Positions 1 to 64,000 of a stretch of DNA of 64,000 bases are shown here, in pieces. This DNA comes from Promethearchaeota archaeon Loki_b31. GTDB taxonomy: Archaea; Asgardarchaeota; Lokiarchaeia; Sigyniarchaeales; SOKP01. The notes below the pieces were generated by a model that ran no database searches, was not told the DNA's origin, and saw only the letters and a list, made by a program, of their open reading frames with translations. Numbering within the stretch: position 1 is the stretch's first letter; every line of letters begins with the position of its first letter. Both the position numbers and the translations under genes were made by a program. The stretch covers positions 1-64,000 of the forward strand of contig NJBI01000004.1 of the NCBI GenBank assembly GCA_005222975.1, written 5' to 3'.

Positions 1-1757
1 ATTATTATTCGGATATCCCCGGAGTATTTTTGACCTATAACAAGACAATCAGCGATCTCAGGTAATTGTTCTACAACATTATAGATTTCTGCAGTACCAA
101 TTCGTACTCCAGAAGGTTTTAAAACTGCGTCCGATCGACCCCAGAAGGTAATACCACCTGTATCGCTATGAATGACTATATAATCGCCATGTCTCCAAAT
201 CATTTTTCCTACGTCTTTATAGTAGTCAAAATAGGCAGCTTTATATTTTGTCATGTTATCGTCATCGCCCCAAAAATAGATTGGCATCGAAGGTACGGGA
301 GCTTCACACACAAGTTCGGCCTGTAAATCTTCAACAGGTTCAGCTTTTTCAGAATACGATTCTACTTTCATTGCTAAAGCACGCCCTTGCAATTCTCCAG
401 AATATACCGGTAAAATAGGTATCGCTCCAGCAAAACAACCGTTAATATCTGTTCCGCCACTGATTGAATTGAAAAAGAGATCTTTTTTAATCTCTCGATA
501 GACATATTCAAAACCTTCAGGAGATAATGTAGATGCAGTTTGCGAGATCTCTCTTAATGCACTTAGGTCATATTTCTCAGCAGGTTTTACCCCAAGTCCC
601 ATTAGGTAATGAATATACGCAGCACTAGTACCAAATATAGTTACCTTATGTTTTTCAATTAATTCAAAAAACCTTAATGGTTCTGGATATAGCGGATTAC
701 CATCATATAAGAATATTGTTGCGCCCGTGGCTAAGGCACTGATAAGCCAGTTCCACATTTTGGCTGGTATAAAGATACCTTATACCATCATCCATGAGGG
801 CGCAGTAATATAATTAATGACATCGCTTCTTTTTACATCAGTAGATAAGATTAATTCTTTTAAATGATTGATCAATACGCCACCAGCGCCTTGAACCATA
901 CACTTTGGTTTCCCCGTTGTTCCTGATGAAAACATCACGTATAAAGGATGATCAAAAGGTAATTGTTCAAATTCAAGACCAGGATCTTCCTCTTTTGAAA
1001 TAAAATCATCCCAATGTACTGCATTTGGGATGTGGCTTATCTCAGGTTTTCCATCAGTGATGTAAGTCGCCACTACTACTTTTTCTATCGAAGGAATAGC
1101 TTCAACCACAGTTTTAGCATTCTCGGTGATATTAAATTCTTTGTCCCTATAGAAATATCCATCAACAGTAAAGAGAACTTTTGGCTCAATTTGTCCAAAA
1201 CGATCGATGACTGCGTTCGGTTGTAATTCTGCGCCACACGATGCCCAAGTTGCGCCAATGGTAGTAGCAGCTAACATTGCAATAGGGGTTTCAATCAAAT
1301 TTGGAATATATGAAACAACTCGATCCCCTACTTTGACACCCATTTCCTTGAGAGATTTTGCTAAGCGTGCAACTACTTTATTTAGTTCGGCATAAGTAAT
1401 TTGCTTCGAAACCTTGGTTTCTCCTTGAAAAACAAAAGCTAATTGGTCATCTTTATACTTCAATAAGTTTTCCGCAAAATTCAATTTTGCTCCGGGAAAC
1501 CATTTAGTTCCTGGGAAAATGTTTAGATCCTCAACCACTCTATCATATATCTTGGAAGCTACAATACCTCCAAAGGCCCACATAGCCGCCCAGAAATCCT
1601 CAATCTTTTCTACAGACCATCTATATAGATCTTTACCTCCCTTAATTTCTTGACCATATTTTTTATTTACATATTCGATAAACTTGGTTATCTCAGCATT
1701 TTTAATCCATTCAGCGGAGGGTTCCCATAATTTTTTTTTATTTGAAATGATTAGCAC
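1..1757 (-). CDS. Acetoacetyl-CoA synthetase (acetoacetate-CoA ligase), interrupted by a 30-nt putative BHB intron at 759-788; 3' end runs off the window
   Basis: N-half has WFPGAKLNFAENLL and the adenylation motif MFSSGTTGKPKC. After the insert the same frame continues without stops to position 1 (MWNWLISALATG...SISGGTDINGCF...WRHGDY...GRSDAVLKPSGVRIGTAEIY). Confidence 0.93.
759..788 (-). other. Putative BHB-type mRNA intron (30 nt) in acetoacetyl-CoA synthetase
   Basis: mRNA CA-UGGA-UG|A-UGGUAUAAGG(UAU)CUUUAUACCA-GCCA-AA|A-UG: 10-bp inner stem, two 3-nt bulges, central helix with one A.G mismatch. Removal gives ...W-M-M-W-N-W. Confidence 0.8.
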
Positions 1758-2085
1758 CTCTTAATTTGTAATCTTTCGACATTATATTTAATTCGTTTAT
1801 ACTAATTGGTTATTGAATATTTCTATTACGATATTTATTCTATTAAATCTTTCTGAATTGCAATATTTAAGTGCTTCATGCAATTAAAATAGTAAAAAAT
1901 TGTTGTTTTCAGTTTTGTATTTAAGGAATTTTCAACAAAAATATTCTATAAAATTTAATATTTTAACACATATTATCATTTTTCGCATTATTTTCTTATT
2001 GTCTTCCAACTTATTAACAGAATTTATAATTCAAATTTAATTCTTAACTTTAAATACAATTACATCTATAGATATTTTAATTGGG

Positions 2086-3105
2086 GTGTTTAATTTTTCA
2101 GAAATGAAGATATTAAAAGAAGGTACAGGAGAGATCTTCTGTAAAAATACGCCTTCTGAAGTGAGAAAATGGACCAGAGAAAATAAATCGCGTGCTTTAA
2201 TAGATAAACGTATGAAAATTAAAGACGCCGTAAAAAAGTATGTTAAAGACGGTGATTATTTAGCTATTGGAGGATTTGGCCACATTAGAATCCCCATGGC
2301 TATAATATACGAAATTGTAAGGCAACGAATTAAAGATTTATCCGTTGCGGGGCATACTGCTGTTCAAGATATTGATATGTTAATGGCCGGTGGTTGTGTA
2401 TCTGCTGTTGATATTGCTTATGTCGTTGGATTTGAGCTTCGAGGCCTTTCTGGAGTTCAGAGACGGCAGTTTGAAAGTGGGCAAGTTAAAAAAACAGATT
2501 ACACTAATGGAGCAATGTCTTATCGTATTCGAGCTGGTGCTCAAGGGGTACCGTTTATTCCAGTTAAAGTGATGCTTGGAACTGATACGATGATGCATTC
2601 CCCTGGTAAAGTTGTTAAGTGCCCATTTACCGGAGAAAAAGTATTGTTACTGCCATCATTAAACCCAGATGTTTGTATAATTCACGCACATAGAGCAGAT
2701 ATGTACGGAAACATTCAGATTGACGGACACATCGTTAAAGACGACTTACAAGCGAGAGCCTCAAAGAGGGTTATAGTCATGTGTGAAGAATTAATAAGCG
2801 ATGACATCATTAGACAAGACCCAGGTAAGACCGTCATTCCTTTTTATATGGTAGATGCTGTTGTAGAACAACCTTGGGGTTCACATCCTGGCAATATGCC
2901 GTATAAATACTATTTTGATCACACATTTACTGAAGATTACTTAACAGTAGGCAGGAACAAAGATCCGAAAGTATTAGAAAAATGGTTAGAAGATTGGGTA
3001 TATAGTCTTGATAGTTTTGACGATTATTTAGTGAAATTAGGACCTAGAAGGCTCTATAACCTTAGAGATGCTGAATTTTTAAGAGAACCAGTGAGGGGAG
3101 ATTAA
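2086..3105 (+). CDS. Family I CoA-transferase subunit A (glutaconate CoA-transferase-like); start may be ATG 2104
   Basis: VKDGDYLAIGGF, GAQGVPFIP, HAHRADMYGN, PWGSHP motifs. Confidence 0.9.
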   Translation: MFNFSEMKILKEGTGEIFCKNTPSEVRKWTRENKSRALIDKRMKIKDAVKKYVKDGDYLAIGGFGHIRIPMAIIYEIVRQRIKDLSVAGHTAVQDIDMLMAGGCVSAVDIAYVVGFELRGLSGVQRRQFESGQVKKTDYTNGAMSYRIRAGAQGVPFIPVKVMLGTDTMMHSPGKVVKCPFTGEKVLLLPSLNPDVCIIHAHRADMYGNIQIDGHIVKDDLQARASKRVIVMCEELISDDIIRQDPGKTVIPFYMVDAVVEQPWGSHPGNMPYKYYFDHTFTEDYLTVGRNKDPKVLEKWLEDWVYSLDSFDDYLVKLGPRRLYNLRDAEFLREPVRGD

Positions 3106-3108
3106 AAA

Positions 3109-3888
3109 ATGACCGCTGAAAATTATTCATTAAGAGAATTAATGGCAGTTGTTGCAGCTAGGCAATTGCAAGATGGAAAAGCAGTAGCAGTGGGAACGGG
3201 GTTACCGCTAGTAGCAACAATGTTTGCTCAGCTAACTCACGCTCCCAATTTGGTTATCTTTTTTGAAGCTGGTGGAATCGCACCACAATTACCTACACTT
3301 CCCGTATCCGTTGGAGATTCACGAACTATCCATAAAGCCTTATGCACAACCACATTAATCGATATTATGGATTCTATGCGTAGAGGTTTTATTGATTACG
3401 CCTTCTTAGGTGGAGCACAAATAGATAGTTATGGTAATCTTAATTCCACTATGATCGGAGACGATTACGAAAAACCTAAAGTGCGATTTCCGGGTTCAGG
3501 AGGTGCAAACGATTTTGGTTCACTCGCTTGGGAAACGCTTATAATAATGGATCGACATAGTCCTCGAAGATTTGTTGAAAAAGTAGATTTCATTACAACA
3601 CCGGGTTTTTTATATGGTCCTGGAGCCAGAGAAGAGGAGGGTTTATCTGAAAATACTGGTCCTTCGCGCGTTATTACAGATTTATGTTTAATGGATTTTG
3701 AACCAGAATCAAAACGAATGAGGTTAATTGCAACTTATCCGGGAATTACGGTTGATGATGTAATAAAAGCAACTGGTTTTGAATTGATTATTGCAGATGA
3801 TGTGGAAATTACAAAACCACCCACTGAGGAGGATTTAAGATTATTGCACGAAGTAATAGACCCTAACGGTTTTGTATTTAAAAAATAA
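3109..3888 (+). CDS. CoA-transferase subunit B (glutaconate CoA-transferase-like)
   Basis: FFEAG catalytic Glu region, FLGGAQIDSYGNLN, PGSGGAND; directly follows subunit A. Confidence 0.9.
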   Translation: MTAENYSLRELMAVVAARQLQDGKAVAVGTGLPLVATMFAQLTHAPNLVIFFEAGGIAPQLPTLPVSVGDSRTIHKALCTTTLIDIMDSMRRGFIDYAFLGGAQIDSYGNLNSTMIGDDYEKPKVRFPGSGGANDFGSLAWETLIIMDRHSPRRFVEKVDFITTPGFLYGPGAREEEGLSENTGPSRVITDLCLMDFEPESKRMRLIATYPGITVDDVIKATGFELIIADDVEITKPPTEEDLRLLHEVIDPNGFVFKK

Positions 3889-3967
3889 ATCTTTTTTTTA
3901 ATTTTTTTATGAGGTAGCAAATTAGTATATGAAAAAAAAAAGTAAAATAATTTTACTTATTAAAGTA

Positions 3968-4294
3968 CTACTCAGGCATCTTCATTCCGATCATTTCTAG
4001 TGCTTCTGTTATTTTGAACCGAACTTCGATGTTGTATTTATACCCTTCTATGTCATGGTACGCAACCATCAATTTTTGTTGTAAATTTAGAAATTCCTCT
4101 AATTTCCCTTCTTTTACATCGTGAACACTAATGACTTCAATACCTTCCATAGTAGCCTTTACAGCATTTGGTATAATTTCCTTAGCTAATGCTCTCGTAG
4201 CAGGTCGCGCATCTTTCATCTCTTTTAAATACAATTTCGCTGATTCAGGTATTTTATGAGCTGGTACTAAACTATATGTAAACACATACAGCAT
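3968..4294 (-). CDS. Hypothetical protein (~108 aa)
   Basis: ORF with GAGGTG Shine-Dalgarno 6 nt before the ATG at 4294. Confidence 0.7.
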   Translation of the reverse strand: MLYVFTYSLVPAHKIPESAKLYLKEMKDARPATRALAKEIIPNAVKATMEGIEVISVHDVKEGKLEEFLNLQQKLMVAYHDIEGYKYNIEVRFKITEALEMIGMKMPE

Positions 4295-4560
4295 ATTTTT
4301 CACCTCTATTTTTTTTTTCATCTAAGAAATATGATTTTTACTTAAATGTAAATTATCTTTCTATTTCATTTGTATTTAAATGTTTACATTTTTGTTAATT
4401 GAAATACATATAAATAAAAATTTAACAAATTAAGTTCTATAAATGACTTAATATTGGATGTAGCAATTTAAAATAAACTCGTTTTATTTTAATAGTAAAT
4501 TTTAATTGAATTTTTTTCATTACTACCTTATATAATCTAAACGGAAATAATTTTGAGATA

Positions 4561-5808
4561 ATGACAATTTTCGACGAAGCCTTAAAAGGCAATATTACTA
4601 AAGAAATGCTCCACATAGCCGAGATCGAGAGAGTTGATGTTAGAAAACTTATGAAAAAGATCTCGAAAGGACAGGTAGTTATAATGAAAAGGGAGAATTT
4701 TAAACCTGTAGGAATAGGTTTCCCTTTGAGAACAAAAATTAACGTTAATCTCGGTACATCTTCTTCGGCTATAAACTTAAGTGAAGAATTTAAAAAAGTA
4801 GAAATTGCTCAGAAATATGGAGCTGATACTTTGTCTGATCTCTCGATGGGCGGTGATATTGACGCAATTAGAAAGAGAGTTTTAGAGATTTCGAGCGTTC
4901 CTATAACCACCGTTCCAATTTATCAAGCTATTATTGAAGCGGATTCTGTTTCAAATGTTTCAGAAGATTTAATTTTTAAAGTAATAGAAAAGCAAATAAA
5001 AGACGGAATTAGTTCCATCGTTATCCATACTGGTTTTAACCTTGAAACTTTGAATAAAATGAAAGGAAAACGAATAATGAAAATAGTTTCAAAAGGAGGT
5101 AGTTTAACGGCCTCTGTTATGAAATCTAACGAGGTTGAAAACCCGTTTAAAAAAAATTTTGGATACCTTCTCGAAATAATTAAAGAATACGACATTGTAA
5201 TAAACCTAGGAAATGCATTGAGAAGTGGATGCATCCACGATAAAGTGGACGAATTTCAACTCTCTGAAATAAAAACAAATAATAAATTAGCCAAAATGGC
5301 AAACAAAGCCGGTCTTCAAGTAATATTAGAAAGTTTGGGAGGTCACATAAACGCAAAAGACATAATTAAGTGGGTAAAACTACATAAAAAATTAACCAAT
5401 AATCGGCCGTTATTCGTTTCAGGCCCACTTCCCATTGATACAGCTACAGGTCACGATCATATTGCTGCGGCGATTGGGGGAGCATTTGCTTCTGGTTTTG
5501 GTGCAGATTACATATGTGCGATCACACCAGCGGAACACCTTTGTCTACCTTCTCTTGATGATATTAAAAATGGATTAATAGCTTGTAAAATTGCTGCCCA
5601 TGTAGGTGACTCTATGAAATTTGGGTTGAACCATCTATTTAGCGACGATTTAGAGCTCTCAAAGAATCGATTCTTAAAGAACTGGAAAAAACAATTTGAA
5701 TATTGTATAGACCCCGACGATCCAAAAAAAAGACATTTAGATAGTGAAGAGATTTGTACTATGTGCGGGAATCATTGTGCTTTATCTATATCAAAAGAAA
5801 TATTGTAA
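4561..5808 (+). CDS. Divergent ThiC/BzaAB-family radical SAM protein
   Basis: TKINVNLGTS, GADTLSDLSMGG, ITPAEHL, C-terminal CTMCGNHC; paralog of the canonical ThiC at 43160. Confidence 0.85.
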   Translation: MTIFDEALKGNITKEMLHIAEIERVDVRKLMKKISKGQVVIMKRENFKPVGIGFPLRTKINVNLGTSSSAINLSEEFKKVEIAQKYGADTLSDLSMGGDIDAIRKRVLEISSVPITTVPIYQAIIEADSVSNVSEDLIFKVIEKQIKDGISSIVIHTGFNLETLNKMKGKRIMKIVSKGGSLTASVMKSNEVENPFKKNFGYLLEIIKEYDIVINLGNALRSGCIHDKVDEFQLSEIKTNNKLAKMANKAGLQVILESLGGHINAKDIIKWVKLHKKLTNNRPLFVSGPLPIDTATGHDHIAAAIGGAFASGFGADYICAITPAEHLCLPSLDDIKNGLIACKIAAHVGDSMKFGLNHLFSDDLELSKNRFLKNWKKQFEYCIDPDDPKKRHLDSEEICTMCGNHCALSISKEIL

Positions 5809-5809
5809 G

Positions 5810-7291
5810 TCATTTTATTTTTTGCTTGTAATTAACATATTCGCATACTTTTGCCAAGGCGTTAACGGGGCGATCCCATAACTTAAAAAGTAAGGCTCCG
5901 TTCTTCCTTAGTCTTTTTGACCACGGACTAGTAAAACTCATTGGATTAATGTATAATATCGGAACAGAATACTTTTGACAATTCTTCATGGTTGGCTGGA
6001 GCAATTTTTCAGCTAAATCGTCCAAATCTTCTTCTGATTGATTTTGGAATTCCGCGTATTTTGCAATTTTTTCGTTTTTAAGATAATCGTCCATTACATC
6101 TTGAAATCCAACTACGCCATACTGGAAAATAGCATCTATTTCGCCGGATTTCATTAACATTTCTGGAAGAGTTATATAAAAGTAGGGAAGATTCATATCG
6201 AACGTGACATCTACAGGGTTTTTAAAACTAGCTGTTGAAGGCAACATAGATTTTAATTCCTCTTGGAGCGGTTCTGAAAGTTCTGGAACGATTAAACCGT
6301 GCTTTTCAGCATTATTTGCAATCATAGCTCCTGGACCTCCGGAATTAGTTATAATACCTATTCGATTACCCTTTGGTATAATCCCGTTTGATAGAATTAA
6401 AGCTATATCTAAAAATTCTTGAACATAATCAGTACTAATAATACCAGTTTCTTTAAATACGGCGTCATAGATTTTAGAATCACCTGCTAGTGATCCAGTA
6501 TGGCTTTGTAAAGCACGATTCCCTCCCTGAGATCCCCCTACATAAATCGCAATAATCGGTTTGTTAGGGGTTGTTTCCCTCGCTAATTCTAAGAATTCTT
6601 TTCCACGCTTTAATTCTTCGATGTATAGTCCGATTACTTCAGTTTCTTTATCGTCTTTATAGTATTGTAAGCAATCTACGAGATCAATATTAGCTTCGTT
6701 TCCAACCGATAAGGATTTACTTAGCCCTAAATCTAAATTTTCGGGGTCAAACCATATGTGAGAAGATAAGGTTCCACTTTGGGAAGCAATTGAAAAATTT
6801 CCTTTCTTTAAGCGTTCCCATATGGCAATATTAAACGAACTCCTTTTATTACTAGGTTCGTACCAATTGTTGAACAAACCTAGGCAATTTGGACCAATAA
6901 ATCGTATCCCATAATTATTAGCAATTTCGTTAATTTCTTCTGTAAGTGTGTTTTTTCGGTCGTCAATTAATTCACGAAAGCCCCCAGATATCAGGATTAT
7001 TTTATTTACACCCTTTTCTCCACACTCTCTAAAAATTTGAGGGACCATTTTGGAATTAAGTACAATAACAACAAGATCAGGAACTTCAGGAACTTCGGAA
7101 AGCGTTTTATAAGCTTTAAAGCCCATAACGGTATCTAATTTAAGATGGATTGGATATACATTCCCACTGTACTCGGCTTTTATTAGGTTCATGATTTGAA
7201 TTGCTGCTAAAGAACCACCTTTATTATTAGCGCCATAAAAAGCGACACTTTTAGGATTTAAAAATCCTTGTAGGAAATGATCTCTGCTCAT
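5810..7291 (-). CDS. ADP-forming acyl/acetate-CoA ligase alpha subunit
   Basis: GPNCLG, SQSG, SVGNEAN, SHTGSLAG (phospho-His), TNSGGPG, NPVD. Confidence 0.9.
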   Translation of the reverse strand: MSRDHFLQGFLNPKSVAFYGANNKGGSLAAIQIMNLIKAEYSGNVYPIHLKLDTVMGFKAYKTLSEVPEVPDLVVIVLNSKMVPQIFRECGEKGVNKIILISGGFRELIDDRKNTLTEEINEIANNYGIRFIGPNCLGLFNNWYEPSNKRSSFNIAIWERLKKGNFSIASQSGTLSSHIWFDPENLDLGLSKSLSVGNEANIDLVDCLQYYKDDKETEVIGLYIEELKRGKEFLELARETTPNKPIIAIYVGGSQGGNRALQSHTGSLAGDSKIYDAVFKETGIISTDYVQEFLDIALILSNGIIPKGNRIGIITNSGGPGAMIANNAEKHGLIVPELSEPLQEELKSMLPSTASFKNPVDVTFDMNLPYFYITLPEMLMKSGEIDAIFQYGVVGFQDVMDDYLKNEKIAKYAEFQNQSEEDLDDLAEKLLQPTMKNCQKYSVPILYINPMSFTSPWSKRLRKNGALLFKLWDRPVNALAKVCEYVNYKQKIK

Positions 7292-7409
7292 AAATCTTCA
7301 CTTATAACAAAAAATATTTGATTCTTTTAATATTTAAATATATAAATTTAATAGCTCCAGAATAATATTTTCATTAACATATCAATCAAAAAGAGTTGAA
7401 TTTTTAAAA

Positions 7410-8399
7410 ATGGTAAGGATATTAACCAAGGAAAATGTAGCTCAGCTGCTAAACATGTCAGATGCGTTAAAATACGTCGAAGAAGCTTATAAACAATTAA
7501 CTTTAGGAAATGCCTTTGTTCCCCAACGAATTGCTATTACAGATCCAGCTCCAGGATTAACATTGATAATGCCGGGTATCATTGGAGGTGAAATGAGCGC
7601 TCTAGCAACTAAAATTGTTTCGGTATATAAACAAAACCCAGAAAAGTATAATATGCCTACTGTTTTAGCAAAGGTTATGATTCAAGACATAAATACGGGA
7701 GATATTGTTGGAATTATGGATGGAGGCCTTATTACGGCAATGCGAACCGGGGCAGCAACTGGTGTCTCTGTAAAATACTTAGCGCGAAAAAATAGTACTA
7801 AAATGAGTATTTATAGCGCGGGCGTTCAAGCAAGAAAGCAAGTAGCAGGTGTTTATTACGGATTAAACCAAAAATTAGAGAAATGTAAAGTTTTTGACTT
7901 TAAAAAAGATATTGCTGAAGCTTTTAAAATCGAAATCGAAAAAGAATTAGGAATTGAAGTTGAGATCGCCGAATCTGGAGATGACCTACTGTCTAATACT
8001 GACATCATAGTCGCAGCAACTACGAGCACAACCCCCTTATTTTCAGGAGATAAAGTGCCTGAGGGTACGCATATTTCTTCTATTGGTGCTCATGCCGCTG
8101 ATGTTCGAGAATTAGATTCTACAACAATAAAAAGAGCTTCTTTACTTGTAGCTGGATTAAAAGAAGCTTGTTTAGCTGAAGCAGGTGATTATATAATTCC
8201 TATTAGTGAAGGGATTATTTCTGAAAATGATATAATTTCGATAGGAAATATTATAACAGGAAAGGTATCTAGCCGAACTTCTGAATCGGAGATAACTGTG
8301 TTTAAATCTGTAGGAATAAGTGCGCAAGATGTAGCAGTTGGAAAATTAGTTTATGATCGAGCCTTAAAAGAAGGAATTGGACAAGATATTGATTTTTAA
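7410..8399 (+). CDS. Ornithine cyclodeaminase / mu-crystallin family (archaeal alanine dehydrogenase-like)
   Basis: ITAMRTGAA, AGVQA, FKSVGISAQD. Confidence 0.9.
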   Translation: MVRILTKENVAQLLNMSDALKYVEEAYKQLTLGNAFVPQRIAITDPAPGLTLIMPGIIGGEMSALATKIVSVYKQNPEKYNMPTVLAKVMIQDINTGDIVGIMDGGLITAMRTGAATGVSVKYLARKNSTKMSIYSAGVQARKQVAGVYYGLNQKLEKCKVFDFKKDIAEAFKIEIEKELGIEVEIAESGDDLLSNTDIIVAATTSTTPLFSGDKVPEGTHISSIGAHAADVRELDSTTIKRASLLVAGLKEACLAEAGDYIIPISEGIISENDIISIGNIITGKVSSRTSESEITVFKSVGISAQDVAVGKLVYDRALKEGIGQDIDF

Positions 8400-8575
8400 A
8401 GCATTATTTAAAATTTTTATTTTTAACCTTTCTAAATTTCTTATAAGAACGCATAAAATGGTGTGTAAACTCATTAATATCATATAACAAATACACATAA
8501 GAATTTGAAAAAATTATTTAATGCAAATAAATTTAATTTATGGAAATAAAAGTTAATTAAATTAAAAAAGGTAAA

Positions 8576-8875
8576 TTGGCAATGAGTGAAGAAGGAGAAG
8601 AAAAGAAGGAAAATATCTTAGATAAACTGAATACCGCATTTATAGATTTCGTTGGCGGGGCTTTTGGAGAAAGTGGTAAAGAATTCATTGAAGAGACTTC
8701 AGAGAAAATTAAAGAATTTTCGAGTGCTTCAATCAAACAATTTATGGAATTTTCTGATACAGTTATTGATAACCTTAAACTCTCAGAAAACGATCAAGTA
8801 ATGAAAATGCGAGATAGTGTTGAGGATCTATTAAAACAATCGGGACTCCTAGAAGAAGACGAAGAAGATTTCTAA
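8576..8875 (+). CDS. Small acidic hypothetical protein
   Basis: ORF fills an intergenic gap between AT-rich flanks. Confidence 0.7.
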   Translation: MAMSEEGEEKKENILDKLNTAFIDFVGGAFGESGKEFIEETSEKIKEFSSASIKQFMEFSDTVIDNLKLSENDQVMKMRDSVEDLLKQSGLLEEDEEDF

Positions 8876-8976
8876 CTAAAAATGTTGTATAATTAATATA
8901 TTTACTACTATTTTTCTATTTATTTTTATTTTCAAATATTAATTAGAAAACAAAAGCTCACAACTAAAAAATAAGA

Positions 8977-9231
8977 CTAAAGTACTTTTTTATCCTTTAA
9001 GAACGACTTTATTTCTTCTTTTGTAGCGTTAAACAGTTCAGAGATTACTGTTAAGGATATATCCTCGTCCATTCCTAATTTTGTATAATCTTCAAACAGT
9101 TTTACCCATGTTTCTTTTTGAGTGTACTTTTCTGGATGATCTTTTTGGACATGACTCCAATAAGGATGTTGTAGCTTAATGCCACAATAAGGACAAAAAC
9201 GTGTTTCATTTTCAGGCATAATTCTAACCAC
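8977..9231 (-). CDS. Small C2H2-like zinc-finger protein
   Basis: CPYC...HVQKDH. Confidence 0.7.
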   Translation of the reverse strand: MVRIMPENETRFCPYCGIKLQHPYWSHVQKDHPEKYTQKETWVKLFEDYTKLGMDEDISLTVISELFNATKEEIKSFLKDKKVL

Positions 9232-9377
9232 TATCGTATAATGAAATAAAATTTATTTTGAATAATTTTAATAAAATACTATTTGCTTAAAAAATTATCA
9301 ATTTTCAAAATATTAAATGGGAAAAAGCTTACAATTCTTACTTAAAAACAATAAATTCCTAAAAATATGCTCCTCTC

Positions 9378-10595
9378 CTATGATGAAGAATATTTCCCAT
9401 CCCACACAACTTTTCTATAATGATCTGGGTCTGTATCTCCTTCGGTGCTAATAAGTAGAATTCTAGATTCGCTAGATAATTTCATTTTCGATTTAATATC
9501 GCCGTAACTGTTATTTTGAAGTATTTCTGCCAATAAACCTAAACTTACTGCTCCTGATTCTCCTGAAATTATTTGAGGGTCGCTTGGTAGCGGATTACCA
9601 TAAATCCTCATACCCTTAGCGGCAATATCGTCTGAGCATGAAATAAAGACGTCGGAGTAATCTCTTAAAACATCCCAGGCAATTATGCTAGGTTTGCCAC
9701 AAGCAAGTCCTGCCATGATCGTTGATAATTTCCCTTTAACCGAATGCGGATTATTATCACCAATCTTCGCTGATTTATACAAACACGCAGCGTTATGCGG
9801 TTCGATTACAACGGTTATGGGTCTTTCTTTGCCTACTTTAGTCATAAGATATCCTTGAACACCTGCAGCTAAAGAACCAACCCCTGCTTGTAGAAATACG
9901 TGAGTAGGCGTGGAATATCCCTCAATTTTTAGCTGTTCAAAAACCTCGTCAATTAGAGTTGCATAACCCTGCATTATCCATGTTGGAATTTTGGTGTATC
10001 CTTCCCAAGCAGTATCTTGAATTAAAACGCCATTATTTTCAATTGCATAATTCGCAGCTATTTTTACTGTCTCATCGTAATAATCGTCCGTAACGATAAC
10101 TTCGGCGTTTTCATTTTTAATATTATTAACGCGGAACTTGGACGAGCCTTTAGGCATAAATACGATGGCTTTTTGGTCAAGTTCTCTAGCAGCCCACGCA
10201 ACACCTCGCCCGTGGTTTCCATCTGTGGCCGTTACAAATGTTAATTCTCCAATTTTCTTTTTATATTCGGGCGATTTTAAGTCGTCAAATGATAATTCGC
10301 TAATATCAATACCAAATTTAAGACTAAGATAACATCCAATTGCGTACGATCCTCCTAAAACTTTGAACGCATTCAATCCAAACCTATAGGATTCGTCTTT
10401 TACCCAAATTTTATTTATATATAATTTATTAGCTAAACCATCTAACGAACGAAGTGGCGTTGGTTGATATTGAGAGAACTTTTTATGGAAATTTCTGACT
10501 TTTTGGATAGTATCTATAGACATAAAATCGGTAGATGCTTTCTCGATTGATGGACCTCTTGAGCGATAATTGAAAAAAAACCTAATTCCTTTCAT
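9378..10595 (-). CDS. dpaL: Diaminopropionate ammonia-lyase
   Basis: VKDESYRFGLNAFKVLGGSYA, TDGNHGRG, QAGVGS, SGESGA, STEGDTD. Confidence 0.92.
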   Translation of the reverse strand: MKGIRFFFNYRSRGPSIEKASTDFMSIDTIQKVRNFHKKFSQYQPTPLRSLDGLANKLYINKIWVKDESYRFGLNAFKVLGGSYAIGCYLSLKFGIDISELSFDDLKSPEYKKKIGELTFVTATDGNHGRGVAWAARELDQKAIVFMPKGSSKFRVNNIKNENAEVIVTDDYYDETVKIAANYAIENNGVLIQDTAWEGYTKIPTWIMQGYATLIDEVFEQLKIEGYSTPTHVFLQAGVGSLAAGVQGYLMTKVGKERPITVVIEPHNAACLYKSAKIGDNNPHSVKGKLSTIMAGLACGKPSIIAWDVLRDYSDVFISCSDDIAAKGMRIYGNPLPSDPQIISGESGAVSLGLLAEILQNNSYGDIKSKMKLSSESRILLISTEGDTDPDHYRKVVWDGKYSSS

Positions 10596-10596
10596 T

Positions 10597-11115
10597 TCAC
10601 CATTTCTTTTTCAATTGTTTTCGCGTTAGCTTTCTCACTTCATCAATCGCCCAAAATATAAATATACAACAAGTTTTTGACCAGATGTTGTTTTGTCTGT
10701 ACTCGATGTATCCATTGGGATCGCTGAAACTTACGCCACATAAATCTGAACAAACAACAGAACCAAGTTCGTTTTCAAATTCCGACGCGAATTTTGCCGC
10801 TTTGAGGTAAGCTATGGGAATTAGATCGTTATCCATCCTTTCCTTACCCCCTAAAATCACTCCAATCGCCGCACAACCCCCAACCATGGTTCCACAAGCG
10901 CCCATCCATCCTTTCTGGGACTTGTAACCGCCAAGTCCACCCGCTAAAGGAATCATCATGTTATTATATACGCCATTGTGGAGACCTAAAATGTCCAAAA
11001 TATTCGTTAGAGTTAATTCAGCACAATTCACACCTTCTTTCATTTTATGTAGTGATTGTTCTAATTCTTTAATTTTTTCATCAAACAAAAGTTTATAATC
11101 TTTCTCAGTCAACAT
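10597..11115 (-). CDS. C_GCAxxG_C_C family putative redox protein
   Basis: NCAE, GGLGG...CGTMVG, GSVVCSDL, KTCC; ATG 11115 follows GGAGTG. Confidence 0.8.
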   Translation of the reverse strand: MLTEKDYKLLFDEKIKELEQSLHKMKEGVNCAELTLTNILDILGLHNGVYNNMMIPLAGGLGGYKSQKGWMGACGTMVGGCAAIGVILGGKERMDNDLIPIAYLKAAKFASEFENELGSVVCSDLCGVSFSDPNGYIEYRQNNIWSKTCCIFIFWAIDEVRKLTRKQLKKKW

Positions 11116-11131
11116 AAAACACTCCATTTTA

Positions 11132-11641
11132 TTATTTAGGTTCAAATCCACTTTTTAAAATGATTTTTGTAGCAAGCTTAGCTACATTTCCAACGATAGT
11201 AGAGCAATTATCCATCATACCCGCCTTAAACGCTTCTTTCATTTCATCAGCATTCCATAAATTGAATGTCCTACCCATCGTTTTTTCTTGAACATCGAAA
11301 CAGCGACAAGAACCGTATTGTTTAACGTATTTATCGTGTAATTTTTTAACAAGCGTGTAAGATTTCATGGGTTTATACATATCTTTAAAATCTACCCGAC
11401 CCCTTCCGAAGAGATACCCTATTACCATAGAAGATCCAACAAGCGCTCCACAAGAACCATCGCCTGTTAACCCCAAACCATCGGCTAAACCACTAGCAGC
11501 TCTAAAAACATCTTCGTTCCAGATCCCTAACGATTCAAAAATCGCCGCAACTGCCGTTTGAGCGCACCCAGTACATTCTTGCTCGTACTTTTTCCCCAAC
11601 TCAAATGCTTTATTTAAAATCTCATCTTTCTTATCCTTCAT
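11132..11641 (-). CDS. C_GCAxxG_C_C family putative redox protein
   Basis: GCAQ, GSCGALVG, GSCRC, NC. Confidence 0.85.
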   Translation of the reverse strand: MKDKKDEILNKAFELGKKYEQECTGCAQTAVAAIFESLGIWNEDVFRAASGLADGLGLTGDGSCGALVGSSMVIGYLFGRGRVDFKDMYKPMKSYTLVKKLHDKYVKQYGSCRCFDVQEKTMGRTFNLWNADEMKEAFKAGMMDNCSTIVGNVAKLATKIILKSGFEPK

Positions 11642-11755
11642 AATGTATCACTCATTTATTGATAATATCATTTAAATAATGATAAATATAAATCTTTAAC
11701 GAATAATAATTGAATTGATTAGATTATTTTCTCTCTTAATTTAAAGTAGTTTTTA

Positions 11756-12571
11756 TTGACTATCATGACTGTCTTTCCTTATAGGTTATTTCACGCGAAG
11801 TTTGATAGGCTCTTGAAGAGGATACCATTAATAGGCAAAATCCTATCGACAATTTTTGGAATTTTTGAGTTATTAATGTTAGAAATTTTCAGATTTCTCG
11901 ATAATAAGTTTAACATCAGCACTATCAATATAGTAAATAGGTACATCTTTAAGAAAAGATGGGGTGGAAAGGTTGTTCCATTGAACATAAACTTTGATGT
12001 TGATATTAAATTTATTCCTTCTCAAGAAATTTTAGAGCTTTTAAGTAGATCTAATGTTGTTGGAATAGGAAATTGTTATTGTAGAGAAACGCAACGAAAA
12101 CATTCAGATGAGCCTAATTGCGACCATCCTATTAAAACTTGTATACATATCGGGTTTGGAAGTTCTTTACAAGAGATTCCCTATAAATCCGAAAATTTGG
12201 AAAAAGTTACAAAGGAAGAAATCAAACAACTTCTAGAAGAATGCGATCAGAGAGGACTTGTCCACCAAATTATATATTTCCCTAATCCCGAATTTTATTA
12301 CGTAGTATGTAATTGTTGTCCGTGTTGCTGTGTAGTTATGAATAAGTTCTTAAAAAGCGGCTCGCCTCAAATGATCAAAAGCGATTTTATAGCTTATAGC
12401 GACCCAAACAAGTGTAATAATTGTGGATTATGTGAACAATGGTGTTACTTTGAAGCAAGAAAACTCCTTAAAGAAAAATTAACATTTTCCCCAGATTTAT
12501 GCTTTGGTTGTGGAGTTTGCGTTTCTAAATGTCCTGAAGAAGCTATTATTTTAAGGAAAAAATCGCAATAA
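11756..12571 (+). CDS. 4Fe-4S ferredoxin-domain protein
   Basis: CYCR, CNCCPCCC, two CxxCxxCxxxC motifs. Confidence 0.85.
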   Translation: MTIMTVFPYRLFHAKFDRLLKRIPLIGKILSTIFGIFELLMLEIFRFLDNKFNISTINIVNRYIFKKRWGGKVVPLNINFDVDIKFIPSQEILELLSRSNVVGIGNCYCRETQRKHSDEPNCDHPIKTCIHIGFGSSLQEIPYKSENLEKVTKEEIKQLLEECDQRGLVHQIIYFPNPEFYYVVCNCCPCCCVVMNKFLKSGSPQMIKSDFIAYSDPNKCNNCGLCEQWCYFEARKLLKEKLTFSPDLCFGCGVCVSKCPEEAIILRKKSQ

Positions 12572-12623
12572 GATATTTATCAAAAAACTAATAGTTAATA
12601 ATGGGTAAAGTCTTTTTAAAAGT

Positions 12624-13319
12624 ATGAAATCTGACTTTTCAAACAATTTTGAAATTAAAATTGTATACGACGACATCTGTGCACAACCAGGTTTTTTAAT
12701 GGGGTTTGGTTTTTCAGCCTTAATTTATAATAATCTCTCAAAAACCCACTTATTGTTTGATACGGGAGGTAAAGGGGATATTCTAATTCACAACATAAAC
12801 AAGTTTAATGTTAAAGTTTCAGAAATAAAGAAAGTTATAATTTCCCATAACCACTACGACCATGCTGGAGGTTTAAAAGAAATTTATCAAATTAATCACG
12901 ATATTAAAATTTATGTGCCACTCCGCGATATAAAATCTTTCATAAAGGCTTACCCCGAAGCTCAAGTTCAAGGTATTTCTGAAATGATTGAGGTAGACAA
13001 GAATCTTTTTTCATCTGGTCAATTTGGAAGTAGATTCTTAACGGAACAATCTTTGTTTTTAAAAACAGAAAAAAACGATTTAATAATAATCTCAGGTTGC
13101 GCACATCCAGGTTTAGAAGCATTTATTTTAAAGGGTCAAACGATATCGAACAAAATCAAAGCCGTTATAGGGGGCTTCCATGGATTTCGAGATTTTTCTT
13201 TTCTAGAAGGAATTGAATTCGTAGGAGCTTGCCACTGTACGCAAAAAATAAGGGAAATAAAACAAAGATTTTCTGAACAATTTAAAGATATATGTGTTGG
13301 TGATAGTTATTTATTTTAA
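12624..13319 (+). CDS. MBL-fold metallo-hydrolase
   Basis: LFDTG, SHNHYDHAGG, GCAHPG, GGFH, CHCT. Confidence 0.88.
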   Translation: MKSDFSNNFEIKIVYDDICAQPGFLMGFGFSALIYNNLSKTHLLFDTGGKGDILIHNINKFNVKVSEIKKVIISHNHYDHAGGLKEIYQINHDIKIYVPLRDIKSFIKAYPEAQVQGISEMIEVDKNLFSSGQFGSRFLTEQSLFLKTEKNDLIIISGCAHPGLEAFILKGQTISNKIKAVIGGFHGFRDFSFLEGIEFVGACHCTQKIREIKQRFSEQFKDICVGDSYLF

Positions 13320-13508
13320 TTCTTTTCGAATCTCTCCATTAGGAAGTAAATTATCGGGATGGATTTCCCCACTCTCTTCTTTCTGATATCTAATACACTT
13401 CTTATTTCCTATTAAACAGTAATCTTCGACCCATTTTTTTTCAAGCATTCCGTGATCTACAAAATATTTAATCGGGCAACATTGATACCATTTACATACT
13501 TTTTTCAA
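13311..13508 (-). CDS. Small Cys-rich conserved protein
   Basis: CKWYQCCP...YC...CIRY...HPDNLLPNG; TTG start after AGGT. Confidence 0.7.
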   Translation of the reverse strand: MKKVCKWYQCCPIKYFVDHGMLEKKWVEDYCLIGNKKCIRYQKEESGEIHPDNLLPNGEIRKELK

Positions 13509-13617
13509 TTGTTTAACCTAAGAATGATTTTGAATTTTTTTGTGTAATAATAAATATGAATATTATTATTAAGTTTATAGATTATAGGGTTTAAACTTCA
13601 AATATATAAGTTAAAAA

Positions 13618-14055
13618 ATGAAAGAACTGTATGAAATCGGATTAGTATTTCGAGGTTTTGTTTTAGTTAGTCACGTGTTTAAAAACATTGAAAAAAAACA
13701 AAACCTTAAGATTATAAATAAAGATTTAAGGGGAGCTTTTATTTCGGCGATTAATCTATTTGCTAAGAATGCGTTTAACAACTTAAGTTTAGAATATTTA
13801 GAGTCTAATAATATTTTATTTATCTTCAAAGCATTTGAAATACAAGCTTCAGATTCTAATCAGAAAGAGTCTATTATTTTGTATAGTTTAATAGATAAAA
13901 AGAAAAAAGATACGGATAAGTTTGTTAAGAAATTTCTACAAAAAATCGAACCTATTTCACTACTCTTTGTTTCTAGATATAGTAATAAAGACTTTTCAGA
14001 AATCAATCAATTTAAACCTTTCCAAAACGAAATCAAAGAATTTACATATACATAA
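13618..14055 (+). CDS. Longin/roadblock-like small protein
   Basis: Predicted beta-beta-alpha-beta-beta-beta-alpha pattern (GLVFRGFVLV...GAFISAINLFAKNAF...LEYLE...ILFIFK); fold inferred by eye. Confidence 0.55.
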   Translation: MKELYEIGLVFRGFVLVSHVFKNIEKKQNLKIINKDLRGAFISAINLFAKNAFNNLSLEYLESNNILFIFKAFEIQASDSNQKESIILYSLIDKKKKDTDKFVKKFLQKIEPISLLFVSRYSNKDFSEINQFKPFQNEIKEFTYT

Positions 14056-14062
14056 TACAAAA

Positions 14063-15745
14063 TTAAACATTCCATAAACTCCAGCCTTTAGGTTCTGAAC
14101 GCGAGTACACAATAACGCCTTCCATCCTTAATTTATCGAGTTGTTTTTCCACTACTTCTCTCTCGTATCCTAAAATGACCAAATCGTCGACTAGTTTTGT
14201 TTTGGACCGTATTAATTTCTGTTTTTCTAAATGTGTAATAATTATTGTTCTTATATTCACTTCCATTATAGTCTCTGTTGGAATATTCTTTCCTTTTCCC
14301 TTTATTTTTTGAGGCTCTTTTTTTAAGGCGTCGATTAGCGATCCTCCTTTTTGTGAGGGCATTTCTTGCTCTATCACTACAGGTTTTACTACAGATTTTA
14401 CTTTCTTACCTTTTTTCGCGGGAGTTCCGACCGCACCGCTTAAACCTATCTTATCCTCTGGTAGTGTCCAAACTGAATATGTAATTTTTTCGAAAGAATC
14501 AGATTTTTCTGAGATCATACGTTGGAATTCTTCGACAACGCTATCAGTGAGATATCCTCTCTTCTCTAATTCTTTTGCAATGCCCAATATAATCTTATTA
14601 TCTATTAAATATTTGAAAATGTATTCTCTGATGTTTGTCGGAACTGATTCAAATTTAATGGGTTTTTCCACTTTTGCTTCCGCTTCTGTCGGTTGAAGCT
14701 CTACAATGTTGTTTGGAATTTCAAGTGGTGGTTTTTTACCCCATTCGATATCACAGATGCATCTAATACTTCGATCGTATCCTCCAACTATAATGCGTGT
14801 TAAATCTTCTTTTGGATCCTTCATAGTAGATACGATTTTTATTGAATTTTCTGCTGAAGCCTTCCATTTCAGCTCGAGATCGATCGAATTTAGATTGGTG
14901 TTGTGATATACTCGAAGAGTGCCATCTGCACATCCTACTATAATTTCTTTTGCGTTATCACCGTCAATATCAACTAATTTTAAAGATATAGGACGCCCTT
15001 CTTCAAGAGTTATAGATTTTAACTCATCGCCTTCGCTATTAAATATTATTAATTGAGATGCGTCTGTACCTACTACTATTTCGTTGAAACCGTCATTTTT
15101 TACATCGCCCACTTCAATTGTATTAATTTGAGAGCCTAAGTCTTTTTGCCAAATAATATCTGGTTTGCCTTCTTTAAACTGGATTAATTGGAGCATGCCA
15201 TTTTTAGTGCCAATTAATAATCCGTTAATAGGTTTATTCACATCTAACAATTTTAAATATCCTAATACACAAGCAGTTACCCACGAGTCATAATAAAATA
15301 CATACTTAGGATCAGTAGAATCAATGTTTTCGAATATTTTTAGAGTTTTATCTTCGCTACCGTGAATCAATTCAATATTTTCATTTCTAGTGAAATCACC
15401 TGCTGTGACACATAGGACTTTACCCTTAGATTTATAGTTCATAATCCCTGCTAGTTTATTTATACCCTTTACGAATTTTACTACTAAAAAATTACCGTCT
15501 CCTGCTCCTACTAATACTTCTTGGCAACCGTCTTTAGTAATATCTATCGGGAAAGTAGTTCTTACCCACCCATCAAAAGTAATACTATCGAGAATGTTTA
15601 ATTCTTCGTTCATTAAGTATAAAGTTTTGTCATGGCCTCCAAATACTAAATACGAGTCGTCTCCACATTCAAGAGTTGAACAAGTTAAAACTGCATCAGG
15701 GCATTCAAACATCCAATCTAAGTTAAATTGCTTTTTGACCGACAT
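14063..15745 (-). CDS. Beta-propeller (FG-GAP/WD-like) protein with C-terminal winged-helix-like tail
   Basis: Repeated D(I/V)xxDGxxE(I/V)(L/I/V)VG and GxxD(K/G/R) blade motifs. Confidence 0.75.
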   Translation of the reverse strand: MSVKKQFNLDWMFECPDAVLTCSTLECGDDSYLVFGGHDKTLYLMNEELNILDSITFDGWVRTTFPIDITKDGCQEVLVGAGDGNFLVVKFVKGINKLAGIMNYKSKGKVLCVTAGDFTRNENIELIHGSEDKTLKIFENIDSTDPKYVFYYDSWVTACVLGYLKLLDVNKPINGLLIGTKNGMLQLIQFKEGKPDIIWQKDLGSQINTIEVGDVKNDGFNEIVVGTDASQLIIFNSEGDELKSITLEEGRPISLKLVDIDGDNAKEIIVGCADGTLRVYHNTNLNSIDLELKWKASAENSIKIVSTMKDPKEDLTRIIVGGYDRSIRCICDIEWGKKPPLEIPNNIVELQPTEAEAKVEKPIKFESVPTNIREYIFKYLIDNKIILGIAKELEKRGYLTDSVVEEFQRMISEKSDSFEKITYSVWTLPEDKIGLSGAVGTPAKKGKKVKSVVKPVVIEQEMPSQKGGSLIDALKKEPQKIKGKGKNIPTETIMEVNIRTIIITHLEKQKLIRSKTKLVDDLVILGYEREVVEKQLDKLRMEGVIVYSRSEPKGWSLWNV

Positions 15746-15909
15746 GTGTTTATCACTAAATTTTAAAATTTATAAATTTTATTCTGTACAAAATCAATAC
15801 ATAATCTATTAGTCTTAAATATAGAAGTTTTTTCTTATATAAGTTTTTTCAATGATTATGAAAATTTAAAAATATAAATATAAAAAAAAATTAATTTTAA
15901 TTTTAATAA

Positions 15910-18063
15910 CTACAAACCGAGTTGAGCGTCGCTTGGACTGTACGCTCCAGTACCGCTAATTTCATAGGTGATTTCTATTTTCTCTTCAGCTAATAGCTTG
16001 TCTATAGTCCATTTCAATGTGTCTTGACCTACTTCGTCCGTTATCTCAGGTTTCATTGAATAAGTACCGTATTCAAAACTATCAGGAACTTTATCCATCA
16101 AAACAAGTTTCTGTAGAGGTGCAGTACCAATATTTTCGACAGTTAAAATGATCTTGTAATTGCCCAAAGCTCCAATTGGAACGACTTCCTTTCCAATTCT
16201 GAATCTTCTCCTTAAATGTAGGGCCTCGATTACGGGTACTTCTGGCCTAAACTCTAATTCCTGCGAAATTGGGAAAGTATTTGTGAAATATATGATCTCT
16301 GATTCAAATTTGGCGTCTTGTACAGGATTAATACAATGAATTGGATATTGGAATTCTAAAGAAGATTCTGGCGCAAATAAGCCGTTATCGGAGTGTCTTA
16401 GGTCTTTAAGCGTGATTTTAAACACGCTACCGTCGAAGCTAACAGCATTCGAATCTAATTCAATTTCGCTTCCATCCCATATTATCTTTATCTCATCGGC
16501 TTTAGGTGGCTGAAATTCTTTGTTGAAATATTGTTGAACAACTGTTATTTCATTTAATGGAGCAGAACCATTATTGACCATTTTTAACATAGCAATAACA
16601 TCTTTTTCTTTATATGTTGGAACTTGATCTATATCGTACTCCATATCTCCAGTTATACTTGCTATTTCTAAGATTACATCTGAAATTGCAATGGTTCCAT
16701 TTACAATAGTTTGGAAATCAGGCATCACCCGAAATTCAAGTTTCTTTCTAAAAGCAGGATATTCTTCTGATTCGTATGTCCATTTTCTAGAGTGCCATTG
16801 GGCGCCAGCTGGTAACAACGGAACGTCATTAGGATCGATGTCGACATACTTTGTCGATTCGTCGTCTGGAGAATACACATCTGCGTTAAATAATTGAATT
16901 ACAAATTCAGAGGGGTTCTCAAATACGAGTTTACAATCCCACATTCCGGGTTCCTCATCTCTTTCTAGCGTATCTACATAAAATTTATTTCGAGTGTACG
17001 CATCGTATTTATCGATATCTAATCCTTCTGCGAAGGACGATGAAGCTTCGTATGTTACCTCAAGCGTGCCTGTTTTTCTCTTTGTAATATCAGTTACCAA
17101 TATACCACAAGTAAATTTCAATAAAACTGTTGTTTCGGGCATTAACTTCTCAATGTTCCAGACAATTTTTTTACCTTCAACATCTGCCCGTCCTACTGAT
17201 GTATCTTTTATAACTGGATTGCTAAAATCACCAGGAATATTTTTCGTTACTCTTATATTTTTTATGGGTTTTTCGAACAAGCTCCTCATTGCGATCGCAA
17301 AAGTCACTGTATTTTCTTTATCGATTGAAATACCAAAAGCTTGTAATGAAAAATCATCTGCAGCAGTACCACCATCTTCCATAGAATCTTCTTCTTCGTC
17401 TTCCTCTTCTACTTCCTCTTCTTCAACAGTAGTACTTCTTTCTTTAACTTTAGTTCCAGCTTTACTAGTCTTACCTTTTACCTTCAAGAGATCACTTTCA
17501 ATGTCTCTAATATTTAGAACATTATCGGCTTCAGGAAGTGTATTAACGTATTCTTTAACTAAGAGAAGATTCTTGATTTCACCTTTAATTACAAAGTCTT
17601 CCTCATAAGTATTGGTATTTTTGTCTGTTCCTAGTTCTCGTATCTTAATTTCATTTGATTTAAGAGTTGTGCTCTCAATATTTTTTAGCGTTAAATCGAT
17701 ATCCCATATACGGTCCTTCTTAGATTGATTTTCCACGCTTAATTTGCCCTTAAAGTTCATAGATTCGATATTTGCGTCGTGATCTAATTCTACATCAACA
17801 TTTTCAATAATTTTTACTAAACCAGGCAATCCTTCGCGATTGCCATCTTTAAGTAAAATTGAACCCTCTAATTCACCAGTATCTGCATCGTACGTTTCAA
17901 TCACGGGAGTAGAAAGATCTCTATCAATTAATGTAACTTTTCCATCGTCTAGGTCAGATCTTTTTAAACCCTCAGCTATTTTTTCTTCAGCAGCTTCTTC
18001 AGCAGCCCAGCCAGTGCTGGTTCTAGGTGCTGCTCGCGTTTTTTTATCTTTTTTACGTGCCAT
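15910..18063 (-). CDS. Beta-sandwich protein with adaptin mu-homology-domain-like region
   Basis: Segments ENVDVELDHDANIESMNFKGKL and KNIRVTKNIPGDFSNPVIKDTSVGRADVEGKKIVWNIEKL...LEVTYE resemble AP mu C-terminal domain strands. Confidence 0.6.
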   Translation of the reverse strand: MARKKDKKTRAAPRTSTGWAAEEAAEEKIAEGLKRSDLDDGKVTLIDRDLSTPVIETYDADTGELEGSILLKDGNREGLPGLVKIIENVDVELDHDANIESMNFKGKLSVENQSKKDRIWDIDLTLKNIESTTLKSNEIKIRELGTDKNTNTYEEDFVIKGEIKNLLLVKEYVNTLPEADNVLNIRDIESDLLKVKGKTSKAGTKVKERSTTVEEEEVEEEDEEEDSMEDGGTAADDFSLQAFGISIDKENTVTFAIAMRSLFEKPIKNIRVTKNIPGDFSNPVIKDTSVGRADVEGKKIVWNIEKLMPETTVLLKFTCGILVTDITKRKTGTLEVTYEASSSFAEGLDIDKYDAYTRNKFYVDTLERDEEPGMWDCKLVFENPSEFVIQLFNADVYSPDDESTKYVDIDPNDVPLLPAGAQWHSRKWTYESEEYPAFRKKLEFRVMPDFQTIVNGTIAISDVILEIASITGDMEYDIDQVPTYKEKDVIAMLKMVNNGSAPLNEITVVQQYFNKEFQPPKADEIKIIWDGSEIELDSNAVSFDGSVFKITLKDLRHSDNGLFAPESSLEFQYPIHCINPVQDAKFESEIIYFTNTFPISQELEFRPEVPVIEALHLRRRFRIGKEVVPIGALGNYKIILTVENIGTAPLQKLVLMDKVPDSFEYGTYSMKPEITDEVGQDTLKWTIDKLLAEEKIEITYEISGTGAYSPSDAQLGL

Positions 18064-18217
18064 GTTAGATTACCATAATTTTTATATTTCTGTTAAATAA
18101 TTCCATAAATATCTATGGATTAATAATTGTATATTTTTTATAGAATAAATATTCTCACGATAGTTAAAAAAGATTTTTTAACCAAAACATAAATTTAATA
18201 AAAAGTCATTTAATGCA

Positions 18218-18376
18218 TTAAACTGAAAACCCGTTTATTCTTTTAGGGAAAAAACTTGGTTCCTTAAACTTAAATCCACACATTGGGCAAATAACATTCC
18301 TTTTTTTTGCGAAGGAATCGCGGTTTCTAAAAGAAAATCCACAAACCGGACATGTTATTATTAAATTTAATTCCAT
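18218..18376 (-). CDS. Zinc-ribbon microprotein (52 aa), absent from the ORF track
   Basis: MELNLIITCPVCGFSFRNRDSFAKKRNVICPMCGFKFKEPSFFPKRINGFSV*; two CPxCG motifs. Confidence 0.75.
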   Translation of the reverse strand: MELNLIITCPVCGFSFRNRDSFAKKRNVICPMCGFKFKEPSFFPKRINGFSV

Positions 18377-18437
18377 ACTTATCAATAAACCTATAACTTT
18401 TATAATATTAATTTTTGATTTTTTGTGGATTTGAGCG

Positions 18438-19865
18438 TTAAATATGAAGTTCTATCAAAATAAGAAGTAAATCGTTAACATTAATACCGGTAGGTCCCGT
18501 AATAATCTCGCTTTTTAATAGCTTAAAAAAGCTATTGGAGTCGTTATTTTCTAAATAGCTCTTAGTTTTAATTCTTTCGTTATTTATTTGATTAAGTGAA
18601 ATATTATCGACAAGTGCTCCCATTGCCTTACTATTGCCCTCAATCCCATCGAGATTGGCTCCGATAATTAAGAAATTATAATCAATTTCCTTATTTTTTA
18701 CATTGTCAAGAAAACTTAATAACATTTCTTGGTTTCTTCCACCAACTCCTTTTCCTTTTATTGTAACTGTCAATTCACCGGTCCCAATTAGAGCTAGTTT
18801 ATGTTTACCCGGTTTTTTGGTATATGGTTTCAATTTTATTGAAATTAATTCGTGTAATTCCTTTCCAAAATCTACCGCCTCACCTACAATTTCGTTTGTA
18901 AAATAGTCGATGATAAAATTAAAATCTTTCAAATTTGCTGATACTTCTTCGACAACTAAATCGACGCTTCCGATTAAATAAGTGTATATGTTAGTAAAGC
19001 AAACATCGTGTTCCTTAGGGTTTTCTAATCTCGGGTCGCTCAAACCTTTTTCAATTGTTTCTTTTACCGAAGAAGGAACCTTATAGCTTAAATTATACTT
19101 TTTTAACACATCATAAGCTTGGTCGAAAGTTGTTAAGTCTGGAACCGTAGGACCAGAGGCAATAGAATCCAAATTATTTCCTACTACATCCGAGATAATA
19201 AGCGTTATTAAAGTTGCTTTACTAGTATTATGTACTTTTTTTGCTAAATTTCCGCCTTTAAAGTCCGATAGATGTTTTCGGATAATATTTATTTCGTAAA
19301 TTGACGCTCCCGAGGCTAATAATAATGAATTGACTTTTTGCAAATCCTCGAGAGTTATTCCTTGCTTAGGCAAAGGCAATAAGGCGGAACCTCCACCTGA
19401 AATTACACAAATAATTAAATCGCTTTTGGTGGCATTTTCAACAATTTTCACCATCTCCTTCGTGCCAGTTAAACCCTTTTCGTTTGGAATAGGATGGGAA
19501 GCGGGATTCATCCTTATTTTGCTCGAAGGACTGTAGTCTCTTATTTTTTGACCTTCTGGAATGTTGATGAATCCTTCGTATCTTATCTTAGTTTTTCTTT
19601 TCAAAATTTTTTCGAGTGCTAAAGTCATTTGAGCAGAAGCTTTTCCACCTCCAATTATAAAGATATTGCTAAATTTATTGAGATCGAATTTATCCTCCTG
19701 AATATTTAATTTACCATCAATAACTTTAACATTATTCTGGATTAGTTTGCTTGGCTCAACTGATTTAATCGCAATTTCTAAAACTTCAAGCCCTACTTTT
19801 CTTAATTCTAATGTAATTTTGTCTAGGCTTTTAGGAGTTAATTGCGATAAATTTTTAACGAACAA
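18438..19865 (-). CDS. Glycerate 2-kinase (MOFRL/TtuD family)
   Basis: GGGKAS, SHPIP, ISGGGSAL, IASGPT, GGRNQE, TGPTGINVNDL. Confidence 0.92.
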   Translation of the reverse strand: MFVKNLSQLTPKSLDKITLELRKVGLEVLEIAIKSVEPSKLIQNNVKVIDGKLNIQEDKFDLNKFSNIFIIGGGKASAQMTLALEKILKRKTKIRYEGFINIPEGQKIRDYSPSSKIRMNPASHPIPNEKGLTGTKEMVKIVENATKSDLIICVISGGGSALLPLPKQGITLEDLQKVNSLLLASGASIYEINIIRKHLSDFKGGNLAKKVHNTSKATLITLIISDVVGNNLDSIASGPTVPDLTTFDQAYDVLKKYNLSYKVPSSVKETIEKGLSDPRLENPKEHDVCFTNIYTYLIGSVDLVVEEVSANLKDFNFIIDYFTNEIVGEAVDFGKELHELISIKLKPYTKKPGKHKLALIGTGELTVTIKGKGVGGRNQEMLLSFLDNVKNKEIDYNFLIIGANLDGIEGNSKAMGALVDNISLNQINNERIKTKSYLENNDSNSFFKLLKSEIITGPTGINVNDLLLILIELHI

Positions 19866-20000
19866 CTTTGAACACTGCTATTTGAATTATTATTTACTAA
19901 ATTGGACAAAATAATTAATTAAATTTAATATTGTTTGTACAATTTATATCAATTAAAATATAGTATTTATTACTTTATATTAAAGAAGTTGATAAAAAGG

Positions 20001-21485
20001 ATGTCGGAAACTAAATTGTATGATATAGCGGTTATTGGATCGGGACCTGGTGGCTATCATTCTGCCATTAGAGCAGCTCAATATGGTGCAAAGGTCGCCT
20101 TAATTGAGAAAAAGAATCTTGGAGGGACTTGTTTAAATGTGGGTTGTATCCCTACTAAAGCTTTATATGCATCTGCAGAACTTATACAACGAATAAGAGA
20201 AAATGGAGAAGAACTTGGAGTAAGTTGTGATATAAAGTTAGATTTTGGCAAAGCTGTAGAGCGTAAAAATAAAATTGTTTCAGAATTAACTGGGGGAATA
20301 GCTGCATTAGAAAAGGCGTGGAAGAACGATGTTTTTATGGGGCATGGAAAAATATTAGGTGGAAATGCTAACGAAGGTTTTGAAATCTCAATAGAAGGAG
20401 AAGAAAAAAAAATTATTAAAGCAAAAAGAGTTATAATCGCTACAGGCTCCTCTCCTGCACTGATTCCCGCGTTTAATATTGATCACGATAGAATTTTAAC
20501 TAGCGACGATATTTTAAGTCCCAATTTCAAAATTGTTCCAAAAAGATTGCTTATTATTGGAGCTGGAGTAATAGGATGCGAATTTGCTAATATATTTTCT
20601 GCTTTTGGAAGTAAGGTTATCATGTTAGAATATCTTCCCTCTCCGATCGCAACAGAAGAGCCAATGATCGTGAAAGAGCTACAAAAGAAATTGATTTCTT
20701 TAGGAATCGAAATTCAGGTCTCTCAAAATGTCTTATCGGTTGATAATACTGGAACAGGCGTGAAAGCAACAACTTGTTCAGCAGCTGTTCCTAGAGACCA
20801 AGTAGAATCTGCTGAAAAGTCTTACTTTGAAGCTGATTATTGCTTAGTATCTATTGGTCGAGCAAAAGAATCGGGCAACTTAGGATTAGAAGAACTTGGA
20901 ATCGAAACTGCTAGAGGATCAATAAAAGTAGATCTCAAAACTTTAGAGACTTCCGTAAAAGGGATCTATGCCATTGGTGACGTGACAGGCGGACTTATGC
21001 TTGCCCATGTTGCTAGTCACGAAGGGGATGTTGCCGTTGCAAACACTTTAGCTAGCTTAGGTGGGTTTCCTGTTGAAGAAAGAACCACAGATTATAGGGT
21101 TGTTCCAGCAACCATTTTTACAAGCCCAAATATTGGTTCAGTCGGTATACGTAGAAAGCAAGCTAAGGATTTGGGATACACGTTAATGATGGGGAGATTC
21201 CCGTATATGTCGCTAGGAAAAGCGAAGTGTATGGGTGAAGAAGGAGGCTTTATTTTAATTTTGGCGGATAAACAAACACATAAAATTATTGGAGCATCTT
21301 GTATTGGAACTGAAGCACCAGAATTGATTTCAGAAATCGCTTTAGCCATGCAACATGGTTTAACAGTTCACGATGTCGCAGAAACAATACATTCACACCC
21401 AACCATCAGCGAGATGGTTTTAGAAGGAATGGAAGATGTTTTTGGTTTGGCAATACACAAAAAGGGTCGACCAGTTCATCATTAA
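20001..21485 (+). CDS. lpdA: Dihydrolipoamide dehydrogenase
   Basis: GSGPGGY, GGTCLNVGCIPTK, GAGVIGCE, HSHPTISE; likely start ATG 20001. Confidence 0.95.
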   Translation: MSETKLYDIAVIGSGPGGYHSAIRAAQYGAKVALIEKKNLGGTCLNVGCIPTKALYASAELIQRIRENGEELGVSCDIKLDFGKAVERKNKIVSELTGGIAALEKAWKNDVFMGHGKILGGNANEGFEISIEGEEKKIIKAKRVIIATGSSPALIPAFNIDHDRILTSDDILSPNFKIVPKRLLIIGAGVIGCEFANIFSAFGSKVIMLEYLPSPIATEEPMIVKELQKKLISLGIEIQVSQNVLSVDNTGTGVKATTCSAAVPRDQVESAEKSYFEADYCLVSIGRAKESGNLGLEELGIETARGSIKVDLKTLETSVKGIYAIGDVTGGLMLAHVASHEGDVAVANTLASLGGFPVEERTTDYRVVPATIFTSPNIGSVGIRRKQAKDLGYTLMMGRFPYMSLGKAKCMGEEGGFILILADKQTHKIIGASCIGTEAPELISEIALAMQHGLTVHDVAETIHSHPTISEMVLEGMEDVFGLAIHKKGRPVHH

Positions 21486-21584
21486 ACTTATATAAACCTT
21501 ATTCTATTTTCTTTCATTTTTCAATACTGAGTATTTTTTTAGAATTAGAATTATTAAATAATAAAGTGATTGCTAATTGGAGAT

Positions 21585-22220
21585 ATGTATAACATCCTGG
21601 TAACCGGAGTAGATAAACGAGAAGTTTCGCTTTTACGTAACATCTTAAAGGAGTATGGAGATAGAAGTATTTTAATTGAAAAGGCTGTTGGGTCAACCTT
21701 AGACGAATCAAAAAAGAAACAATCGAAGAAAGCGTTTGTTCGGTATCTTATTGATAGTAGGATATATTCCCTCGATCAGAATTATACTATAGAAGATCTT
21801 AATTCCTCGAAAATTCCTATAAGAGACGCACATTTAGTTTTAGGACTTGAACCCCTTGAAACCTTAAAAAATTTAAAATACATTTCAGAAAAAACTATGG
21901 TGATTTTAAATACTCATCAAATAGATTTAAAGCAAAGCATCCAGAATTCGAAAAAGAAAATCACATATCCTTCGATTGCTCAAATTATTGATATTTTAGA
22001 TCAATTGGCTAGAAAGGTATTTGCGCTCGATTTCAACGAGCTCTCAATTAATTACTTTGACTCCCCAAATTACAGCACTATAATAGCATTAGGAGTGGGG
22101 GTAAAAGAATTTCGAGACATATTTTATGAAAAGCTAATGTTAACGATTTTAAGAGAATTTCATGAAGACCCTTCAAGATATATACGCGCATTTGAATTAG
22201 GAACTAGCTTAATTGATTAA
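21585..22220 (+). CDS. Degenerate indolepyruvate oxidoreductase beta (IorB/POR-gamma)-like protein
   Basis: YNILVTGV..., AHLVLGLEPLETLK, IIALG, RAFELG; glycine-rich GVGGQG replaced by GVDKRE. Confidence 0.7.
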   Translation: MYNILVTGVDKREVSLLRNILKEYGDRSILIEKAVGSTLDESKKKQSKKAFVRYLIDSRIYSLDQNYTIEDLNSSKIPIRDAHLVLGLEPLETLKNLKYISEKTMVILNTHQIDLKQSIQNSKKKITYPSIAQIIDILDQLARKVFALDFNELSINYFDSPNYSTIIALGVGVKEFRDIFYEKLMLTILREFHEDPSRYIRAFELGTSLID

Positions 22221-22240
22221 CTTCTCTTTATTAAATTCAA

Positions 22241-24382
22241 TCAAAGTTGTTTAAATTGACGTTTTAAGTACTTAACTTTAAAAGAAGCGAGTCTCCCATT
22301 TTTAATAACGATCTCTCGAAAAGCGCTTTCTGATTTAGGGTTTTTATAGCTCCCTAAGCCCAGTGCAGGTGTTTGAACGACAAAAGGAGCGTTATTTTCA
22401 ATATCTTCTGGATTATTATATTGTTCAGAATAAATATCATAATATATCGCCGCAGGATTTTCTAATTTTTTTAAAATAAAAGGCGATGTGTGTGTGTCGC
22501 CGACTTTAGTCTTTAAATCTTGTGGGTCGCTCAATCTAAATTCTTTTAATTGGTGCGTATGTCCTGAAAGCGTAAGAATACAGAAATCTAAACAAAATTT
22601 AAGAAGTTTCTCCCAGTTTGTTGAGATTGCGCCATATTGCACGTCAAATTTGTTATCAATTCGAGCTAAGGAAAGTTTTTTACCTAACTTTTGAATTAAG
22701 GATTCTTTAAATTCATCGATTTTCGTTATTAATTCTTTTGATGGTTTTGACATTGCATACCGTTTAAGTGCGCTAATCTTTTTTTTTGGATTAATTGGTG
22801 GTCCATGAAGCATAAGGTAAGTATTGTTTTCTGGTTCTATCTTATGATTAATTATATTTTCTAAATATTTAATATGCTTTTCTGAGATTCCAGTAACCGA
22901 TGGATGACCACTGAGAAAATCCATTAATTTTTTAAAAGAATCTGAGCCAGTATTTAAGAAAATAAAATTATTATTTCCTAACTTGATATAATAATCTAAT
23001 GAAGAGTTAATTTCTATCAAATATGCTTTCAAAGCGCTGAAGGTCTTAGTTATTGAACTAATTGGGTTTGCCATTAGCTCTTCGTTCAAAGCGATTACTT
23101 CGCTTTGTAATAAACCTATTTTTCTATATAAATTACCCCACCGAAGGTCGTAGTGAAAAGGTCGATAATCGTGGTTTCCGGGAATAGTAAATATAGGACA
23201 AAGTATTTCTTCTCCAGAAACCATCCCTCTTCTTTTCTCTTGAGGAAAATTTAGCAAGATCTCTTTGAATATGCGCCAATTACTATCCTTATAGTTAAAA
23301 TCTAGTGTTTTTCTTTTTGCCTGGGGTATTTTGGAGAGAATCGCAAAATCTATTAAATCTCCTGTCAATACGACAAAATCTAAATCGTTCTTATTTACTT
23401 TCTTGTTAACGAGCTTAATGAACTTTCTAAAGTTATTGTTAGGGTTTACAAATCGTTTACGAAGTGGTTCAGTACTTTTAATTGGAATTTTATCTTTTGG
23501 TTTTTTTATTAGTAAACGTTGAAAAAATGAAACTGCCTTCGCACCTTGGGCAAGAAGTTCGCCAAGATCTGATTTTCTCACTAAAACATTCCATTTCTTA
23601 ACGATTTCATAAATTCTATCGTTCCGTTCTGCCAAGTGTAAATCTGTCGCGTGAAAGAATTTAAAATCGCTCCATTTATTTTTTGAAACGACGATTGAAT
23701 GATAAGAAACGCGAATTTCCTTATTGGGCATTTCTTGCCAAAGATCAAACATTACAAAATTAAAACTCTCTAAAAATTCCAATACTTCTTTCGATAACTT
23801 GAAATGAATTGTCGCCTTGTAAAATTCATCTAAACCCGAATAAATATTATATTTAATTAAGTAATTTCGAGGACTATAATAACTGTCATATTTAATGTTA
23901 TCAATTTCGCAAGTTTTTACGGGTTCTACCTTTAAAAGAGTCCCTTTTATTAAATCCCCTCTAAATGCTCGCGGCCTTAATGCTTCGATTTTTTCGGCTT
24001 GCACAATATCAAACTTTTTTCCCGTAGAATCTGTAAGCTCCAAAACGGGTGGTAATTCTTCTTCCTTCTTTTTTTTCCGAGTAAATATGCTTTTAATTTT
24101 ATCCCAAATTCTTCTTTTCTTTTTTCTTTCCAATCGTTCTTCTTTCTCTTTTTCGAAATGTGCTTTCAATTTCCACTTGTATTCAAGAATGGGGATAAAG
24201 TTTAACCCATGCTTAATGAACCTCTCGAAATTATCGGTATTTTTTATATTGCTCACAAATAATAAGTTAACTTCAAATTCCTTTTGCTTGAATTTACGAT
24301 CTATATCTAAAAACAGAGGGTGTCCCAAATTTGGGCTTATCAATAATGTCTTTTCGGGTTTAATACTCTCAGCTTCAATCAA
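22241..24382 (-). CDS. Calcineurin-like metallophosphoesterase
   Basis: TDLH, TGDLID, PGNHDY, LHGP, SGHTH. Confidence 0.88.
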   Translation of the reverse strand: MIEAESIKPEKTLLISPNLGHPLFLDIDRKFKQKEFEVNLLFVSNIKNTDNFERFIKHGLNFIPILEYKWKLKAHFEKEKEERLERKKKRRIWDKIKSIFTRKKKKEEELPPVLELTDSTGKKFDIVQAEKIEALRPRAFRGDLIKGTLLKVEPVKTCEIDNIKYDSYYSPRNYLIKYNIYSGLDEFYKATIHFKLSKEVLEFLESFNFVMFDLWQEMPNKEIRVSYHSIVVSKNKWSDFKFFHATDLHLAERNDRIYEIVKKWNVLVRKSDLGELLAQGAKAVSFFQRLLIKKPKDKIPIKSTEPLRKRFVNPNNNFRKFIKLVNKKVNKNDLDFVVLTGDLIDFAILSKIPQAKRKTLDFNYKDSNWRIFKEILLNFPQEKRRGMVSGEEILCPIFTIPGNHDYRPFHYDLRWGNLYRKIGLLQSEVIALNEELMANPISSITKTFSALKAYLIEINSSLDYYIKLGNNNFIFLNTGSDSFKKLMDFLSGHPSVTGISEKHIKYLENIINHKIEPENNTYLMLHGPPINPKKKISALKRYAMSKPSKELITKIDEFKESLIQKLGKKLSLARIDNKFDVQYGAISTNWEKLLKFCLDFCILTLSGHTHQLKEFRLSDPQDLKTKVGDTHTSPFILKKLENPAAIYYDIYSEQYNNPEDIENNAPFVVQTPALGLGSYKNPKSESAFREIVIKNGRLASFKVKYLKRQFKQL

Positions 24383-24546
24383 TTTTTAAAGACCTCTCTT
24401 AAAATTGCTTTTTAATTTAAAAATCAAATTTCAATTCCTATCTATTTACTAAAGAATTGCGATCTAATAAGTTTTTATTTGATCTAAATGAGATTTAATA
24501 TCATGAAAGGATTTCCAAGAACGTGAAGATTTATTTTAGAGAGTTT

Positions 24547-24843
24547 TTAACCGTCTGGGTTGGCGAGATTGACGAATATTACATTATCACCACGTACAAC
24601 GATGTCTCCAAGCGTTTCGTGCTCCTCGTGGAGAGAACCATCCTCATCTATGTATTCAAAAAGCTGAGTTGTTCCTTCTAGATACAGGTTAAGATGTTCG
24701 TCAAATCCTGCCAATTTACCTCGAAATAAACGATTCCTCTTAACTTTAATTAATATGATCTTATTCACAGAATTCTTTAAATAATCAATAGGTCTTTGTG
24801 GCCTATTTTGTGGGTAATTTCTTCTTTCCATTTTATATAACAC
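24547..24843 (-). CDS. Sm/Lsm RNA-binding protein
   Basis: RPIDYLKNSVNK...GKLAGFDEHLNLYL (Sm1), VVRGDNV (Sm2). Confidence 0.93.
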   Translation of the reverse strand: MLYKMERRNYPQNRPQRPIDYLKNSVNKIILIKVKRNRLFRGKLAGFDEHLNLYLEGTTQLFEYIDEDGSLHEEHETLGDIVVRGDNVIFVNLANPDG

Positions 24844-24972
24844 TAAAAATAATATTTCAAAAAAATCTATACTAATAATAATTAAAATTAAAGTTCAGAA
24901 TTAAAACCTTTTGATTTATTTATTCATCGTAATGTGGATATAAATATCCCACTATTATCTCTAATTTTTTAT

Positions 24973-25929
24973 TTATAGTTTTTCTTTAAAGGAAAAGTTA
25001 TTAATGTTTTCTTGTAGTTTCAAATAGCTTTCTTCCACTAAATCTATCATTAATGCATTCTCCTTTTCAAAGATTTCATCAAAAAATTGTTCAAAATTTA
25101 TTGAATGAATTAAGGAATGGCAATTTTTGCACAAACAAATACAATCTTCATTCTTTAAAATAGTAATTATATTATTTATAGGAAGTTTAGATAGAACTTC
25201 CCATTTAAATTCTTTTATCTTTGGGTTTCGATGATGAAACTCTAAAGCAGGTAACTTGTCATTAATTCTTATGTTTCGACAACCAATGCAAGCACCATTA
25301 TATAAGATTTCAATAATTATCCTCTTTTTGATCCATTTCTTAATTCTATATTTAATTCTTGCTCTATGTTGAGCTCCTTTAAGACATTCAGATCGATATT
25401 TAATATTACTTTTGATCTCTTCATAAACTATGGTATCAATTTCTCCAACATTATTAATTGATAATATCTCTGATAGGATAATCTCCTTAAATTTATCATA
25501 ATTAGTCATTTCTTCACAACTATGACAGTTTCTACATAAAACTTGAAGATTCTCGTTTTTAATAATTCTAATTATCTCATCTATATTTCTCCCTCTTAAG
25601 TCTCTCCATGAATACTTTTTGGAGTACGGATTCAAGTGATGAAATTCCAACGCAGGTAAAATTTGAAGGCCACTATGGCAATTGTGACATCTTTTATCAA
25701 ATAGTAAGGTAATTATTTTAATTTGTTTCTTAAAGTTATTAATTGCATGCATTTTTTGTCTGCAATCTTCGCAAATGGACCTCAAACGCCCTTGTCTTTT
25801 TCTAAAATATTCATGAGACTTGATCTCATGACATTTTCCACATTCCTTTCTTTCTCCATCATTGTAAAGTTTATTTCTTCTTGGATTCTTATTCTTTATG
25901 GTCACATTTTTAAGAAAAATAAAAACCAA
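24973..25929 (-). CDS. Tandem HNH-type (His-Cys) endonuclease-like protein
   Basis: N-terminal CxxC...CxxC, then two copies of CxxC...ALEFHH...LCxNCH. Confidence 0.75.
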   Translation of the reverse strand: MVFIFLKNVTIKNKNPRRNKLYNDGERKECGKCHEIKSHEYFRKRQGRLRSICEDCRQKMHAINNFKKQIKIITLLFDKRCHNCHSGLQILPALEFHHLNPYSKKYSWRDLRGRNIDEIIRIIKNENLQVLCRNCHSCEEMTNYDKFKEIILSEILSINNVGEIDTIVYEEIKSNIKYRSECLKGAQHRARIKYRIKKWIKKRIIIEILYNGACIGCRNIRINDKLPALEFHHRNPKIKEFKWEVLSKLPINNIITILKNEDCICLCKNCHSLIHSINFEQFFDEIFEKENALMIDLVEESYLKLQENINNFSFKEKL

Positions 25930-26024
25930 AATAATAACATGGTCCTAGATGGATTTTTAAAATATGATTTATTAAGAATCAAAAAACATATATGGAATAT
26001 ATTCCTAGAATCTTTTATATATAA

Positions 26025-26147
26025 AGGCTCGTGGCGAAGCATGGATATCGCAGCTGCCTCCTACATAATGTGCATGGAGAAAGCAGAAGATCGGGGGTTC
26101 AATATAATATGCGCTTCGCGTTTCTTGAACATATCCCCTCGGGCCTG
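26025..26147 (+). tRNA. tRNA-Arg(CCU) with two BHB introns (26064-26081 at 37/38; 26103-26132 at 58/59)
   Basis: Acceptor AGGCTCG/CGGGCCT, D-stem GCGA/TCGC, anticodon CCT, T-arm GGGGG-TTCAA^AT-CCCCT, discriminator G; central helices CUCC/GGAG and GUUC/GAAC. Confidence 0.93.
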
Positions 26148-26282
26148 CTTTTTTATTTTTTAAATATTTAATGACAAATCAAACCACAAATCGTTAACTA
26201 CGATATTACTTTATTTACATAACGTAAATTTATATAATCACTATTCACAATTATAAATTGCCTAAAAATTAAGGTGAAATTT

Positions 26283-28019
26283 ATGCCAAAAAGAATATTA
26301 AGAGTAAATATGAATAAACTTGAAGCCAAATTTGAGGATTTTCCTCAAGATTACATGGCTCTTGGAGGTCGTTCGCTTACTTCGACGATTGTAGCAAACG
26401 AGGTACCCCCTCTTTGCCATCCTTTGGGTCCAAACAATAAACTTGTATTTGCACCCGGTATTGTTACGGGAACTTCAGCGCCTACATCAGGAAGATTATC
26501 AGTAGGGGCAAAATCACCCTTAACGGGAGGAATTAAGGAAGCAAACGCAGGTACAACTTTCGCTCAGAGGTTAGCTCGATTACAAATCGCTGCAATAATA
26601 GTAGAAGGAAAGCACGAAGGAAGCGACTATTACCTTCTAAAAATAACTAACGATGGCATTGAATTTATAAATGCAAATAAGTGGTCTGGAAAAGGACTTT
26701 ATCAAGTCTATAAAGACCTTTATAAGGAATTTGGAGCCAAAGTAAGTATCAGTAGTTGTGGAATCGCTGCAGAAATGTTAGGTACGGCTTCTGGGGTTTG
26801 TTTTAACGATCCTGAAGGTTTACCTAGTAGATACGCGGGAAGAGGCGGACTTGGAGCCGTTATGGCGTCAAAAGGATTGAAGTTTATAGTTGTTGACGAT
26901 GCTGGAGCACCAGGTGTTGAAATTAAAAACCCTGAAGTTTTCAAACAAGGGGCGAAAAAGTTAATGGACGCACTTACTTCTCACGATGTGACAAAACCTG
27001 GAGGTGCGCTAAATACTTATGGTACGGGTGTTTTAATTAATATCATTAACGAGGCAGGAGGGTTGCCCCAGAAAAACTTCTCATCTGGTCAAGACGATAG
27101 ATCTGAAAACATTTCAGGTGAGAAAAAGGCGGAAGAAATAAAAAAGAGAGGCGGCGTTCGTCCTCATTTCTGTAGTCCAGGTTGCGTTATTCAATGCTCT
27201 GAAGTGTGGACAAAAACGGGCGGTAAAGATCCAGTTGGCGTTTTAGAATACGAATCTGTCTGGGCTTTAGGAGCAAATTGTAGCATTTACAACTTAGACG
27301 ATGTTGGTGAGCTAAATCGTGCGTGTAACGACTTAGGACTTGACACGATTGAAATGGGGGCCACAATTGCCGTAGCGATGGAAGGTGGATTAGTCAAATT
27401 TGGAGACGCAAAGGGAGCGTTAAAGCTCATGGAAGAAATTAGAAAGAAGACTCCGACTGGAAGGATATTAGCAAATGGTACGGGATTTACTGGAAAAGCT
27501 ATGGGCGTAACAAGAGTCCCAGTAGTAAAAAACCAAGCGCTACCGGCTTACGATCCTAGAGCAATTAAAGGTATTGGTGTAACATATGCAACAACTCCAA
27601 TGGGAGCAGACCACACGGCAGGGTACGCCATAGCAACCGAAATTATGGGAGTAGGCGGTACCGCAGATCCTAGAGACCCTAAAAAAGCGGAATTATCGCG
27701 GAATTTACAGTTAGCAACTGCAGTAATTGATGCTACGGGTTATTGTCTATTTACCGCTTTTGCCGTATTAGATATCCCCGAAGGTTTAGAAGGAATGGTA
27801 GAATCCGTAAATGGAGTATTGGGAATTAATTTAACTGTTAACGACATCGCGGGAGTAGGAAAGTCAATAATTGATACAGAACTAAAGTTCAATAAGGCAG
27901 CAGGATTTACTAGCGCAGACGATAGATTGCCTGAATTCTTCCTAAAAGAACCACTGCCACCACACAATGAAGTGTTCGATGTACCAGATGACGAGTTAGA
28001 TAGCGTCTTTGAATCTTAA
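26283..28019 (+). CDS. aor: Tungsten-dependent aldehyde:ferredoxin oxidoreductase family
   Basis: GAKSPLTGGIKE, AGRGGLGAVM, CSPGCVIQC, EYES, GLDTIE, YDPR. Confidence 0.92.
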   Translation: MPKRILRVNMNKLEAKFEDFPQDYMALGGRSLTSTIVANEVPPLCHPLGPNNKLVFAPGIVTGTSAPTSGRLSVGAKSPLTGGIKEANAGTTFAQRLARLQIAAIIVEGKHEGSDYYLLKITNDGIEFINANKWSGKGLYQVYKDLYKEFGAKVSISSCGIAAEMLGTASGVCFNDPEGLPSRYAGRGGLGAVMASKGLKFIVVDDAGAPGVEIKNPEVFKQGAKKLMDALTSHDVTKPGGALNTYGTGVLINIINEAGGLPQKNFSSGQDDRSENISGEKKAEEIKKRGGVRPHFCSPGCVIQCSEVWTKTGGKDPVGVLEYESVWALGANCSIYNLDDVGELNRACNDLGLDTIEMGATIAVAMEGGLVKFGDAKGALKLMEEIRKKTPTGRILANGTGFTGKAMGVTRVPVVKNQALPAYDPRAIKGIGVTYATTPMGADHTAGYAIATEIMGVGGTADPRDPKKAELSRNLQLATAVIDATGYCLFTAFAVLDIPEGLEGMVESVNGVLGINLTVNDIAGVGKSIIDTELKFNKAAGFTSADDRLPEFFLKEPLPPHNEVFDVPDDELDSVFES

Positions 28020-28031
28020 ATACCTAAAAAG

Positions 28032-28316
28032 ATGACAATTTTAGTCAAACTATTCGGTGATTTAGCAAAGAAAATATCAAAACAAAAATCTCCAAAGAGC
28101 CCAACTAACATGGAAATAAGCACTGAAGGAATAGAGCGAGTTTCTGACATTCTAAAGAAGTTTTCAATCGAGGAAAGTGAAACCAGCCACATCTTTGTAA
28201 ATGGAGTGTACTCTGGATTTAACAAAAAAGTAAACGATGGCGATAGAGTTGGAATATTCGCTGGAAACCAAGCTTTATTGTATAAATGGTATTTTACACG
28301 AGCCGAAGATGACTAA
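28032..28316 (+). CDS. MoaD/ThiS-like beta-grasp protein lacking C-terminal Gly-Gly
   Basis: VKLFGDL...IFVNG...VNDGDRVGIF; directly follows aor. Confidence 0.8.
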   Translation: MTILVKLFGDLAKKISKQKSPKSPTNMEISTEGIERVSDILKKFSIEESETSHIFVNGVYSGFNKKVNDGDRVGIFAGNQALLYKWYFTRAEDD

Positions 28317-28488
28317 CAATCAATTCTGGATAGAAATATAATTGAAATTTATTTAAACTATTTCTTTTTTTTTTAATTTTCTTGAACTAAATTCGAATTC
28401 TCTATTTTGTATAATTTTATATTTTTTCATAATAATTAGATTTCCATACAATATCTAACTAAGACGCTCCTTTTTTAGAAAAATTTAG

Positions 28489-28920
28489 ATGCATTCTCAA
28501 ATTATATTAATTAAAAACACGAAGGGTGTAAAAATGTTAGAAGTGTATAATAATAAACATAAAAATATAGGATATATAGATGGAAAAAACTATTTTAATA
28601 AAAAAAAGAAAAAAATTGGGTTTTTAGAAGGAAACATGGTTAAAAACAAAAGGGGATTTCCTCTATTGAAACTTGATAAGAATGATAATATTTTAATTTT
28701 TGGAGATGAAAAGGTTGGATTTATTTTGGATTCTAAAATTAGTGATGATGATGGAACCATATGCGAAATTTCAAAAGAGAAAGGTGAACTTCTCGATCCT
28801 GAGGGGGAGGTTCTTTTATCTCTGGAAGGTAACTATGAAACATTAGAATTAATGGATTATTTCGGAATTGCTGGGACTTATCTTAAATCCAGATGGAGCG
28901 AGAAGGTATTTGGGCGTTAA
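28489..28920 (+). CDS. Hypothetical protein with short beta-repeats
   Basis: Repeated (K)IG(Y/F) motifs; true start probably at MLEV. Confidence 0.6.
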   Translation: MHSQIILIKNTKGVKMLEVYNNKHKNIGYIDGKNYFNKKKKKIGFLEGNMVKNKRGFPLLKLDKNDNILIFGDEKVGFILDSKISDDDGTICEISKEKGELLDPEGEVLLSLEGNYETLELMDYFGIAGTYLKSRWSEKVFGR

Positions 28921-28940
28921 GTTTTAATTTGTGCTTCACC

Positions 28941-29516
28941 CTAGTGAAGTAATTTTTGTTTTCTTAGTTTTAACAAATCTTCTTTTAGGAGCGAATACAC
29001 ATAATTATCCAAATATTCTCCGTTAACATACATATCTTTCTTAAATGTAGCTACGCGAGTAAAACCGTTTTTCTCTGCGCAACGCCACGACCCTTTATTA
29101 ACAACAAGTATAGAGGCTTTAAGTTTAAAAATGTTTAGTTCGTTAAATGCATATTCAACTAATAATCTTGTAGCTTCTTCTCCAATTTTTTGCCCCCAAT
29201 AATCGGGCTCTCCAATAAGCAACCCTAAATATGCTTGTTGGTTGTACCAGTTGATATCTGACACTTCTCCATAGCCAATTATCTTTTTATCTTTTTTATG
29301 CCAAATTTCGAAACTTACCTCATTTTTAAGTCTTTTATCCGAAGGCTCTAGGTATTTCTTCATTTCTTCTACAGTACGAGGTAAAATGTTCCGAGAGTAT
29401 ATTCGCACTTTTGGGTTATTTTCCCATTTTGCATACAATTTAATATTTTCAATATTTAATGGGACGAAATCTATAGTTTCTCCTTCGATAAAGGTAAAAA
29501 TATCTTGATTCTTCAT
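28941..29516 (-). CDS. GNAT N-acetyltransferase (RimJ/RimL-like)
   Basis: IGEPDYWGQKIG, NKGSWRCAEKNGF. Confidence 0.9.
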   Translation of the reverse strand: MKNQDIFTFIEGETIDFVPLNIENIKLYAKWENNPKVRIYSRNILPRTVEEMKKYLEPSDKRLKNEVSFEIWHKKDKKIIGYGEVSDINWYNQQAYLGLLIGEPDYWGQKIGEEATRLLVEYAFNELNIFKLKASILVVNKGSWRCAEKNGFTRVATFKKDMYVNGEYLDNYVYSLLKEDLLKLRKQKLLH

Positions 29517-29548
29517 AATTCTTAATGATATAAATGGTAAATATTATT

Positions 29549-30106
29549 TTATTCCTTTGATTTGAGCCAATCTTCTTTTAAATATCTATACATCCTCGCA
29601 TCGACATATTCTCCATCGATATATATCATCTTCTTCTCAGCGCCTTCTAACACAAAACCATCTTTTTCAGCCACACTCCACGAACCTATATTAGGTTCAA
29701 ATATTCCCGCGTAAATCTTATGAAAATTGAGCTCTCCAAATCCATAATCGATTAAAAGTTTCGATGCTTCGGTTCCTAAGTTTTTATTCCAATATTTAGG
29801 CTCGCCTATTGACATAAATGTATTGGCGTGTCTATTTATCCAATCAATATGTCCATATCCACAAGTTCCAATTGGCACTTTATCCTTTTTATGATAAATT
29901 TCAAAAGTTACAAATTCTTTTATCCCTTCCCTTGGTTCAAACCATTTTTTTGATTCTTCAACGGTAATTGGTATTGTATTACGAGCATATCTTCTTACGC
30001 GAGGGTCGTTTATCCATTTCGCATAAAGATTAACATGTTCTAAATTAATAGCAACCAAGTCAATATTTTCTCCTAAAATAAAGGGAAAAACTTCTGGTTT
30101 TTCCAT
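29549..30106 (-). CDS. GNAT N-acetyltransferase (RimJ/RimL-like)
   Basis: IGEPKYWNKNLG, NIGSWSVAEKDGF. Confidence 0.9.
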   Translation of the reverse strand: MEKPEVFPFILGENIDLVAINLEHVNLYAKWINDPRVRRYARNTIPITVEESKKWFEPREGIKEFVTFEIYHKKDKVPIGTCGYGHIDWINRHANTFMSIGEPKYWNKNLGTEASKLLIDYGFGELNFHKIYAGIFEPNIGSWSVAEKDGFVLEGAEKKMIYIDGEYVDARMYRYLKEDWLKSKE

Positions 30107-30165
30107 CTTCTATAACCTCATAAGTTTTCAGTTTAAATTATTCATTTGATTTTTTATAATATTAA

Positions 30166-30726
30166 TTATTTATTCGTTTGTTCCCATTCTTCTCTAAATA
30201 TACAAAATTTCAATTCGTCGACATACTCTCCGTCGAAATATGTTTGATTTTTCAATGCTAATTCGAGTTTCATTCCAGTTTTCTCAAGCATACGACAAGC
30301 TCCCTTATTTGGCCTTAAAGCTGAAGCTGTAATTTTAACTAAGTTTAATTCTTCAAATCCGTATTTGATCATTAGTTTTGCTGCTTCTGTACCCAAATTG
30401 TTTCCCCATAATTCTTTTTCTCCTATTAAGAAGCCTAAATCTGCTGCGTGATTTATATAATTAATATGATGGAACTCTACAAAACCAACAATTTTATCAA
30501 GTTCTTTATGATAAATTTCAAAAAAAATATCTCTCATTGGTCGCTCTTGTTTTTGCTCTAAACGCTTCTTTAGATCTTCAGGAGATACGGGAAAAACATT
30601 TCGGGCGTATAATCTCGTTTTAGGGTCGTTCGCCCATCTAGCGTGGATTCTTGCGTTTTCGGGATTAAATGGGAGAAGTTCTATGCGTTCCCCCTCAATA
30701 AATGTTAATCGCGTATTTTTTTCCAT
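30166..30726 (-). CDS. GNAT N-acetyltransferase (RimJ/RimL-like)
   Basis: IGEKELWGNNLG, NKGACRMLEKTG. Confidence 0.9.
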   Translation of the reverse strand: MEKNTRLTFIEGERIELLPFNPENARIHARWANDPKTRLYARNVFPVSPEDLKKRLEQKQERPMRDIFFEIYHKELDKIVGFVEFHHINYINHAADLGFLIGEKELWGNNLGTEAAKLMIKYGFEELNLVKITASALRPNKGACRMLEKTGMKLELALKNQTYFDGEYVDELKFCIFREEWEQTNK

Positions 30727-30755
30727 AATTTACCCGCCAATCCTTCACTTAATAA

Positions 30756-31352
30756 TTAATTTTCATCTTTCATTTTCCAATCTCTTTTAAACAATGCGAA
30801 TTTGTGGATATCGTGATATTGCCCGTCAACATACATTTCTTCTTTTAAAACGCCTTCTTTTTTAAATCCTAATTTTTCAGCTGCACGAAGAGACCTTTTA
30901 TTTGGTGTAAAAACTCCAGCAAAAATTTTATGAAAATTCAATTCAGTAAAACCATAATTGATCATTAAATTAGAAGCTTCACCAGCTATACCCTTCCCCC
31001 AATATTCAGGTTCTCCTATTGTTAAAAATATATTAGCATTTCTACTGACCCAATTAATGTGATTAAATCCTATACTACCGATTGGCCGTTTTGCGTGCTT
31101 ATGATAAACTGTAAAGACAATGAATTCCCTCATTTGTCTGTCTGGTGGGGGTTCGAACCATTTTTTTACTTCTTCGAGAGTTTTTGGCCACATATTTCGA
31201 GAATAATGACGGACTTTTGGGTCATTCATCCATTTACAAACTAAATTAGCCCATTTAGAATTTCCAGCAACTAAATCGATGGTCTCTCCATTTATAAAAG
31301 GAAATACATCTTCTTCTTCCTTATCTTCTTTATCTTTTTTTTCTTCTGTCAT
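30756..31352 (-). CDS. GNAT N-acetyltransferase (RimJ/RimL-like)
   Basis: IGEPEYWGKGIA, NKRSLRAAEKLGF. Confidence 0.9.
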   Translation of the reverse strand: MTEEKKDKEDKEEEDVFPFINGETIDLVAGNSKWANLVCKWMNDPKVRHYSRNMWPKTLEEVKKWFEPPPDRQMREFIVFTVYHKHAKRPIGSIGFNHINWVSRNANIFLTIGEPEYWGKGIAGEASNLMINYGFTELNFHKIFAGVFTPNKRSLRAAEKLGFKKEGVLKEEMYVDGQYHDIHKFALFKRDWKMKDEN

Positions 31353-31487
31353 GTTTTAGCCTCAAATAAAATTCATATTTCATTGAATTTGATTAAGAAA
31401 TATGAATGAGAGTAAAAATTAATATTTTTACATTTAAAATAAAAAAAAAATAGAAAATTAAATAATTTTTTACAGTAAAATTGAAAT

Positions 31488-31541
31488 CTACAATAATTTC
31501 ATTGCCAGAGTCATGTCGTTAACAGTTAATTTCTTTCTGCC
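31488..31541 (-). repeat. Intron-less duplicate of the histone gene 3' end (att-like direct repeat)
   Basis: GGC AGA AAG AAA TTA ACT GTT AAC GAC ATG ACT CTG GCA ATG AAA TTA TTG TAG = GRKKLTVNDMTLAMKLL*, the same peptide as spliced 34258-34341 with only synonymous differences. Confidence 0.92.
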
Positions 31542-32323
31542 AATTCCTTTAAATTTATGAAATTAAAATAAAAAATTCTTTCTCCCGTTAATTTAGAATA
31601 GAAGTAAGTTAAGCTAATCTTAAGAAAATAGAGTTTGTGCCTGCTCTAAAGCAAATCTTTTCCAGTTTATTTATTAAAATTACAAAAAAATTGAGTCGCC
31701 TTTCCTATTGAATAAAAATTTATAATAAACGGTTGGATACTAAATTTTATGGATTAGGATGTGAAACCCTTAGTTCCGATTGTTAAGGTTTGATCGGGTT
31801 GATCTAAAAGTTGTTCTTGTTTGAAAAATCGTTTCGTATTCGATTGAGAAAAGTTTTTTGTCCTGAACTAACGCGATTAAATTCTACTAAATACACCTTA
31901 ACTAACTCCTTATATAATGTTTTACCGAACTTGGTTTCTATGAGTTTTATTTTCATCACCTTAAATTCTTCTGTTGGCTAATATTTGCGATCCCTTTCGC
32001 AATATACTCTAAGAATTGATATATATTCCCGTTTCGAGAATCGAGCATGAGCAATTGGCACTTTGCTTTTTGCTGGATTTCTTCGGAACAAAAAGACAGA
32101 AAATCGGCAATGTCTTCTACGTGAAAATAATTCCTGCCCTTTTCGTCCTCAAATTAGATGTTATATCCCTTATCTAAGGCGAGCGTTGACAAAAACTAAA
32201 ATAGAAGCCCTTTTTGATTTTAGTTTGGACTAATCTGAGCCCTATTTTATTACTAAATTCGGAATTTACGATTTTAATTGCAATCTAATTTTTAGAAACG
32301 AAAATCTTTTTATTCCGATGAAT

Positions 32324-32641
32324 TCAATCAACGATTTTATAAAATACATCTCTTACTGACGCAATCAAAATACATTCTGAGCCCCCGCCGTCAATCCTCA
32401 AATTACTAATTACGTAAGGTCTATTTGAAGTGCCTTGCCCGACACATCTCCCCGAATTTATTAAGTCGATCCAATCGTTATCGTCGTCAATTAGGATGGG
32501 TGCTGATGGAACCGCGTTTGAAGTTTCTGCCTCCATTTCGCTGGATTTATAGGCACCTGTAGTACTCACAATTGATAACAAGGGTATACACGCTATTATA
32601 AATATAACGCTAACCAAGAAAAAAATCTTAAAAGTTTTCAT
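32324..32641 (-). pseudogene. Truncated secreted protein (N-terminus of a NosD/beta-helix-type surface protein)
   Basis: Signal peptide plus PILIDDDNDW...GQGTSNRPYVISNLRIDGGG, then a premature TGA and further stops. Confidence 0.6.
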
Positions 32642-33045
32642 AAAAATATAAGTCAGGCTATCGTACTTAAAGAAAAACTCGACTTGTTTCTACTCGAAAA
32701 GGATGAGTTTTTCTTTTTGATCGATTAATTAAATTAACTATTGATAAACGAGCTAAATCCTATAAATTTGAATCCAAAATTAAAAAAAAATAAAAGTTCA
32801 AGAGGGGTTGATATAAAAAGGAAAAATCCCGGCGATACATTAAACCGGCTAAGTGAAAAGATTTAAATACTGCGAAATAATTTCTATTCATAGAAAGATA
32901 AAATTCGAACAAAACGATTCTTTTGGATTTTAATCTATCACTAAGTTAGCTAGATCTGAAGTTTAAAATAAGCGTAAAAAAATAAAGATTAAGATAAGGA
33001 TAAAATAAAAAACGAAATTGAAATGAGATAGGGAAAAAATAACCG

Positions 33046-33157
33046 TGACTCCTGCGCCACCCTGGATTTTTGTCTTTTGGTAGTGCGTAAAGCACTCATC
33101 TAATACTCCCCCTATTTTGTTTCTGACCTTCTTATTAGGTCGAGGCAGCAGGAGTCG
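33046..33157. other. GC-rich structured element (candidate ncRNA or cis-element)
   Basis: Closing stem GACTCCTGC-GCC / GGC-A-GCAGGAGTC; internal hairpins AGTGC-GTAAA-GCACT and GACCT-TCTTATT-AGGTC. Confidence 0.5.
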
Positions 33158-33249
33158 TCTTTTTCTTTCATTTTCTTTTCGTTGCTTAATAGGAAAAATA
33201 AAAACTATAAAACTTTTTCTTTAAATAACCTCTTTCGTAACATATTAAC

Positions 33250-33828
33250 ATGAAAGAAGATACAGCAGTCGTGAAGATTAAGTTTTACGACCACGGGCTC
33301 GGAAGAGAGCAAGTTATTTACGGAGAGGTAAAAGCGAGCAAGATAGATCGGTTCGAAACCAACGAAGATTCTTGGATTACATTGACCGACTCTAATAGAT
33401 CGCTTATCGTACCTAAGATAGATGTCGCGTGCATAAGCGAGTTCAAAGAACTCGGTGAGCTAGACGGTCATGAGAAAGAGTTAAATATTGCTTTTGAGTT
33501 TAACGGACCCCAACACTATAAATTGAGCCATTGGATGGAGGTATACGGATTAAGCGAAAGCGTTGCGAGAAAAAGGTTTTATATTCAAATTATTAACGAT
33601 CTTAACAAACTAAGGGAATGTCAAAAGAAAGATACGGTATTAATCGTTCTATCCTCTTTGGATAATCCTAGTGACTGGCAAGACATCATAGTTCATCAAT
33701 ACGAACTTTGGACGGGTAAAAAAGCTCCAGTAAAACACCCATTAGATTACGAAAGTGTCCTTAAATTGATATCAGAAGAAGATATTGGAACCTTGAAGAT
33801 TAAATTTTTAAAAAATTTCTCCGGTTAA
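33250..33828 (+). CDS. Hypothetical protein (island)
   Basis: 192-aa ORF, no recognised motif. Confidence 0.65.
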   Translation: MKEDTAVVKIKFYDHGLGREQVIYGEVKASKIDRFETNEDSWITLTDSNRSLIVPKIDVACISEFKELGELDGHEKELNIAFEFNGPQHYKLSHWMEVYGLSESVARKRFYIQIINDLNKLRECQKKDTVLIVLSSLDNPSDWQDIIVHQYELWTGKKAPVKHPLDYESVLKLISEEDIGTLKIKFLKNFSG

Positions 33829-33908
33829 TTTTAAATTAAGTTAGTCTTATATTTATATGAGAATACTTAATAACATATTAAACAGAACTTAAGCGAGCGC
33901 ATATTACT

Positions 33909-34193
33909 ATGGATGAAATTAAAAGGATCAAAAATATTAATATAGATGAAATCAAACGGATGGCTAAGTTTGTTAATGATAATTACCTGACGGACTGCAT
34001 TGGTAATAAGGAGAATTGTTTTTGCAAAGTTTTCTACGACAACAGAATTTTATTCTGCGAATTTCCTGCTTATTGTGCTCGTTTATTAATTAATAAGGAA
34101 AATGGATTGCTCAACGAACTGGTTGATGAAATATGCGAAGAGAGAAGGGAAGAAGCGATATATTGGAATTTTGTTAAGAGAGATCAGGAATAA
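33909..34193 (+). CDS. Small Cys-containing hypothetical protein (island)
   Basis: 94-aa ORF with several Cys. Confidence 0.55.
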   Translation: MDEIKRIKNINIDEIKRMAKFVNDNYLTDCIGNKENCFCKVFYDNRILFCEFPAYCARLLINKENGLLNELVDEICEERREEAIYWNFVKRDQE

Positions 34194-34257
34194 ACAGAAT
34201 AAAAAAAAAAATTAAATATTTTTTAACTCATTGTCGTACAATCATTCGACTTTAATT

Positions 34258-34500
34258 CTACAATAATTTCATTGCCAAAGTCATGTCGTTGACGGTAAGT
34301 ATAAAGATTTAAAGTTAAATACTAAAAATTTTCTTTCTGCCGGCATGTCGAGTCATTTCTAATGCTTTATTTGTTACTCCTCTAGCAGCTTTCTCTAAAT
34401 AATCAATAAGAGCGTCTACTGCTTCACGAGCAACCATTTCAGCGCCGTTATCTTTCATTAACTTTCGAACTGGTGACCAGGCAAATACTTTTTTAGCCAT
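34258..34500 (-). CDS. Archaeal histone (HMf-like, 70 aa after splicing), join(34500..34331,34300..34258)
   Basis: Spliced product MAKKVFAWSPVRKLMKDNGAEMVAREAVDALIDYLEKAARGVTNKALEMTRHAGRKKLTVNDMTLAMKLL; GGAGG SD upstream; T-rich tract downstream. Confidence 0.93.
34301..34330 (-). other. Putative BHB-type mRNA intron (30 nt) in the histone gene
   Basis: mRNA AG-AAAG-AA|A-AUUU...AAAU-CUUU-AU|A-CU: 4-bp helix AAAG/CUUU flanked by 3-nt bulges AAA and AUA; contains two in-frame UAA. Confidence 0.88.
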
Positions 34501-34941
34501 TTTTTTCATTCCTCCACTTTTAACTTTTTAATATTTTTTTCTAAAGTTCACATTTTTCAATTTGAACCTTATTATATTATATATTTTCTTTTAAATATTT
34601 AAAACTTGCGTAATATTTTTGATAGGGTATGTTTCGGTTAATAATTTCTTCCGATCGACAAAATTACGATGTTAGAGAAGAAAAGCGGGAGATACACTTC
34701 TGAGCCGTTAGATCAGAGATCTTTTTTTATTTTTGAAAATATAGACGAGGCAGAATTAAGTATAGAGGAAATGAGCTAGCTTTGGTGAGAATGCTATTAT
34801 TTGATATATTTTCTGGATAAAAGTTAATAATTTAAAAGACTTTGTTACCTTCTTAATTTTGATTACATAACACTTAATTGATTTAAAATTTTAAATATTA
34901 GATTCTCGAAAGTTATAACAAAAAAGTATTTATTTAAAAAA

Positions 34942-36627
34942 ATGTCAATTATAGAATTTTTAAAAGCTGATAAAAAAAGAGCTGGAGTGATTATATCCAT
35001 AATAATACTTCTTATTGGAGTTGTCCCTCTAATAATTTTTACATTTTTTGCGGACCCTGTTCATCCTTATACTATTACTCAAGAAACTTTAATTTCAGAA
35101 GACGGGACCGAAATACAAGCTTTAATTTACACTCCACTAACCGCTTCAGGTAACATCCCGGGCGTAGTGTTAGCCCACGGTTATTGTGGGAGTAAAGGTT
35201 CCTTAAACAGTATAGGTATAGAACTTGTTAAACGCAATTTTCTCGTAGTCAACATAGATTTCAGAGGGCATGGAGCCAGCGGTGGATATTTATCGAGAGA
35301 TCCTCATGGATACGAAAAATTAGAAATGGATGTAATGGCAGGAGTGCAGTACCTCAAGGATTCAGGTGTGGTAGATAGAATAGGATTAATGGGGCACTCA
35401 ATGGGAGCAGGTACAGTCAGAAGAGTAGCAGAGAAAATTCCAAATCAGATTAACGCAACTGTATCAATGGGTAGTATACCATCCTCAGCAAATACAACGC
35501 TAATTCCTAATTTATTAGTTGCTCTAGGACAGTTTGAACAAGCTATGGTAGTAGATTCTGCTTTAGATTTCTTAGAATTATATACGGGTCAAACTGATGT
35601 AGCTTTTGATACTCTTTATGGAGATTTTACCGATGGAAATGCAACTAAAGTAGCACTAGGCCCATTTAGCGAGCATTTATACGAAAGAACGGATCCCGTA
35701 ATTCATTTCGAGATTGTCAATTGGTTTGAACTAGCGTTTTACGGTTCCGTAAGGTGGGAAATTGTTATAACAAGCATCTATCAAAATGCCTTCTATTATA
35801 TTTCGATATTTGGTTCGGTTTGCCTATGTTTCGTTATTATAATATATTTGACTAAATTTATTTGGAAAAATGGGACAATATACTCGCGGAAAGATTTGAT
35901 AAAAAACACGTCAATAATTCCACTTATGTTATATTCCATTATAATAGGAGTAATTGGTCTTTTGTCTTATCTGATATTATCCGATCTATTTGTCGATGTA
36001 TTACCTGTTTCTGCGGGCGATCAGTTATTTGCGTTTAATTTTGGAACTGCTTTAGGGATTTTTATAGTTTATTCCTTACTCGTTCTTAGAAAAGAGAGAG
36101 TTGGTATCAAAAATCTCCCGATGAAGTTAAAAGAACTTACATCAAATAATGCTACAAGTTCTTTGATTTACGGTATCATTACAGCAATATTACTAATAAT
36201 AGGTATTACAAGCATTTCTTATTGGAGCCAATCTCCTGGCTGGCCTACTACACGAGAAATAGGAACGATTATAGGATTAACATTTATATTTTTTCCACTG
36301 TTGTTTATCAAAGAGTTCTATTTCAGAACGGTTCAAAGTAAACTTATCTTTTCAAATAGATTTAAGGAATACTTTTCTATGGTATTTATCGGTATTTTTC
36401 TCGAAACCGTAGTGACTGTTCCACTAGCGCTTTTAACATGGGGATCTGCTAATTCTATGTTATCGTTTATATCTTTGTCGTTAACTGCAACATTCATTAT
36501 GACAGTAATTCAACAGATTTTGGTGACTTGGGTTTATATGCATTCGGGTAGAAATATTGTGGGCTCAACTGTTTTTCTATGCATTCTTTACTCGTGGATA
36601 ATAATCAATTTCTTTCCATTTGCCTAA
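34942..36627 (+). CDS. Membrane-anchored alpha/beta hydrolase
   Basis: AHGY, DFRGHGAS, GHSMG nucleophile motif; multi-TM C-terminus. Confidence 0.88.
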   Translation: MSIIEFLKADKKRAGVIISIIILLIGVVPLIIFTFFADPVHPYTITQETLISEDGTEIQALIYTPLTASGNIPGVVLAHGYCGSKGSLNSIGIELVKRNFLVVNIDFRGHGASGGYLSRDPHGYEKLEMDVMAGVQYLKDSGVVDRIGLMGHSMGAGTVRRVAEKIPNQINATVSMGSIPSSANTTLIPNLLVALGQFEQAMVVDSALDFLELYTGQTDVAFDTLYGDFTDGNATKVALGPFSEHLYERTDPVIHFEIVNWFELAFYGSVRWEIVITSIYQNAFYYISIFGSVCLCFVIIIYLTKFIWKNGTIYSRKDLIKNTSIIPLMLYSIIIGVIGLLSYLILSDLFVDVLPVSAGDQLFAFNFGTALGIFIVYSLLVLRKERVGIKNLPMKLKELTSNNATSSLIYGIITAILLIIGITSISYWSQSPGWPTTREIGTIIGLTFIFFPLLFIKEFYFRTVQSKLIFSNRFKEYFSMVFIGIFLETVVTVPLALLTWGSANSMLSFISLSLTATFIMTVIQQILVTWVYMHSGRNIVGSTVFLCILYSWIIINFFPFA

Positions 36628-36723
36628 AAATTAACTCTTTTTTTTTTTGTTTTCCAGATCTGATAAGTTTTATTACATCTGGTAATTTATTTTACACAAT
36701 TAAATTATTTGACTTGAAATCTC

Positions 36724-37788
36724 ATGAAAAAAATCATTTCTGTATGCAGGGGGGACGGCGTAGGTCCTGAAGTTGTAAACGAAGGAGTGAAAGTCCTTAA
36801 AATCGTTTCGGGTTATACTGAGTTTGATTTTGAATTCAAAGAAGCACCAGCGGGAGGGGAAATATGGAAAAAATTTGGGAATAATCTTCCTGAACAATCG
36901 TTTGAAACAATTAAGAATTCCGATGCGTTATTATTTGGCGCCCTAGGATTGCCTGATTTACCTTTTGGAGTAGCAGAAAGTGCAATAATGAAGATTAGAC
37001 AGGGGTTAGATTTATACATTAATTTAAGACCAATTAAACTATACGACATACTTCGCGAGAGATGTCCATTGAAAGATGAATTTATAGGTAGCGGGATAGA
37101 AATCACTTTTGTAAGGGAAAATACTGAAGGGCTCTATAAAAATATAGGGAGTTTAGACGAGGATTCTGCTCAGAATCTAATGCTTTACACTAGAAAAGGC
37201 TGTGAACGAATAATAAAGTATGCGTTTGAATATGCCAAAAAAAAGGGGCATAGCAAAATTACTTCTGTTGATAAAGCAAATCTTTTAAAGACAAGTCAAT
37301 TGTGGCGCAAAATATTTCACGAAATAGGTGAAAACTATCCAAAAATCCAAAAAGAAGATATTTACATTGACGCGTATTGTCAATGGCTTATTCGAGCACC
37401 TTATAAATTTCAAACGGTTGTAACGGGAAACATGTTCGGAGATATAATAAGTGACGAGGGAGCGTTTCTTATAGGAAGTCTGGGAATGGGCTCAAGTGGA
37501 AACATTCATCCCGGAAAAGTATCGATGTACGAGCCCATTCACGGTTCTGCGCCCGATATCGCCGGAAAAGGCATAGCTAACCCTATTGGTACTATATTAA
37601 GCGTAAAATTAATGCTGCAGGAGTCGTTTAATTCACTTGAAATAGGAAACGAAGTTGATAAAGCCGTAGAAGACGCCCTAAAGAGAGGGAGAACTGTAGA
37701 CATAAAAAGCGAAAAATTAAAAACCCTCTCAACCGAGGAAATGGGCGATTTAATCGCCGAACAATTAAAAAGTAGGTTGAAAAAGTAA
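36724..37788 (+). CDS. leuB: 3-isopropylmalate / isocitrate dehydrogenase family
   Basis: GDGVGPEV, NLRP, RENTEGLY, VDKAN, NMFGDIISD, EPIHGSAPDIAG. Confidence 0.85.
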   Translation: MKKIISVCRGDGVGPEVVNEGVKVLKIVSGYTEFDFEFKEAPAGGEIWKKFGNNLPEQSFETIKNSDALLFGALGLPDLPFGVAESAIMKIRQGLDLYINLRPIKLYDILRERCPLKDEFIGSGIEITFVRENTEGLYKNIGSLDEDSAQNLMLYTRKGCERIIKYAFEYAKKKGHSKITSVDKANLLKTSQLWRKIFHEIGENYPKIQKEDIYIDAYCQWLIRAPYKFQTVVTGNMFGDIISDEGAFLIGSLGMGSSGNIHPGKVSMYEPIHGSAPDIAGKGIANPIGTILSVKLMLQESFNSLEIGNEVDKAVEDALKRGRTVDIKSEKLKTLSTEEMGDLIAEQLKSRLKK

Positions 37789-37795
37789 TATATTA

Positions 37796-39352
37796 TTATT
37801 TTAAGTTTCTCGTGTTAACTATTGCATTTAACATGAGCTTAAGGTAATCGTATATTTTTTCTCTGTAATCAGAACCAATTTTGAGAAACACTATCGATAC
37901 AACCTTTTCTTCTAAATCTTGGTCAATAACAAATTCTTCCATTAATTGGGACCAGCTTTTGTCGTCAGAAACTCGAACTCCAACGATAATTGCTCGTTTT
38001 TTTCTAATTTTTTGAATAATTTGAATTAAAATCTCCTTCCAATTAGGATCGATGTGTTCTTTATCTCTAGCGTCGAATATACAAAAAACACCGTCAGAAT
38101 TAGAAAGGTTAAATTTATCGTAAAGATAACTACTTAAGATCACTCCGTTCTTATAAGTGTATAATTTTTCTTCGCTACTATCTTTTATCTTAGAAAAATC
38201 GCCTAGTTTTTCGATATCCAATATAGTATGGAATCCAGGGTTCCAGCTCATGCTATAACTAATAAAAGTTAATTCCAATATAATCAACTCTTTTAAAGCG
38301 GAATAAATCGCTTCTATTAAACCATCTTTGATTCTATCCTTTTCCTTTTTTTTACTTTTTACGATATAATGATAAGCAATTAATTCAAATGCGTCCTTAA
38401 CATTATTTCCCGTAAGTGCGCTCGTTTCTATATAGGAGGAGCCATTTTCAGACAATGATTTGGCTAATTCTTCTCCTTCTTCGGTAGAAATTAATCGTTG
38501 TTCGGTCAAATCGCTTTTGTTACCAATAACCACTATGGGAATGTCTTTTTCTTCGATGAGTTTAGATATTTCTTTATACCAACTCTTTATATTTTCAAAA
38601 GATTCTCTTTTAGTAAGATCAAAAACGATAAAAGCAGCTTCTGCACCAGTGTAATATATCTTGCGAAAACGTTTAAAATATTGTTGGGCACCAATATCCC
38701 ATAACTGAACACCTATCTCATTTCCTTGGAAATCAAAATTATGTGCTAAAATATTTAGGCCAATCGTGGCTCTATAATCGTGTGAAAACTTGCGCTCTAC
38801 AAATTGTCGAATCAATGATGTTTTTCCAACCGTATGATCACCAACAATTACGAACTTAAAGGCATACTTACCACTTTCAATGAATTCCGATTGACATATT
38901 GATGCTTTTAACTTTTCATGTCTTACAGCTTCATTATCAAAATCGGGAATTGCCAATTGTATTGAATCGCCCGCTTGGGCGTTCAGTATTTGAGCTGATT
39001 TCTCTGCTAAAAAGTACGTGTAAGGCGCGACTTTTTCAACTGACGCCATACTGTTAAAAATTATACTTAATATTCTCTCTTCGTCAATAGTAACAAAAAA
39101 TAAACGGTACTCATCTGTGTCAAAAGCGGCAGTTCCAAATTTTTTGAAAGAGAAATCATTTCGTATCCTTTCTAAAATCGGGTTTATTAGTGTAGTTAAA
39201 ACAGATACAATTTCGACATCAATATCTTTTCTTTTTTCTCCCGCAATAACTAACCCTTCGATGTCGGAGACGATAATCGCTTCTACATCTGCAAATCTTT
39301 CTAAAAAATTACCTAAAATCTCGTTAAAAAGTTGATTTCTGTTTATAAACAA
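37796..39352 (-). CDS. Roadblock + Rab-like small GTPase fusion with degenerate C-terminal G-domain-like region
   Basis: AIIVSDIEGLVI; GDHTVGKT, YRATIG, WDIGAQ, NKSD, ETSALTG. Confidence 0.88.
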   Translation of the reverse strand: MFINRNQLFNEILGNFLERFADVEAIIVSDIEGLVIAGEKRKDIDVEIVSVLTTLINPILERIRNDFSFKKFGTAAFDTDEYRLFFVTIDEERILSIIFNSMASVEKVAPYTYFLAEKSAQILNAQAGDSIQLAIPDFDNEAVRHEKLKASICQSEFIESGKYAFKFVIVGDHTVGKTSLIRQFVERKFSHDYRATIGLNILAHNFDFQGNEIGVQLWDIGAQQYFKRFRKIYYTGAEAAFIVFDLTKRESFENIKSWYKEISKLIEEKDIPIVVIGNKSDLTEQRLISTEEGEELAKSLSENGSSYIETSALTGNNVKDAFELIAYHYIVKSKKKEKDRIKDGLIEAIYSALKELIILELTFISYSMSWNPGFHTILDIEKLGDFSKIKDSSEEKLYTYKNGVILSSYLYDKFNLSNSDGVFCIFDARDKEHIDPNWKEILIQIIQKIRKKRAIIVGVRVSDDKSWSQLMEEFVIDQDLEEKVVSIVFLKIGSDYREKIYDYLKLMLNAIVNTRNLK

Positions 39353-39479
39353 TCGAATCTACCTTCAAATATGATTAATATTGAATGGAATTTGTATTTA
39401 TCATAAATATAACATAACTTATTTTTAAAAGTAGCTATTTCAATTTATAAAATTTTAATTAGAATTATTGGAGAAAATT

Positions 39480-41045
39480 TTAGAGGTTTATGATGGTGTT
39501 AAACATTACTTCAAGTTGGTCGTAGATTTCTAAGCGATACTCGAAACCAATCTTAAAAAATAAAAGAGAGACCATTTTTTTTTCTAGATATTCGTTAACA
39601 TTAAATTCTTCCATAATATTTGACCAATCACTCTGATCAGATACTCTTACACCTATTAGTGCGACCTTATTTTCGCCAAGGTTTTGGATTATATTAACAA
39701 CAACTTCTTTCCATTTTGGTTCGATATGCTTCCTATCTCGAGCGTCAAATATAACGAAAACTCCATCTGAATCTGTTACATCTAAATTGTCAAAAAGAAA
39801 GTTCTTTATTAACAAACCATTGGAATACTCGTATAATCTTTTTTCTTTGTCGTCGATTACTTTCTCACACTCGCACAATTTATTTACTTCGTTTAAGATT
39901 TGTAACCCTGGACTCCAAAACGGACTATCTGTTACAAACGAGATTATTAAATTTTTATTCTTATTTAAAATTGAATTAATTTGAACCATTAAACTTTCTT
40001 TTAACTTTTGTTCTTCTCTTTCTTTACTCTTCATTATATAATGATATGCTATCAATCTGAACGCGTCTTCTATGTTTTCACCTGTTAAGGCGCTAGTTTC
40101 AATATATGAGATATCTCCACCAGTATATTCTTTTGAAAGCTCATCAACTAAAGCAACACCGTTTTCATATCGAACAATTCGCTGACCAGACAAATCTACC
40201 TTATTTCCTACGATTGTGATAGGAATATTCTTATTTCCTAGAAATTCATCTAGTTCTTTATACCAAATTTTCACATTATCAAATGATTCTCGATTGCATA
40301 CATCAAAAACTATAAATGCAGCTTGTGCACCTACATAATAAGTCTTTCTGAAGCGTTTAAAGTATTCTTGTGCACCTACATCCCAAAGTGATAAAGATAC
40401 CTCGTTTCCATAAAATTTAATTGAGTGAGATAACACATTAAGCCCTAATGTTGCCCGATAATCGAGAGTAAATTTATTTTCTACAAACCTTCTTATAATA
40501 GAAGTTTTTCCCACTGAACTATCGCCGATTATTATAAATTTAAATTTGTATATTCCTCCCGAATCTAAACGGAGTTGATATATTTGTTCTTTTATTCTAC
40601 TAGTACTATCAGAAATATTAGATTCTATTTCAAAATTCGGTATATTAACTTGAATTGAATCGCCTTCGTTTGCAAATATGATTTGAGCAGTTTTTTCTGC
40701 TAGAAAATAAGCATATGGGCTAATTTTATCAACAGAAGCTAAAATGTCTAAAACTACGCTAAGAGTGACATTCTCGTCTATAGAAATAAAGAGCAATCGA
40801 TTTTTTTCGGTGTCAAAACTAGCTGATCCAAACTTTTTGAAGGCAAATTCTTCCCGTATTCTTTCTAAAAGTGGATTTATTAATGCGGTTAATACAGATA
40901 CTAATTCCATATCAGTGCTTGCTTTTTTTTGACCAGCTATAATAAAACCTTCGCGATCAGATACAATTAGAGCCTCTACATCTTCATTAATAAGCAGAAA
41001 GTTAGTAAGAAGTTCATTAAAAAGTCGTTTTTTGTTTAAAGACAT
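39480..41045 (-). CDS. Roadblock + Rab-like small GTPase fusion (tandem paralog)
   Basis: ALIVSDREGFII; GDSSVGKT, YRATLG, WDVGAQ, NKVD, ETSALTG. Confidence 0.88.
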   Translation of the reverse strand: MSLNKKRLFNELLTNFLLINEDVEALIVSDREGFIIAGQKKASTDMELVSVLTALINPLLERIREEFAFKKFGSASFDTEKNRLLFISIDENVTLSVVLDILASVDKISPYAYFLAEKTAQIIFANEGDSIQVNIPNFEIESNISDSTSRIKEQIYQLRLDSGGIYKFKFIIIGDSSVGKTSIIRRFVENKFTLDYRATLGLNVLSHSIKFYGNEVSLSLWDVGAQEYFKRFRKTYYVGAQAAFIVFDVCNRESFDNVKIWYKELDEFLGNKNIPITIVGNKVDLSGQRIVRYENGVALVDELSKEYTGGDISYIETSALTGENIEDAFRLIAYHYIMKSKEREEQKLKESLMVQINSILNKNKNLIISFVTDSPFWSPGLQILNEVNKLCECEKVIDDKEKRLYEYSNGLLIKNFLFDNLDVTDSDGVFVIFDARDRKHIEPKWKEVVVNIIQNLGENKVALIGVRVSDQSDWSNIMEEFNVNEYLEKKMVSLLFFKIGFEYRLEIYDQLEVMFNTIINL

Positions 41046-41148
41046 GATGGGTTCAAGAATAATACGATTATATTAGATTGAATTATTAATAAAAACCTAG
41101 GTTTAAAAGTAATAATTTTATAATTTATTAAATAGTTTTCTGATAGAT

Positions 41149-41724
41149 ATGGCTACTTGTATTATTTGTCATTTGGATATTAGTGAAGGTGTAGATTCTT
41201 TCGAGGAGTGTCCTAACGGACATCCTACTCATACTGATTGCTTGAAAGAATGGTTACTTCACGCTTCAAACTGTCCTTTATGTAGAGAACCGTACTCGAA
41301 TCACATTATTGAAGTCTTTAAAGATTTTATTCAGCAAAAAGAGCAAGAAAAACAAGAAGCTTTAGAAAACGAACTAAAGCAAGAAAAAGTCAAACAGATG
41401 GGGAAAATTGCTGAAAAAATGATATTTCTGAAATTCATTGAATCTATTGAGGTATTAATGGATGCGAAAGAATACGAGTATGCTCTATCAAGGTTAGATT
41501 TACATGATAACGATACCACTTCAAATCAAAAAAGTCAAAACCTTTTGTATTTAAAGGGAAAGATAAATTACTTGAAAGGTCGTTATGATATGGCAATTAA
41601 CTTATTAACTAAATTAGTAAAAGAAAAGTATGACTACCCAGAAGGTTTCTTATATCTTGGAAAATCCTATGAAGCCTTAGGTTTAAAAGATCAGGCAAAA
41701 TGGGCGTATGATAGAGTTAATTAA
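41149..41724 (+). CDS. RING-H2 finger + TPR protein (putative ubiquitin E3)
   Basis: CIIC...CPNGHPTHTDCLKEWL...CPLCR; C-terminal TPR-like helices. Confidence 0.85.
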   Translation: MATCIICHLDISEGVDSFEECPNGHPTHTDCLKEWLLHASNCPLCREPYSNHIIEVFKDFIQQKEQEKQEALENELKQEKVKQMGKIAEKMIFLKFIESIEVLMDAKEYEYALSRLDLHDNDTTSNQKSQNLLYLKGKINYLKGRYDMAINLLTKLVKEKYDYPEGFLYLGKSYEALGLKDQAKWAYDRVN

Positions 41725-41750
41725 GTTTTGATTTTTACTAATAATATAAA

Positions 41751-43151
41751 ATGAAACTTTTTTGTTTAACTATTGCAGGTTCAGACCCTACTTGTGGAGC
41801 GGGAATTCAAGCGGATATTAGAACATTTGATAGGTGTGGAGTACATCCTTTTTCTGTAATAACGGCTATTACTTATCAATCAGCAACAGAATTTTATGGA
41901 TATAAATCTCTTTCAGATGATTTAGATAACCAATTAAATGCGCTTTTCGCTTCTTATCCTATTAAGTATGTTAAAATAGGGATGATTCCAGATACCAAAG
42001 CGTTAGATATTATCGTAGATGTAGTTAGAAAACACGAATTAATCGCCGTTTTGGACCCTGTTTCTATTTCTAGCGCAGGTGAAAGACTCTCGAGCGAAGG
42101 ATTTGAATTAGAAATAGAAAGAAGTTTGTTTCCCTACATTAAAATCCTTACCCCAAATATTAGTGAAGCCGGTTTTTATGCGAATCGAGATTTATCAAAT
42201 AAAACTATAGAAAATATTGCTGAGCTCAAAGATGCAGCAATAATATTGGTAAAAAAGTTATATTCTGATAATCAGGCATTGGATGTGGAGAAAGCAGTTG
42301 TTATTAAAAGTGCAGGAGCTAAACAGGGAGAGATTTTCGATCTAGTATGTATTAGTAAAGGAATAGGTTCTAATGAAAATTATGAATTTACACTATATCA
42401 AAAGCCAAAACTATCATTTAATGGAAATGTTCACGGAACGGGATGTGTTTTTTCTTCTGCTTTAACTGCTTTTCTTGCTAAAGGAAATCCCTTAGTTATG
42501 GCCATTGAAAAAGCAGAAAGTTTTTTTGATGCTAAATTTCAGAAGTTTGTTGAATTACCCAATAAAGGTAAAGTAATAGATTTAACTATTTCAGAAGAAA
42601 GAGTGGAAGTTATAAATCAAATTAAGGAAATTTACAATTTTATCTCTAAATTTAAAAAATTTAGCAAATTAATTCCTGAAGTTAGAATGAATATATCTGG
42701 GTCCCTACCTAACGCTACTATAAAAGAGGAAATCGCGGGTATTGAAGGTAGAATCACAATTATCAATGGTTATCCACAAGCTTCTGGAGAAATAAAGTTT
42801 GGTGCCACAGATCATACTGCTCGATTGATACTTTCGGCGAAAGAATTCGATAATTCAATTAATTACGTGATAAATCTTAAATTTAATCCAAACTGGATAG
42901 ATTTAATTCAACAAAACACTGATTTAGAATTACAAGAGATTATTAGAGAAGATCAACCAGAAAAGATTAAAAAACAAGAATTTTCAACTATGCAATGGTT
43001 AATTAAAGAAAGTATTGCTAGTAAAGGTAAAATACCAGATATTATTTGGGATAAAGGAGCAATGGGGAAGGAACCGATAATTAGATTATTTAGTAAAAAT
43101 TCGAAAGATATGATAGAAAAACTCAAAAAAATTATAGAAATAATATCTTAG
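41751..43151 (+). CDS. thiDN: Bifunctional HMP/HMP-P kinase - thiamine-phosphate synthase (ThiD-ThiN)
   Basis: IAGSDPTCGAGIQAD, HGTGC; ThiN domain IPEVRMN...GAMGKEP. Confidence 0.9.
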   Translation: MKLFCLTIAGSDPTCGAGIQADIRTFDRCGVHPFSVITAITYQSATEFYGYKSLSDDLDNQLNALFASYPIKYVKIGMIPDTKALDIIVDVVRKHELIAVLDPVSISSAGERLSSEGFELEIERSLFPYIKILTPNISEAGFYANRDLSNKTIENIAELKDAAIILVKKLYSDNQALDVEKAVVIKSAGAKQGEIFDLVCISKGIGSNENYEFTLYQKPKLSFNGNVHGTGCVFSSALTAFLAKGNPLVMAIEKAESFFDAKFQKFVELPNKGKVIDLTISEERVEVINQIKEIYNFISKFKKFSKLIPEVRMNISGSLPNATIKEEIAGIEGRITIINGYPQASGEIKFGATDHTARLILSAKEFDNSINYVINLKFNPNWIDLIQQNTDLELQEIIREDQPEKIKKQEFSTMQWLIKESIASKGKIPDIIWDKGAMGKEPIIRLFSKNSKDMIEKLKKIIEIIS

Positions 43152-43159
43152 AATTTTAT

Positions 43160-44476
43160 TTATAATATATTTTTTGAAGCTTTTTTTTCCAAAGCGTCCT
43201 TTAAGATTTTTATTGCGCAGAATTCGCCACACATACTGCATACATCATCATCGTCAACAACCCCATTTCTATAATGAATCTCGCGAGATAATTCTGGATC
43301 GATTGAGTATTTTATCATTCCTTCCCAATCTAGGTTTTTTCGGGCAATATCCATTTTGTAATCCCAATCTGATGCCCTCTTACCATATTTCGCAATATTT
43401 ACTGCATGAGCTGCTATTTTAGAAGCAATAGTTCCTCTTTTAACTTCTTCCTTATTGGGTAATGCTAAATGTTCAGAGGGCGTAACATAACAGAGATAAT
43501 CAGCACCAGCTAATCCTGCCATTACACCCCCGATAGCGCTTACAAGGTGATCGTAACCTGGAGCTATATCAGTTACTAATGGCCCTAAAACATAAAAAGG
43601 TGCTCCATCACATAAAGATTTCATTATTTTTATATTACGTTCTATTTCATTAGCGGGTATATGTCCAGGACCTTCCACCATTACTTGAACATTTTGTGCC
43701 CAAGCGCGCTTTACTAGTTTCGATATCTCTATAAGTTCTTGAATTTGAGCGTAATCAGTAGAATCAAATATACATCCAGGTCTGCACCCATCTCCAAGTG
43801 AGAGAGTGAAATCGTATTCTTTCGCCATTTCTAATAAATAGTCGTAATTATGATTAAAAGGGTTTTCTAAATCGTTCTCAAGTATCCATGCGGCTAAAAA
43901 AGTCCCTCCGCGAGATACCACTCCCATGGTTCTTGGATGATCTTTTAGGTAATTTACTATCTCTTTCGTAATTCCAACATGAATTGTAAAAAAGTCCACG
44001 CCTTCTTTGGCCTGTTCTTCTACTACGTTAAAGAGGTCATCTTCGTCAAAGTTTATAATAGCTCCTTTTTTTTCTAACGCTCTTAACGCGGATTGGTAAA
44101 TAGGAACCGTTCCTATTGGGACTTTAACTTCTTTTAAAATTTGTTTTCGAATGGTTTTCACATCGTCCTCGGTTACTCCAGTGCTTAAGTCCATGACGGT
44201 ATCTGCCCCATATTTTACAGCGATCTTGGCTTTTTCTAATTCTTCGTTAATATCACATACTCGTTTGCTGGAGCCTATGTTAGCGTTAATTTTTACTAGC
44301 AAACCTTCACCGATGCCAATAGGTTCGATATCGCGTTTATTGGATTTTGGAACAATAATACGGCCTTTTGCGATTCCTTTTCGGACGAATTCTACATCTA
44401 CTTTTTCTTTTGTCGCAACTATCTCCATTTCTTTGGTGATTTTACCATCTCGAGCGATTTTCATTAATGTGGACAA
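43160..44476 (-). CDS. thiC: Phosphomethylpyrimidine synthase
   Basis: KINANIGSS, VSRGG, SLGDG, EGPGH, APGYDH, VTPSEHL, CSMCGEFC. Confidence 0.95.
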   Translation of the reverse strand: MSTLMKIARDGKITKEMEIVATKEKVDVEFVRKGIAKGRIIVPKSNKRDIEPIGIGEGLLVKINANIGSSKRVCDINEELEKAKIAVKYGADTVMDLSTGVTEDDVKTIRKQILKEVKVPIGTVPIYQSALRALEKKGAIINFDEDDLFNVVEEQAKEGVDFFTIHVGITKEIVNYLKDHPRTMGVVSRGGTFLAAWILENDLENPFNHNYDYLLEMAKEYDFTLSLGDGCRPGCIFDSTDYAQIQELIEISKLVKRAWAQNVQVMVEGPGHIPANEIERNIKIMKSLCDGAPFYVLGPLVTDIAPGYDHLVSAIGGVMAGLAGADYLCYVTPSEHLALPNKEEVKRGTIASKIAAHAVNIAKYGKRASDWDYKMDIARKNLDWEGMIKYSIDPELSREIHYRNGVVDDDDVCSMCGEFCAIKILKDALEKKASKNIL

Positions 44477-44643
44477 ATTTTTAGACCTTCTCGTATGTGA
44501 TTATTCTTCTACTAACGATTAAATATCTTATATCTAATACCAATTAATAATAATTGAATTAAATTGTTTTGTTTAATAAAATATAATAAATCACCACTTT
44601 AGAAATATTTTTGTAATTGTATCTATATATAAAAAATATCTTG

Positions 44644-45111
44644 TTAGTATCCCAATTTTAGTTGTTTTAAAAGCTCAATTAAAGATTCGGTTAATTTATA
44701 ATTTTTTAATTCATCAAATTCCACAAATTTAGCGTCTAATGCGTCGGAATCTGGTATAGGTGGTTGATTTAAATTGCTCTCAGTTTGTTCTACGAAATAA
44801 TTAATCAAAACATAATGGTATTCGATCTTCCCGGTATCATCGTACATTATTTTATCTATTATGCCGGCTAATTTTGTAACCTTCACCTTAAAGCCCGTTT
44901 CTTCAAAACCCTCTCTTTCGGCAGCAGATTGTACTCTTTCACCGAGATCTAAGTGCCCTCCGGGAATAGACCAATATCCCGCATCAGGATTGAATTTTCG
45001 TTTAACTAGCAATAACGAATTATTGCGAATCAGTAAAACGCCAACTCCTATTAATGGAACGATAGGATAACGTCTTAAATCGAAGGGGGTAAAATCTTTT
45101 TTATTTACCAT
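44644..45111 (-). CDS. Nudix hydrolase (ADP-ribose pyrophosphatase-like)
   Basis: Nudix box GGHLDLGERVQSAAEREGFEETG. Confidence 0.92.
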   Translation of the reverse strand: MVNKKDFTPFDLRRYPIVPLIGVGVLLIRNNSLLLVKRKFNPDAGYWSIPGGHLDLGERVQSAAEREGFEETGFKVKVTKLAGIIDKIMYDDTGKIEYHYVLINYFVEQTESNLNQPPIPDSDALDAKFVEFDELKNYKLTESLIELLKQLKLGY

Positions 45112-45314
45112 TTTTAAATAATAATATAAATATTTTTAATGATTTAGTTTAAAATTTATAACTTTAAATTGTTATTTTTATATAATCTACATTTTTCTTC
45201 TCAATATAATTTTAATCATTTGTTTATCAGAATAAGTTTAAATATTAGGAAAAAGATTTTTATCCTTAATCATTTAAATTAATTTCTTAAAAATGATAAA
45301 AGACGAAATTAAAA

Positions 45315-48300
45315 ATGAGCCATTTAAATTTTAAAAAAAAAAAAAGCGTTACATTTTTTATAATTTCTCTGTTGTACTTTTCCTCAATCTTTTCAAGCGC
45401 ATTTATGAATATTGGAACTTCAAGTTTATTTTTGGACGAAAATATATTTGGAAACAACGATGATTTGATCGAATTAAAAGTCACTATCTCCGAAATTTTA
45501 ATAGAAGATAAGGAATCTCCAACTGGAGAAATTTTTCAACGTCTTAGTATAGAAGGAAGCGGAAACTTTGGTCAAACGGGAAGCCCTAGTCTACCCTTTA
45601 AAGTTGTAAAAATACTCCTTCCATATGGCAAAGATATGGCGGATGTCGAAATCATTACTGGAGAAACACAAATTTTAGAAGGATCGTACAAAATAGAACC
45701 CGTACAAGAACAAACTCCTATTAGCTCGAACGAGGTAACTGAATTTAAATTGGATAATTCAGTTTACAATTCAATTAACCCTTTTCCTGATAAACAATAT
45801 TCAATTGTTGGTGTATATGAACTTAGGGGATATAGGATTTTAGTCCTAAATCTATACCCTGTGAGTTATGTCCCAAAAACGGGAAAAGTATCTTATTTTA
45901 GAGATATAACGGTGTTAGTTAGGCTTACAAATCATCCTAATGCAAATTTACTTTTCAGAAATTTAAAAGTAGATGAAAAACGAGTTGTTAATACCGTTGA
46001 CAATCCAGAGTTGGTGGATGTTTATAGAGGAAAGAATCCTCAATTAATTTCTCTTGGATCAAGTTTAGATTTACCTCCTGGATCTTATGATTACATCATT
46101 ATTACAAACGAAGCTTTACATGACTCTATTGGTGCTTATACTTTTCAAGACCTTAGGGATAGTAAAAATGCTGCAGGTATACAAACTACAATTGTTACTA
46201 CTGAATATATTTACGCTAATTATCTTGGTGCCGATAACCCAGAGAAAATTAGAAATTTTATTATAGATGCCTATCAAACTTGGGGTGTAGAATATGTTTT
46301 ATTAGGAGGAGATGGAGATGAAGTCGATATAGGTGGAGAGAGTGGAGATTTGATAATTCCATCGAGGGGCTTTTATGCTACGGCTTATGGAGAAGTAGAT
46401 TACGACATTACATCTGATTTATATTATGCAGGATTAGATGGAAATTGGAATACTGACGGAGATAATATGTGGGCTGAACCAGGCGAAGATGATTTATACG
46501 CAGAGGTGTATGTTGGTAGAGCTCCTGTGGATTCTGAAGATGAACTATCTAATTTTGTATACAAAACTTTAGCTCACGAGACAGAAACTCATCACTACTT
46601 ATCTGATGTTTTAATGGTAGGGGAAGATCTATATTGGTATGTGTGGGGCGGCGATTATAAAGACGAAGTAAAAGATGGTTCCGATGCACAAGGTTATACC
46701 ACTGAAGGATTTCCACTAGGATATTTTGTTGATACGCTTTACGATCGCGAATTAGACCCGGCAAGATGGGATAAAAACGATCTTATCCCTTTAATTAACG
46801 ATGGAATTCATATAATTAATCATCTTGGTCACTGCGATGTTGAGTATAGCATGAAAATGGAAAATTACGATGCAGACTCGCTTACAAATGATCATTATTT
46901 CTTTGGTTACAGCCAAGGATGCTACAATGGAGCGTTTGATAATAGGGGTCCTTGGGGGGAGATACATGCAAACGATTCTATTGTAGAACACTTTGTAACT
47001 ACACCTCACGGAGCGTTTGCTTTTATTGCTAATAGCAGGTTCGGATGGGGCGACCCTTACGGAACTAATGGAGCTTCTCAGTATTACGACCGCCAATTTT
47101 TTGACGCTATATTTTCAGAAGGCATTGAAGAAATAGGAAGAGCAAATCAAGACTCAAAGGAAGACAACATAGGATTTCTCTCTCAAGAAGCAATGAGATG
47201 GGTTTATTATGAACTGAATCTCTTCGGAGATCCAACAGCAACGATCCCTCCTCAACCTAATGATTTTACACCTTCACTTACTGATGGAAGCCTTTCGCCA
47301 ACTTCTGGAAACCAAACAACTCTATTTACATACAATGTGACTTATACTGATGCAGATAATAACCCTCCAATTTATATTAATGTATTAATAAATGAAACAT
47401 CTTACCCTATGGAAAAACAGGATTTAATGGATGAAGATTACACTGATGGCTGTAAATATAATTATTTTACGTACTTACAACCTGGAAATTACAATTATTC
47501 ATTTGAATGCGCAGATTATAAATTTTTTACTAATACAGGAGTAACCATCGGTCCTTCAGTTTCAGAAAGCCCAAATTTAAATTCACCTATTTTGAGTAAT
47601 GGACAAGTTTCTCCTCCAAGTGGCGTAAAACATTGGGATACATTTAAATTCTCAGTAATTTATTCGGATGCTGATAATAATTTGCCGGAATACGTTAATA
47701 TAATACTAAATTCGATAACATATCCTATGGCACAACTAGATTATTTAGATTCAAATTATATGGATGGATGCGTATATACTTTCAGCACAACTTTACATCA
47801 AGATGGTGATCAAAATTATTCGTTCGAGTGTTCTGATGGTGATTTTACTCATACTATTGGTCCCTTTAGTGGACCCTCTGTATACGAAATATTGAATTAT
47901 ACTATGATCCCTGATTACGAGTATAATTGGATCGATGCTTCAGGTGGAACAGAACTTTTATTAGGTGATGATGATTATGCTGCAATAGCATTACCCTTTA
48001 ATTTTCAATTCTACAATGAAACCTTTTCAACTATATATTTATGCTCAAATGGATATCTTAGTTTCACAGATACGACCCCTTATCAATATTCAAATGTTCC
48101 TTTTCCTTCGGCGAACCCAACACATACATATATGATTGCTCCATTTTGGGATGATATATATCCCGCCTCTGGAGGACATATCTATGTACAATCATTTGGG
48201 ACTTATTGGGTGGCAGAATGGCAAGATATATATCATATAAATGGGCCTTTACTAGGTTCATTTGAATTAATATTATATGAATCGGGAGAAATCATCTTTA

Positions 48301-50768
48301 ATTACGATTATATCGATTATATTGATCCTTATACCAGGTATACTTGTGGATTAAATTTAGGTGAAGACACTAGATTTTATAATTCGTATCAAGATTTAAC
48401 CACAGAAACTGAGGATTTTTCGTTATATTTTTATGCAATGACTAATGATTTTGCTCCAGAATTATCTTTAGAATCTGTTATACCGACAAGTGGATATCAA
48501 AATACACTGTTCAATTTCAACGTTACTTATACCGACCAAGATAACAATCCACCAGTTCAAATGGATGTTATTATAAATGGTACAACTTACCCTATGGAAA
48601 AGCAAAACCCATCTGATGATAATTACACAGATGGTTGTCTATACCAACTTTTGACTTACTTTCAACCAGCAGCTCATAATTATACTTATTACTTTAATTG
48701 CTATGATGGAATATTTACAAATACAACCACTATTTATTCTAACATAAAAGTGGAAGAAACGAATATCTTTAGCCCTAGTCTGTCAAATGAACAGGTCCTT
48801 CCAAATACAGGCTACGCACAAGCAACAATTTTCTCTTTTATGGTTACTTATACTGATCCTGATAATAATGCACCGGATTCTATAGAAATTACTATTAATT
48901 CGACGACATTTACTATGTTAAAGCAAGATTTTATGGATTCTAATTTCATGGATGGATGTGTGTATATATATAATACACAATTAAATGATATAGGTATTTA
49001 TTTGTATAATTTTAGTTGTTCAGACGGAATTTTTACAGCCAGCGCTGGACCTTTTGCGGGACCAGTAGTAGAAAAAGGTCCTTTGTTTGATAGCATGTAT
49101 ATAGACCATTATTTTTCATTAGGGCCTTACGGTTATGATTCAACGATATCTTATTCTACTGGTTCGACTAGTAATTTTAAAGCGCATTGGGCTTTTGCGG
49201 GAATGATAGGCTCCTGGGATATCGATTTAGACACAAGAATTATGTCAAATTGCGTAAATCCTTGTTTTGTAGAGGGCACTCATACACCATTTTGGATCAG
49301 TACTAATACTACACTCAATGATATAATCCCAATTTCTGTAATGAGTGAGGGCGATCATAATTTTCAGGTTTCTGATGAATTACTATTTGATTTACCTGAA
49401 TTTGGGCTTATTGACGTATGGGAGTTAGAAGATTTAACTGATCCCGGCGGAGTTGCGTGGTACGAAAAAAGTACAGGAATTTTACTAAATGGTATATTCT
49501 TTTACGGTGGTGGGGCTTATAGCTATACGTTTGATTTCATCGATACTAATGTTGAATTTACTTATATTACCTTCGATCATGAATTAAAAGTTTCTTTAGA
49601 TGTTCCAACTAATCCAAAAATTGATCAGACTTACATCATTAATGCAACAGTGACTAATAACGGTTTGAACGATGAATATGATGTTGATTTATTGCTATAT
49701 CTTGATGACGTACTTGTAGATTCAATTACTATTTCAAGTTTACCTGTTGGTGCGAGTGAAACAGTTAATTATATGTGGACTCCAACTGAATACAAAACCT
49801 ACAATTTCACTGCTTATGCTCCACCTGTACCTGATGAGTCTTATATTGATAATAATATCAAAACTAAGCTAATACCCATTAGGGATATTGAATTATTCGA
49901 TGGAATGTATATTGATCATATTTGGACTGTCCCTAGTGATATTTACCCTTCAAGGTTTTCATATTCTTATTACTCAGGTAGTCTATTTATTGAAACTTGG
50001 GATATTATGGGATTTTCTATTCCATGGTATGTTGATTCTCAGACAAGACTTATGTCAGGTGGGTCAGTTTTTGGTGATGGTACACATACTCCGGCGTGGA
50101 TTTTTACCGATGTATCTTTAGGTGACGAAATTTTAATTGCGGTCGTTGGTGAAGGTGATCATCTTTTCAGCGTAGCAGGCGAATTAATCTATGATCTACC
50201 CGGTTTTGGATCGGTAGGTGTGTGGGTACTAGAAGATTTAACTCTTCCTGGTGGAGTTGCTTGGTATGAAAAAAGTACAGGAATTTTACTAAAAGGTACG
50301 TTCTTTTACGGTGGTGGGGCTGCTAACTATACGTTTGATTTCGTAAGTACTAATGTTGAATTTACTTATGTGCCGCCCGGTGATTTTGAACTATCAACCA
50401 ATGCTGGAACTCCCTCCGACAATGATGGTAATTTTGATTTAACATGGGAAAGTGCAGATGGAGCTCTTACTTACTCAGTGTACCAATATTCAAGCTATAT
50501 AACGGAAATTAATGGAAGTTTAACCCTTTTAGGAGATGGAATAACAGAACTTTCTCATGCTTTGAGTGGTTATACTGATGGGACCTATTACTTTATCGCT
50601 GTCGCACATAACGCCTATGGTGATACTCGATCAAATTGCATCGAAGTTGTTGTTCAAATACCAAGTGATGGAGGAATTCCTGGATACTACTTCGTAATTG
50701 CAGCAATAATTATAGTTGCAGTAATAGGTATAGTTATTGCTATAATAATTATAAAACGACGTAAATGA
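45315..50768 (+). CDS. Large surface gingipain-like (C25) peptidase with repeats and C-terminal membrane anchor
   Basis: Signal peptide, propeptide, YVLLGGD, VGRAP, HLGH / SQGC catalytic pair, LFGDP; repeated VTYTDxDNN modules, CARDB-like domain, GGIPGY-TM-KRRK tail. Confidence 0.88.
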   Translation: MSHLNFKKKKSVTFFIISLLYFSSIFSSAFMNIGTSSLFLDENIFGNNDDLIELKVTISEILIEDKESPTGEIFQRLSIEGSGNFGQTGSPSLPFKVVKILLPYGKDMADVEIITGETQILEGSYKIEPVQEQTPISSNEVTEFKLDNSVYNSINPFPDKQYSIVGVYELRGYRILVLNLYPVSYVPKTGKVSYFRDITVLVRLTNHPNANLLFRNLKVDEKRVVNTVDNPELVDVYRGKNPQLISLGSSLDLPPGSYDYIIITNEALHDSIGAYTFQDLRDSKNAAGIQTTIVTTEYIYANYLGADNPEKIRNFIIDAYQTWGVEYVLLGGDGDEVDIGGESGDLIIPSRGFYATAYGEVDYDITSDLYYAGLDGNWNTDGDNMWAEPGEDDLYAEVYVGRAPVDSEDELSNFVYKTLAHETETHHYLSDVLMVGEDLYWYVWGGDYKDEVKDGSDAQGYTTEGFPLGYFVDTLYDRELDPARWDKNDLIPLINDGIHIINHLGHCDVEYSMKMENYDADSLTNDHYFFGYSQGCYNGAFDNRGPWGEIHANDSIVEHFVTTPHGAFAFIANSRFGWGDPYGTNGASQYYDRQFFDAIFSEGIEEIGRANQDSKEDNIGFLSQEAMRWVYYELNLFGDPTATIPPQPNDFTPSLTDGSLSPTSGNQTTLFTYNVTYTDADNNPPIYINVLINETSYPMEKQDLMDEDYTDGCKYNYFTYLQPGNYNYSFECADYKFFTNTGVTIGPSVSESPNLNSPILSNGQVSPPSGVKHWDTFKFSVIYSDADNNLPEYVNIILNSITYPMAQLDYLDSNYMDGCVYTFSTTLHQDGDQNYSFECSDGDFTHTIGPFSGPSVYEILNYTMIPDYEYNWIDASGGTELLLGDDDYAAIALPFNFQFYNETFSTIYLCSNGYLSFTDTTPYQYSNVPFPSANPTHTYMIAPFWDDIYPASGGHIYVQSFGTYWVAEWQDIYHINGPLLGSFELILYESGEIIFNYDYIDYIDPYTRYTCGLNLGEDTRFYNSYQDLTTETEDFSLYFYAMTNDFAPELSLESVIPTSGYQNTLFNFNVTYTDQDNNPPVQMDVIINGTTYPMEKQNPSDDNYTDGCLYQLLTYFQPAAHNYTYYFNCYDGIFTNTTTIYSNIKVEETNIFSPSLSNEQVLPNTGYAQATIFSFMVTYTDPDNNAPDSIEITINSTTFTMLKQDFMDSNFMDGCVYIYNTQLNDIGIYLYNFSCSDGIFTASAGPFAGPVVEKGPLFDSMYIDHYFSLGPYGYDSTISYSTGSTSNFKAHWAFAGMIGSWDIDLDTRIMSNCVNPCFVEGTHTPFWISTNTTLNDIIPISVMSEGDHNFQVSDELLFDLPEFGLIDVWELEDLTDPGGVAWYEKSTGILLNGIFFYGGGAYSYTFDFIDTNVEFTYITFDHELKVSLDVPTNPKIDQTYIINATVTNNGLNDEYDVDLLLYLDDVLVDSITISSLPVGASETVNYMWTPTEYKTYNFTAYAPPVPDESYIDNNIKTKLIPIRDIELFDGMYIDHIWTVPSDIYPSRFSYSYYSGSLFIETWDIMGFSIPWYVDSQTRLMSGGSVFGDGTHTPAWIFTDVSLGDEILIAVVGEGDHLFSVAGELIYDLPGFGSVGVWVLEDLTLPGGVAWYEKSTGILLKGTFFYGGGAANYTFDFVSTNVEFTYVPPGDFELSTNAGTPSDNDGNFDLTWESADGALTYSVYQYSSYITEINGSLTLLGDGITELSHALSGYTDGTYYFIAVAHNAYGDTRSNCIEVVVQIPSDGGIPGYYFVIAAIIIVAVIGIVIAIIIIKRRK

Positions 50769-51064
50769 AGTGAATACTAAAAAAATCTTAAATTCTTATT
50801 TTTTTCTTATTATTATATTGTTTATTTTCTAATTATGTCAGAAATTTAAAATTAGGACATAAAGATACAACATATCTCTTCGAATAACAAAAAATATTAG
50901 AGGAAATTTTTAAATAATAAATTAGGTTTTTTTGTGTTAAACCTATAAAGGTAACATTTAATTATAAATTTCCTTTAAAGGAATAAATATAAAAAGGAAG
51001 AAGATGAATTAATTCATACCTATTTTAAAAGTTGTTTAAAAACTTTTAAGAGGCGAAATTTTAA

Positions 51065-54000
51065 ATGAAGTTTTTGAATCTTAAAAAAAAAAATGAAATC
51101 TTTTTGCTATTGTATATATCTATCTTAGTATTCTCTTCTTTAGGTTCTATAATTACTTTTTACAAATTTACAGATATTGAATCTATCTCTTCAGACAATG
51201 ATACTGAGAATGATCTAAATACTGCTGAAACTTTTATATATACTCTAAATGGTAAGAAATATTTGGCTGAATATATTACAAGAGAAAAAGTAGAAGAAAT
51301 GAAAGAACAAATTGGGGTAATAGATCCTAATAAAAATTATAATCAAATCATTGATGGACACGGCACTGGATACGCACCTCCAACAGAAGAAAGTTTGGAA
51401 AATCTAATTGGAAAAATATCTTTATTACATGAAATCAGAGATCCTTCCCAGCCTTCCGCTTACAGAGCAGCCATAGATCTTTCTGGGCAAATATACTTTC
51501 CTATTGTAGGAGATCAAATGTCACAAGGGTCTTGCTCAGCATGGGCGAACGCTTATTATGCTTATGGATATTTGGAAGCTAAAGATTATGGTTGGGACGC
51601 AAGTTCTGGAAATCCTGATTATTTATTAAGCCCAGCGTGGGTTTATAATAAAGTTGCTGCTTTTGATTACGGCTCTGTACCTAGTCACAACGGTTTACTT
51701 ATACAAGAGTGGGGTTGTGCTACTATGACTACAATGCCTTATAATGATGCTGACGTTGATAGTTGGGGCGATGAACCTGCTTGGAGAGAAGCTCCATATC
51801 ATAGACTTCTTGATTTCACTTTAATGTCCTATGTGGGACCTTCAACGATCGATACAATCAAAAGTTTAATCGATGGTGAAACTCCTGTAACATTTGGTAT
51901 CGACGCATACCAATTTTCGAACGGATTAGACGATTTTACTGAAGATTTTATATTATCTTCTGTAGAATATGATGATAGTGGTTCTCTTAATCATGCACAA
52001 TGCATTGTCGGATATGATGATTCGGTAACAGAAGGTAGTGATGTTGGTGCGTTTAGAGTAGTTAATTCATGGGGAGATTGGATGGATAGCGGTTATTACT
52101 GGTTTACCTATGATGCATTCAATGAAATTGGAGATGTCTTTGGCCAAGAAATTATGTTTTTTTCCGATAGAATAGGTTATAATCCGAGTTTGATTGCCAC
52201 TTGGGAATTTGCTCCTGCACCCACTCGGATGGACGATATTATCACATTAGGAGTGGGGCCACATGATGCACCTTTAGATACAATAACCCCCCATTATGAT
52301 AACGATGAAATTAATTTATTCCCGGAATTTATGGCTTTAGATATCTCGGAGTTCCAATCTTATTATGATTTAAATAATGATGTGTTATTTTATTTAGAAT
52401 TAGGATCATCACACACATCTGGGATAATCTCTTCTTTCCTTATTGAGAGATATATCTCTGGAGCTCTACAAGAAATTACACCCGAGTCACCAGATGTTCC
52501 CAAGACTACTCCCGGATATGTATACGGTACATTCATGGCTTTAGATCATGAATTAAAAGTATATTTGGAGGTTCCAGAAGATCCTAGTATTTACAGCACC
52601 TATATCATTAATGCAACAGTGACTAATACCGGTTTGAACGATGAATATGATGTTGATTTATTGCTATATCTTGATGACGTAATTGTCAATTCAATTACGA
52701 TTCCGAGTTTACTTGTAGGCGCAAGCGAAATAATTAATTATATGTGGACGCCAACCGGATATAAAACCTACAATTTCACTGCTTATGCTCCACCAGTACC
52801 AGGTGAAAGCTTTACATCGAACAATATTCTAACTGAATTAATTACTTTAAGAATAACCATCTTTTTCGAGGATTTTGAAAGTGGATTATCTCAGTGGGAT
52901 ACAATTACAGGTTTATGGCACTTAACGGATGACAGTAGCGCTTGGCCTGATCCCTATCATTCTCCTACGCATTCAATGTGGTTTGGTCAAGAAGCAACAG
53001 GTGATTACGATACGGGGTTCCGGGAAATGGGAGATTTAATTTCAGTACCTATAGATTTATTTGATACTACAGATACTATATTGAATTTTTTCCATTGGAG
53101 AGAAAGTGAACAAGGTTTTGATTATTCATATGTTTATATTTCAATAGACGGTATTAATTGGGATCTTCTTTATAAAACTGATGCTAATATTTTACCGTGG
53201 GAAAAAGTATCTTTAGACATTTCAAAATATGCTGGCAATTCATCCGTGCAACTCAGGTTCTTTTTTGATACGACAGATTCAATTGCTAACAATTATAGAG
53301 GATGGCTAATAGATGATATTGAAATTTTGGGCACAGGTGCTTATGATCACGATTTGAGTGTGTCATTAGAAGTTCCAACTAATCCAGAAATTGATCAGAC
53401 TTACATCATAGATGCGACTGTTATCAATAATGGTGAAAATGATGAAACTAACGTTGATCTATTTTTATACCTTGATGACGTAATTGTCAATTCTATTACG
53501 ATTCCGAGTTTACTTGTAGGCGCAAGCGAAATAATTAATTATATGTGGACTCCAACCGAATATAAAACCTACAATTTCACTGCTTATGCTCCACCTGTAC
53601 CTGATGAAGAATTCATAAATAACAATATCGCAACTGAGATAATACCAATTGTGGATATTAAATTATTCGATGGAATGTTCATCAATTATACTTTCACTAT
53701 TTTTGATACTGTTTACCCTTCAGAGTTTACATACTCCTATGTCTCAGGAAAAATCTTTCATGTTGATTGGCTTATGCCAACCCAACTTCAGTATTGGGAC
53801 GTTGATGCGCAAACAAGAATTATGCAAGGTTCTTCAGGTGGCTTTGCTTTTGGAGATGGATATCATACTCCTATATGGATTTTTACCGATGTATCTTTAG
53901 GTGACGAAATTTTAATTGCTGCCGATGCTGAAGGTGATCATCTTTTCAGCGTAGCAGGCGAATTAATCTATGATCTACCCGGTTTTGGACCGGTAGATGT

Positions 54001-55348
54001 GTGGGTGCTAGAAGATTTAGATCTTCCTGGTGGAGTTGCTTGGTATGAAAAAAGTACTGGAATTCTCTTGAATGGCACGTTTTACTTTTCGGGAGGAGCA
54101 AGTTGGTATACATTTGATTTCGTAGATACTAATGTTGAATTTACTTATATTTCCTTTGATCATGAATTAAGCGTTTCTTTAGATACTCCTGTGAATCCTA
54201 AAATTGGAAATTCCTACATAATCGATGCAACAGTGACTAATGACGGTTTGAACGATGAATATGATGTTGATTTATTGCTATATCTTGATGACATAATCGT
54301 CGAGTCAACCACTATTTCGAGCCTTCCTGTTGGTGCTAGTGAAACTATTAGTTATATGTGGATTCCACCAGATTTTGGATCTTACAATTTTACTGCCTAC
54401 GCTCCCCCTGTGACTGATGAAATACACACTGGAAACAATTTCATAACCAAAATAATACCTATTGTTGATACTAAATTATTCGATGGAATGTATATTGAGC
54501 ATATTTACACTGAATCTAGTTCTGGCCCTTCAATGTTTTCATATTCTTATTACTCAGGTAGTCTATTTATTGAAACTTGGGATATTATGGGATTTTCTAT
54601 TCCATGGTATGTTGATTCTCAGACAAGACTTATGTCAGGTGGGTCAGTTTTTGGTGATGGCACACATACTCCGGCGTGGATTTTTACCGATGTATCTTTA
54701 GGTGACGAAATTTTAATTGCTGCCGATGGTGAAGGCGATCATCTTTTCAGCGTAACAGGCGAATTAATCTATAATCTACCTGATTTTGGACTAATAGACG
54801 TATGGGTTTTAGAAGATTTAGATCTTCCTGGTGGAGTTGCTTGGTATGAAAAAAGTACCGGAATTCTCTTGAATGGAACATTTTACTATTCTGGAGGAAC
54901 ATATTGGTATACATTTGATTTCGTAGATACTAATGTAGAATTTATTTATGCGGTCCCACCCGGTCCTTTCGTATTATCATCTAATGCTGAAACTCCCGAC
55001 GACAATGGTAATTTTGATCTAAATTGGACTGCGTCTGATGGTGCATTGAATTATTTTGTATATCAATATTCTAGTTATATCACTGAAATCAATGGAAGTT
55101 TAACCCTTTTAGGAGATGGAATAACAGATCTTTCTCTTGCTTTGAGTGGTTATACTGATGGAACCTATTACTTTATCGCTGTCGCACATAACGCCTATGG
55201 TGATACTCGATCAAATTGCATCGAAGTTGTTGTTCAAATACCAAGTGATGGAGGAATTCCTGACTACTACTTCATATTTGCAGCAATTGGTATAATTGTA
55301 GTAATAGGTATAGTTATTGCTATAATAATTATAAAACGACGTAAATAA
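51065..55348 (+). CDS. Surface papain-like (C1A) peptidase with CARDB-like repeats and membrane anchor
   Basis: QGSCSAW, NHAQCIVGYDD, VNSWG; three HELxVSL-type repeats; GGIPDY-TM-KRRK tail. Confidence 0.9.
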   Translation: MKFLNLKKKNEIFLLLYISILVFSSLGSIITFYKFTDIESISSDNDTENDLNTAETFIYTLNGKKYLAEYITREKVEEMKEQIGVIDPNKNYNQIIDGHGTGYAPPTEESLENLIGKISLLHEIRDPSQPSAYRAAIDLSGQIYFPIVGDQMSQGSCSAWANAYYAYGYLEAKDYGWDASSGNPDYLLSPAWVYNKVAAFDYGSVPSHNGLLIQEWGCATMTTMPYNDADVDSWGDEPAWREAPYHRLLDFTLMSYVGPSTIDTIKSLIDGETPVTFGIDAYQFSNGLDDFTEDFILSSVEYDDSGSLNHAQCIVGYDDSVTEGSDVGAFRVVNSWGDWMDSGYYWFTYDAFNEIGDVFGQEIMFFSDRIGYNPSLIATWEFAPAPTRMDDIITLGVGPHDAPLDTITPHYDNDEINLFPEFMALDISEFQSYYDLNNDVLFYLELGSSHTSGIISSFLIERYISGALQEITPESPDVPKTTPGYVYGTFMALDHELKVYLEVPEDPSIYSTYIINATVTNTGLNDEYDVDLLLYLDDVIVNSITIPSLLVGASEIINYMWTPTGYKTYNFTAYAPPVPGESFTSNNILTELITLRITIFFEDFESGLSQWDTITGLWHLTDDSSAWPDPYHSPTHSMWFGQEATGDYDTGFREMGDLISVPIDLFDTTDTILNFFHWRESEQGFDYSYVYISIDGINWDLLYKTDANILPWEKVSLDISKYAGNSSVQLRFFFDTTDSIANNYRGWLIDDIEILGTGAYDHDLSVSLEVPTNPEIDQTYIIDATVINNGENDETNVDLFLYLDDVIVNSITIPSLLVGASEIINYMWTPTEYKTYNFTAYAPPVPDEEFINNNIATEIIPIVDIKLFDGMFINYTFTIFDTVYPSEFTYSYVSGKIFHVDWLMPTQLQYWDVDAQTRIMQGSSGGFAFGDGYHTPIWIFTDVSLGDEILIAADAEGDHLFSVAGELIYDLPGFGPVDVWVLEDLDLPGGVAWYEKSTGILLNGTFYFSGGASWYTFDFVDTNVEFTYISFDHELSVSLDTPVNPKIGNSYIIDATVTNDGLNDEYDVDLLLYLDDIIVESTTISSLPVGASETISYMWIPPDFGSYNFTAYAPPVTDEIHTGNNFITKIIPIVDTKLFDGMYIEHIYTESSSGPSMFSYSYYSGSLFIETWDIMGFSIPWYVDSQTRLMSGGSVFGDGTHTPAWIFTDVSLGDEILIAADGEGDHLFSVTGELIYNLPDFGLIDVWVLEDLDLPGGVAWYEKSTGILLNGTFYYSGGTYWYTFDFVDTNVEFIYAVPPGPFVLSSNAETPDDNGNFDLNWTASDGALNYFVYQYSSYITEINGSLTLLGDGITDLSLALSGYTDGTYYFIAVAHNAYGDTRSNCIEVVVQIPSDGGIPDYYFIFAAIGIIVVIGIVIAIIIIKRRK

Positions 55349-55486
55349 TGAAGTGAATACTAAAAAAATCTTAAATTCTTTTTTTTTTCTTATTATTATA
55401 TTGTTTATTTTCTAACTATGTCAGAAATTTAAAATTAAGACCTTGAGACTAAAAATGAATTATGCTAGAAAAATGGCAAAAAAATA

Positions 55487-55681
55487 TCAAAAAAACTGAT
55501 AATGTAAAGTATTTATGTCTAAGTGTCCTCCTGGAATAGACCAATATCCCGCATCGGGATTGTACATTCTTTTAACGAGTAATAAGAATTTATTTCGAAT
55601 CACTAAAACACCTACGCCTACTAAAGGAACAATAGGATAATGCCTTAAGTCAAATGGGTTCAATTCTTTTTCATCCACCAT
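55487..55681 (-). pseudogene. 5' fragment of a Nudix gene (partial duplicate of 44644-45111)
   Basis: 55518-55694 aligns with 44948-45124; similarity stops abruptly at GGHLD. Confidence 0.88.
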
Positions 55682-55835
55682 TTTTAAATAATAAATTAGG
55701 TTATTTTTGTGTTAAACCTATAAAGATAGCATTTAATTATAAATTTCCTTTATAGGAATAAATTTAAAAAGGAAGTGGAGAACTAATTCATACCTTAAAA
55801 GTTGTTTTAAAAATTTTTAAGAGGCGAAATTTTAT

Positions 55836-58400
55836 ATGAAGTTTTTGAATCTAAAAAAAAATGAAATCTTTTTGCTATTATATATATCTATCTTAGTATT
55901 CTCTTCTTTAGGCTCTCTAAATACTTTTTACAAATTTACAGATATTGAATCTACTCTATCCAGTAATGTTGGAAATGATGGAATTTTTACCTATACTAAA
56001 AATGGTTTGGAATATTTTGCAGAGTTTATAACAAAAGAGAAAGTGGAATTAATGAAAAAACAAGTTAGAATCACAGATTACTGTAAAAATTCTAACCAAA
56101 TCATCAATGGGATGGGCACTGGGGCTGAATCTCTAACAGAAGAGGCGTTGGAAAAGATGGTTGGGCAAATTATGATTTTGAATGTGATTAAAGACCCCAA
56201 AAATCCAGTAGATTCGAAAGCATCTTCTGATTTTTCTTCAGAAATCTATTTTCCCCCTGTAAGAAGTCAAGGTAGCCAAGGATCTTGCACCTCTTGGGCA
56301 AGCGTTTATTATTCAATGGGTTATTTAGAAGCAAAAGATTATGGGTGGGATGCGAGTTCTGGAAATAATGCTTATCTGCTGAGTCCAGCTTGGTCCTATA
56401 ATAAACTCACCGATGAGGGGTCAGGTACTAACCATATTGAGACTGGGCTTCTTTTAGAAGAGTGGGGTGCAGCCACTTGGGAAACAATACCATATACAGA
56501 CACTGATTACACTAATTGGGGTAATGAATCTGCATGGAGAGAAGCACCACTCCATAGACCCCTACAATTCAATTGGCTCTCCTACTTGGGAGATCCGACG
56601 ATCACCACAATTAAAAATCTTATCGAGGGGGGAACTCCAGTGACATTTAATATCGATGCTAATGGATATAATCAGGGATTTGTTGATAATTTCATTATAT
56701 CTTCTGCAGAATATTCTTCTAGTACAATCAACCACGCTCAATGCATTGTTGGATTCGATGATAGTATAGCAGATGATGGTGATGTTGGCGCGTTTAGAGT
56801 CGTAAATTCATGGGGCGATAGCTTTGGCGATAGCGGTTTTTACTGGTTGACCTACGAAGCACTAAAAGAAATTGGAGCCCTTGGGGATGGTTATATCCAA
56901 ATAGGATGTTATGATGATAGAATTGATTATGAACCAAGTTTGATTGCTACATGGGAATTTAGCTCTGCTCCCACTCGGATGGACGATATTATCACATTAG
57001 GAGTGGGACCATATGATACACCTTTAGATATGATAACCCCATTTTATGAATTATCTGAAATATATTTATTTCCTGAATTTATGGCTTTGGATATTTCGGA
57101 GTTCCAATCATATTATGATTCGAATAATAATGTATTATTTTATCTAGAATTAGGATCATCAAACACGCCTGGGATAATCTCTTCTTTCCATATTGAGAGA
57201 TATATATCTGGGGTTCTACAAGAAATTACACCCGAGTCACCAGATGTTCCCAGTACTACTCCAGGATATGTAATTGGTACATTCATGGATTTAGATCATG
57301 AAGTAAAAGTAGATTTAGAAGTTCCAACCAATCCAGAAATTGATCAGACTTACACCATAAATGCGACAGTAACTAATACTGGCAGTAACATTGAGACAAA
57401 TGTTGATTTGTTTCTATATCTTGATAGTGTGCTTGTTAATTCAACTACAGTTTCAACTCTTTCTGTTGGTGCGAGTGATACAATTAATTGCGTGTGGACG
57501 CCAACCGAATATAAAACCTACAATCTCACTGCTTATGCTCCACCTGTACCTGATGAGTATTATATTGATAACAATATCAAAACTAAGTTAATACTAATTA
57601 GCTTCCTTCAAAATTATAACATGATACCAGGTTATGATTATAGTTGGATAGACGCTTCTGGTGGAACAGAACTATACTTAAATGATGATGATTATTCGAC
57701 ACAATCTTTACCTTTTGATTTCCAATTCTACAATAAAATCTTTTCAACAATCTATTTAGGATCAAACGGGTATCTTAGTTTCACAGATACTTCTCCGGAT
57801 GAAGCTGGTAATGATCCAATTCCATCGGGAGACCTTGATAATTATTATTTAATCGCTCCATTTTGGGATGATTTACGACCCACTTCTGGTGGTGGAAGTG
57901 GAAATATTTATGTACAATCTTTTGGCACATATTGGGTAGCAGAATGGGAAAATATTGAACATTATAATGGAAATTTAATTGGATCTTTTGAAGTTATCCT
58001 ATATGACTCAGGAGAAATCATCTTTAATTATGATTACATTGATTATGTGGGTGATGGATATACATGTGGATTAAATTTAGGTATAAATATTAGCTATTAT
58101 AATTCATATCAAGGCTTAACAGCTTTAACTGATGATTTTGCCTTACGATTTATTATTGATCCTCAACCCGGTCCTTTCAATCTATCATCTAACGCGGGAA
58201 CTCCCGATAATAATGGTGCGTTTGATTTATTTTGGACAAGTGCAGCAATAGCTATAGATTATTCCGTATATGAATATTCTAGCTATATCACTGAAACTAA
58301 TGGAAGTTTGACCCTTTTAATTGATGGTACGACTGATCATACACTTCCTTTAAGTAGCTATTCTAATGGAACATACTATTTTATTGTTGTCCCTATTTGA
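55836..58400 (+). CDS. Papain-like (C1A) surface peptidase paralog, C-terminally truncated (anchor lost)
   Basis: QGSCTSW, NHAQC, VNSWG; ends TYYFIVVPI* where paralogs continue TYYFIAVAHNAYG...TM. Confidence 0.85.
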   Translation: MKFLNLKKNEIFLLLYISILVFSSLGSLNTFYKFTDIESTLSSNVGNDGIFTYTKNGLEYFAEFITKEKVELMKKQVRITDYCKNSNQIINGMGTGAESLTEEALEKMVGQIMILNVIKDPKNPVDSKASSDFSSEIYFPPVRSQGSQGSCTSWASVYYSMGYLEAKDYGWDASSGNNAYLLSPAWSYNKLTDEGSGTNHIETGLLLEEWGAATWETIPYTDTDYTNWGNESAWREAPLHRPLQFNWLSYLGDPTITTIKNLIEGGTPVTFNIDANGYNQGFVDNFIISSAEYSSSTINHAQCIVGFDDSIADDGDVGAFRVVNSWGDSFGDSGFYWLTYEALKEIGALGDGYIQIGCYDDRIDYEPSLIATWEFSSAPTRMDDIITLGVGPYDTPLDMITPFYELSEIYLFPEFMALDISEFQSYYDSNNNVLFYLELGSSNTPGIISSFHIERYISGVLQEITPESPDVPSTTPGYVIGTFMDLDHEVKVDLEVPTNPEIDQTYTINATVTNTGSNIETNVDLFLYLDSVLVNSTTVSTLSVGASDTINCVWTPTEYKTYNLTAYAPPVPDEYYIDNNIKTKLILISFLQNYNMIPGYDYSWIDASGGTELYLNDDDYSTQSLPFDFQFYNKIFSTIYLGSNGYLSFTDTSPDEAGNDPIPSGDLDNYYLIAPFWDDLRPTSGGGSGNIYVQSFGTYWVAEWENIEHYNGNLIGSFEVILYDSGEIIFNYDYIDYVGDGYTCGLNLGINISYYNSYQGLTALTDDFALRFIIDPQPGPFNLSSNAGTPDNNGAFDLFWTSAAIAIDYSVYEYSSYITETNGSLTLLIDGTTDHTLPLSSYSNGTYYFIVVPI

Positions 58401-59200
58401 TAAGCGTATTCCGAAGTTCTAAAATGTGGTTTAAAAATTAACTTAGTCATATTATTGAGGCTCTTAGAGTCCCAGAGCTCAAAGCTTTTGACGTATGCTT
58501 TAACCTCTTTTTCGCTCCAACTATCTACATGAGCGTGGTAGGTGGCATTAAATTTGATCATAGGAATTTTCTTTCGAGCGCAATTTTGTTTCACCAACAG
58601 GTCAACTGAAGGACCTTTCAACGGATCGGGACAAAATTCGCGCAACGCGATTTCTTCTTGCTCTTGGGCGCTGAAAAGCGAGTTCAAGCTTATATCTGCG
58701 ATACCTTCACAAATGACGATGTAAGGATTGCATTGGAGAAGAATTGCTTGTTCAAAATGGTTGCGCTCGTTAAATAACTTATCTTCTGCCACTACAAATT
58801 GCGTGTGATGTCCTGGATAACACTCGTGCGCGCTAGTTCGCAGAATGCCCGTCCAATACATGCCAAAATCTAGCGTAACGTCTACAATGGACTTAAAGTT
58901 CCCTTGATACCAATTGTAGCTTACCCAATTTATACCGTCCGAAAATAGTATCGGATTCAACTCAATCTGCTCTCCTTTTGGGAGCATATCTGGAAATACT
59001 TCTTTTGTTCTTTCTTCGACGATTTTAACGCCTTTCTTAAACGCTTCTAAGGCTTCTCTTTGGGGGAGTGCCCTCTCTACTCGTAATATTTCCATGCGTT
59101 TTTTTAGCGTACCGCTTACTTCGTACGCCTCGTAAATTTGGTCTTTCAAATCGCTAAGTTCTGATTCTTTAAAAGGTTTTACTTCAAAGTCGCATTGAAT
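58376..59200 (-). pseudogene. Fragment of a DUF885-like metallopeptidase-fold gene
   Basis: AHECYPGHH and EGIA motifs; frame open ~50 nt upstream of the listed start without an initiator, and 3' end fused into the convergent protease gene. Confidence 0.65.
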
Positions 59201-59428
59201 TTATGTTTCTGTATTGGAATGACTTCAATGTATCCCACCTGGGTGATAATAGGATTATTATATCCACCTATATTTAAATGAGAGAACTTTAAATGAGAAA
59301 ATACTTTAATTTTTTCATCTTTTTCATTATATTATAGAGATTAAATGAAATAATTATATTCATTCGACAAAATAAGCGGCAGAAGGTACGAATTTAAAAT
59401 ACGTTTTAACAAGAGAATTTTTGAGGAA

Positions 59429-60337
59429 TTATTTATTTAATTCTTTTCCATACTTAATCCATTTTTCAATTGTTTTAGCTCCAACTCCAGGGACATTATC
59501 TATGATATCATTTACATCACACTTAATTAAATCATCAATTGATTTAATACCATATTTATTTAACTCATATTCGTGATTATATCCTAATCCAGGAAGATCC
59601 TTTAAGTTGTATGTAAGTTTTAAACTCTTTTCAAATTGCTTTAATTCATCTTTTGAAAAATACAAGCTTTTTACCAAATCATTAAGTTCATCGTAATCCT
59701 TTTTTATGAATTTCTTTTCTAGTTTTTTAACTTTATCTACAATTTGCTTTTCTAAATTCGGATCTATATTAACAGGTATGGGTAATTCTTCTAAAAATAT
59801 TTTTTGGATTTTTGAGAATAATTTTTTATAAGAAAACAATGTTGTATAATATAAATTCATGAATTCGGAGTTTAAAATAGCCAGTATAAGTCTAATATTA
59901 TAGGATTTTTTATCTATCATCCAGATCATTTGAACGGAATCAAGAGTATAAAAGTAATCTTCCTTCTTCTCTTTCTTAGTATCTAAGGCAGCAACAAGTT
60001 TATTGCTTATACGTTTTAAAACTATTTTTTCTTGTTTAAACCAAGAATCTTGTTTAAGATTTACTTTAGAACCCTTAGGATAAGTACTTTTACTATAATC
60101 AATGTATTTTTGATAAAAACTTGCTGCTTTCCACTTTATTCTAAACCGTTCTATATTATCAACAGCAATTAACTTTCTTATTGTAGACTTTGTGGATGTT
60201 ATTGCATCTAAGGCATCTTTTTTTTTGAGATTTTCAATTCCTCTTTGTATATTTACTATAGAACTTAATTTAACTAATGTTTTTTGATTTAATTTTATAA
60301 AAATGGATGCAAATACTAAACTCGTTATATTATTCAT
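59429..60337 (-). pseudogene. C-terminal part of a type IIG/TaqI-like restriction-modification protein (target-recognition region) with helix-hairpin-helix tail
   Basis: FKQEKIVLKRI...LVAALD, LLAILNS-type motif (ILAILNS), LEELPIP; LPGLG / VPGVG HhH; methyltransferase motifs absent. Confidence 0.7.
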
Positions 60338-60450
60338 TCGTATTGAAAAAACATTTAGTGGATTATGATTGAAAAACCGTTGTTGAATGTAATGAGGTGT
60401 TATAATGTACTTTGAATAATTACCTTCCTTATCATTCTCTTGTAATTCTC

Positions 60451-61557
60451 TTACAGATGTATTAATAATCTGAATTTTATTTCTTGATCTTGCTTTAGCA
60501 TTTTTTCTGAAAAGTCGGACCTCATAACTTTTAGAGTTTCGAGAATCTTTTTATCGAAAATATCATGGGCAACCATTTCCATTAAATCATTTAATAATTC
60601 GTGTATAATTGTGCTATTATAATCTCGAGTGTTCCTCCTAAAATCTTCAAGAGCCGCATCTAATAATTTTAAAGGATTATGGCTGCGATCCCGACGGTCT
60701 CTAAAAGACATCACCTCATCAAACTCATGAACTATTCTTTCTAAGCGATCCCTATAATGAAATGAATGAGGATGAAAATCTAATGTAACTCTTAGGATGG
60801 GAAAGCGGTCTGTCATATTTCTGAAGTTATGTTCTATTTCTCTTAAACCATCAAAGAATCGTCGGGAAACGTCTTGAAGTCTAGGCAACCGAAATGTGAT
60901 AACTTTTCGTATGAAATTAGCCATTAACTCCTTTTGTTCAATAATTTTTAATTTGGAAGGCTCTTTCTTTAGCTCCCTCATAATTGTTCTCTGAACGTCG
61001 CCGGGATAGTTCTGGATATGTTCTGCCACTATTTCTTGCTTATCTTTCGGTAAATCAGGAACTTGAACAAGCGTCCTCACTGGTAGTTTTATCCTGCCCT
61101 GCTCAATCTTTTTCTGAACAGAATCCTCTATTTTTAACATTTTCAGATAATTTCTTACCGTCTGGATAGACTTTGCTACTTTTGCCGCAACACGTGAAAC
61201 ATCTTCTCCAAGAAGTTTATAAAGTATTCTAAATGACCGCGCTTTATCCAATGGAGTTAAGCCAACTTTATGAATATCTTCCTGAAGAGATATTGCTAAA
61301 GCATCCAGATCGTCAACCTCTTCCAAGATTTTTGCTGGAATTATCTTTCGTCTTAATGATTTAAAGGCCAATAGCCTCCTCTGACCTATGATTAACTCAT
61401 AAAGTTTTTTACATTTTTTAAAAACAACAATATTTTGGAACAAACCATATTTCTTAATACTGTTTGCCAAACCCTCTATATCCAAATCGTCCAAATTTTT
61501 TCTGCAATTAAATTCAGAAACAAAAACATGGTCTACTCTTATATTTTTAACTTTCAT
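60451..61557 (-). CDS. ParB/RepB/Spo0J-family protein
   Basis: LANSIKKYGLFQNIVV, YELIIGQRRLLA, LTPLDKA, HTH VAAKVAKSIQTVRNYL. Confidence 0.88.
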   Translation of the reverse strand: MKVKNIRVDHVFVSEFNCRKNLDDLDIEGLANSIKKYGLFQNIVVFKKCKKLYELIIGQRRLLAFKSLRRKIIPAKILEEVDDLDALAISLQEDIHKVGLTPLDKARSFRILYKLLGEDVSRVAAKVAKSIQTVRNYLKMLKIEDSVQKKIEQGRIKLPVRTLVQVPDLPKDKQEIVAEHIQNYPGDVQRTIMRELKKEPSKLKIIEQKELMANFIRKVITFRLPRLQDVSRRFFDGLREIEHNFRNMTDRFPILRVTLDFHPHSFHYRDRLERIVHEFDEVMSFRDRRDRSHNPLKLLDAALEDFRRNTRDYNSTIIHELLNDLMEMVAHDIFDKKILETLKVMRSDFSEKMLKQDQEIKFRLLIHL

Positions 61558-62031
61558 AATTCAAAATCACGTCAATAAGTTAGTTTTAATAATTTTATTA
61601 AGCCGGAAATTGATTAAATCTAAAATATTAAACTGAATGAGCCTAAGATAATTAGAAATAATAAACAAGAGGATTATGGGGGATATCCTAATACCAACTA
61701 ATCCTTTTACCTCAAATTTCAGACCTTCATGTCGATTCTCCGACATTGTCTAAGGATCATGAAAATCAAGATGAGGAACAATAATCAAGCAATGTTGTCT
61801 GAGCAATAATGAGAATCGAAGGTAACGATAAATATTAGTTTTAGAGTGATACAAATATACTAAATCACATATATAAATTTATCGAGTTTTGCTAAAAATT
61901 TGAATAATTATAAAAGGGGTAATTTTTTTGGTAATACATATGATAAAAATCATATTGGAAAATTTGTGTTTCAATATTATATCAATGTATATTTTTATAG
62001 TTCTTTATTTATAGTAAGTTGTGAATAATAT

Positions 62032-62853
62032 ATGGTTATTTGTCCTCGAATTAATAGAGATTGTCCAAATAGGTGTAGCACTATTATGGATACAAATGCC
62101 TTAATCCATTATATGCAATATCTTTCTGAAACTAAATATAGCCGGGAGAATTATCCCTCAGAACAAGAATTTAGAAGAAGGCATTACCATGATATACTGA
62201 ATGATTTCAGGAATGTTTTTGCGGGTATAAAAGCAGATTGCTCTTTCGGAAGATTTTTTGCTTCAAATTTAGGTATTGACAAGGAGTACAAGGGAACATT
62301 TCTCGATAAGGTTAGGTTTTTAAACAATTTGTGTGCATCATATCAGCGAAATTTTTTGGATATTTTATTAAATGGAATAAACAGCCATAATGTTGACCGT
62401 GATGCTTTAAGAGACCTGAAAATTAAAGCGGATAATTTTACTAGGAATCCTAATAGACGATTGTCAGAAATTGATTATCGAGATTTATCTTTTTTACTGG
62501 GAGCACTAGAAGAAATCAACCTTCATCACAATTATAAATATTTAATTGTAACAGGTGATGACAGTTTTCGTAAATTTGTTGCTCATGTCAAAGCCCAACG
62601 ACAAATATCCTTAGCAGGTCAAGTTTACCTGACCAGAAATGTAAATGGGATTATGCTTTTAACACACTTAACGCACCTATATAAATGCTGTCATTATGAT
62701 GACCTAAGAGAATTTAGAAGATTTATGTTAAAGAAAGTGACTGAAGACAAACCAAAAAGAGTTAAGATTAGAAAAAGAATAAAATATGAAGATTGGATTT
62801 TTGATGTATTTGAACCTGCGATAGCTGAAAAAACTAGCTTAGGTGTATGTTAA
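62032..62853 (+). CDS. PIN-domain-like protein
   Basis: IMDTNAL, IDYRDLSFL and LIVTGDDSF acidic motifs typical of the PIN fold. Confidence 0.6.
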   Translation: MVICPRINRDCPNRCSTIMDTNALIHYMQYLSETKYSRENYPSEQEFRRRHYHDILNDFRNVFAGIKADCSFGRFFASNLGIDKEYKGTFLDKVRFLNNLCASYQRNFLDILLNGINSHNVDRDALRDLKIKADNFTRNPNRRLSEIDYRDLSFLLGALEEINLHHNYKYLIVTGDDSFRKFVAHVKAQRQISLAGQVYLTRNVNGIMLLTHLTHLYKCCHYDDLREFRRFMLKKVTEDKPKRVKIRKRIKYEDWIFDVFEPAIAEKTSLGVC

Positions 62854-62854
62854 A

Positions 62855-63604
62855 ATGAGTGAGGACCCAGATAAATATCCCGAAGACCTCATGAAAATTG
62901 AAAGTACTTTCTCAGATGATTATGACAGAATGAACTTATTTCTAGAATTTTTTGAGAGAATTAAAGAGCTATTATTCAGTCGACCAGAAATCAGCATAAG
63001 AGAAATCGATTTTTTAAAAAATAAACCTGAGACTACAGAAATTTTACCATTTACATATATTATTGAGATAAATCAAAAGGAATATCTGTTAATATTTAAT
63101 GATAATTCTGAGCCAACCATAAATGAGATGGAGCTTAAAGATTATCAGAGTTTATTTACTAATAGTAAAGGGCAAGATGGAATCATTATAATTTGGAACG
63201 ATGATTCTTTATCATCTTTTAAATTGTATAAAAATACAATTTATTCTGACCTTCAAGAGATTCTAAAATACTTTGAAGTCGGAACCTTCGCTAAATTATT
63301 AGATGACGAAATAAATTTTCGACACCGATTTATAGATCTGATAGAAAAGCAAATTAAAAAAATTTCGAAATCCCAAGCGCCAGATCCAGCAGAACAATTT
63401 AGTTCATATCTTACTGATACCTTTGAAAATTTTAAATCAAAGCGATTTCATAAAGATAAAAAAAAACAAATGCTTAAACTCAATCATTATGAAATAAATC
63501 CCTTTATTAGATTATTTTCAGATTTTATCTTAGAAAATATCGATATGGAAGAATTTGACAAGAATTTTAATGATATAATTAGTAGGGGAAATTCAAATGA
63601 TTAA
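62855..63604 (+). CDS. Hypothetical protein (possibly degenerate PD-(D/E)XK-like fold)
   Basis: Tightly coupled between the PIN-like and ATPase genes; fold guess only. Confidence 0.6.
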   Translation: MSEDPDKYPEDLMKIESTFSDDYDRMNLFLEFFERIKELLFSRPEISIREIDFLKNKPETTEILPFTYIIEINQKEYLLIFNDNSEPTINEMELKDYQSLFTNSKGQDGIIIIWNDDSLSSFKLYKNTIYSDLQEILKYFEVGTFAKLLDDEINFRHRFIDLIEKQIKKISKSQAPDPAEQFSSYLTDTFENFKSKRFHKDKKKQMLKLNHYEINPFIRLFSDFILENIDMEEFDKNFNDIISRGNSND

Positions 63605-64000
63605 AAAAATATCGATAAAAGAGTGGAAATGCCATAAAGAATTAAATTTGGAATTTAAAAAGGGAGTTAATTTCATTATTGGATTTAATGGTATTGGGAA
63701 AACATCTACTCTAGAGGCTATTATTTATGGTTTAATTGGAAGAGTTAGAAATAGAAAAGAAGAAGAATTAAGAAGGATAGGGAGTGCTGATGATACAGAG
63801 GTAATTTTAGAGTTTGAGCATTTAGAGGAGGAATATGAAATTACTCGGCGCTTTAATGGAAAACCGACACATAAATTAGTCAAGCAATACACGGAGGAAA
63901 TACTTGAGGACGAGGAGGAGATCTTAGAACTTATACTTAAACTTTTTAAAGCAAATCGGTCATTTTTAGAAAATATTTTATATTCTCCTGAAGGAGAATC
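63597..64000 (+). CDS. SMC/Rad50/SbcC-like ATPase (N-terminal part, runs off the window)
   Basis: MIKKISIKEWKCHKELNLEFKKGVNFIIGFNGIGKTSTLEAI (Walker A), Q-loop-like YSPEGE; overlaps the upstream stop. Confidence 0.88.
   Translation, partial: MIKKISIKEWKCHKELNLEFKKGVNFIIGFNGIGKTSTLEAIIYGLIGRVRNRKEEELRRIGSADDTEVILEFEHLEEEYEITRRFNGKPTHKLVKQYTEEILEDEEEILELILKLFKANRSFLENILYSPEGE

What the first reader, a model, noticed from the sequence alone, without database searches (positions are those of the whole stretch)
759..788. Second 30-nt BHB-like intron, in the conserved WMMWNW motif of acetoacetyl-CoA synthetase
Seen in sequence: the only lesion in this gene is ATGGTATAAGGTATCTTTATACCAGCCAAA, which is in frame and contains TAA. 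It forms a 10-bp hairpin (UGGUAUAAGG/CUUUAUACCA) flanked by bulge UGA, central helix UGGA/GCCA (3 pairs plus an A.G mismatch), bulge AAA and outer pairs CA/UG. Cutting at UG|A and AA|A gives UGG AUG AUG UGG AAC UGG (WMMWNW), the family consensus. About 250 downstream codons are stop-free and conserved, which argues against a decaying pseudogene. Caveat: the duplicated ATG makes the boundary ambiguous by a few nt, and the BHB is imperfect.
Basis: partly seen in the sequence, partly recalled or inferred. Interest (0 to 1): 0.92.

Follow-up and report, generated by a model that had tools for sequence, protein, structure and literature searches.

The report
Tiny tRNA-type intron in enzyme gene
A 30-base hairpin carrying a stop codon sits inside an otherwise intact and strongly conserved acetoacetate-CoA ligase gene of an Asgard archaeon, and comparative evidence says it is cut out of the mRNA by the tRNA-splicing machinery, a kind of intron confirmed so far in the coding region of only one archaeal gene (cbf5).

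Summary
Window 759-788 (minus strand) is an in-frame 30-nt insert with a TAA that splits the WMMWNW motif of an acetoacetate-CoA ligase. It is not gene decay. The same 30-nt insert sits at the same site in 6 of 32 orthologs of the genus and in 53 alleles overall (35 distinct sequences). Every full-length copy but one gives a 664-677 aa ORF once the insert is removed. dN/dS is 0.015-0.10 in both exons. The inner hairpin shows compensatory changes in 6 of its 9 pairs. In two alleles the ATG repeat is broken, and only the cut sites predicted by the bulge-helix-bulge (BHB) rule restore the motif.

The genome encodes an alpha/beta EndA pair and RtcB. The same cutting rule repairs five other genes. 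One is the single-copy aIF2-gamma, whose 29-nt P-loop insert is kept in 13 species.

The BHB is relaxed: the central helix has 3 pairs plus an A.G mismatch. An identical intron lies in gene backgrounds only 78-95% identical, with mosaic flanks, so it spreads by recombination.

No RNA data could be obtained, so splicing is inferred and not shown. First-stage notes of this scan list similar inserts elsewhere in this genome.

The parts
759..788 (-). 30-nt intervening sequence (proposed BHB micro-intron) with an in-frame TAA at 782-780
   Evidence: It is precisely absent from 26 of 32 genus orthologs. It is the only 25-35 nt indel in window 1-21500 against relatives that are 90-94% identical.
789..1757 (-). 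Exon 1 of acetoacetate-CoA ligase, ending in ...SWM. The start codon near 1757 is not settled.
   Evidence: NF002937 profile positions 3-319, E 5e-110. dN/dS is 0.03-0.10 between intron-bearing alleles.
3..758 (-). Exon 2, beginning MWNW.... It runs off the contig start and continues on contig C78.
   Evidence: profile positions 320-565, E 1e-101. dN/dS is 0.015-0.046. C78:2-277 matches residues 494-585 at 98%.
765..787 (-). Inner helix h' of the intron: 10 bp in G000 (9 bp in most alleles) plus a 3-5 nt loop
   Evidence: the MFE fold contains it; 94% of cells are paired in 38 distinct rows, 6 of 9 pairs change on both sides, and covariation is 0.137 against 0.072 for shuffles (0 of 500 reach it).
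791..794 (-). Exon strand of the central helix (UGGA). It is fixed by the single-codon residues Trp and Met.
   Evidence: U-A, G-C and G-C are invariant in 38 rows; the fourth position is mismatched in 37 of 38.
761..764 (-). Intron strand of the central helix (GCCA)
   Evidence: CCA is invariant. The first base is G in 36 rows, U in L100 (a perfect 4-bp helix) and A in L118.
788..790 (-). 5' bulge UGA, with the predicted cut between 789 and 788
   Evidence: Rule: cut after the second bulge base. This is the only register that restores the motif in L069 and L079.
758..760 (-). 3' bulge AAA, with the predicted cut between 759 and 758
   Evidence: AAA in 37 rows and AGA in one. All six mRNA inserts of this genome that I checked have A-N-A here.
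795..796 (-). Outer helix h, exon CA of the Ser codon TCA, pairing with UG at 756-757
   Evidence: C-G in 37 of 38 rows and A-U in 35 of 38. The Ser codon is TCA in 35 of 38 intron-bearing rows but in only 6 of 27 intron-less orthologs. This contrast is confounded by linkage to the intron.

Best explanation
Window 759-788 (minus strand) is a tRNA-type micro-intron of the relaxed bulge-helix-bulge kind, inside the mRNA of a functional acetoacetate-CoA ligase of a Promethearchaeota (Asgard) archaeon.

Proposed mechanism:
- The pre-mRNA folds so that the four exon bases UGGA, just upstream of the 5' splice site, pair with GCCA near the 3' end of the insert (3 pairs plus A.G).
- This places two 3-nt bulges on opposite strands, between a short exon-exon helix (CA/UG) and a 9-10 bp intron hairpin.
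- The heteromeric (alpha-beta)2 splicing endonuclease EndA cuts after the second base of each bulge, and RtcB joins the exons.
- The product restores ...SWMMWNW... without gain or loss of a residue.
- The in-frame stop, kept in every allele, truncates any protein made from unspliced RNA.

At the DNA level the intron with short exon flanks moves between diverged lineages, and is also lost, by homologous recombination.

Shown: the insert is real, is inherited, is tolerated in a gene under selection, has a selected hairpin, and fits the cutting rule. Inferred: excision from the RNA, and the identity of the enzymes.
For: 1. The gene is functional.
- 53 alleles carry the insert and 35 of the insert sequences are distinct. 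All are exactly 30 nt.
- ORFs after removal are 664-677 aa in every full-length copy except L074, which gives 631 aa.
- dN/dS is 0.015-0.10 in both exons with dS of 0.5 up to saturation. The sister alleles L004 and L021 give 0.039 for exon 2 at dS 0.63.
- The exons abut at profile positions 319 and 320.

2. The RNA structure is under selection.
- Six of the 9 inner-stem pairs carry compensatory changes, and 0 of 500 shuffles reach the observed covariation.
- The loop varies freely and CCA of the central helix is invariant.

3. The register test is passed. In L069 and L079 only the BHB-rule cut sites give WMMWNW.

4. The machinery is present.
- There are two EndA paralogs of about 200 aa. One has the Tyr/His/Lys motif and the other lacks the His.
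- RtcB is present.
- Asgard EndA is described as the (alpha-beta)2 type with the loop linked to broad specificity (PMC5829648).

5. The same rule repairs five other genes of this genome: two histones, a thiolase, an FGGY kinase (also 3 of 4 central pairs) and aIF2-gamma.
- aIF2-gamma is single-copy.
- Its 29-nt frameshifting P-loop insert is kept at one site in 13 genus orthologs.
- One of these is a 30-nt variant, and another has a different sequence with a perfect central helix.
Against: - No RNA evidence.
- The BHB is not canonical. The central helix has only 3 Watson-Crick pairs in 37 of 38 rows, and the outer helix is 2 bp and is lost in 3 alleles (Ser codons TCT or AGT).
- RNAfold does not choose the BHB form. 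It scores -9.0 against an MFE of -15.7 kcal/mol.
- BHB-like flanks occur by chance at 3% of comparable hairpins.
- My genome-wide BHB plus ORF-rescue scans showed no excess over a mirror-geometry control.
- Exon 2 starts with ATG and a stop is always kept in the insert. A two-polypeptide reading also predicts both features.
Confidence: 0.8

Rival explanations
1. Split gene. The insert divides the ligase into two separately translated polypeptides, one ending ...SWMMV and one starting MWNW..., which assemble into an active enzyme. The RNA is never spliced.
For: A stop codon is kept at codon 3 of the insert in all 35 variants, as TAA, TAG or TGA. An ATG follows the insert directly. Both halves are under purifying selection.
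Against: - The ATG is simply the conserved Met of WMMWNW.
- There is no conserved Shine-Dalgarno-like motif in the 20 nt before it (alignment A4). The histone gene in the same window does carry GGAGG upstream of its start.
- This reading does not explain the selected hairpin or the invariant CCA complementary to the exon.
- The break lies inside a motif conserved as far as the solved Streptomyces enzyme 4WD1.
- Sister inserts in aIF2-gamma, the histones and the FGGY kinase have no ATG after them, and one shifts the frame inside a P-loop.
Confidence: 0.07
2. Programmed translational bypass, as in T4 gene 60 or the mitochondrial byp elements. The ribosome takes off at one AUG, slides over the hairpin and lands on the next AUG.
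For: In G000 the insert is flanked by identical ATG codons. It begins with a hairpin and holds a stop.
Against: - The stop is not adjacent to the take-off codon. A sense codon, GUA, intervenes.
- In L069 and L079 the repeat is broken, and a hop from AUG to AUG would delete one Met of the invariant motif.
- The histone, aIF2-gamma and thiolase inserts have no matching take-off and landing codons.
- The complementarity between the exon and the 3' end of each insert has no role in bypassing.
Confidence: 0.04
3. The insert is removed from the RNA, but by an enzyme other than EndA that recognises the hairpin. The resemblance to a BHB would then be partly coincidental.
For: The central helix is imperfect and the outer helix is dispensable in 3 alleles. 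BHB-like flanks are not rare by chance.
Against: One cutting rule restores conserved motifs in six unrelated genes whose inserts share architecture but no sequence. Four of the six have a perfect 4-bp central helix. No alternative enzyme is suggested by any result.
Confidence: 0.06
4. A decaying pseudogene, or the footprint of a small mobile hairpin element with a 3-bp target duplication.
For: There is an in-frame stop, and in G000 a flanking ATG repeat.
Against: There are no other lesions in 53 alleles except possibly L074. dN/dS is 0.10 or less. The sequence is single-copy in the genome, has no terminal inverted repeats, and the repeat is not conserved.
Confidence: 0.02

Closest known systems
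BHB intron in the cbf5 pre-mRNA of Crenarchaeota (Watanabe 2002; Yokobori 2009, PMC2738675)
   Same: A short intron in a protein-coding region. It has a BHB at the exon-intron junctions, occurs in archaea with heteromeric EndA, and shows patchy gain and loss among related species.
   Different: The gene is different (a metabolic ligase, not cbf5) and so is the lineage (Promethearchaeota/Asgard). The central helix is relaxed, at 3 pairs plus A.G. There is evidence of lateral spread with mosaic flanks. It is one of several interrupted genes in the same genome. cbf5 splicing was shown experimentally; this one was not. As of 2020 cbf5 was stated to be the only coding-region case (PMC7714728).
Non-canonical tRNA introns of Asgard archaea (PMC11291895; bioRxiv 10.64898/2026.10.13.758758)
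   Same: Same presumed enzymes and the same size range. Both show repeated gains and preferential occurrence where a BHB can form. The window itself holds a candidate tRNA-Arg with two such introns.
   Different: The host RNA is an mRNA, so excision has to preserve a reading frame. Neither paper's main text describes an mRNA intron, and the preprint never uses the word mRNA.
BHB intron in the 5' UTR of Haloferax volcanii HVO_1309 (PMC7714728)
   Same: An mRNA substrate of EndA, with a circular excised intron.
   Different: It is 46 nt long and lies in the untranslated leader, not in the coding sequence. The host is a euryarchaeon.
Unconventional HAC1/XBP1 mRNA splicing (IRE1 endonuclease plus RtcB or Trl1 ligase); comparison from general knowledge
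   Same: A tiny non-spliceosomal intron in a coding region (26 nt in XBP1), defined by RNA hairpins, with exons joined by a tRNA ligase. Removal changes what is translated.
   Different: The endonuclease and the recognition motif are different. Those introns act as regulatory switches, and no regulation is shown here.
Translational bypass elements (T4 gene 60; byp elements of Magnusiomyces mitochondria); comparison from general knowledge
   Same: A short untranslated insert with a hairpin and a stop inside an intact ORF.
   Different: Bypass needs matched take-off and landing codons. That requirement fails in alleles L069 and L079 and in the sister inserts of this genome.

Membership tests
Archaeal BHB intron (EndA substrate) | Two 3-nt bulges on opposite strands, each directly 3' of its strand of the central helix | tested here: met
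   Bulges UGA (790-788) and AAA (760-758) in the required handedness.
Archaeal BHB intron (EndA substrate) | Central helix of exactly 4 base pairs (canonical hBHBh') | tested here: not met
   There are 3 invariant pairs. The fourth is A.G in 36 of 38 rows, A-U in L100 and A.A in L118. This fits only the relaxed class. The FGGY kinase insert of the same genome is likewise 3 of 4.
Archaeal BHB intron (EndA substrate) | Flanking helices: h from exon-exon pairing and h' inside the intron | tested here: met
   h is CA/UG, 2 bp, present in 35 of 38 rows. h' is 9-10 bp with compensatory changes.
Archaeal BHB intron (EndA substrate) | Cuts after the second base of each bulge give the correct exon junction | tested here: met
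   WMMWNW is restored and the exons abut at profile positions 319 and 320. The register is unique in L069 and L079.
Archaeal BHB intron (EndA substrate) | The host encodes a splicing endonuclease of broad specificity and an RNA ligase | tested here: met
   Alpha-like and beta-like EndA genes and RtcB. Specificity is inferred from PMC5829648 and was not measured.
Archaeal BHB intron (EndA substrate) | Excision observed in RNA, or cleavage by EndA in vitro | not testable with these tools
Acetoacetate-CoA ligase (NF002937 / TIGR01217) | Full-length match above the curated cut-off | tested here: met
   Exon scores of 368.6 and 341.2 bits sum to more than the 639-bit cut-off, although the C-terminus is cut by the contig end. 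An intron-less ortholog hits PDB 4WD1 at E 1e-163.
Programmed translational bypass | Matched take-off and landing codons, with a stop directly after take-off | tested here: not met
   ATG/ATG are present in G000, but a sense codon precedes the stop. The match is broken in L069 and L079 and absent in the sister inserts.
MITE-like or IS-derived hairpin element | Multiple copies, terminal inverted repeats, target-site duplication | tested here: not met
   There is one copy in 3.5 Mb at up to 4 mismatches. The hairpin is offset from the ends of the insert, and the ATG repeat is not conserved.

The most novel reading that the evidence does not exclude
Promethearchaeota of this genus carry a whole population of roughly 30-nt EndA-type micro-introns in protein-coding genes, including the essential single-copy aIF2-gamma. 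These introns are polymorphic between close species and spread laterally, together with short exon flanks, by homologous recombination. That would make them the first mobile, multi-gene mRNA intron system in the closest prokaryotic relatives of eukaryotes. It would also mean that many 'split' or 'pseudo' genes in Asgard MAG annotations are intact genes.
Probability: 0.65. Interest if true: 0.9.

Novelty: new member of a known kind. Interest (0 to 1): 0.8.

Why it matters
- Six literature searches found BHB introns inside archaeal coding regions confirmed only for cbf5 of Crenarchaeota. This locus adds a metabolic gene in the Asgard lineage.
- With 53 natural alleles it is an unusually rich test case. 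The alleles give the cut sites, the bases that may vary, and evidence that the intron moves between lineages.
- If splicing is confirmed, gene callers will need an intron-aware step for these genomes.
- The substrate range of Asgard EndA becomes directly testable.
- The question of how protein-spliced introns arrive at new sites, named as open in the 2026 tRNA-intron preprint, gains a tractable example with recombination tracts that can be read off the sequence.

Tried and rejected
- Genome-wide census. Three scans combined BHB geometry with ORF rescue, and one was a hairpin-anchored count. None showed an excess over an exact mirror-geometry control. Junctions between adjacent genes and AT-rich hairpins swamp the signal. 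The scans did recover the thiolase and FGGY cases. I therefore make no claim about how many such introns the genome holds.
- Covariation with the six genus alleles alone was not significant (240 of 500 shuffles reached it). It became significant only with 23 and then 38 distinct rows.
- The first alignment used wrong minus-strand coordinates and was discarded.
- The first intron of the C25 histone could not be fitted cleanly to the rule by hand and was left out.
- Stop-codon read-through giving a 10-residue insertion was rejected. The inserted 'codons' vary without regard to coding, and the stop is always kept.
- ARAGORN and Rfam found no RNA gene in the window.

Full report
**What is there**

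The window is the first 64 kb of contig C83 of a 3.52-Mb, 31.5% GC metagenome-assembled genome. Records that carry the same locus are titled Promethearchaeota, the Asgard phylum.

On the minus strand, 3-1757 encodes an acetoacetate-CoA ligase. Its only lesion is an in-frame 30-nt stretch at 759-788 with TAA at 782-780. NCBIfam aligns the upstream part to profile positions 3-319 and the downstream part to 320-565 of NF002937. Removing the 30 nt therefore neither adds nor loses a residue. An intron-less ortholog matches the solved Streptomyces enzyme 4WD1 at E 1e-163, and WMMWN is conserved there.

**It is not decay and not an assembly error**

- Of 32 orthologs in the genus, 26 lack the 30 nt precisely and 6 carry a 30-nt insert at the same site.
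- A pattern anchored only on exon sequence found 25 further alleles in metagenome contigs. It also found the insert in 22 species genomes.
- In total there are 53 alleles and 35 distinct inserts, all exactly 30 nt.
- After removal of the insert, every copy with enough flanking sequence is a 664-677 aa ORF. L074 ends about 35 codons early.
- Between intron-bearing alleles dN/dS is 0.03-0.10 for exon 1 and 0.015-0.046 for exon 2, with dS from 0.5 to saturation.
- The sister pair L004 and L021, whose inserts have diverged about as much as their genes, gives 0.039 for exon 2 at dS 0.63.
- Exon 2 is therefore translated in frame in lineages that carry the stop.
- Against relatives 90-94% identical in DNA, this insert is the only 25-35 nt indel in the first 21.5 kb of the window.

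**Structure**

On 38 distinct 60-nt rows the inner hairpin is paired in 94% of cells. Six of its nine pairs carry changes on both sides (19 cells). The covariation score is 0.137 against 0.072 for shuffles, and none of 500 shuffles reaches it. Structures with the partner slid by 1-3 columns drop to 28-44% pairing. The loop varies freely.

The three central pairs U-A, G-C and G-C never vary. The exon side is fixed by Trp and Met codons, so the informative point is that the intron's CCA is invariant. The fourth central position is A.G in 36 rows, A-U in L100 and A.A in L118. The motif is therefore a relaxed BHB and not a canonical one.

The 2-bp outer helix is present in 35 of 38 rows. Its exon side is the Ser codon TCA, which is used by 35 of 38 intron-bearing rows but only 6 of 27 intron-less orthologs. 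Linkage to the intron confounds this contrast.

RNAfold predicts the hairpin but not the central helix: the BHB form scores -9.0 against an MFE of -15.7 kcal/mol. BHB-like flanks occur at 3.2% of comparable hairpins in this genome. The geometry by itself is weak evidence.

**Register test**

In alleles L069 and L079 the first insert base is U, which breaks the repeat. There only one 30-nt deletion restores WMMWNW. It is the deletion predicted by cutting after the second base of each bulge. A ribosomal hop from AUG to AUG would drop one Met in those alleles.

**Machinery and sister cases**

The genome has two EndA paralogs of about 200 aa. One keeps the Tyr/His/Lys catalytic motif and the other has lost the His. 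It also has RtcB. This matches the (alpha-beta)2 enzyme with the loop linked to broad specificity that is reported for Asgard and TACK archaea (PMC5829648).

Following leads from first-stage notes, I applied the same cutting rule to five other inserts in this genome.

| Gene | Place | Length | Central helix | Junction restored |
|---|---|---|---|---|
| Histone | window 34301-34330, minus | 30 nt | AAAG/CUUU | RKK-LTVND |
| Second histone | C25:1631-1660 | 30 nt | GAAA/UUUC | not recorded |
| Thiolase | C58:47823-47852 | 30 nt | GGUA/UACU | not recorded |
| FGGY kinase | C8:23600-23629 | 30 nt | AACC/GGUC, 3 of 4 pairs | TNQRET |
| aIF2-gamma | C32:7216-7244 | 29 nt | AUGG/CUAU | GHVDHG-KTT |

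The inserts share architecture but no sequence. Each has its own 4 nt complementary to its own upstream exon, which is what a BHB intron requires and what a transposed element would not have.

aIF2-gamma is single-copy. Its frameshifting insert is kept at the same P-loop site in 13 of about 29 genus orthologs. One variant is 30 nt long. Another (L153) has a quite different sequence with a perfect AUGG/CCAU helix. An essential gene interrupted in this way in many species means that removal at the RNA level must exist in this genus. The ligase insert most economically uses the same route.

**Evolution**

- On the gene tree the six genus alleles fall inside one 18-member clade, and at least four changes of state are needed.
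- The closest relatives of G000 lack the insert. Yet G000 shares an identical insert with G049, whose gene is only about 78% identical in DNA.
- The identical 30 nt occur in six gene backgrounds that are 78-95% identical to each other.
- Around the site, identity is near perfect for 24-60 nt upstream and 50-100 nt or more downstream, and then drops sharply to background.
- At matched overall divergence, the 60-nt flanks on each side are 87.7% identical between intron-bearing alleles, against 77-78% for the other kinds of pair.
- The intron-less sister allele L002 carries a foreign patch from -31 to +101 that resembles a different intron-less clade.

The intron is therefore both gained and lost by short-tract homologous recombination.

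**Rivals**

- A two-polypeptide split gene explains the kept stop and the ATG. It does not explain the selected hairpin, the exon-complementary CCA, the absence of any conserved ribosome-binding motif, or the sister inserts that have no ATG.
- Translational bypass fails on L069 and L079 and on the sister inserts.
- A pseudogene or a mobile-element footprint is contradicted.
- An unknown hairpin-specific nuclease cannot be excluded without biochemistry.

**Literature**

Six full-text searches found no description of BHB introns in Asgard mRNAs. Of the two papers on Asgard tRNA introns, the preprint never uses the word mRNA and the 2024 paper's intron passages concern tRNA genes only. A 2020 paper states that cbf5 is the only coding-region example. 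A 2009 paper notes that others were only predicted.

**Verdict**

I rate it at 0.8, because no RNA evidence could be obtained. It is a new member of a known kind. It matters mainly because of its lineage, because it is one of several such inserts in the genome, and because of its recombinational mobility.

Noticed in passing
window 780-782 (minus), and codon 3 of all 35 insert variants: Every variant keeps a stop at the third in-frame codon, as TAA, TAG or TGA. The few substitutions seen in that codon all preserve a stop. This may be selection to terminate translation of unspliced RNA. The statistical support is only marginal.
   Followed up: partly
window 34301-34330 (minus): A 30-nt insert with a canonical hBHBh' (outer AG/CU, central AAAG/CUUU, bulges AAA and AUA) splits a histone gene. 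Removal gives ...RHAGRKKLTVNDMTLAMKLL. There is no ATG and no codon repeat at the junction.
   Followed up: partly
G000 C32:7216-7244 (minus); loci L127-L156: The single-copy aIF2-gamma has a 29-nt frameshifting insert between GHVDHG and KTT. The insert is present in 13 of about 29 genus orthologs and precisely absent in the rest, with a 30-nt variant (L136) and a sequence-divergent variant (L153).
   Followed up: partly
window 26025-26147: A first-stage note reports a tRNA-Arg with two introns here. ARAGORN and Rfam at the gathering threshold both report no RNA gene anywhere in the window, so standard tools miss it.
   Followed up: no
window 1-277 and G000 C78:2-277: The start of contig C78 overlaps the ligase 3' region at 98% protein identity and extends the ORF. 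The gene is therefore complete across a contig break, with slight strain variation.
   Followed up: no
L002 (G021), -31 to +101 around the intron site: The intron-less sister allele of G000 has a roughly 130-nt patch that matches a different intron-less clade (L006/L008-like). This is an apparent intron loss by gene conversion.
   Followed up: partly
L100, L106, L111, L112 (genome contigs): MAGs titled Odinarchaeota, Thorarchaeota and Hodarchaeota carry the same intron in ligase genes that are 80-86% identical in protein to G000. Either the labels are unreliable or the gene has moved between lineages.
   Followed up: no
L074: One metagenomic intron-bearing allele ends about 35 codons early (306 downstream codons against 341-344 in the others). 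It is the only allele with a possible second lesion.
   Followed up: no
window 2086-3888 (plus): Two adjacent ORFs of 339 and 259 aa lie divergent from the ligase. By eye they resemble CoA-transferase subunits, which would suit an acetoacetate-handling cluster. I did not test this.
   Followed up: no

What the first reader, a model, noticed from the sequence alone, without database searches (positions are those of the whole stretch)
759..34330. Possible genome-wide population of short BHB introns shared between mRNAs and tRNAs
Seen in sequence: within 34 kb there are four BHB-type inserts (synthetase 30 nt, tRNA 18 nt and 30 nt, histone 30 nt). They are unrelated in sequence but share a structure. 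Both mRNA inserts are a multiple of 3, carry in-frame stops and sit in the most conserved motif of the host protein. Inference: two in about 50 genes implies many more genome-wide, including stop-free ones I cannot detect by eye. That would be an overlooked splicing layer in the closest prokaryotic relatives of eukaryotes, reminiscent of the non-spliceosomal, tRNA-ligase-dependent HAC1/XBP1 splicing.
Basis: inference. Interest (0 to 1): 0.9.

Follow-up and report, generated by a model that had tools for sequence, protein, structure and literature searches.

The report
tRNA-type mini-introns inside Asgard protein genes
In this Loki-type Asgard archaeon, two protein genes and one tRNA gene in the window carry 18-30-base inserts shaped like archaeal tRNA introns, and the same kind of insert interrupts at least ten other protein genes elsewhere in the genome. 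This means messenger RNAs here are almost certainly cut and rejoined by the tRNA-splicing enzymes, which in the papers I could search is reported for only one archaeal gene (cbf5).

Summary
All four inserts are real.
- Acetoacetate-CoA ligase: 30 nt, 759-788(-).
- Histone: 30 nt, 34301-34330(-).
- tRNA-Arg(CCU), 26025-26148(+): 18 nt at 37/38 and 30 nt in the T-loop.

Removing each at the cut sites set by bulge-helix-bulge (BHB) geometry restores exactly what intron-less orthologues encode.

The ligase insert occurs in 14 of 42 Promethearchaeota orthologues. It is always 30 nt with an in-frame TAA, and its helices are kept by compensatory changes. The histone insert occurs in 3 of 30 orthologues. 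28 of the 30 genus tRNA orthologues aligned keep both introns.

For 11 inserts bounded by homology alone (29-33 nt, nine in other contigs), BHB geometry beat a mirrored control in 11/11 (Fisher p about 1e-17). The genome has alpha- and beta-type EndA genes and RtcB.

Limits:
- No RNA evidence; the runs laid did not cover these genes.
- Motif-only genome scans show no enrichment.
- No stop-free introns surfaced in the window.
- An unbiased 104-kb sample gave no further mRNA intron, so "2 per 50 genes" overstates density. My rough estimate is some tens genome-wide.

This scan flagged the same phenomenon in other pieces of this genome. Verdict: a new variant of a known kind (the cbf5 mRNA intron).

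The parts
789..1757 (-). Acetoacetate-CoA ligase, exon 1 (ends ...APSWM)
   Evidence: NF002937 profile positions 3-320; orthologues.
759..788 (-). 30-nt BHB-type mRNA intron in the ligase. Central helix UGG/CCA (3 of 4 pairs), 10-bp inner hairpin, 3' bulge AA|a, in-frame TAA.
   Evidence: p = 0.008; z = -2.5. Absent from 18 of 20 genus orthologues. Present in 14 of 42 wider orthologues with compensatory changes.
1..758 (-). Ligase exon 2 (starts MWNWLIS...; runs off the window and contig start)
   Evidence: NF002937 profile positions 320-565.
26025..26148 (+). tRNA-Arg(CCU) gene with two introns
   Evidence: 28-species alignment A1 has 95% of cells paired against 33-47% in slid controls.
26064..26081 (+). 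18-nt canonical 37/38 tRNA intron; central helix CUCC/GGAG
   Evidence: helix 4, 97% paired. Absent in G018.
26103..26132 (+). 30-nt non-canonical tRNA intron in the T-loop (58/59); central helix GUUC/GAAC, outer helix 4 bp
   Evidence: central and outer helices 99% paired, and all 7 inner pairs show changes on both sides. Absent in G054.
34331..34509 (-). Histone exon 1 (ends ...RHAGRKK, last codon split AA|A)
   Evidence: Archaeal histone profile positions 3-51 of 60.
34301..34330 (-). 30-nt BHB mRNA intron in the histone. Central helix AAAG/CUUU 4/4, bulges AA|A and AU|a, inner AUUU/AAAU, two in-frame TAA stops.
   Evidence: p = 0.012. Present in G000, G002 and G015 only, out of 30 orthologues, and nearly identical among them.
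34258..34300 (-). Histone exon 2 (LTVNDMTLAMKLL*)
   Evidence: Stays open in the spliced frame in G002 and G015 despite substitutions.
31489..31541 (-). Relic intron-less copy of the histone 3' end (GRKKLTVNDMTLAMKLL*), left behind by the 2.8-kb insertion
31542..34257 (.). Remainder of the about 2.8-kb block (about 31539-34330) that is absent from the five closest relatives. The block carries the histone intron and new exon 2 at one end and is bounded by a 12-nt direct repeat.
   Evidence: DNA joint 31529->34330 in run X1. No family hits for its ORFs.

Best explanation
These are archaeal bulge-helix-bulge introns of one size class (about 29-33 nt in mRNAs and in non-canonical tRNA positions; 18 nt at the canonical tRNA site).

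Proposed mechanism. In the primary transcript, the last exon-1 bases pair with four bases near the 3' end of the insert. This central helix is flanked by two 3-nt bulges on opposite strands, by an inner hairpin made of the insert, and by a short exon-exon helix. The heterotetrameric (alpha-beta)2 splicing endonuclease EndA cuts after the second base of each bulge. RtcB then joins the exons and probably circularises the intron. For mRNAs this restores the reading frame inside a conserved motif; unspliced transcripts end at a stop codon or shift frame.

Population. The elements form a genome-wide set, which I estimate roughly at some tens in 3.5 Mb. They are gained and lost on short time scales among species of one Promethearchaeota genus.

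Shown: anatomy, exact frame restoration, conservation and covariation of the structure, presence/absence polymorphism, and presence of the enzymes.

Inferred: that EndA and RtcB act on these mRNAs, that splicing is efficient, and how the elements spread.
For: Exact restoration of orthologue sequence at BHB-defined cut sites, for 11 inserts with L = 29-33 fixed by homology and 1-4 placements each. Real geometry scored 13-18 against 6-14 for the control, 11/11, Fisher p 9e-18.

Ligase intron:
- Same site in 14 of 42 orthologues, always 30 nt and always with TAA.
- Central helix 100% paired and inner helix 95% paired, with 3 pairs showing compensatory change; slid controls give 27-49%.
- The genes are otherwise open: G016 has a single TAA in 585 codons.

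Histone: exon 2 stays open in the spliced frame in three species while diverging.

tRNA: both introns are kept in 28 of the 30 genus orthologues aligned, with covariation. This shows the same machinery handles a 30-nt non-canonical BHB in this lineage.

Enzymes: two EndA paralogues. One resembles crenarchaeal catalytic subunits and has Tyr/His/Lys; the other lacks the His. RtcB is present. Asgard EndA is reported as (alpha-beta)2 with the L1 loop that confers broad specificity (PMC5829648).

Some interrupted genes are essential: aIF2-gamma P-loop and proteasome alpha.
Against: - No spliced read or contig was obtained.
- The histone BHB is AU-only and has an MFE no better than shuffles.
- The ligase central helix has one mismatch next to the 5' bulge.
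- Three of the 11 inserts score weakly (p 0.05-0.12).
- The reported rps11 insert does not fit the strict 4-bp geometry.
- Genome-wide motif scans show no excess of real over mirrored geometry, so BHB alone carries little information in this AT-rich genome.
- Four of the 11 loci came from readers who were looking for BHBs, which is a selection bias.
Confidence: 0.8

Rival explanations
1. Translational bypassing (hopping), as in T4 gene 60 or the mitochondrial 'byp' elements. The ribosome takes off at a codon before the insert and lands after it, so no RNA splicing is needed.
For: The inserts are short hairpins with a stop codon soon after the 5' boundary. The ligase insert is flanked by ATG...ATG, which could serve as matched take-off and landing codons (4 equivalent placements).
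Against: Matched take-off and landing codons need a direct repeat of at least 3 nt, i.e. 4 or more placements. Only 2 of 11 inserts have this; the histone has 2 placements, and the AAA+ gene and second histone have 1. The same size class with the same geometry sits in tRNAs, which are not translated. The cut sites predicted by BHB geometry, not codon matching, give the exact junctions.
Confidence: 0.04
2. Insertion scars or miniature mobile hairpin elements that disrupt genes. The interrupted genes would be pseudogenes or expressed as split or truncated proteins, and the BHB resemblance would be incidental.
For: Presence/absence polymorphism among close relatives. The histone insert arrived in G000 together with a 2.8-kb foreign block. 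Motif-only scans show that BHB-like folds are common by chance.
Against: Downstream exons stay open and conserved in many species: 14 ligase genes and 3 histones. Essential single-copy genes are affected (aIF2-gamma, psmA). Insert length is confined to 29-33 nt, and frame restoration is exact at BHB cut sites in 11/11. Compensatory changes keep the hairpin. Histone exon 2 is only 13 codons and has no start codon.
Confidence: 0.06
3. Assembly or binning artefact: the inserts or chimeric joins were created during metagenome assembly.
For: The genome is a 99-contig MAG with 6% contamination. The histone locus differs from the dominant DNA form in run X1.
Against: The same inserts occur at the same sites in independently assembled genomes from other studies. 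A minor DNA contig in X1 confirms the window's arrangement at 31508-32462.
Confidence: 0.01
4. The inserts are removed at the RNA level, but by another nuclease/ligase pair or by a regulated, stress-dependent pathway in the HAC1/XBP1 style, rather than constitutively by EndA.
For: Weak or relaxed BHBs (ligase, histone, aIF2-gamma, rps11) might need a cofactor. Regulation of histone or recombinase genes by splicing is conceivable.
Against: No IRE1-type KEN nuclease domain was found (the genome is 92% complete and the search had no positive control). The geometry is that of EndA substrates. Essential housekeeping genes argue for constitutive removal.
Confidence: 0.07

Closest known systems
BHB intron in the cbf5 (pseudouridine synthase) pre-mRNA of Crenarchaeota (Watanabe 2002, Yoshinari 2006, both cited in PMC5829648; Yokobori 2009, PMC2738675)
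   Same: A protein-coding archaeal transcript carries a BHB motif at the exon-intron boundaries. It occurs in lineages with heteromeric EndA, and the intron is gained and lost among relatives.
   Different: That case is one gene in another phylum. Here at least a dozen different genes in one Asgard genome are affected, with a uniform 29-33-nt size, several introns in one gene (three in a thiolase-like gene, by paralogue alignment), and targets in catalytic motifs. cbf5 itself was not examined here.
Non-canonical and multiple tRNA introns of Thermoproteales and Asgard archaea (PMC5829648; bioRxiv 10.64898/2026.10.13.758758)
   Same: The tRNA-Arg(CCU) here has a canonical plus a T-loop intron. 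Standard tRNA finders miss it. Introns are repeatedly gained and lost within the genus.
   Different: Those studies concern tRNA genes only; the 2026 preprint does not contain the word mRNA. Here the same size class and geometry is found in coding sequences.
HAC1/XBP1 unconventional mRNA splicing in eukaryotes
   Same: Non-spliceosomal removal of a short intron from an mRNA, with exons joined by an RtcB-type ligase, and a frame-restoring or frame-changing outcome.
   Different: There the cleavage is by IRE1 at twin stem-loops, not by the tRNA endonuclease at a BHB. It affects one regulatory target and is stress-induced. No IRE1-type domain was found here.
Inteins and homing introns (analogy only, from general knowledge)
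   Same: Insertion into the most conserved motifs of conserved genes, patchy phylogenetic distribution, and conserved flanking exon DNA in element-bearing alleles.
   Different: No endonuclease is encoded in a 30-nt element, and no homing mechanism is known for BHB introns.

Membership tests
Archaeal BHB intron (EndA substrate) | Two 3-nt bulges on opposite strands separated by a 4-bp helix, flanked by helices | tested here: met
   Histone 4/4 central pairs; tRNA introns 4/4; ligase 3/4 (relaxed HBh'-like). 9 of the 11 homology-bounded inserts have 4/4.
Archaeal BHB intron (EndA substrate) | Cutting after the second base of each bulge yields the functional mature sequence | tested here: met
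   Junctions equal intron-less orthologues: WMMWNW, GRKKLTVND, T-loop UUCAAAU.
Archaeal BHB intron (EndA substrate) | Structure conserved in evolution with compensatory change | tested here: met
   Not informative for the histone intron, which is nearly identical in its 3 carriers.
Archaeal BHB intron (EndA substrate) | Host encodes a broad-specificity EndA and an RNA ligase | tested here: met
   Two EndA genes, alpha-like with Tyr/His/Lys and beta-like without the His; RtcB. The L1 loop itself was not examined here.
Archaeal BHB intron (EndA substrate) | Excision and exon ligation observed in RNA | not testable with these tools
cbf5-type pre-mRNA intron | Located in the cbf5 gene of Desulfurococcales/Sulfolobales | tested here: not met
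   Different genes and a different phylum (Promethearchaeota).
HAC1/XBP1-type splicing | IRE1 kinase-RNase cleaving twin stem-loops | tested here: inconclusive
   PF06479 was not found in a 92%-complete genome, and the search had no positive control. The fold is a BHB, not twin 7-nt loops.
Translational bypass element | Matched take-off and landing codons flanking the gap | tested here: not met
   Only 2 of 11 inserts have a boundary repeat of 3 nt or more.
Group I / group II self-splicing intron | Catalytic RNA core of hundreds of nucleotides | tested here: not met
   The inserts are 18-33 nt; there are no Rfam hits.

The most novel reading that the evidence does not exclude
Promethearchaeota carry a mobile population of about 30-nt BHB mini-introns that move between tRNA genes and the conserved motifs of protein genes and spread between species. 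Spread is sometimes as an intron-plus-3'-exon cassette, as the 2.8-kb insertion in the G000 histone gene suggests. On this reading, the archaeal lineage closest to eukaryotes already has routine, protein-enzyme-catalysed mRNA splicing affecting essential genes.
Probability: 0.45. Interest if true: 0.9.

Novelty: new variant of a known kind. Interest (0 to 1): 0.8.

Why it matters
- If the mRNAs are spliced, gene calling in these Asgard genomes mis-annotates dozens of genes as split, truncated or pseudogenes. These include a translation factor, a proteasome subunit and histones.
- It would turn a single-gene curiosity (cbf5) into a regular layer of gene expression in the closest prokaryotic relatives of eukaryotes. 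That bears on how interrupted genes and enzyme-catalysed RNA ligation predate the spliceosome.
- The presence/absence polymorphisms among species with 90-98% identical genes offer a natural system for studying how BHB introns are gained.

Tried and rejected
**Detection tools**
- ARAGORN (with and without introns) and Rfam (gathering threshold and E up to 10) find no tRNA in the window. The tRNA appeared only after BHB-guided removal of the T-loop insert.
- My first BHB scanner used the wrong stagger and found nothing. I kept it afterwards as a mirrored control.

**Motif-only genome scans.** All gave real counts about equal to control counts, so BHB alone cannot count the population in 33%-GC DNA:
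- strict and relaxed BHB counts;
- ORF-fusing deletions with open-frame and codon-usage filters;
- constrained folding energies;
- a no-start-codon filter;
- bulge-composition and length filters.
- Best-of-many searches around known loci picked wrong placements.

**RNA evidence**
- Four runs were laid on 15500-35000, two RNA, one labelled RNA that is probably DNA, and one DNA. There was no RNA cover over the histone intron or the tRNA, and the ligase lay outside the stretch.

**Other**
- The GC-rich element at 33040-33160 could not be turned into a tRNA by removing one or two BHB inserts.
- ORFs of the 2.8-kb block have no Pfam or PHROG family.
- Two scripts failed for machine reasons, so a full tRNA intron census was not completed. 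ARAGORN counted 20 output lines (about the number of tRNAs) without the intron option and 36 with canonical-loop introns allowed.
- rps11 (lead e1-5670235): a 31-nt deletion restores RRKGGHRGRR, but the strict 4-bp geometry scores only 12.
Full report
**Organism and machinery**

The window is the first 64 kb of contig C83 of a 3.52-Mb, 99-contig genome (33% GC, 92% complete). Its closest public relatives are MAGs labelled Promethearchaeota/Promethearchaeia, the Loki-type Asgard archaea.

The genome has two EndA-domain genes of about 200 codons.
- One best matches the catalytic subunits of crenarchaeal heterotetrameric enzymes (3p1z_B, 2cv8, 2zyz_B). In the pairwise alignment it keeps the Tyr, His and Lys positions.
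- The other lacks the His.

I read this as an alpha plus a beta subunit. That agrees with the published statement that Asgard archaea have (alpha-beta)2 EndA with the broad-specificity L1 loop (PMC5829648). RtcB is present.

**The observation**

*Ligase.*
- The minus-strand ORFs 780..1757 and 3..758 are two halves of acetoacetate-CoA ligase. They match profile positions 3-320 and 320-565.
- Against PDB 4wd1 the read-through protein has exactly ten extra residues between WM and MWN.
- With the correct BHB stagger, the best-scoring BHB near the break is the 30-nt deletion 759-788. In that stagger the central helix lies 5' of each bulge, as in a 37/38 tRNA intron.
- The deletion gives SWMMWNW.

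*Histone.*
- The gene (34509 down to 34258) reads HAGRKK, then 30 nt with two TAA stops, then LTVNDMTLAMKLL*.
- The top BHB there is the 30-nt deletion 34301-34330, with a 4/4 central helix.

*tRNA.*
- It was invisible to ARAGORN and Rfam until I removed candidate BHB inserts one at a time.
- Deleting 26103-26132 (central helix GUUC/GAAC, outer helix 4 bp) lets ARAGORN find a tRNA at 26025-26148 with a second, 18-nt intron.
- I place that intron at 37/38, which gives U33-CCU-A37, so tRNA-Arg(CCU).

**Comparative evidence**

*Ligase.*
- Of 20 orthologues in the genus, 18 read APSWMMWNW without interruption. These include the closest ones (98%, 96% and 95% identical).
- G016 has a 30-nt insert at the same site, with a G-C to A-U exchange in the hairpin and its own TAA.
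- In a wider sample, 14 of 42 orthologues carry the insert, always 30 nt. The central helix is paired in 100% of cells and the inner helix in 95%. Three pairs show changes on both sides. Slid controls give 27-49%.
- Apart from the TAA inside the insert, G016's gene is open over 585 codons.

*Histone.*
- 3 of 30 orthologues (G000, G002, G015) have the insert. It is nearly identical among them, while exon 2 differs yet stays open in the spliced frame.

*tRNA.*
- 28 of the 30 genus orthologues aligned keep both introns.
- The T-loop BHB's central and outer helices are paired in 99% of cells, and all seven inner pairs show compensatory change.
- One species lacks the canonical intron and another lacks the T-loop intron.

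**Is BHB geometry at insert boundaries more than chance?**

Motif-only scans say nothing either way. A control with the stagger mirrored gives the same counts at every threshold. This holds with ORF-fusion, codon-usage, length, energy and bulge-composition filters.

The informative test fixes the boundaries by homology. A BHB-blind tblastn of all long ORFs against the genome found collinear split matches whose extra DNA clusters at 28-32 nt, plus in-frame 10-codon gaps with stops.

For 11 inserts I allowed only deletions that restore a stated conserved peptide. This left 1-4 placements each and a single length of 29-33 nt.
- The two window genes.
- Five inserts found blind: proteasome alpha, ABC ATPase Walker B, LsrF-type aldolase GRNIFQ, a thiolase-like gene, and a second histone.
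- Four leads from other readers: AAA+ ATPase, hydrolase HPHPQYGGNM, chelatase NPEEGELRPQ, and aIF2-gamma GHVDHGKTT.

Real geometry scored 13-18 against 6-14 for the mirrored control, higher in all 11. Per-locus p ranged from 1e-4 to 0.12, and Fisher's combined p was 9e-18.

A consensus emerges. The first intron base is A (9 of 11) or U. The 3' bulge is [A/U]N|a in 9 of 11. The inner hairpin is 22-26 nt.

**How many?**

Comparison of the window with five relatives of 90-95% DNA identity covered 55.6 kb. Among 26-36-nt indels, only the ligase insert had intron character. The histone insert is part of a larger insertion. No stop-free candidates appeared.

Six rule-chosen 20-kb samples from other contigs covered 103.7 kb. 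They gave no mRNA intron and one polymorphic 31-nt insert, which on inspection lies in the D-arm region of another interrupted tRNA gene.

So the window is richer than average. Zero in 104 kb puts an upper 95% bound of about 100 on introns that are absent from at least one of the five relatives. The tested and reported cases (more than 20) set the floor. "Some tens" is my estimate. This is inference, not a count.

**RNA evidence**

None was obtained. Two metatranscriptome runs hold parts of the stretch but not the histone intron or the tRNA, and the ligase lay outside the stretch laid.

**Mechanism**

See Best explanation. Translational bypassing is the most interesting rival. It fails because most inserts lack matched flanking codons and because the same elements sit in tRNAs.

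**Literature**

Coding-sequence BHB introns are described only for cbf5 in Crenarchaeota in the papers I could search. A 2026 preprint on heavily interrupted Asgard tRNA genes does not mention mRNAs. Other windows of this same genome were flagged for the same phenomenon in this scan. I used those notes as leads and tested most of them.

**Side finding on origin**

Relative to its five closest relatives, G000 has an insertion of about 2.8 kb (about 31539-34330).
- It begins exactly at the histone intron site.
- It carries the intron and a new exon 2.
- It is bounded by a 12-nt direct repeat.
- It leaves the old exon 2 as a relic at 31489-31529.

The dominant DNA form in run X1 joins 31529 to 34330. 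This looks like acquisition of an intron-bearing 3' end together with foreign DNA. Its nature is unresolved.

Noticed in passing
window 31489-34341: A block of about 2.8 kb, absent from the five closest relatives, starts at the histone intron site. It brings the intron plus a replacement exon 2, is flanked by the 12-nt direct repeat tttctttctgcc, and leaves the original exon 2 as a relic. It has no integrase, and its ORFs match no known family.
   Followed up: partly
window 33040-33160 (wider 32777-33187): A GC-rich element with a 9-bp terminal helix (gactcctgc/gcaggagtc) lies inside the inserted block. Copies at 76-89% identity lie at other loci of G017 and G021. It has no Rfam hit, and removing one or two BHB inserts does not turn it into a tRNA.
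   Followed up: partly
L209:1189-1229 (G015:C233) and L210 about 1247-1287 (G056:C4): Orphan copies of the histone 3' exon (TDNDMALAMKLM*) sit without an upstream histone body in two relatives. They may be relics like the one in G000.
   Followed up: partly
L216:8293-8460 (G000:C14:28293-28460), minus strand: Another interrupted tRNA gene (T-loop GGTTCGATTCC visible). It carries a 31-nt hairpin insert in the D-arm region that one close relative lacks. It was found in the BHB-blind indel sample.
   Followed up: partly
L081 (G018) and L082 (G054), tRNA-Arg(CCU) orthologues: G018 lacks the 37/38 intron but keeps the T-loop intron. G054 keeps the 37/38 intron but lacks the T-loop intron. These are independent losses or gains within one genus.
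   Followed up: yes
alignment A2 (ligase site, window about 789-810 and 730-758): Intron-bearing ligase alleles share nearly identical exon DNA on both sides of the insert, while intron-less alleles vary at synonymous sites. This is compatible with common descent of the bearing alleles, co-conversion, or constraint from exon pairing.
   Followed up: no
window 45034-45118 (+): Weak sub-threshold Rfam match to group II intron domains D1-D4 (22 bits, E 1.4).
   Followed up: no
genome-wide: Among ORF-fusing deletions with a perfect central helix, length 57 shows 79 real against 39 control hits. This may be a repeated 57-nt element.
   Followed up: no
window about 17393-17443: In-frame 12-nt and 30-nt length variation of a GAA/GAG (Glu-rich) repeat between G000 and a relative. 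It has no BHB and is ordinary repeat slippage.
   Followed up: yes

Follow-up and report, generated by a model that had tools for sequence, protein, structure and literature searches.

Organization of the histone locus

The DNA analyzed here, referred to as the window, comprises 64,000 nt (forward-strand positions 1 to 64,000) of contig NJBI01000004.1 from the assembly GCA_005222975.1 of Promethearchaeota archaeon Loki_b31 (G000). It was compared with 154 genomes of the order (G numbers) and with metagenome contigs (L numbers). As seen in Table 1, a minus-strand histone gene is interrupted by a 30-nt intron shortly before its stop codon and is followed by a two-gene module and, farther downstream, by a second copy of its 3' end. 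Exon 1 matches the Pfam family CBFD_NFYB_HMF (E value of 1.6e-8), and the histone orthologs of 19 genus genomes are 88 to 100% identical. Gene callers shorten this histone to 58 to 64 residues.

Table 1. Features of the histone locus (positions in the window)
Feature	Position	Strand	Remarks
Histone gene	34509..34258	-	Reads into the intron, then exon 2'
Histone exon 1	34331..34509	-	M..HAGRK plus first two bases of the last Lys codon
BHB intron, 30 nt	34301..34330	-	Only canonical hBHBh' in the 103 nt scanned
Histone exon 2', inserted replacement 3' end	34258..34300	-	Third base of the Lys codon plus LTVNDMTLAMKLL and stop
Duplicated clade-typical histone 3' flank (T-run terminator)	34195..34257	-	Arrived with the replacement end
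orf94, Cys-rich small protein	33909..34193	+	Convergent with the histone; second gene of the nuclease-to-orf94 module
Putative Vsr/EDxHD-type nuclease domain (C-terminal)	33454..33828	+	Remnant of a 480- to 900-aa protein
Unrelated module fused onto the nuclease remnant	32779..33453	+	GC-rich repeat plus 68 small-protein codons
Rest of insert	31542..32778	.	Holds the 105-aa ORF; no recombinase found
105-aa ORF	32324-32641	-	Signal-like N-terminus
Displaced original histone 3' end, intron-free	31488..31541	-	GRKKLTVNDMTLAMKLL and stop
Native downstream flank of the histone	31353..31487	-	Toward the GNAT array

A BHB intron in the histone gene

Behind the codons for HAGRKK, the histone frame enters a 30-nt stretch with two in-frame TAA codons, after which the same frame resumes with LTVNDMTLAMKLL and a stop codon. 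By its motif, this interruption is a canonical bulge-helix-bulge (BHB; tRNA-type) intron, for which splicing is predicted. A central helix (AAAG/CUUU) lies between bulges of 3 nt each (AAA and AUA), and the flanking helices consist of outer pairs AG/CU plus CGG/CCG (2 (+3) bp) and an inner helix AUUU/AAAU (4 bp). The cut was placed after the second base of the bulge, and the hBHBh' motif falls at the sole position that restores the reading frame (P of approximately 4e-4 to 6e-5 for that position). The predicted spliced product, GRKK joined to LTVNDMTLAMKLL, equals the product of the intron-free orthologs; predicted removal of both introns in the C25 paralog likewise restores its frame.

The motif is conserved in eight alleles, with one compensatory pair, in which the first inner pair changes from A-U to U-A. 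The third base of the 5' bulge varies (A, U, or C), yet every intron-free ortholog has Lys there; L049 and G092 have a different inner hairpin in its place. Most intron-bearing alleles have in common the first six bases of exon 2' (CTTACC), which form the outer helix of the BHB motif with exon 1. The intron was present in 4/154 genomes of the order and in 11 further metagenome contigs, representing about five lineages, and the same intron (30/30 or 29/30 nt) was found in lineages more distant from G000. Genes for splicing machinery are present in the genome, namely, two of the EndA type (PF01974; C13 and C79) and one for an RtcB ligase (PF01139).

Other explanations of the 30-nt stretch were considered and rejected. 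A GT-AG-type intron or a ribosomal bypass lacks matching signals, and the BHB motif accounts for the stretch. Reassignment of TAA does not hold either, as other genes end in TAA and the stop-free intron of L049 retains the structure. ARAGORN and Rfam gave no match in the window or the insert.

An insertion that displaced the original histone end

An earlier reading of the window from its sequence alone (the sequence-only reading) had described an intron-free second histone end downstream, with the same peptide and synonymous changes only. This description was borne out, since the distal copy consists of the last 17 codons of the histone and the stop codon and differs from the proximal end at 5/54 nt, all synonymous (CTT/TTA, ACC/ACT, GTC/GTT, and TTG/CTG). 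It opens with the 12-mer GGCAGAAAGAAA, identical to the terminal 12-mer of exon 1, so that the repeat does start directly before the intron position, as had been proposed. The repeat had also been described as consisting of the last histone codons; the codons are indeed repeated, but the duplication does not end with them and continues past the stop codon for approximately 65 nt through the T-run terminator region of the 3' flank, with a 16-nt indel. Misassembly was ruled out, the repeat being too short and both junctions lying within one 130-kb contig.

The flank past the distal copy is approximately 90% identical to that behind the intron-free histone of G005, G021, G017, and G009; because it corresponds to the relatives' native flank, the repeat is not due to chance. 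Moreover, the distal copy runs on into 30739-31487 just as the intact intron-free gene of the relatives does. An empty site was found in seven relatives, both close and more distant (G005, G021, G017, G009, G008, G014, and G010), each with a single intron-free histone that adjoins the GNAT array or an MFS gene and is joined straight to the flank found behind the distal copy. Positions 30739-31541 and 34330 onward are contiguous in all seven, overlapping by the 12-mer, and the clade nearest G000 (92 to 94% flank identity) is empty throughout. Therefore, 31542-34329 (2,788 bp) was inserted, and the distal copy represents the original end, which the incoming DNA pushed downstream while bringing a replacement 3' end. 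The comparison with empty-site relatives that the sequence-only reading had suggested thus gave one answer, as all seven carry the intron-free end together with the downstream flank of the distal copy. One of its two alternatives, delivery of an intron-containing 3' end, fits these data, because the nearest relatives of G000 all lack the intron, and lineages farther removed carry the same one.

A putative nuclease and its small partner

The two-gene module of the insert is formed by the C-terminal domain of a putative Vsr/EDxHD-type nuclease and by a 94-aa Cys-rich ORF, orf94. The nuclease remnant is 71 to 76% identical to the C-terminus of the full L034 and L036 proteins. The family has 42 members, and D, E, G, and H residues invariant across 33 aligned members are kept in the remnant as D72, E83, G86, and H89 (numbering of the 192-aa ORF). 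Fold comparison with VIA-align matched Vsr (1cw0; Z of 7.4 over 97 aa), I-Bth0305I (3r3p; Z of 6.2), RAP (9gek; Z of 5.5), and 3hrl (Z of 5.2), all of them moderate matches (Z of 5 to 7). In this ranking, which VIA-align alone gave, the top four are all Vsr-type nucleases, a homing endonuclease among them. Foldseek against the PDB returned nothing significant for either model (E > 0.1), a PDB sequence search gave no match, and neither Pfam nor PHROGs assigned a family to the full nuclease, to orf94, or to the 105-aa ORF. The N-terminal region of the nuclease had no match in the protein atlas. The full nuclease also weakly resembles helical-repeat plus RAP RNA-binding proteins, and because of this likeness the protein may play an RNA-directed role.

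In G000, the nuclease gene is truncated and appears to have lost the N-terminal 370 residues to an unrelated module. This module carries a GC-rich structured repeat of approximately 110 nt (33047-33156) and the first 68 codons of a small-protein gene, and its other copy lies at C65:35223-35997. Homologs of orf94 with 58 to 87% identity were found in metagenome contigs beside the nuclease gene or a fragment of it and an intron-bearing histone; G146, G053, and G127 carry further homologs, with 32 to 36% identity, behind the other paralog of the histone.

Linkage of the module with histone genes

The module recurs directly behind histone genes in other genomes and contigs, mostly behind an intron-bearing allele. 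It lies 50 to 110 nt from the histone stop codon in G000, L034, L036, L049, L131-134, L135-138, and L143, all of which bear the intron. The nuclease is full-length in L034, L036, and L143; in the last it has at least 774 aa, and L143 as a DNA sequence is 86.5% identical to 33453-34378 and has the same exon-2 peptide. A module with a full nuclease also stands behind an intron-free histone ortholog in G144 and is absent from 25 sampled congeners, and the second histone paralog is followed by the module in G146, G053, and G127. Four of the five modules beside this histone accompany the intron, versus 1 module among approximately 150 intron-free orthologs.

A second case of a duplicated end is found in L139-142, where an orphaned 3' end belonging to the other paralog and starting at NRKK directly adjoins the module; L141 has a second partial copy of that end on the other side of the module. 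The full cassettes of L034 and L036 sit in the intergenic spacer without a duplicated histone end, so duplication is not obligatory; distal histone fragments were sought in L034, L036, L135, and L054, and none was found. Behind the intron-bearing histones of G015, G002, L035, and G092, T-runs were present and neither a nuclease nor a cassette remnant. In the second histone paralog, different 30-nt BHB introns occupy the same site with no nuclease nearby; therefore, the histone RKK site may attract introns for reasons other than the nuclease.

Origin of the insert

We consider it somewhat probable that the insert derives from a mobile nuclease cassette that lives behind the histone genes of this archaeal family and has decayed here; in appearance, it fits a decayed homing-nuclease cassette better than an integrase-type island. 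An intact cassette would have three parts: a replacement histone 3' end, here with the 30-nt BHB intron at the RKK codons; the 94-aa Cys-rich ORF; and a protein of 480 to 900 aa, with a helical N-terminal region and a Vsr/EDxHD-type domain. The nuclease would cut intron-free histone alleles, presumably about 12 to 15 nt upstream of the intron site. Repair of the break from the cassette-bearing allele would copy the intron into the gene together with the replacement end and the cassette, and the resident 3' end would stay downstream as a dead fragment. The splicing endonuclease of the host and its RtcB ligase would excise the intron from the mRNA, which would keep the histone intact. The intron and the nearby synonymous changes would split the presumed nuclease target and in this way shield the invaded allele. 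The sequence-only reading had suggested shielding of an att site, an idea that may hold in the altered form of an intron that splits a nuclease target. In G000, loss of the N-terminal region of the nuclease would have come later. Counting against the cassette are the four intron-bearing histones without a nuclease (G015, G002, L035, and G092), the G144 nuclease beside an intron-free histone, the full cassettes of L034 and L036 that lack a duplicated end, the BHB introns of the second paralog that have no nuclease nearby, the moderate fold matches of the nuclease and its weak likeness to RNA-binding proteins, and the far 1.2 kb of the insert, which the cassette leaves unexplained.

A rather unlikely alternative is ordinary recombination from strain to strain at a variable spacer, in which DNA of a relative with the intron-bearing histone would have come in with one end inside the histone and an illegitimate join at the other, where the nuclease-like gene would be a passenger or have an unrelated cellular role. 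The histone-to-GNAT spacer is highly variable, with differing contents and an MFS gene that is present, truncated, or absent, and the insert itself is a mosaic. In exon 2' and its flank, the sequence is typical of the clade to which G000 belongs, and BHB introns are common in the histone genes of this family even where no nuclease is nearby. However, such recombination leaves unexplained why the module, nuclease followed by orf94, is found in both orientations behind two different histone paralogs across three genera, why it accompanies the intron so much more often than the intron-free gene (the four of five modules given above), and why the two paralogs have displaced ends with the same starting codon.

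We regard as improbable an integrase-type element, or its remnant, that entered the histone 3' end by site-specific recombination, with the shared 12-mer as its crossover core and an attP carrying the intron-bearing end. Imperfect direct repeats do flank the 2.8-kb insert (54 nt plus the flank of approximately 65 nt, with 12 nt identical), the relatives are empty, and the repeat boundary is sharp, with identical distal and proximal 12-mers. The same NRKK boundary is seen at the orphan end of the other paralog, and a tRNA gene of Caldiarchaeum offers a precedent with a recombinase element of 1.8 kb (PMC3293823). Nevertheless, no recombinase or transposase domain was detected in any frame of 31542-34329 (Pfam and PHROG; ORFs and stop-to-stop frames), no second copy with the same ends was found in the 42 genus genomes, the full cassettes elsewhere sit in the spacer without att-like repeats, and the insert is a mosaic. 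The sequence-only reading had also suggested a search of Asgard viruses and integrative elements for histone 3'-end attP sequences; no similar element was found in viral contigs, and searching them with the intron pattern, the nuclease, and orf94 gave no match. Hence, its view of an island in the histone gene stands as regards the insertion, given the empty sites, and is not supported as regards an integrase acting on att sites: no recombinase was found in any frame of the insert and no viral or element relative in the searches, and L034 and L036 show no duplicated end.

Finally, the scenario that the sequence-only reading had named as its own refutation, in which the distal fragment is the leftover of a tandem histone paralog whose 5' part is gone, can be set aside with near certainty: although tandem paralogs are known in other families of the order (e.g., G025 and G032), the relatives within the genus all lack a second histone gene at this locus, the downstream flank of the fragment is that of the relatives' single gene, and the DNA between the copies is absent from them.

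Comparison with known systems

The proposed decayed cassette resembles the mobile endonuclease ORFs (mORFs) of fungal mitochondria (Allomyces macrogynus atp6; Glomus atp6, atp9, cox2, and nad3), in which a C-terminal duplication displaces the native C-terminus (PMC3630166). Both have the 5' part of the gene, an inserted in-frame replacement C-terminus, an endonuclease ORF, putative in G000, and the displaced native C-terminus, the order in G000 being exon 2', orf94, nuclease domain, filler, and native end. In both, the native fragment keeps the context it has in relatives, the copies differ synonymously, and the distribution is patchy. Unlike the fungal mORFs, which encode LAGLIDADG or GIY-YIG enzymes, the putative nuclease belongs to the Vsr/EDxHD type; its gene is not fused in frame with the histone but runs convergent to it, and a 94-aa ORF accompanies it. 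Moreover, the replacement end carries a BHB intron, the host DNA is an archaeal chromosome and the target a histone gene, and mobility is proposed from sequence.

A second parallel is collaborative homing, described for the free-standing F-CphI beside the intron-containing psbA of cyanophage S-PM2 (PMC6083498); trans-homing of the I-TevIII intron by T4 mobE is related (PMC2790892). As with F-CphI, an intron without its own endonuclease gene adjoins the free-standing gene of a nuclease, putative in the histone case. Some alleles have the two together, some have just the intron, and others have neither one, and the intron is proposed to interrupt the nuclease target. The psbA intron is a self-splicing group I ribozyme, whereas the histone intron is a 30-nt BHB intron that would be spliced by proteins. 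Target and protection were demonstrated experimentally for F-CphI and psbA, whereas both are proposed here from the observed co-occurrence.

In the tRNA-Thr gene of Caldiarchaeum subterraneum, an intron was gained and a gene fragment displaced around a 1.8-kb element (PMC3293823). There, too, a BHB intron came with an insertion of approximately 2 kb that left a fragment of the original gene beside it; unlike that case, the gene here encodes a protein, the fragment is 3' rather than 5', and a nuclease domain is found instead of a recombinase. BHB introns in archaeal mRNAs are known from cbf5 of Desulfurococcales and Sulfolobales, with splicing demonstrated (PMC2738675). Like these, the histone intron is presumably a substrate of the tRNA splicing endonuclease, and its presence or absence depends on the lineage; it differs in lying in an Asgard histone of another phylum, in having its arrival preserved with the empty site, and in that its splicing is predicted. 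Regarding the enzyme, I-Bth0305I and Vsr (PDB 3r3p and 1cw0) appear to share with the putative nuclease the fold of the C-terminal catalytic domain, along with acidic and His residues that are conserved; a long N-terminal region, possibly for binding nucleic acid, is a further likeness. However, identity is just 8 to 16% with no Pfam match, and the putative nuclease is free-standing and not in an intron or intein.

Implications

The locus bears on the question of how BHB introns arrive in archaeal genes, as one arrival is preserved here in full: sister genomes show the site while still empty, and G000 has both the intron-bearing end that came in and the original end that was displaced, along with a candidate enzyme. 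The event is one traceable way for a BHB intron to enter a gene. If the intron is excised as predicted, a core chromatin gene of an Asgard archaeon would depend on tRNA-type splicing of its mRNA. We tentatively propose, as a possibility that we would stop short of calling probable, that the BHB intron spreads as DNA cargo and shield of a free-standing Vsr/EDxHD-type homing nuclease cassette targeting the conserved RKK region of Asgard histones. Such spreading would be the archaeal counterpart of collaborative homing and would give BHB introns a concrete way into genes. The locus, as read here, also extends the design of an endonuclease ORF plus a replacement gene end from fungal mitochondria to archaeal chromosomes.

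Displaced histone 3' end and empty sites in relatives

In the 3.5-Mb genome of Loki_b31 (31.5% GC; G000, the window being its contig C83), the reading frame of the histone gene is broken after ..MTRHAGRKK by a 30-nt stretch containing two in-frame TAA codons, past which it resumes in the same frame as LTVNDMTLAMKLL*, the loop-2/helix-3 end of the fold that exon 1 lacks. The sequence-only reading had described a second, intron-free 3' end encoding the same peptide with only synonymous changes; this copy, GRKKLTVNDMTLAMKLL*, was found uninterrupted, with 5 differences, all synonymous. Both copies start with the 12-mer GGCAGAAAGAAA, and since the terminator flank (~65 nt) is also duplicated, with a 16-nt indel, the duplication extends past the stop codon.

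Orthologs occur in 19 genus relatives (88-100% protein identity). That reading had suggested asking which 3' end and flank empty-site relatives carry. In seven of them (genomes G005, G021, G017, G009, G008, G014, and G010), positions 30739-31541 are joined directly to 34330 onward with a 12-mer overlap, the histone is intron-free, and the flank behind it is the one behind the distal copy. Since the locus is contiguous and intron-free there, the intervening segment is inserted, and the distal copy is the original 3' end. The nearest clade (G005, G021, G017, and G009) is entirely empty-site, with 92-94% flank identity. A tandem histone paralog had been named as the competing origin of the fragment; none of the relatives carries a pair of histone genes here. 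An MFS gene separates the histone from the GNAT array in G014, G016, G010, G015, and G002, and therefore appears ancestral; it is missing in G005, G021, G017, G009, and G008, including G000's clade.

Coordinates of the features discussed (window positions unless a contig, C, or locus, L, is named; C contigs belong to G000, and L loci are mostly metagenome contigs)
Feature	Position	Strand	Remarks
GNAT (Acetyltransf_3) array	28941-31352	-	four tandem paralogs, 185-198 aa; copy number varies among relatives
Distal copy	31541..31488		
Insert	31542-34329		2788 bp
GC-rich element	33047-33156	+	~110 nt; also C65:35398-35535, C87, C77, C44, C43
192-aa ORF	33250-33828	+	
Its first 68 codons	33250-33453	+	from 94-aa small-protein gene past GC-rich element, C65:35798-36082; 90% protein identity
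orf94	33909-34193	+	after nuclease gene in G000, L131-138, L143, G146, G053
Exon 2' (inserted 3' end)	34258..34300		
Predicted BHB intron	34301-34330		
Histone exon 1	34331..34509	-	gene starts 34509; confirmed as histone by Pfam
Second histone paralog	C25:1596-1870	-	locus L121; two short introns
EndA-type (PF01974) genes	C13:36116-36340; C79:5005-5253		separate, ~200 codons each
Full nuclease-family proteins	L034:470-1972; L049:220-2940; C75:125734-127746		Vsr-type domain joined to a long helical region (in C75, to zinc-ribbon repeats)

A predicted BHB intron in the histone gene

A canonical BHB motif scan of the 103-nt region returned one match: a central AAAG/CUUU helix between the bulges AAA and AUA, AG/CU as outer pairs (lengthened by CGG/CCG), and AUUU/AAAU as the inner helix. 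The predicted cut past the second bulge base would remove the 30-nt interruption and join GRKK exactly to LTVN. This AT-rich genome has BHB-type motifs at a high frequency, 44 per kb; the probability of a chance motif at the sole frame-restoring position is ~4e-4, or ~6e-5 if the inner helix has at least 4 bp. Judged by its sequence, the interruption is very probably a BHB intron. The motif core is unchanged across eight aligned alleles (G000, G015, G002, G092, L034-L036, and L049), among which the first inner pair switches between A-U and U-A; inner hairpins differ in L049 and G092. At the third position of the 5' bulge the alleles have A, U, or C, whereas every intron-free ortholog has a Lys codon here, consistent with cleavage past the second base. 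G000 encodes RtcB and two EndA-type proteins; the EndA pair would fit a two-subunit splicing endonuclease, a type that reportedly tolerates non-canonical intron positions (PMC5829648). Public gene calls shorten the intron-bearing histone to 58-61 residues in L131-L138 and L143, so unrecognised BHB introns affect the histone counts of these archaea.

Of 154 order genomes, pattern search detected the intron in 4 (G000, G015, G002, and G092) and, beyond them, in contigs L034-L036; searches with cassette proteins added L049, L131-138, and L143. G000's own clade lacks it, and the G000 intron is identical (30/30) to that of G002, L034, and L036 and nearly so (29/30) to that of G015, lineages whose flanking genes are only ~76% identical to those of G000. 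This pattern fits the earlier proposal that the element delivered an intron-containing 3' end, and the intron entered with the insert. In the remainder of exon 2' and in the flank after it, the sequence is of the type usual in G000's clade. In contig L143, whose cassette is intact, the exon-2 peptide is unchanged and 33453-34378 is matched at 86.5% identity.

Contents of the insert

The 192-aa ORF is a chimera of two unrelated genes: residues 69-192 match the C-terminus of L034 and L036 proteins of 480-500 aa at 71-76% identity, and residues 1-68, with 470 nt upstream, copy a module also at C65. The GC-rich element, present in 6 copies in G000, encloses two hairpins within a 9-bp closing stem (GACUCCUGC/GCAGGAGUC); it is preceded by a TATA-like box and followed by a T-run. 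Base changes in one of the hairpins are compensatory (GUGCG..GCAC versus GUGUG..CACAC), Rfam gave no match to the element, and the insert query matched 39 of 42 genus genomes, mostly at this element, a candidate small-RNA gene family or MITE. Since orf94 follows the nuclease gene in many loci, the two form a module.

The C-terminal domain, a putative nuclease, belongs to a family that is small, with 42 representatives in a set of 1.8 billion proteins; in it D, E, G, and H never vary, and fusions to treble-clef zinc fingers are frequent. Foldseek gave no significant match with the domain model (pLDDT > 90), whose four best fold matches had Z scores of 7.4 for Vsr, 6.2 for the catalytic domain of I-Bth0305I, an EDxHD homing endonuclease, 5.5 for a RAP domain, and 5.2 for an endonuclease-like protein. 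The full protein has ~340 additional helical residues; weak best Foldseek hits of full proteins were helical-repeat proteins of apicomplexan mitoribosomes, and in architecture the full proteins recall the helical-repeat plus RAP proteins of eukaryotes.

Linkage of the module to histone genes

In G000, L034, L036, L049, L131-134, L135-138, and L143, all of which carry the intron, the module is found 50-110 nt past this histone's stop, in convergent orientation; in L049 the nuclease is only 44% identical and the intron interior differs. Relative to the empty, intron-free G014, the L034 cassette is a clean 1657-nt insertion that takes the place of 38 nt of the spacer. In G144, a full nuclease homolog missing from 25 sampled congeners lies behind an intron-free ortholog, and the intron is kept without the nuclease in G015, G002, L035, and G092. 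These states (empty, invaded, nuclease decayed, and intron alone) are those that would be expected of a homing-endonuclease cycle. G146, G053, and G127 have module remnants past their second histone paralog. In L139-142 the module adjoins an orphan 3' end of that paralog starting at NRKK, the same design and boundary as in the window, and L141 carries another partial copy on the opposite side.

Origin of the insert

On balance, we favor a nuclease-driven cassette, because the part order (gene 5' part, inserted end, nuclease ORF, and displaced native end) matches that of endonuclease mORFs of fungal mitochondria, whose endonuclease was biochemically shown to drive element mobility (PMC3630166), and an intron with a free-standing nuclease next to it is reminiscent of collaborative homing (PMC6083498). 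Recombination with the nuclease as a bystander is a distinctly less probable account. The least secure step of the cassette model is that the intron would protect the invaded allele. In the second paralog of G000, intron 1 (29 nt, after MAKKKHS) is a relaxed BHB and intron 2 (30 nt) a canonical BHB (GAAA/UUUC) at the same RKK site, the predicted spliced products reading exactly as intron-free orthologs. Unrelated ~30-nt sequences occupy this site in orthologs from G024, G142, G123, and G004, and G083 has one at another site. Given that the second paralog has at least four distinct 30-nt introns here and others elsewhere, and no nuclease nearby, the RKK site may favor BHB introns for structural reasons alone. 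As for the integrative island first proposed, the insertion itself stands, but an integrase-type island is improbable, as no recombinase was found in the insert (Pfam and PHROG; ORFs and stop-to-stop frames). ARAGORN found no tRNA in window 1-64000.

BHB introns in mRNA are already known from cbf5 (PMC2738675), and a tRNA gene has been proposed to have gained an intron, with a fragment displaced, around a mobile element (PMC3293823); our literature searches turned up no account of such introns in Asgard protein genes or in histones. A recent census left open how Asgard tRNA introns arrived, and this locus opens that question to a direct test.

What the first reader, a model, noticed from the sequence alone, without database searches (positions are those of the whole stretch)
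34258..34500. Histone gene split by a 30-nt canonical bulge-helix-bulge intron: candidate tRNA-type mRNA splicing in an Asgard archaeon
Seen in sequence: the histone ORF stops early (RHAGRKKIFSI*), but 30 nt later the same frame resumes with LTVNDMTLAMKLL*, the missing L2/alpha-3 end of the histone fold. The pre-mRNA folds as outer pairs AG/CU, central helix AAAG/CUUU, bulges AAA and AUA, and inner helix AUUU/AAAU. Established knowledge: archaeal EndA cuts BHB motifs after the 2nd nucleotide of each bulge and RtcB ligates the exons. That cut gives AGA AAG AAA CUU ACC (RKKLT) and a complete 70-aa histone. The intron-less duplicate at 31488-31541 independently confirms the expected exon sequence. 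The archaeal mRNA BHB intron I know of is in crenarchaeal cbf5; I am not aware of one in a histone gene. Inference: histone expression depends on splicing, and annotation pipelines will miscall such genes as truncated.
Basis: partly seen in the sequence, partly recalled or inferred. Interest (0 to 1): 0.97.

Follow-up and report, generated by a model that had tools for sequence, protein, structure and literature searches.

The report
tRNA-type mini-intron in Asgard histone gene
A histone gene of an Asgard (Promethearchaeota) archaeon is split by a 30-base insert shaped like an archaeal tRNA intron. Comparison with about 160 related genes indicates that the cell's tRNA-splicing enzymes cut it out of the mRNA and that it spreads between species, although no RNA data could be obtained here.

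Summary
No RNA data could be obtained.

**Gene structure (minus strand)**
- Exon 1 is 34500-34331, the 30-nt insert is 34330-34301, and exon 2 is 34300-34258.
- Most of about 160 orthologous loci are uninterrupted 70-aa histones.

**Evidence that it is a real intron**
- Ten full alleles carry a 30-nt insert at this site. The central helix pairs in all ten, and four pairs show compensatory changes.
- The EndA cut rule restores the conserved Lys codon in 10 of 10 alleles. Unspliced reading gives Asn in 4 of 10.
- A second histone gene of the same genome carries two more such inserts, one of them a 29-nt frame-shifting insert. Its downstream frame stays under strong purifying selection (pN/pS about 0-0.07).
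- The genome encodes EndA alpha and beta subunits and RtcB.

**Evidence that it moves**
- Introns are nearly identical (0-2 differences in 30) in hosts whose exon-1 synonymous divergence is about 0.5.
- Every intron-bearing allele is sister to an intronless one.
- In this genome the intron arrived within a 2.8-kb insertion that also brought a replacement exon 2 and a probable Vsr-like nuclease gene.

**Prior knowledge**
- Papers I could search report BHB introns in mRNA only for cbf5 and for a Haloferax 5' UTR.
- This scan has noted similar mini-introns before, in this genome and in others.

The parts
34331..34500 (-). Histone A exon 1. It starts at the ATG at 34500 (an in-frame ATG at 34509 lies too close to the GGAGG at 34515-34511). 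It encodes MAKKVFAWSP...RHAGRK plus the first two bases (AA) of the next Lys codon.
   Evidence: PF00808 matches profile positions 6-56 of 65. Orthologues are 88-98% identical.
34301..34330 (-). 30-nt BHB intron (AAUUUUUAGUAUUUAACUUUAAAUCUUUAU). It runs from the third base of bulge 1 to the second base of bulge 2 and carries two in-frame stop codons.
   Evidence: It is absent from most of about 160 orthologous loci. It is single-copy in the genome.
34258..34300 (-). Histone A exon 2. An A completes the Lys codon, followed by CTT ACC ... TTG TAG (LTVNDMTLAMKLL*). This is the L2 loop and helix alpha-3 of the histone fold.
   Evidence: An intact orthologue matches PF00808 positions 6-65. pN/pS is 0.30 among intron-bearing alleles.
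34298..34338 (-). The BHB motif. Outer helix 34338-34337 with 34299-34298. Central 4-bp helix 34336-34333 with 34306-34303. Bulge 1 at 34332-34330. Inner helix 34329-34326 with 34310-34307. Distal hairpin 34323-34321 with 34315-34313. Bulge 2 at 34302-34300.
   Evidence: scan; 92.9% of cells paired, central helix 100%, 4 pairs with compensatory changes, 0 of 500 shuffles as good.
31542..34329 (-). 2788-nt segment absent from the five closest relatives. In gene orientation it begins with the intron and replacement exon 2 and ends at ...AAAGGAATT. The copies of GGCAGAAAGAAA at 34341-34330 and 31541-31530 form a 12-nt direct repeat at its ends.
   Evidence: collinearity breaks at these points in L006, L007, L009, L011, L014. 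(all 4 differences from the closest intronless allele, L153, lie in the last 15 nt of exon 1).
31488..31529 (-). Displaced native exon 2 (TTAACTGTTAAC...TTGTAG). It is followed by the native downstream flank, which is collinear with intronless relatives.
31542..31586 (-). Degenerate second copy of the exon 1 end (GGGAGAAAGAAT, identical to the junction in G002) plus 33 nt of intron-like AT-rich sequence. It lies at the right end of the inserted segment. Its origin is unresolved.
   Evidence: read by eye only. No statistical test was run.
33250..33828 (+). Cargo gene p192, convergent with the histone. Residues 68-156 are a probable Vsr / EDxHD-like PD-(D/E)XK nuclease domain (motif ELDGHE...IAFEFNGPQHY).
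   Evidence: Vsr 1cw0 (Z 6.8, rmsd 2.4, 84 aligned), homing endonuclease I-Bth0305I 3r3p (Z 5.8), DUF559-like 3hrl (Z 4.9). These Z scores are modest. Pfam, PHROGs and Foldseek give nothing significant. The same gene follows intron-bearing histone A in L174 and L187.
33909..34193 (+). Cargo gene p94. It matches no family. It is present together with p192 in L174 and, at 32% identity, next to histone B of G032.
34201..34211 (-). Run of 11 T about 50 nt after the exon 2 stop codon. It is a likely archaeal terminator, so exon 2 lies inside the transcript.
   Evidence: sequence only; inference.

Best explanation
The 30 bases at 34330-34301 are a bulge-helix-bulge (archaeal, tRNA-type) intron inside the coding region of a histone gene.

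Proposed mechanism:
1. The pre-mRNA folds so that the last bases of exon 1 (AAAG) pair with the 3' end of the intron (CUUU). Two 3-nt bulges are left on opposite strands, flanked by an exon-exon helix and an intron hairpin.
2. The (alpha-beta)2 splicing endonuclease EndA cuts after the second base of each bulge.
3. RtcB joins the exons to give AGA AAG AA|A CUU ACC (RKKLT) and a 70-aa histone with helix alpha-3. The 30-nt intron is probably released as a circle.
4. Unspliced mRNA would give only a 65-aa product (61 histone residues plus IFSI) that lacks L2 and alpha-3.

The intron is also mobile at the DNA level and has entered this gene repeatedly in different species. In this genome it came in on a 2.8-kb segment with a replacement exon 2 and a Vsr-like nuclease gene.

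Shown here: the motif, its covariation, the codon logic of the cut sites, selection on the downstream exons, presence of the enzymes, and patchy distribution with near-identical introns.

Inferred: that cleavage and ligation actually occur, and how the intron moves.
For: **Orthologues.** Most of about 160 orthologous loci are uninterrupted ...RHAGRKKLT..DM.LAMKL.*.

**Recurrence and covariation.** Ten full alleles from independent assemblies, plus one truncated allele (L194), carry a 30-nt insert at the same site.
- On their alignment the central helix is paired in 10 of 10.
- 92.9% of all cells pair.
- 4 pairs show changes on both sides: 18:51 AU/GU/GC, 25:47 AU/UA, 33:39 UA/CG, and 30:42.
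- 0 of 500 shuffles reach this. Slid controls drop to 28-67% paired.

**Cut-site codon logic.** The base after exon-1 'AA' is A or T, and the first base of exon 2 is A or G. The EndA rule therefore gives AAA or AAG (Lys) in 10 of 10 alleles. Unspliced reading gives Asn in 4 of 10, and intact orthologues always have Lys.

**Paralogue.** Histone B (G000 contig C25) has a different 30-nt insert at the same codon.
- Its motif is outer AAUC/GAUU, central GAAA/UUUC, bulges AAU and AUA.
- It also has a 29-nt frame-shifting insert after codon 6. That insert is shared by 6 species, with 3 compensatory pairs.
- In G004 the central helix changes to GUAA/UUAU, matching a synonymous exon change CGA to CGU.

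**Selection.** Downstream of the frame-shifting insert, pN/pS is about 0-0.07 at pS up to 0.55. Histone A exon 2 has pN/pS 0.30.

**Machinery.** Two EndA paralogues are encoded, 33% identical. One has the catalytic His context and one lacks it. RtcB is also encoded. Asgard archaea are reported to have the broad-specificity (alpha-beta)2 EndA with the L1 loop (PMC5829648).

**Chance.** A pinned motif arises by chance in 0.18-0.86% of trials.

**Mobility.**
- Type I introns differ at 0-2 of 30 positions between hosts with exon-1 pS of 0.45-0.55.
- 11 intron-bearing rows need 11 changes on a 155-row tree, and at least 9 are forced by supported branches.
- Differences from the nearest intronless alleles cluster at the junction.
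Against:
- The fold is not more stable than shuffles (z = 0.18).
- The outer helix is only 2 bp before an internal loop.
- The intron contains a T5 run, which could act as a weak archaeal terminator.
- One related insert (histone B 3' site in G024) cannot be drawn as a canonical BHB at the required cut sites.
- The alleles are related and partly spread horizontally, so the covariation counts overstate the number of independent events.
Confidence: 0.85

Rival explanations
1. The gene is a pseudogene or a deliberately truncated histone. The insert is an insertion scar, translation stops at IFSI*, and exon 2 is a relic not yet decayed. The cell relies on its other histone genes.
For: The genome has two uninterrupted histone genes, on C17 and C74. 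In G000 the insert arrived in a probably recent 2.8-kb insertion. No RNA data are available.
Against: - Ten alleles whose introns differ at up to 13 of 30 positions all keep exon 2 open, ending at the same stop, with pN/pS 0.30.
- Compensatory changes preserve the helices.
- The frame-shifted histone B alleles of six species keep pN/pS at about 0-0.07.
- The split Lys codon is restored only by the BHB cut rule.
Confidence: 0.05
2. The insert is skipped by the ribosome (programmed translational bypass, as in phage T4 gene 60) rather than removed from the RNA.
For: A stop-containing gap of a few tens of bases with a hairpin is superficially like the gene 60 gap. Nothing was measured here.
Against: - There are no matching take-off and landing codons. 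The take-off codon is AAA or AAU, and the codon before CUU is AUA or similar.
- Bypass would not explain a conserved 4-bp helix between two 3-nt bulges.
- It would not explain the Lys codon assembled from AA plus A/G.
- It would not explain the 29-nt and 34-nt frame-shifting inserts in histone B.
Confidence: 0.02
3. The insert is removed from the RNA, but by something other than EndA/RtcB, such as another nuclease and ligase pair or a factor encoded by the mobile element.
For: Cleavage by EndA was not tested. One related insert (G024) lacks a canonical BHB. The cargo encodes a nuclease-like protein.
Against: - The geometry conserved across 10 + 6 + 2 alleles is exactly the EndA substrate, with cuts after the second bulge base.
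- 7 of the 10 full intron-bearing alleles lack the cargo genes.
- EndA and RtcB are present.
Confidence: 0.06
4. Assembly or binning artefact: the 30 bases are not present in the organism's DNA.
For: The genome is a 99-contig MAG with about 6% contamination.
Against: Inserts at the same site occur in at least ten other independent assemblies from different projects. Variant sequences keep the same structure.
Confidence: 0.01

Closest known systems
cbf5 pre-mRNA BHB intron of Crenarchaeota (Aeropyrum, Sulfolobus, Desulfurococcales; Watanabe 2002; Yokobori 2009, PMC2738675)
   Same: It is a short BHB intron inside a protein-coding sequence. Removal is by the tRNA-splicing endonuclease and ligase. 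Lineage-specific presence and absence are seen. Annotation pipelines miscall the gene.
   Different: - The host is Asgard (Promethearchaeota), not Crenarchaeota, and the gene is a histone.
- At least three intron sites occur in two paralogous 70-aa genes.
- The intron is scattered among very close relatives with near-identical sequence, which points to horizontal spread. The paper instead infers one ancient gain and at least two losses for cbf5.
- In three loci it travels with a nuclease-like gene.
- cbf5 splicing is shown experimentally. This one is not.
BHB intron in the 5' UTR of HVO_1309 mRNA, Haloferax volcanii (PMC7714728)
   Same: An mRNA is a substrate of the archaeal splicing endonuclease.
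   Different: That intron lies in the untranslated leader and does not interrupt a reading frame. It was shown by CRISPRi knock-down and in vitro cleavage.
Non-canonical tRNA introns of Asgard and Thermoproteales archaea (PMC11291895; bioRxiv 10.64898/2026.10.13.758758; PMC5829648)
   Same: The motif and presumed enzymes are the same. The lineages are the same ones in which most tRNA genes carry introns and gains are repeated. Here aragorn recognises only 14 tRNAs in 3.5 Mb.
   Different: The host RNA is an mRNA, so the cut sites must preserve a reading frame.
Collaborative homing: a free-standing homing endonuclease beside an intron that interrupts its target site (phage T4-type; recalled from memory, not checked in a paper here)
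   Same: A nuclease-like gene lies outside the intron, next to the intron-bearing gene (G000, L174, L187). Flanking exon bases are co-converted. An intronless target was replaced.
   Different: The intron is a 30-nt protein-spliced BHB intron, not a group I ribozyme. Nuclease activity and its target are untested. 7 of the 10 full intron-bearing alleles have no such gene.
HAC1/XBP1 unconventional mRNA splicing in eukaryotes (Ire1 cut, tRNA ligase or RtcB join; from general knowledge)
   Same: A short intron is removed from an mRNA by a protein endonuclease cutting in paired stem-loops. The ends are joined by the tRNA ligase.
   Different: The endonuclease is different (Ire1, not EndA/TSEN), and that system is regulated by stress. 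No regulation is shown here.

Membership tests
Archaeal BHB (splicing-endonuclease) intron | Two 3-nt bulges on opposite strands separated by a 4-bp helix | tested here: met
   Central AAAG/CUUU with bulges AAA and AUA. The central helix is paired in 10 of 10 alleles, and bulge lengths are invariant.
Archaeal BHB (splicing-endonuclease) intron | Flanking helices h (exon-exon) and h' (intron-intron), giving the strict hBHBh' form | tested here: met
   The inner helix is 4 bp plus a distal hairpin, with compensatory changes. The outer helix is only 2 bp (AG/CU), then an internal loop and 3-5 further pairs. The outer helix is short.
Archaeal BHB (splicing-endonuclease) intron | Cuts after the second base of each bulge give a functional joined RNA | tested here: met
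   The predicted junction equals the sequence of intact orthologues. It restores Lys in 10 of 10 alleles, including the 4 where the unspliced codon reads Asn.
Archaeal BHB (splicing-endonuclease) intron | The host encodes EndA and an RtcB-type ligase | tested here: met
   PF01974 plus PF02778 are found in two ORFs (C13 and C79), which are 33% identical and only one of which has the His context. PF01139 RtcB is on C84.
Archaeal BHB (splicing-endonuclease) intron | The spliced RNA and the excised intron are observed, or the RNA is cleaved in vitro | not testable with these tools
Archaeal histone (PF00808, HMf-type) | Complete histone fold alpha1-L1-alpha2-L2-alpha3 | tested here: met
   Exon 1 alone matches profile positions 6-56 (33.5 bits). 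The intact 70-aa orthologue L072 matches 6-65 (43.3 bits). Exon 2 supplies the missing part in frame.
Homing-endonuclease-driven mobile intron cassette | An adjacent gene encodes a site-specific DNA endonuclease | tested here: inconclusive
   The p192 core resembles Vsr (Z 6.8), I-Bth0305I (Z 5.8) and a DUF559-like protein (Z 4.9). These scores are below the level at which the tool advises trust, and the model has mean pLDDT 58 (about 77 in the core). There are no Pfam or PHROGs hits.
Homing-endonuclease-driven mobile intron cassette | The nuclease gene regularly accompanies the intron | tested here: not met
   It is present in G000, L174 and L187 only. It is absent beside 7 other intron-bearing alleles whose flanks are native.

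The most novel reading that the evidence does not exclude
These roughly 30-nt BHB mini-introns are a population of mobile elements. They invade protein-coding genes of Asgard archaea horizontally and can do so because the host's broad-specificity tRNA-splicing enzymes remove them from mRNA. Some copies spread as cassettes that carry a replacement exon and a Vsr-like homing nuclease whose target site the intron interrupts. That would be a spliceosome-independent system of mobile introns that gain and lose positions in genes, in the closest prokaryotic relatives of eukaryotes, and it reaches even the histone genes.
Probability: 0.45. Interest if true: 0.9.

Novelty: new variant of a known kind. 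Interest (0 to 1): 0.8.

Why it matters
In the papers I could search, protein-spliced (BHB) introns are documented inside an archaeal coding sequence for one gene only, cbf5.

If splicing is confirmed here, several things follow:
- The tRNA-splicing machinery of Asgard archaea would routinely process mRNAs, including those of chromatin proteins.
- Intron gain, loss and sliding could be studied in a prokaryote.
- Gene callers would be systematically truncating or splitting such genes. Here two of the four histone genes of the genome are affected.
- The near-identical introns in diverged hosts, and the cassette found in this window, give a concrete and testable route by which such introns enter genes.
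- Intron retention would remove helix alpha-3, which forms part of the contact between histone dimers. Splicing could therefore in principle gate histone function. This last point is speculation.

Tried and rejected
The metagenome contexts of the p192 homologues P0004 and P0005 could not be fetched.

**Checks that gave nothing useful**
- Thermodynamic support: the MFE z-score is 0.18, so it is not informative for an AU-rich BHB.
- Repeat or MITE idea: both histone intron sequences are single-copy in the genome, even allowing 6 mismatches.
- Rfam: no family at E <= 0.1 in 29-37 kb.
- p192 and p94: Pfam and PHROGs give nothing meaningful. Foldseek against PDB gives nothing at E <= 0.001. Only VIA-align gave a lead.
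- p192 in the genus: it is found only in G000, as a fragment in G032, and at 35% identity in G011. It is not a general companion of the intron.
- Junction signature: I looked for AGAAAGAAA-CTT-AC in intronless alleles as a footprint of spliced-cDNA-mediated loss or of transcript-derived contigs. It is common among ordinary intronless alleles, so it is not diagnostic.

**Unexplained**
- The histone B 3' insert of G024 fits no canonical BHB at the cut sites that the frame requires.
- The sigma-70 promoter scan is not applicable to archaea.

**Literature**
- Six searches found no report of BHB introns in Asgard mRNAs or in any histone gene (follow-up check).

Full report
**What is in the sequence.** The gene lies on the minus strand.
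- Read from 34509, the frame gives MKKMAKKVFAWSPVRKLMKDNGAEMVAREAVDALIDYLEKAARGVTNKALEMTRHAGRKKIFSI*, then L*IFI, then LTVNDMTLAMKLL* ending at 34258.
- The likely start is the second ATG at 34500, 11 nt after GGAGG. Relatives have only this ATG.
- Exactly 30 nt separate RKK from LTVNDMTLAMKLL* in the same frame.
The junction is AGAAAGAA|ACTTACC.
- With the usual rule of a cut after the second base of each bulge, exon 1 is 34500-34331, the intron is 34330-34301 and exon 2 is 34300-34258.

**Is it more than chance?**
- The fold is no more stable than shuffled sequence (z = 0.18).
- Loose BHB-like motifs are frequent in this 31.5% GC genome, about ten per 330 nt. The motif by itself proves little.
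- At the single register that the reading frame fixes, only 0.18% of random genomic 30-mers and 0.86% of shuffles of the insert pass the same test.

**Organism and machinery.**
- Related records are named Promethearchaeota or Promethearchaeia MAGs, that is, Asgard of the Loki type.
- The genome (3.5 Mb, 99 contigs, 92% complete) encodes two EndA paralogues. Each has the N-terminal and catalytic domains, and they are 33% identical. One has the catalytic His context and the other lacks it.
- It also encodes RtcB.
- This fits the (alpha-beta)2 EndA with the L1 loop reported for Asgard archaea, the type that accepts relaxed motifs (PMC5829648).
- Aragorn recognises only 14 tRNAs in the whole assembly. 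This is in line with reports that most Asgard tRNA genes are interrupted (PMC11291895; bioRxiv 10.64898/2026.10.13.758758).

**Comparative test on histone A.**
- Thirty loci from the 36 genomes of the genus that were searched were read. In 27 of them the orthologue is an uninterrupted gene ending ...RHAGRKKLT..DM.LAMKL[LM]*. G000, G015 and G002 carry the 30-nt insert.
- Scans of genome and metagenome contigs added 160 loci. Seven more full intron-bearing alleles and one truncated allele were found, and the rest were intact.
- On the ungapped alignment of the ten full alleles:
  - the central helix is paired in every sequence;
  - 92.9% of all cells pair;
  - four pairs change on both sides (18:51 AU/GU/GC, 25:47 AU/UA, 33:39 UA/CG, 30:42);
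  - none of 500 shuffles reaches the observed values;
  - sliding the partners drops pairing to 28-67%.
- The two bulges are always 3 nt.

**A sharper test comes from the split Lys codon.**
- Exon 1 always ends in AA.
- The next base, the first of the intron, is A in six alleles and T in four.
- The first base of exon 2 is A in nine alleles and G in one.
- Cutting after the second bulge base therefore gives AAA or AAG (Lys) in all ten alleles, as in every intact orthologue.
- Reading the DNA straight through gives Asn in four.
- Exon 2 is open and ends at the same stop in all ten, with pN/pS 0.30.

**A second histone gene carries two more inserts.** Histone B of the same genome (contig C25) is MAKKKHSFAWSPIRRLMKQQ...HANRKKITKNDLLLSIKYK* in most of the 42 genus genomes searched.
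- In G000 it has a different 30-nt insert at the homologous RK|K codon. The motif is outer AAUC/GAUU, central GAAA/UUUC, bulges AAU and AUA, and the predicted junction is NRKKIT.
- It also has a 29-nt insert after CATAG that shifts the frame.
- The 29-nt insert is shared by six species. Its proposed BHB is 93% paired, with three compensatory pairs in the inner helix.
- Downstream of this frame shift the six alleles show pN/pS of about 0-0.07 at pS up to 0.55. That is incompatible with a dead gene.
- In G004 the 3' insert is 34 nt, again frame-shifting. Its central helix is GUAA/UUAU, so the intron partner has changed together with a synonymous exon change from CGA to CGU.
- One case does not fit: the 30-nt 3' insert of G024 cannot be drawn as a canonical BHB at the cut sites the frame requires. 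I leave this unexplained. The intron may have slid by a base or two.

**The 'duplicate' and how the intron got here.**
- In the five closest relatives (87-94% identical, intronless) the histone gene runs directly into the sequence that in G000 starts at 31541.
- The 2788 nt from 34329 to 31542 are extra in G000.
- In gene orientation this segment starts with the intron. It continues with exon 2 (CTTACC...TAG), a 94-aa ORF, a 192-aa ORF and about 1.7 kb without clear genes.
- It is flanked by a 12-nt direct repeat, GGCAGAAAGAAA.
- After it comes the native exon 2 (TTAACTG...TAG, 31529-31488) with its native flank.
- Against the closest intronless allele (L153), G000 has four differences in 209 nt, all within the last 15 nt of exon 1. 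This looks like a conversion tract.
- Just inside the right end lies a degenerate second copy of an exon-1 end plus intron-like sequence (31586-31542). I could not interpret it.

**The cargo genes.**
- The core of the 192-aa protein (residues 68-156, motif ELDGHE...IAFEFNGPQHY) most resembles Vsr endonuclease (Z 6.8), the homing endonuclease I-Bth0305I (Z 5.8) and a DUF559-like protein (Z 4.9).
- The scores are modest. Foldseek, Pfam and PHROGs give nothing significant.
- The same two cargo genes follow intron-bearing histone A in two metagenome contigs, L174 and L187.
- The other seven intron-bearing alleles lack them. For G015, G002, L129 and L166 the flanks are collinear with intronless relatives on both sides, and the remaining three are less well resolved.

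**Mobility.**
- On a tree of 155 loci built from the upstream region and exon 1, the 11 intron-bearing rows need 11 changes of state. At least 9 are forced by well-supported branches. Each intron-bearing row is sister to an intronless allele.
- The G000-type introns differ at 0-2 of 30 positions between hosts whose exon-1 synonymous divergence is 0.45-0.55.
- Near-identity across such diverged hosts is best explained by recent horizontal spread. Extreme constraint on all 30 positions cannot be excluded.
- Intron-bearing alleles differ from their nearest intronless relatives mainly in the few exon bases that form the outer helix, AGA and CTT ACC against CGA and TTA ACT.
- The mechanism is open. 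The candidates are nuclease-assisted homing, plain homologous recombination, or reverse splicing.

**Rivals.**
- A pseudogene or deliberately truncated histone is contradicted by the selection data and the covariation.
- Ribosomal bypass lacks matching take-off and landing codons. It would not explain the conserved BHB geometry or the assembled Lys codon.
- An assembly artefact is excluded by recurrence in independent assemblies.
- Removal by enzymes other than EndA and RtcB cannot be excluded without experiments.

**Comparison with what is known.**
- Papers document BHB introns in mRNA for cbf5 of Crenarchaeota, inside the coding sequence (PMC2738675), and for the 5' UTR of HVO_1309 in Haloferax (PMC7714728).
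- Six full-text searches found nothing on Asgard mRNAs or on histone genes (follow-up check).
- This scan's own earlier notes describe similar mini-introns in other genes of this genome, in its second histone gene, and in histone genes of other Asgard genomes. Two notes claim RNA support elsewhere. I treated these as leads. I tested the histone B case and the cassette idea myself.

**Verdict.** The missing piece is direct RNA or enzymatic evidence. It is a new variant of a known kind.

Noticed in passing
G000 contig C25 (locus L004 1661-1689 and 1476-1505, minus strand; C25 1816-1844 and 1631-1660): The second histone gene of the same genome (histone B) carries two BHB-type inserts. One is a 29-nt frame-shifting insert after codon 6. 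The other is a 30-nt insert at the same RK|K codon as in histone A but with an unrelated, GC-richer sequence. Two of the four histone genes of this genome are therefore interrupted.
   Followed up: yes
L058 (G024 histone B), 3' insert: A 30-nt insert at the RKK site cannot be drawn as a canonical BHB at the cut sites the frame requires. It forms a nearly continuous hairpin instead. Relative to G000 and G004, the G of the AAG codon has moved from exon 2 to exon 1, which may be intron sliding.
   Followed up: partly
window 759-788, minus strand: Another 30-nt, stop-containing hairpin insert (GGTATAAGGTATCTTTATACC...) splits SWMM|MWNW in an acetoacetate-CoA ligase-like gene. It was already noted by the scan. 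I only viewed the sequence.
   Followed up: partly
whole genome G000: Aragorn finds only 14 tRNA genes in 3.5 Mb at 92% completeness, and 6 of them have introns. Most tRNA genes are probably too interrupted to be recognised.
   Followed up: no
window 29000-31400, minus strand: There is a tandem array of three or four paralogous acetyltransferase-like ORFs of 186-198 aa (for example 30166-30726 and 30756-31352), seen as repeats D1-D3. This is the native neighbourhood downstream of the histone gene in relatives.
   Followed up: no
G000 contig C65, 35798-36082 (L071 1501-1785): A 94-aa ORF is 80% identical to the N-terminal 78 residues of p192, with about 470 nt of shared upstream sequence. The p192 gene in the window therefore looks like a fusion of this small gene with a Vsr-like nuclease domain.
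   Followed up: partly
G000 contig C25 (L004 976-1344): A 368-nt segment holding a 103-aa ORF lies about 100 nt downstream of histone B. It is absent from the closest relatives, G017 and G009.
   Followed up: no
L123 2726-3076 and L069/L059 (G032): Distant p192-like genes or fragments lie just downstream of an intronless histone A (L123, 39% identity) and of the intron-bearing histone B of G032 (62% over 42 aa, together with a p94-like ORF). This hints at a recurrent link between this nuclease family and histone genes.
   Followed up: partly
window 34324-34328, minus strand: The intron contains a run of five T (AUUUUUAG). Oligo-T tracts can terminate archaeal transcription, so some transcripts may end inside the intron.
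   Followed up: no
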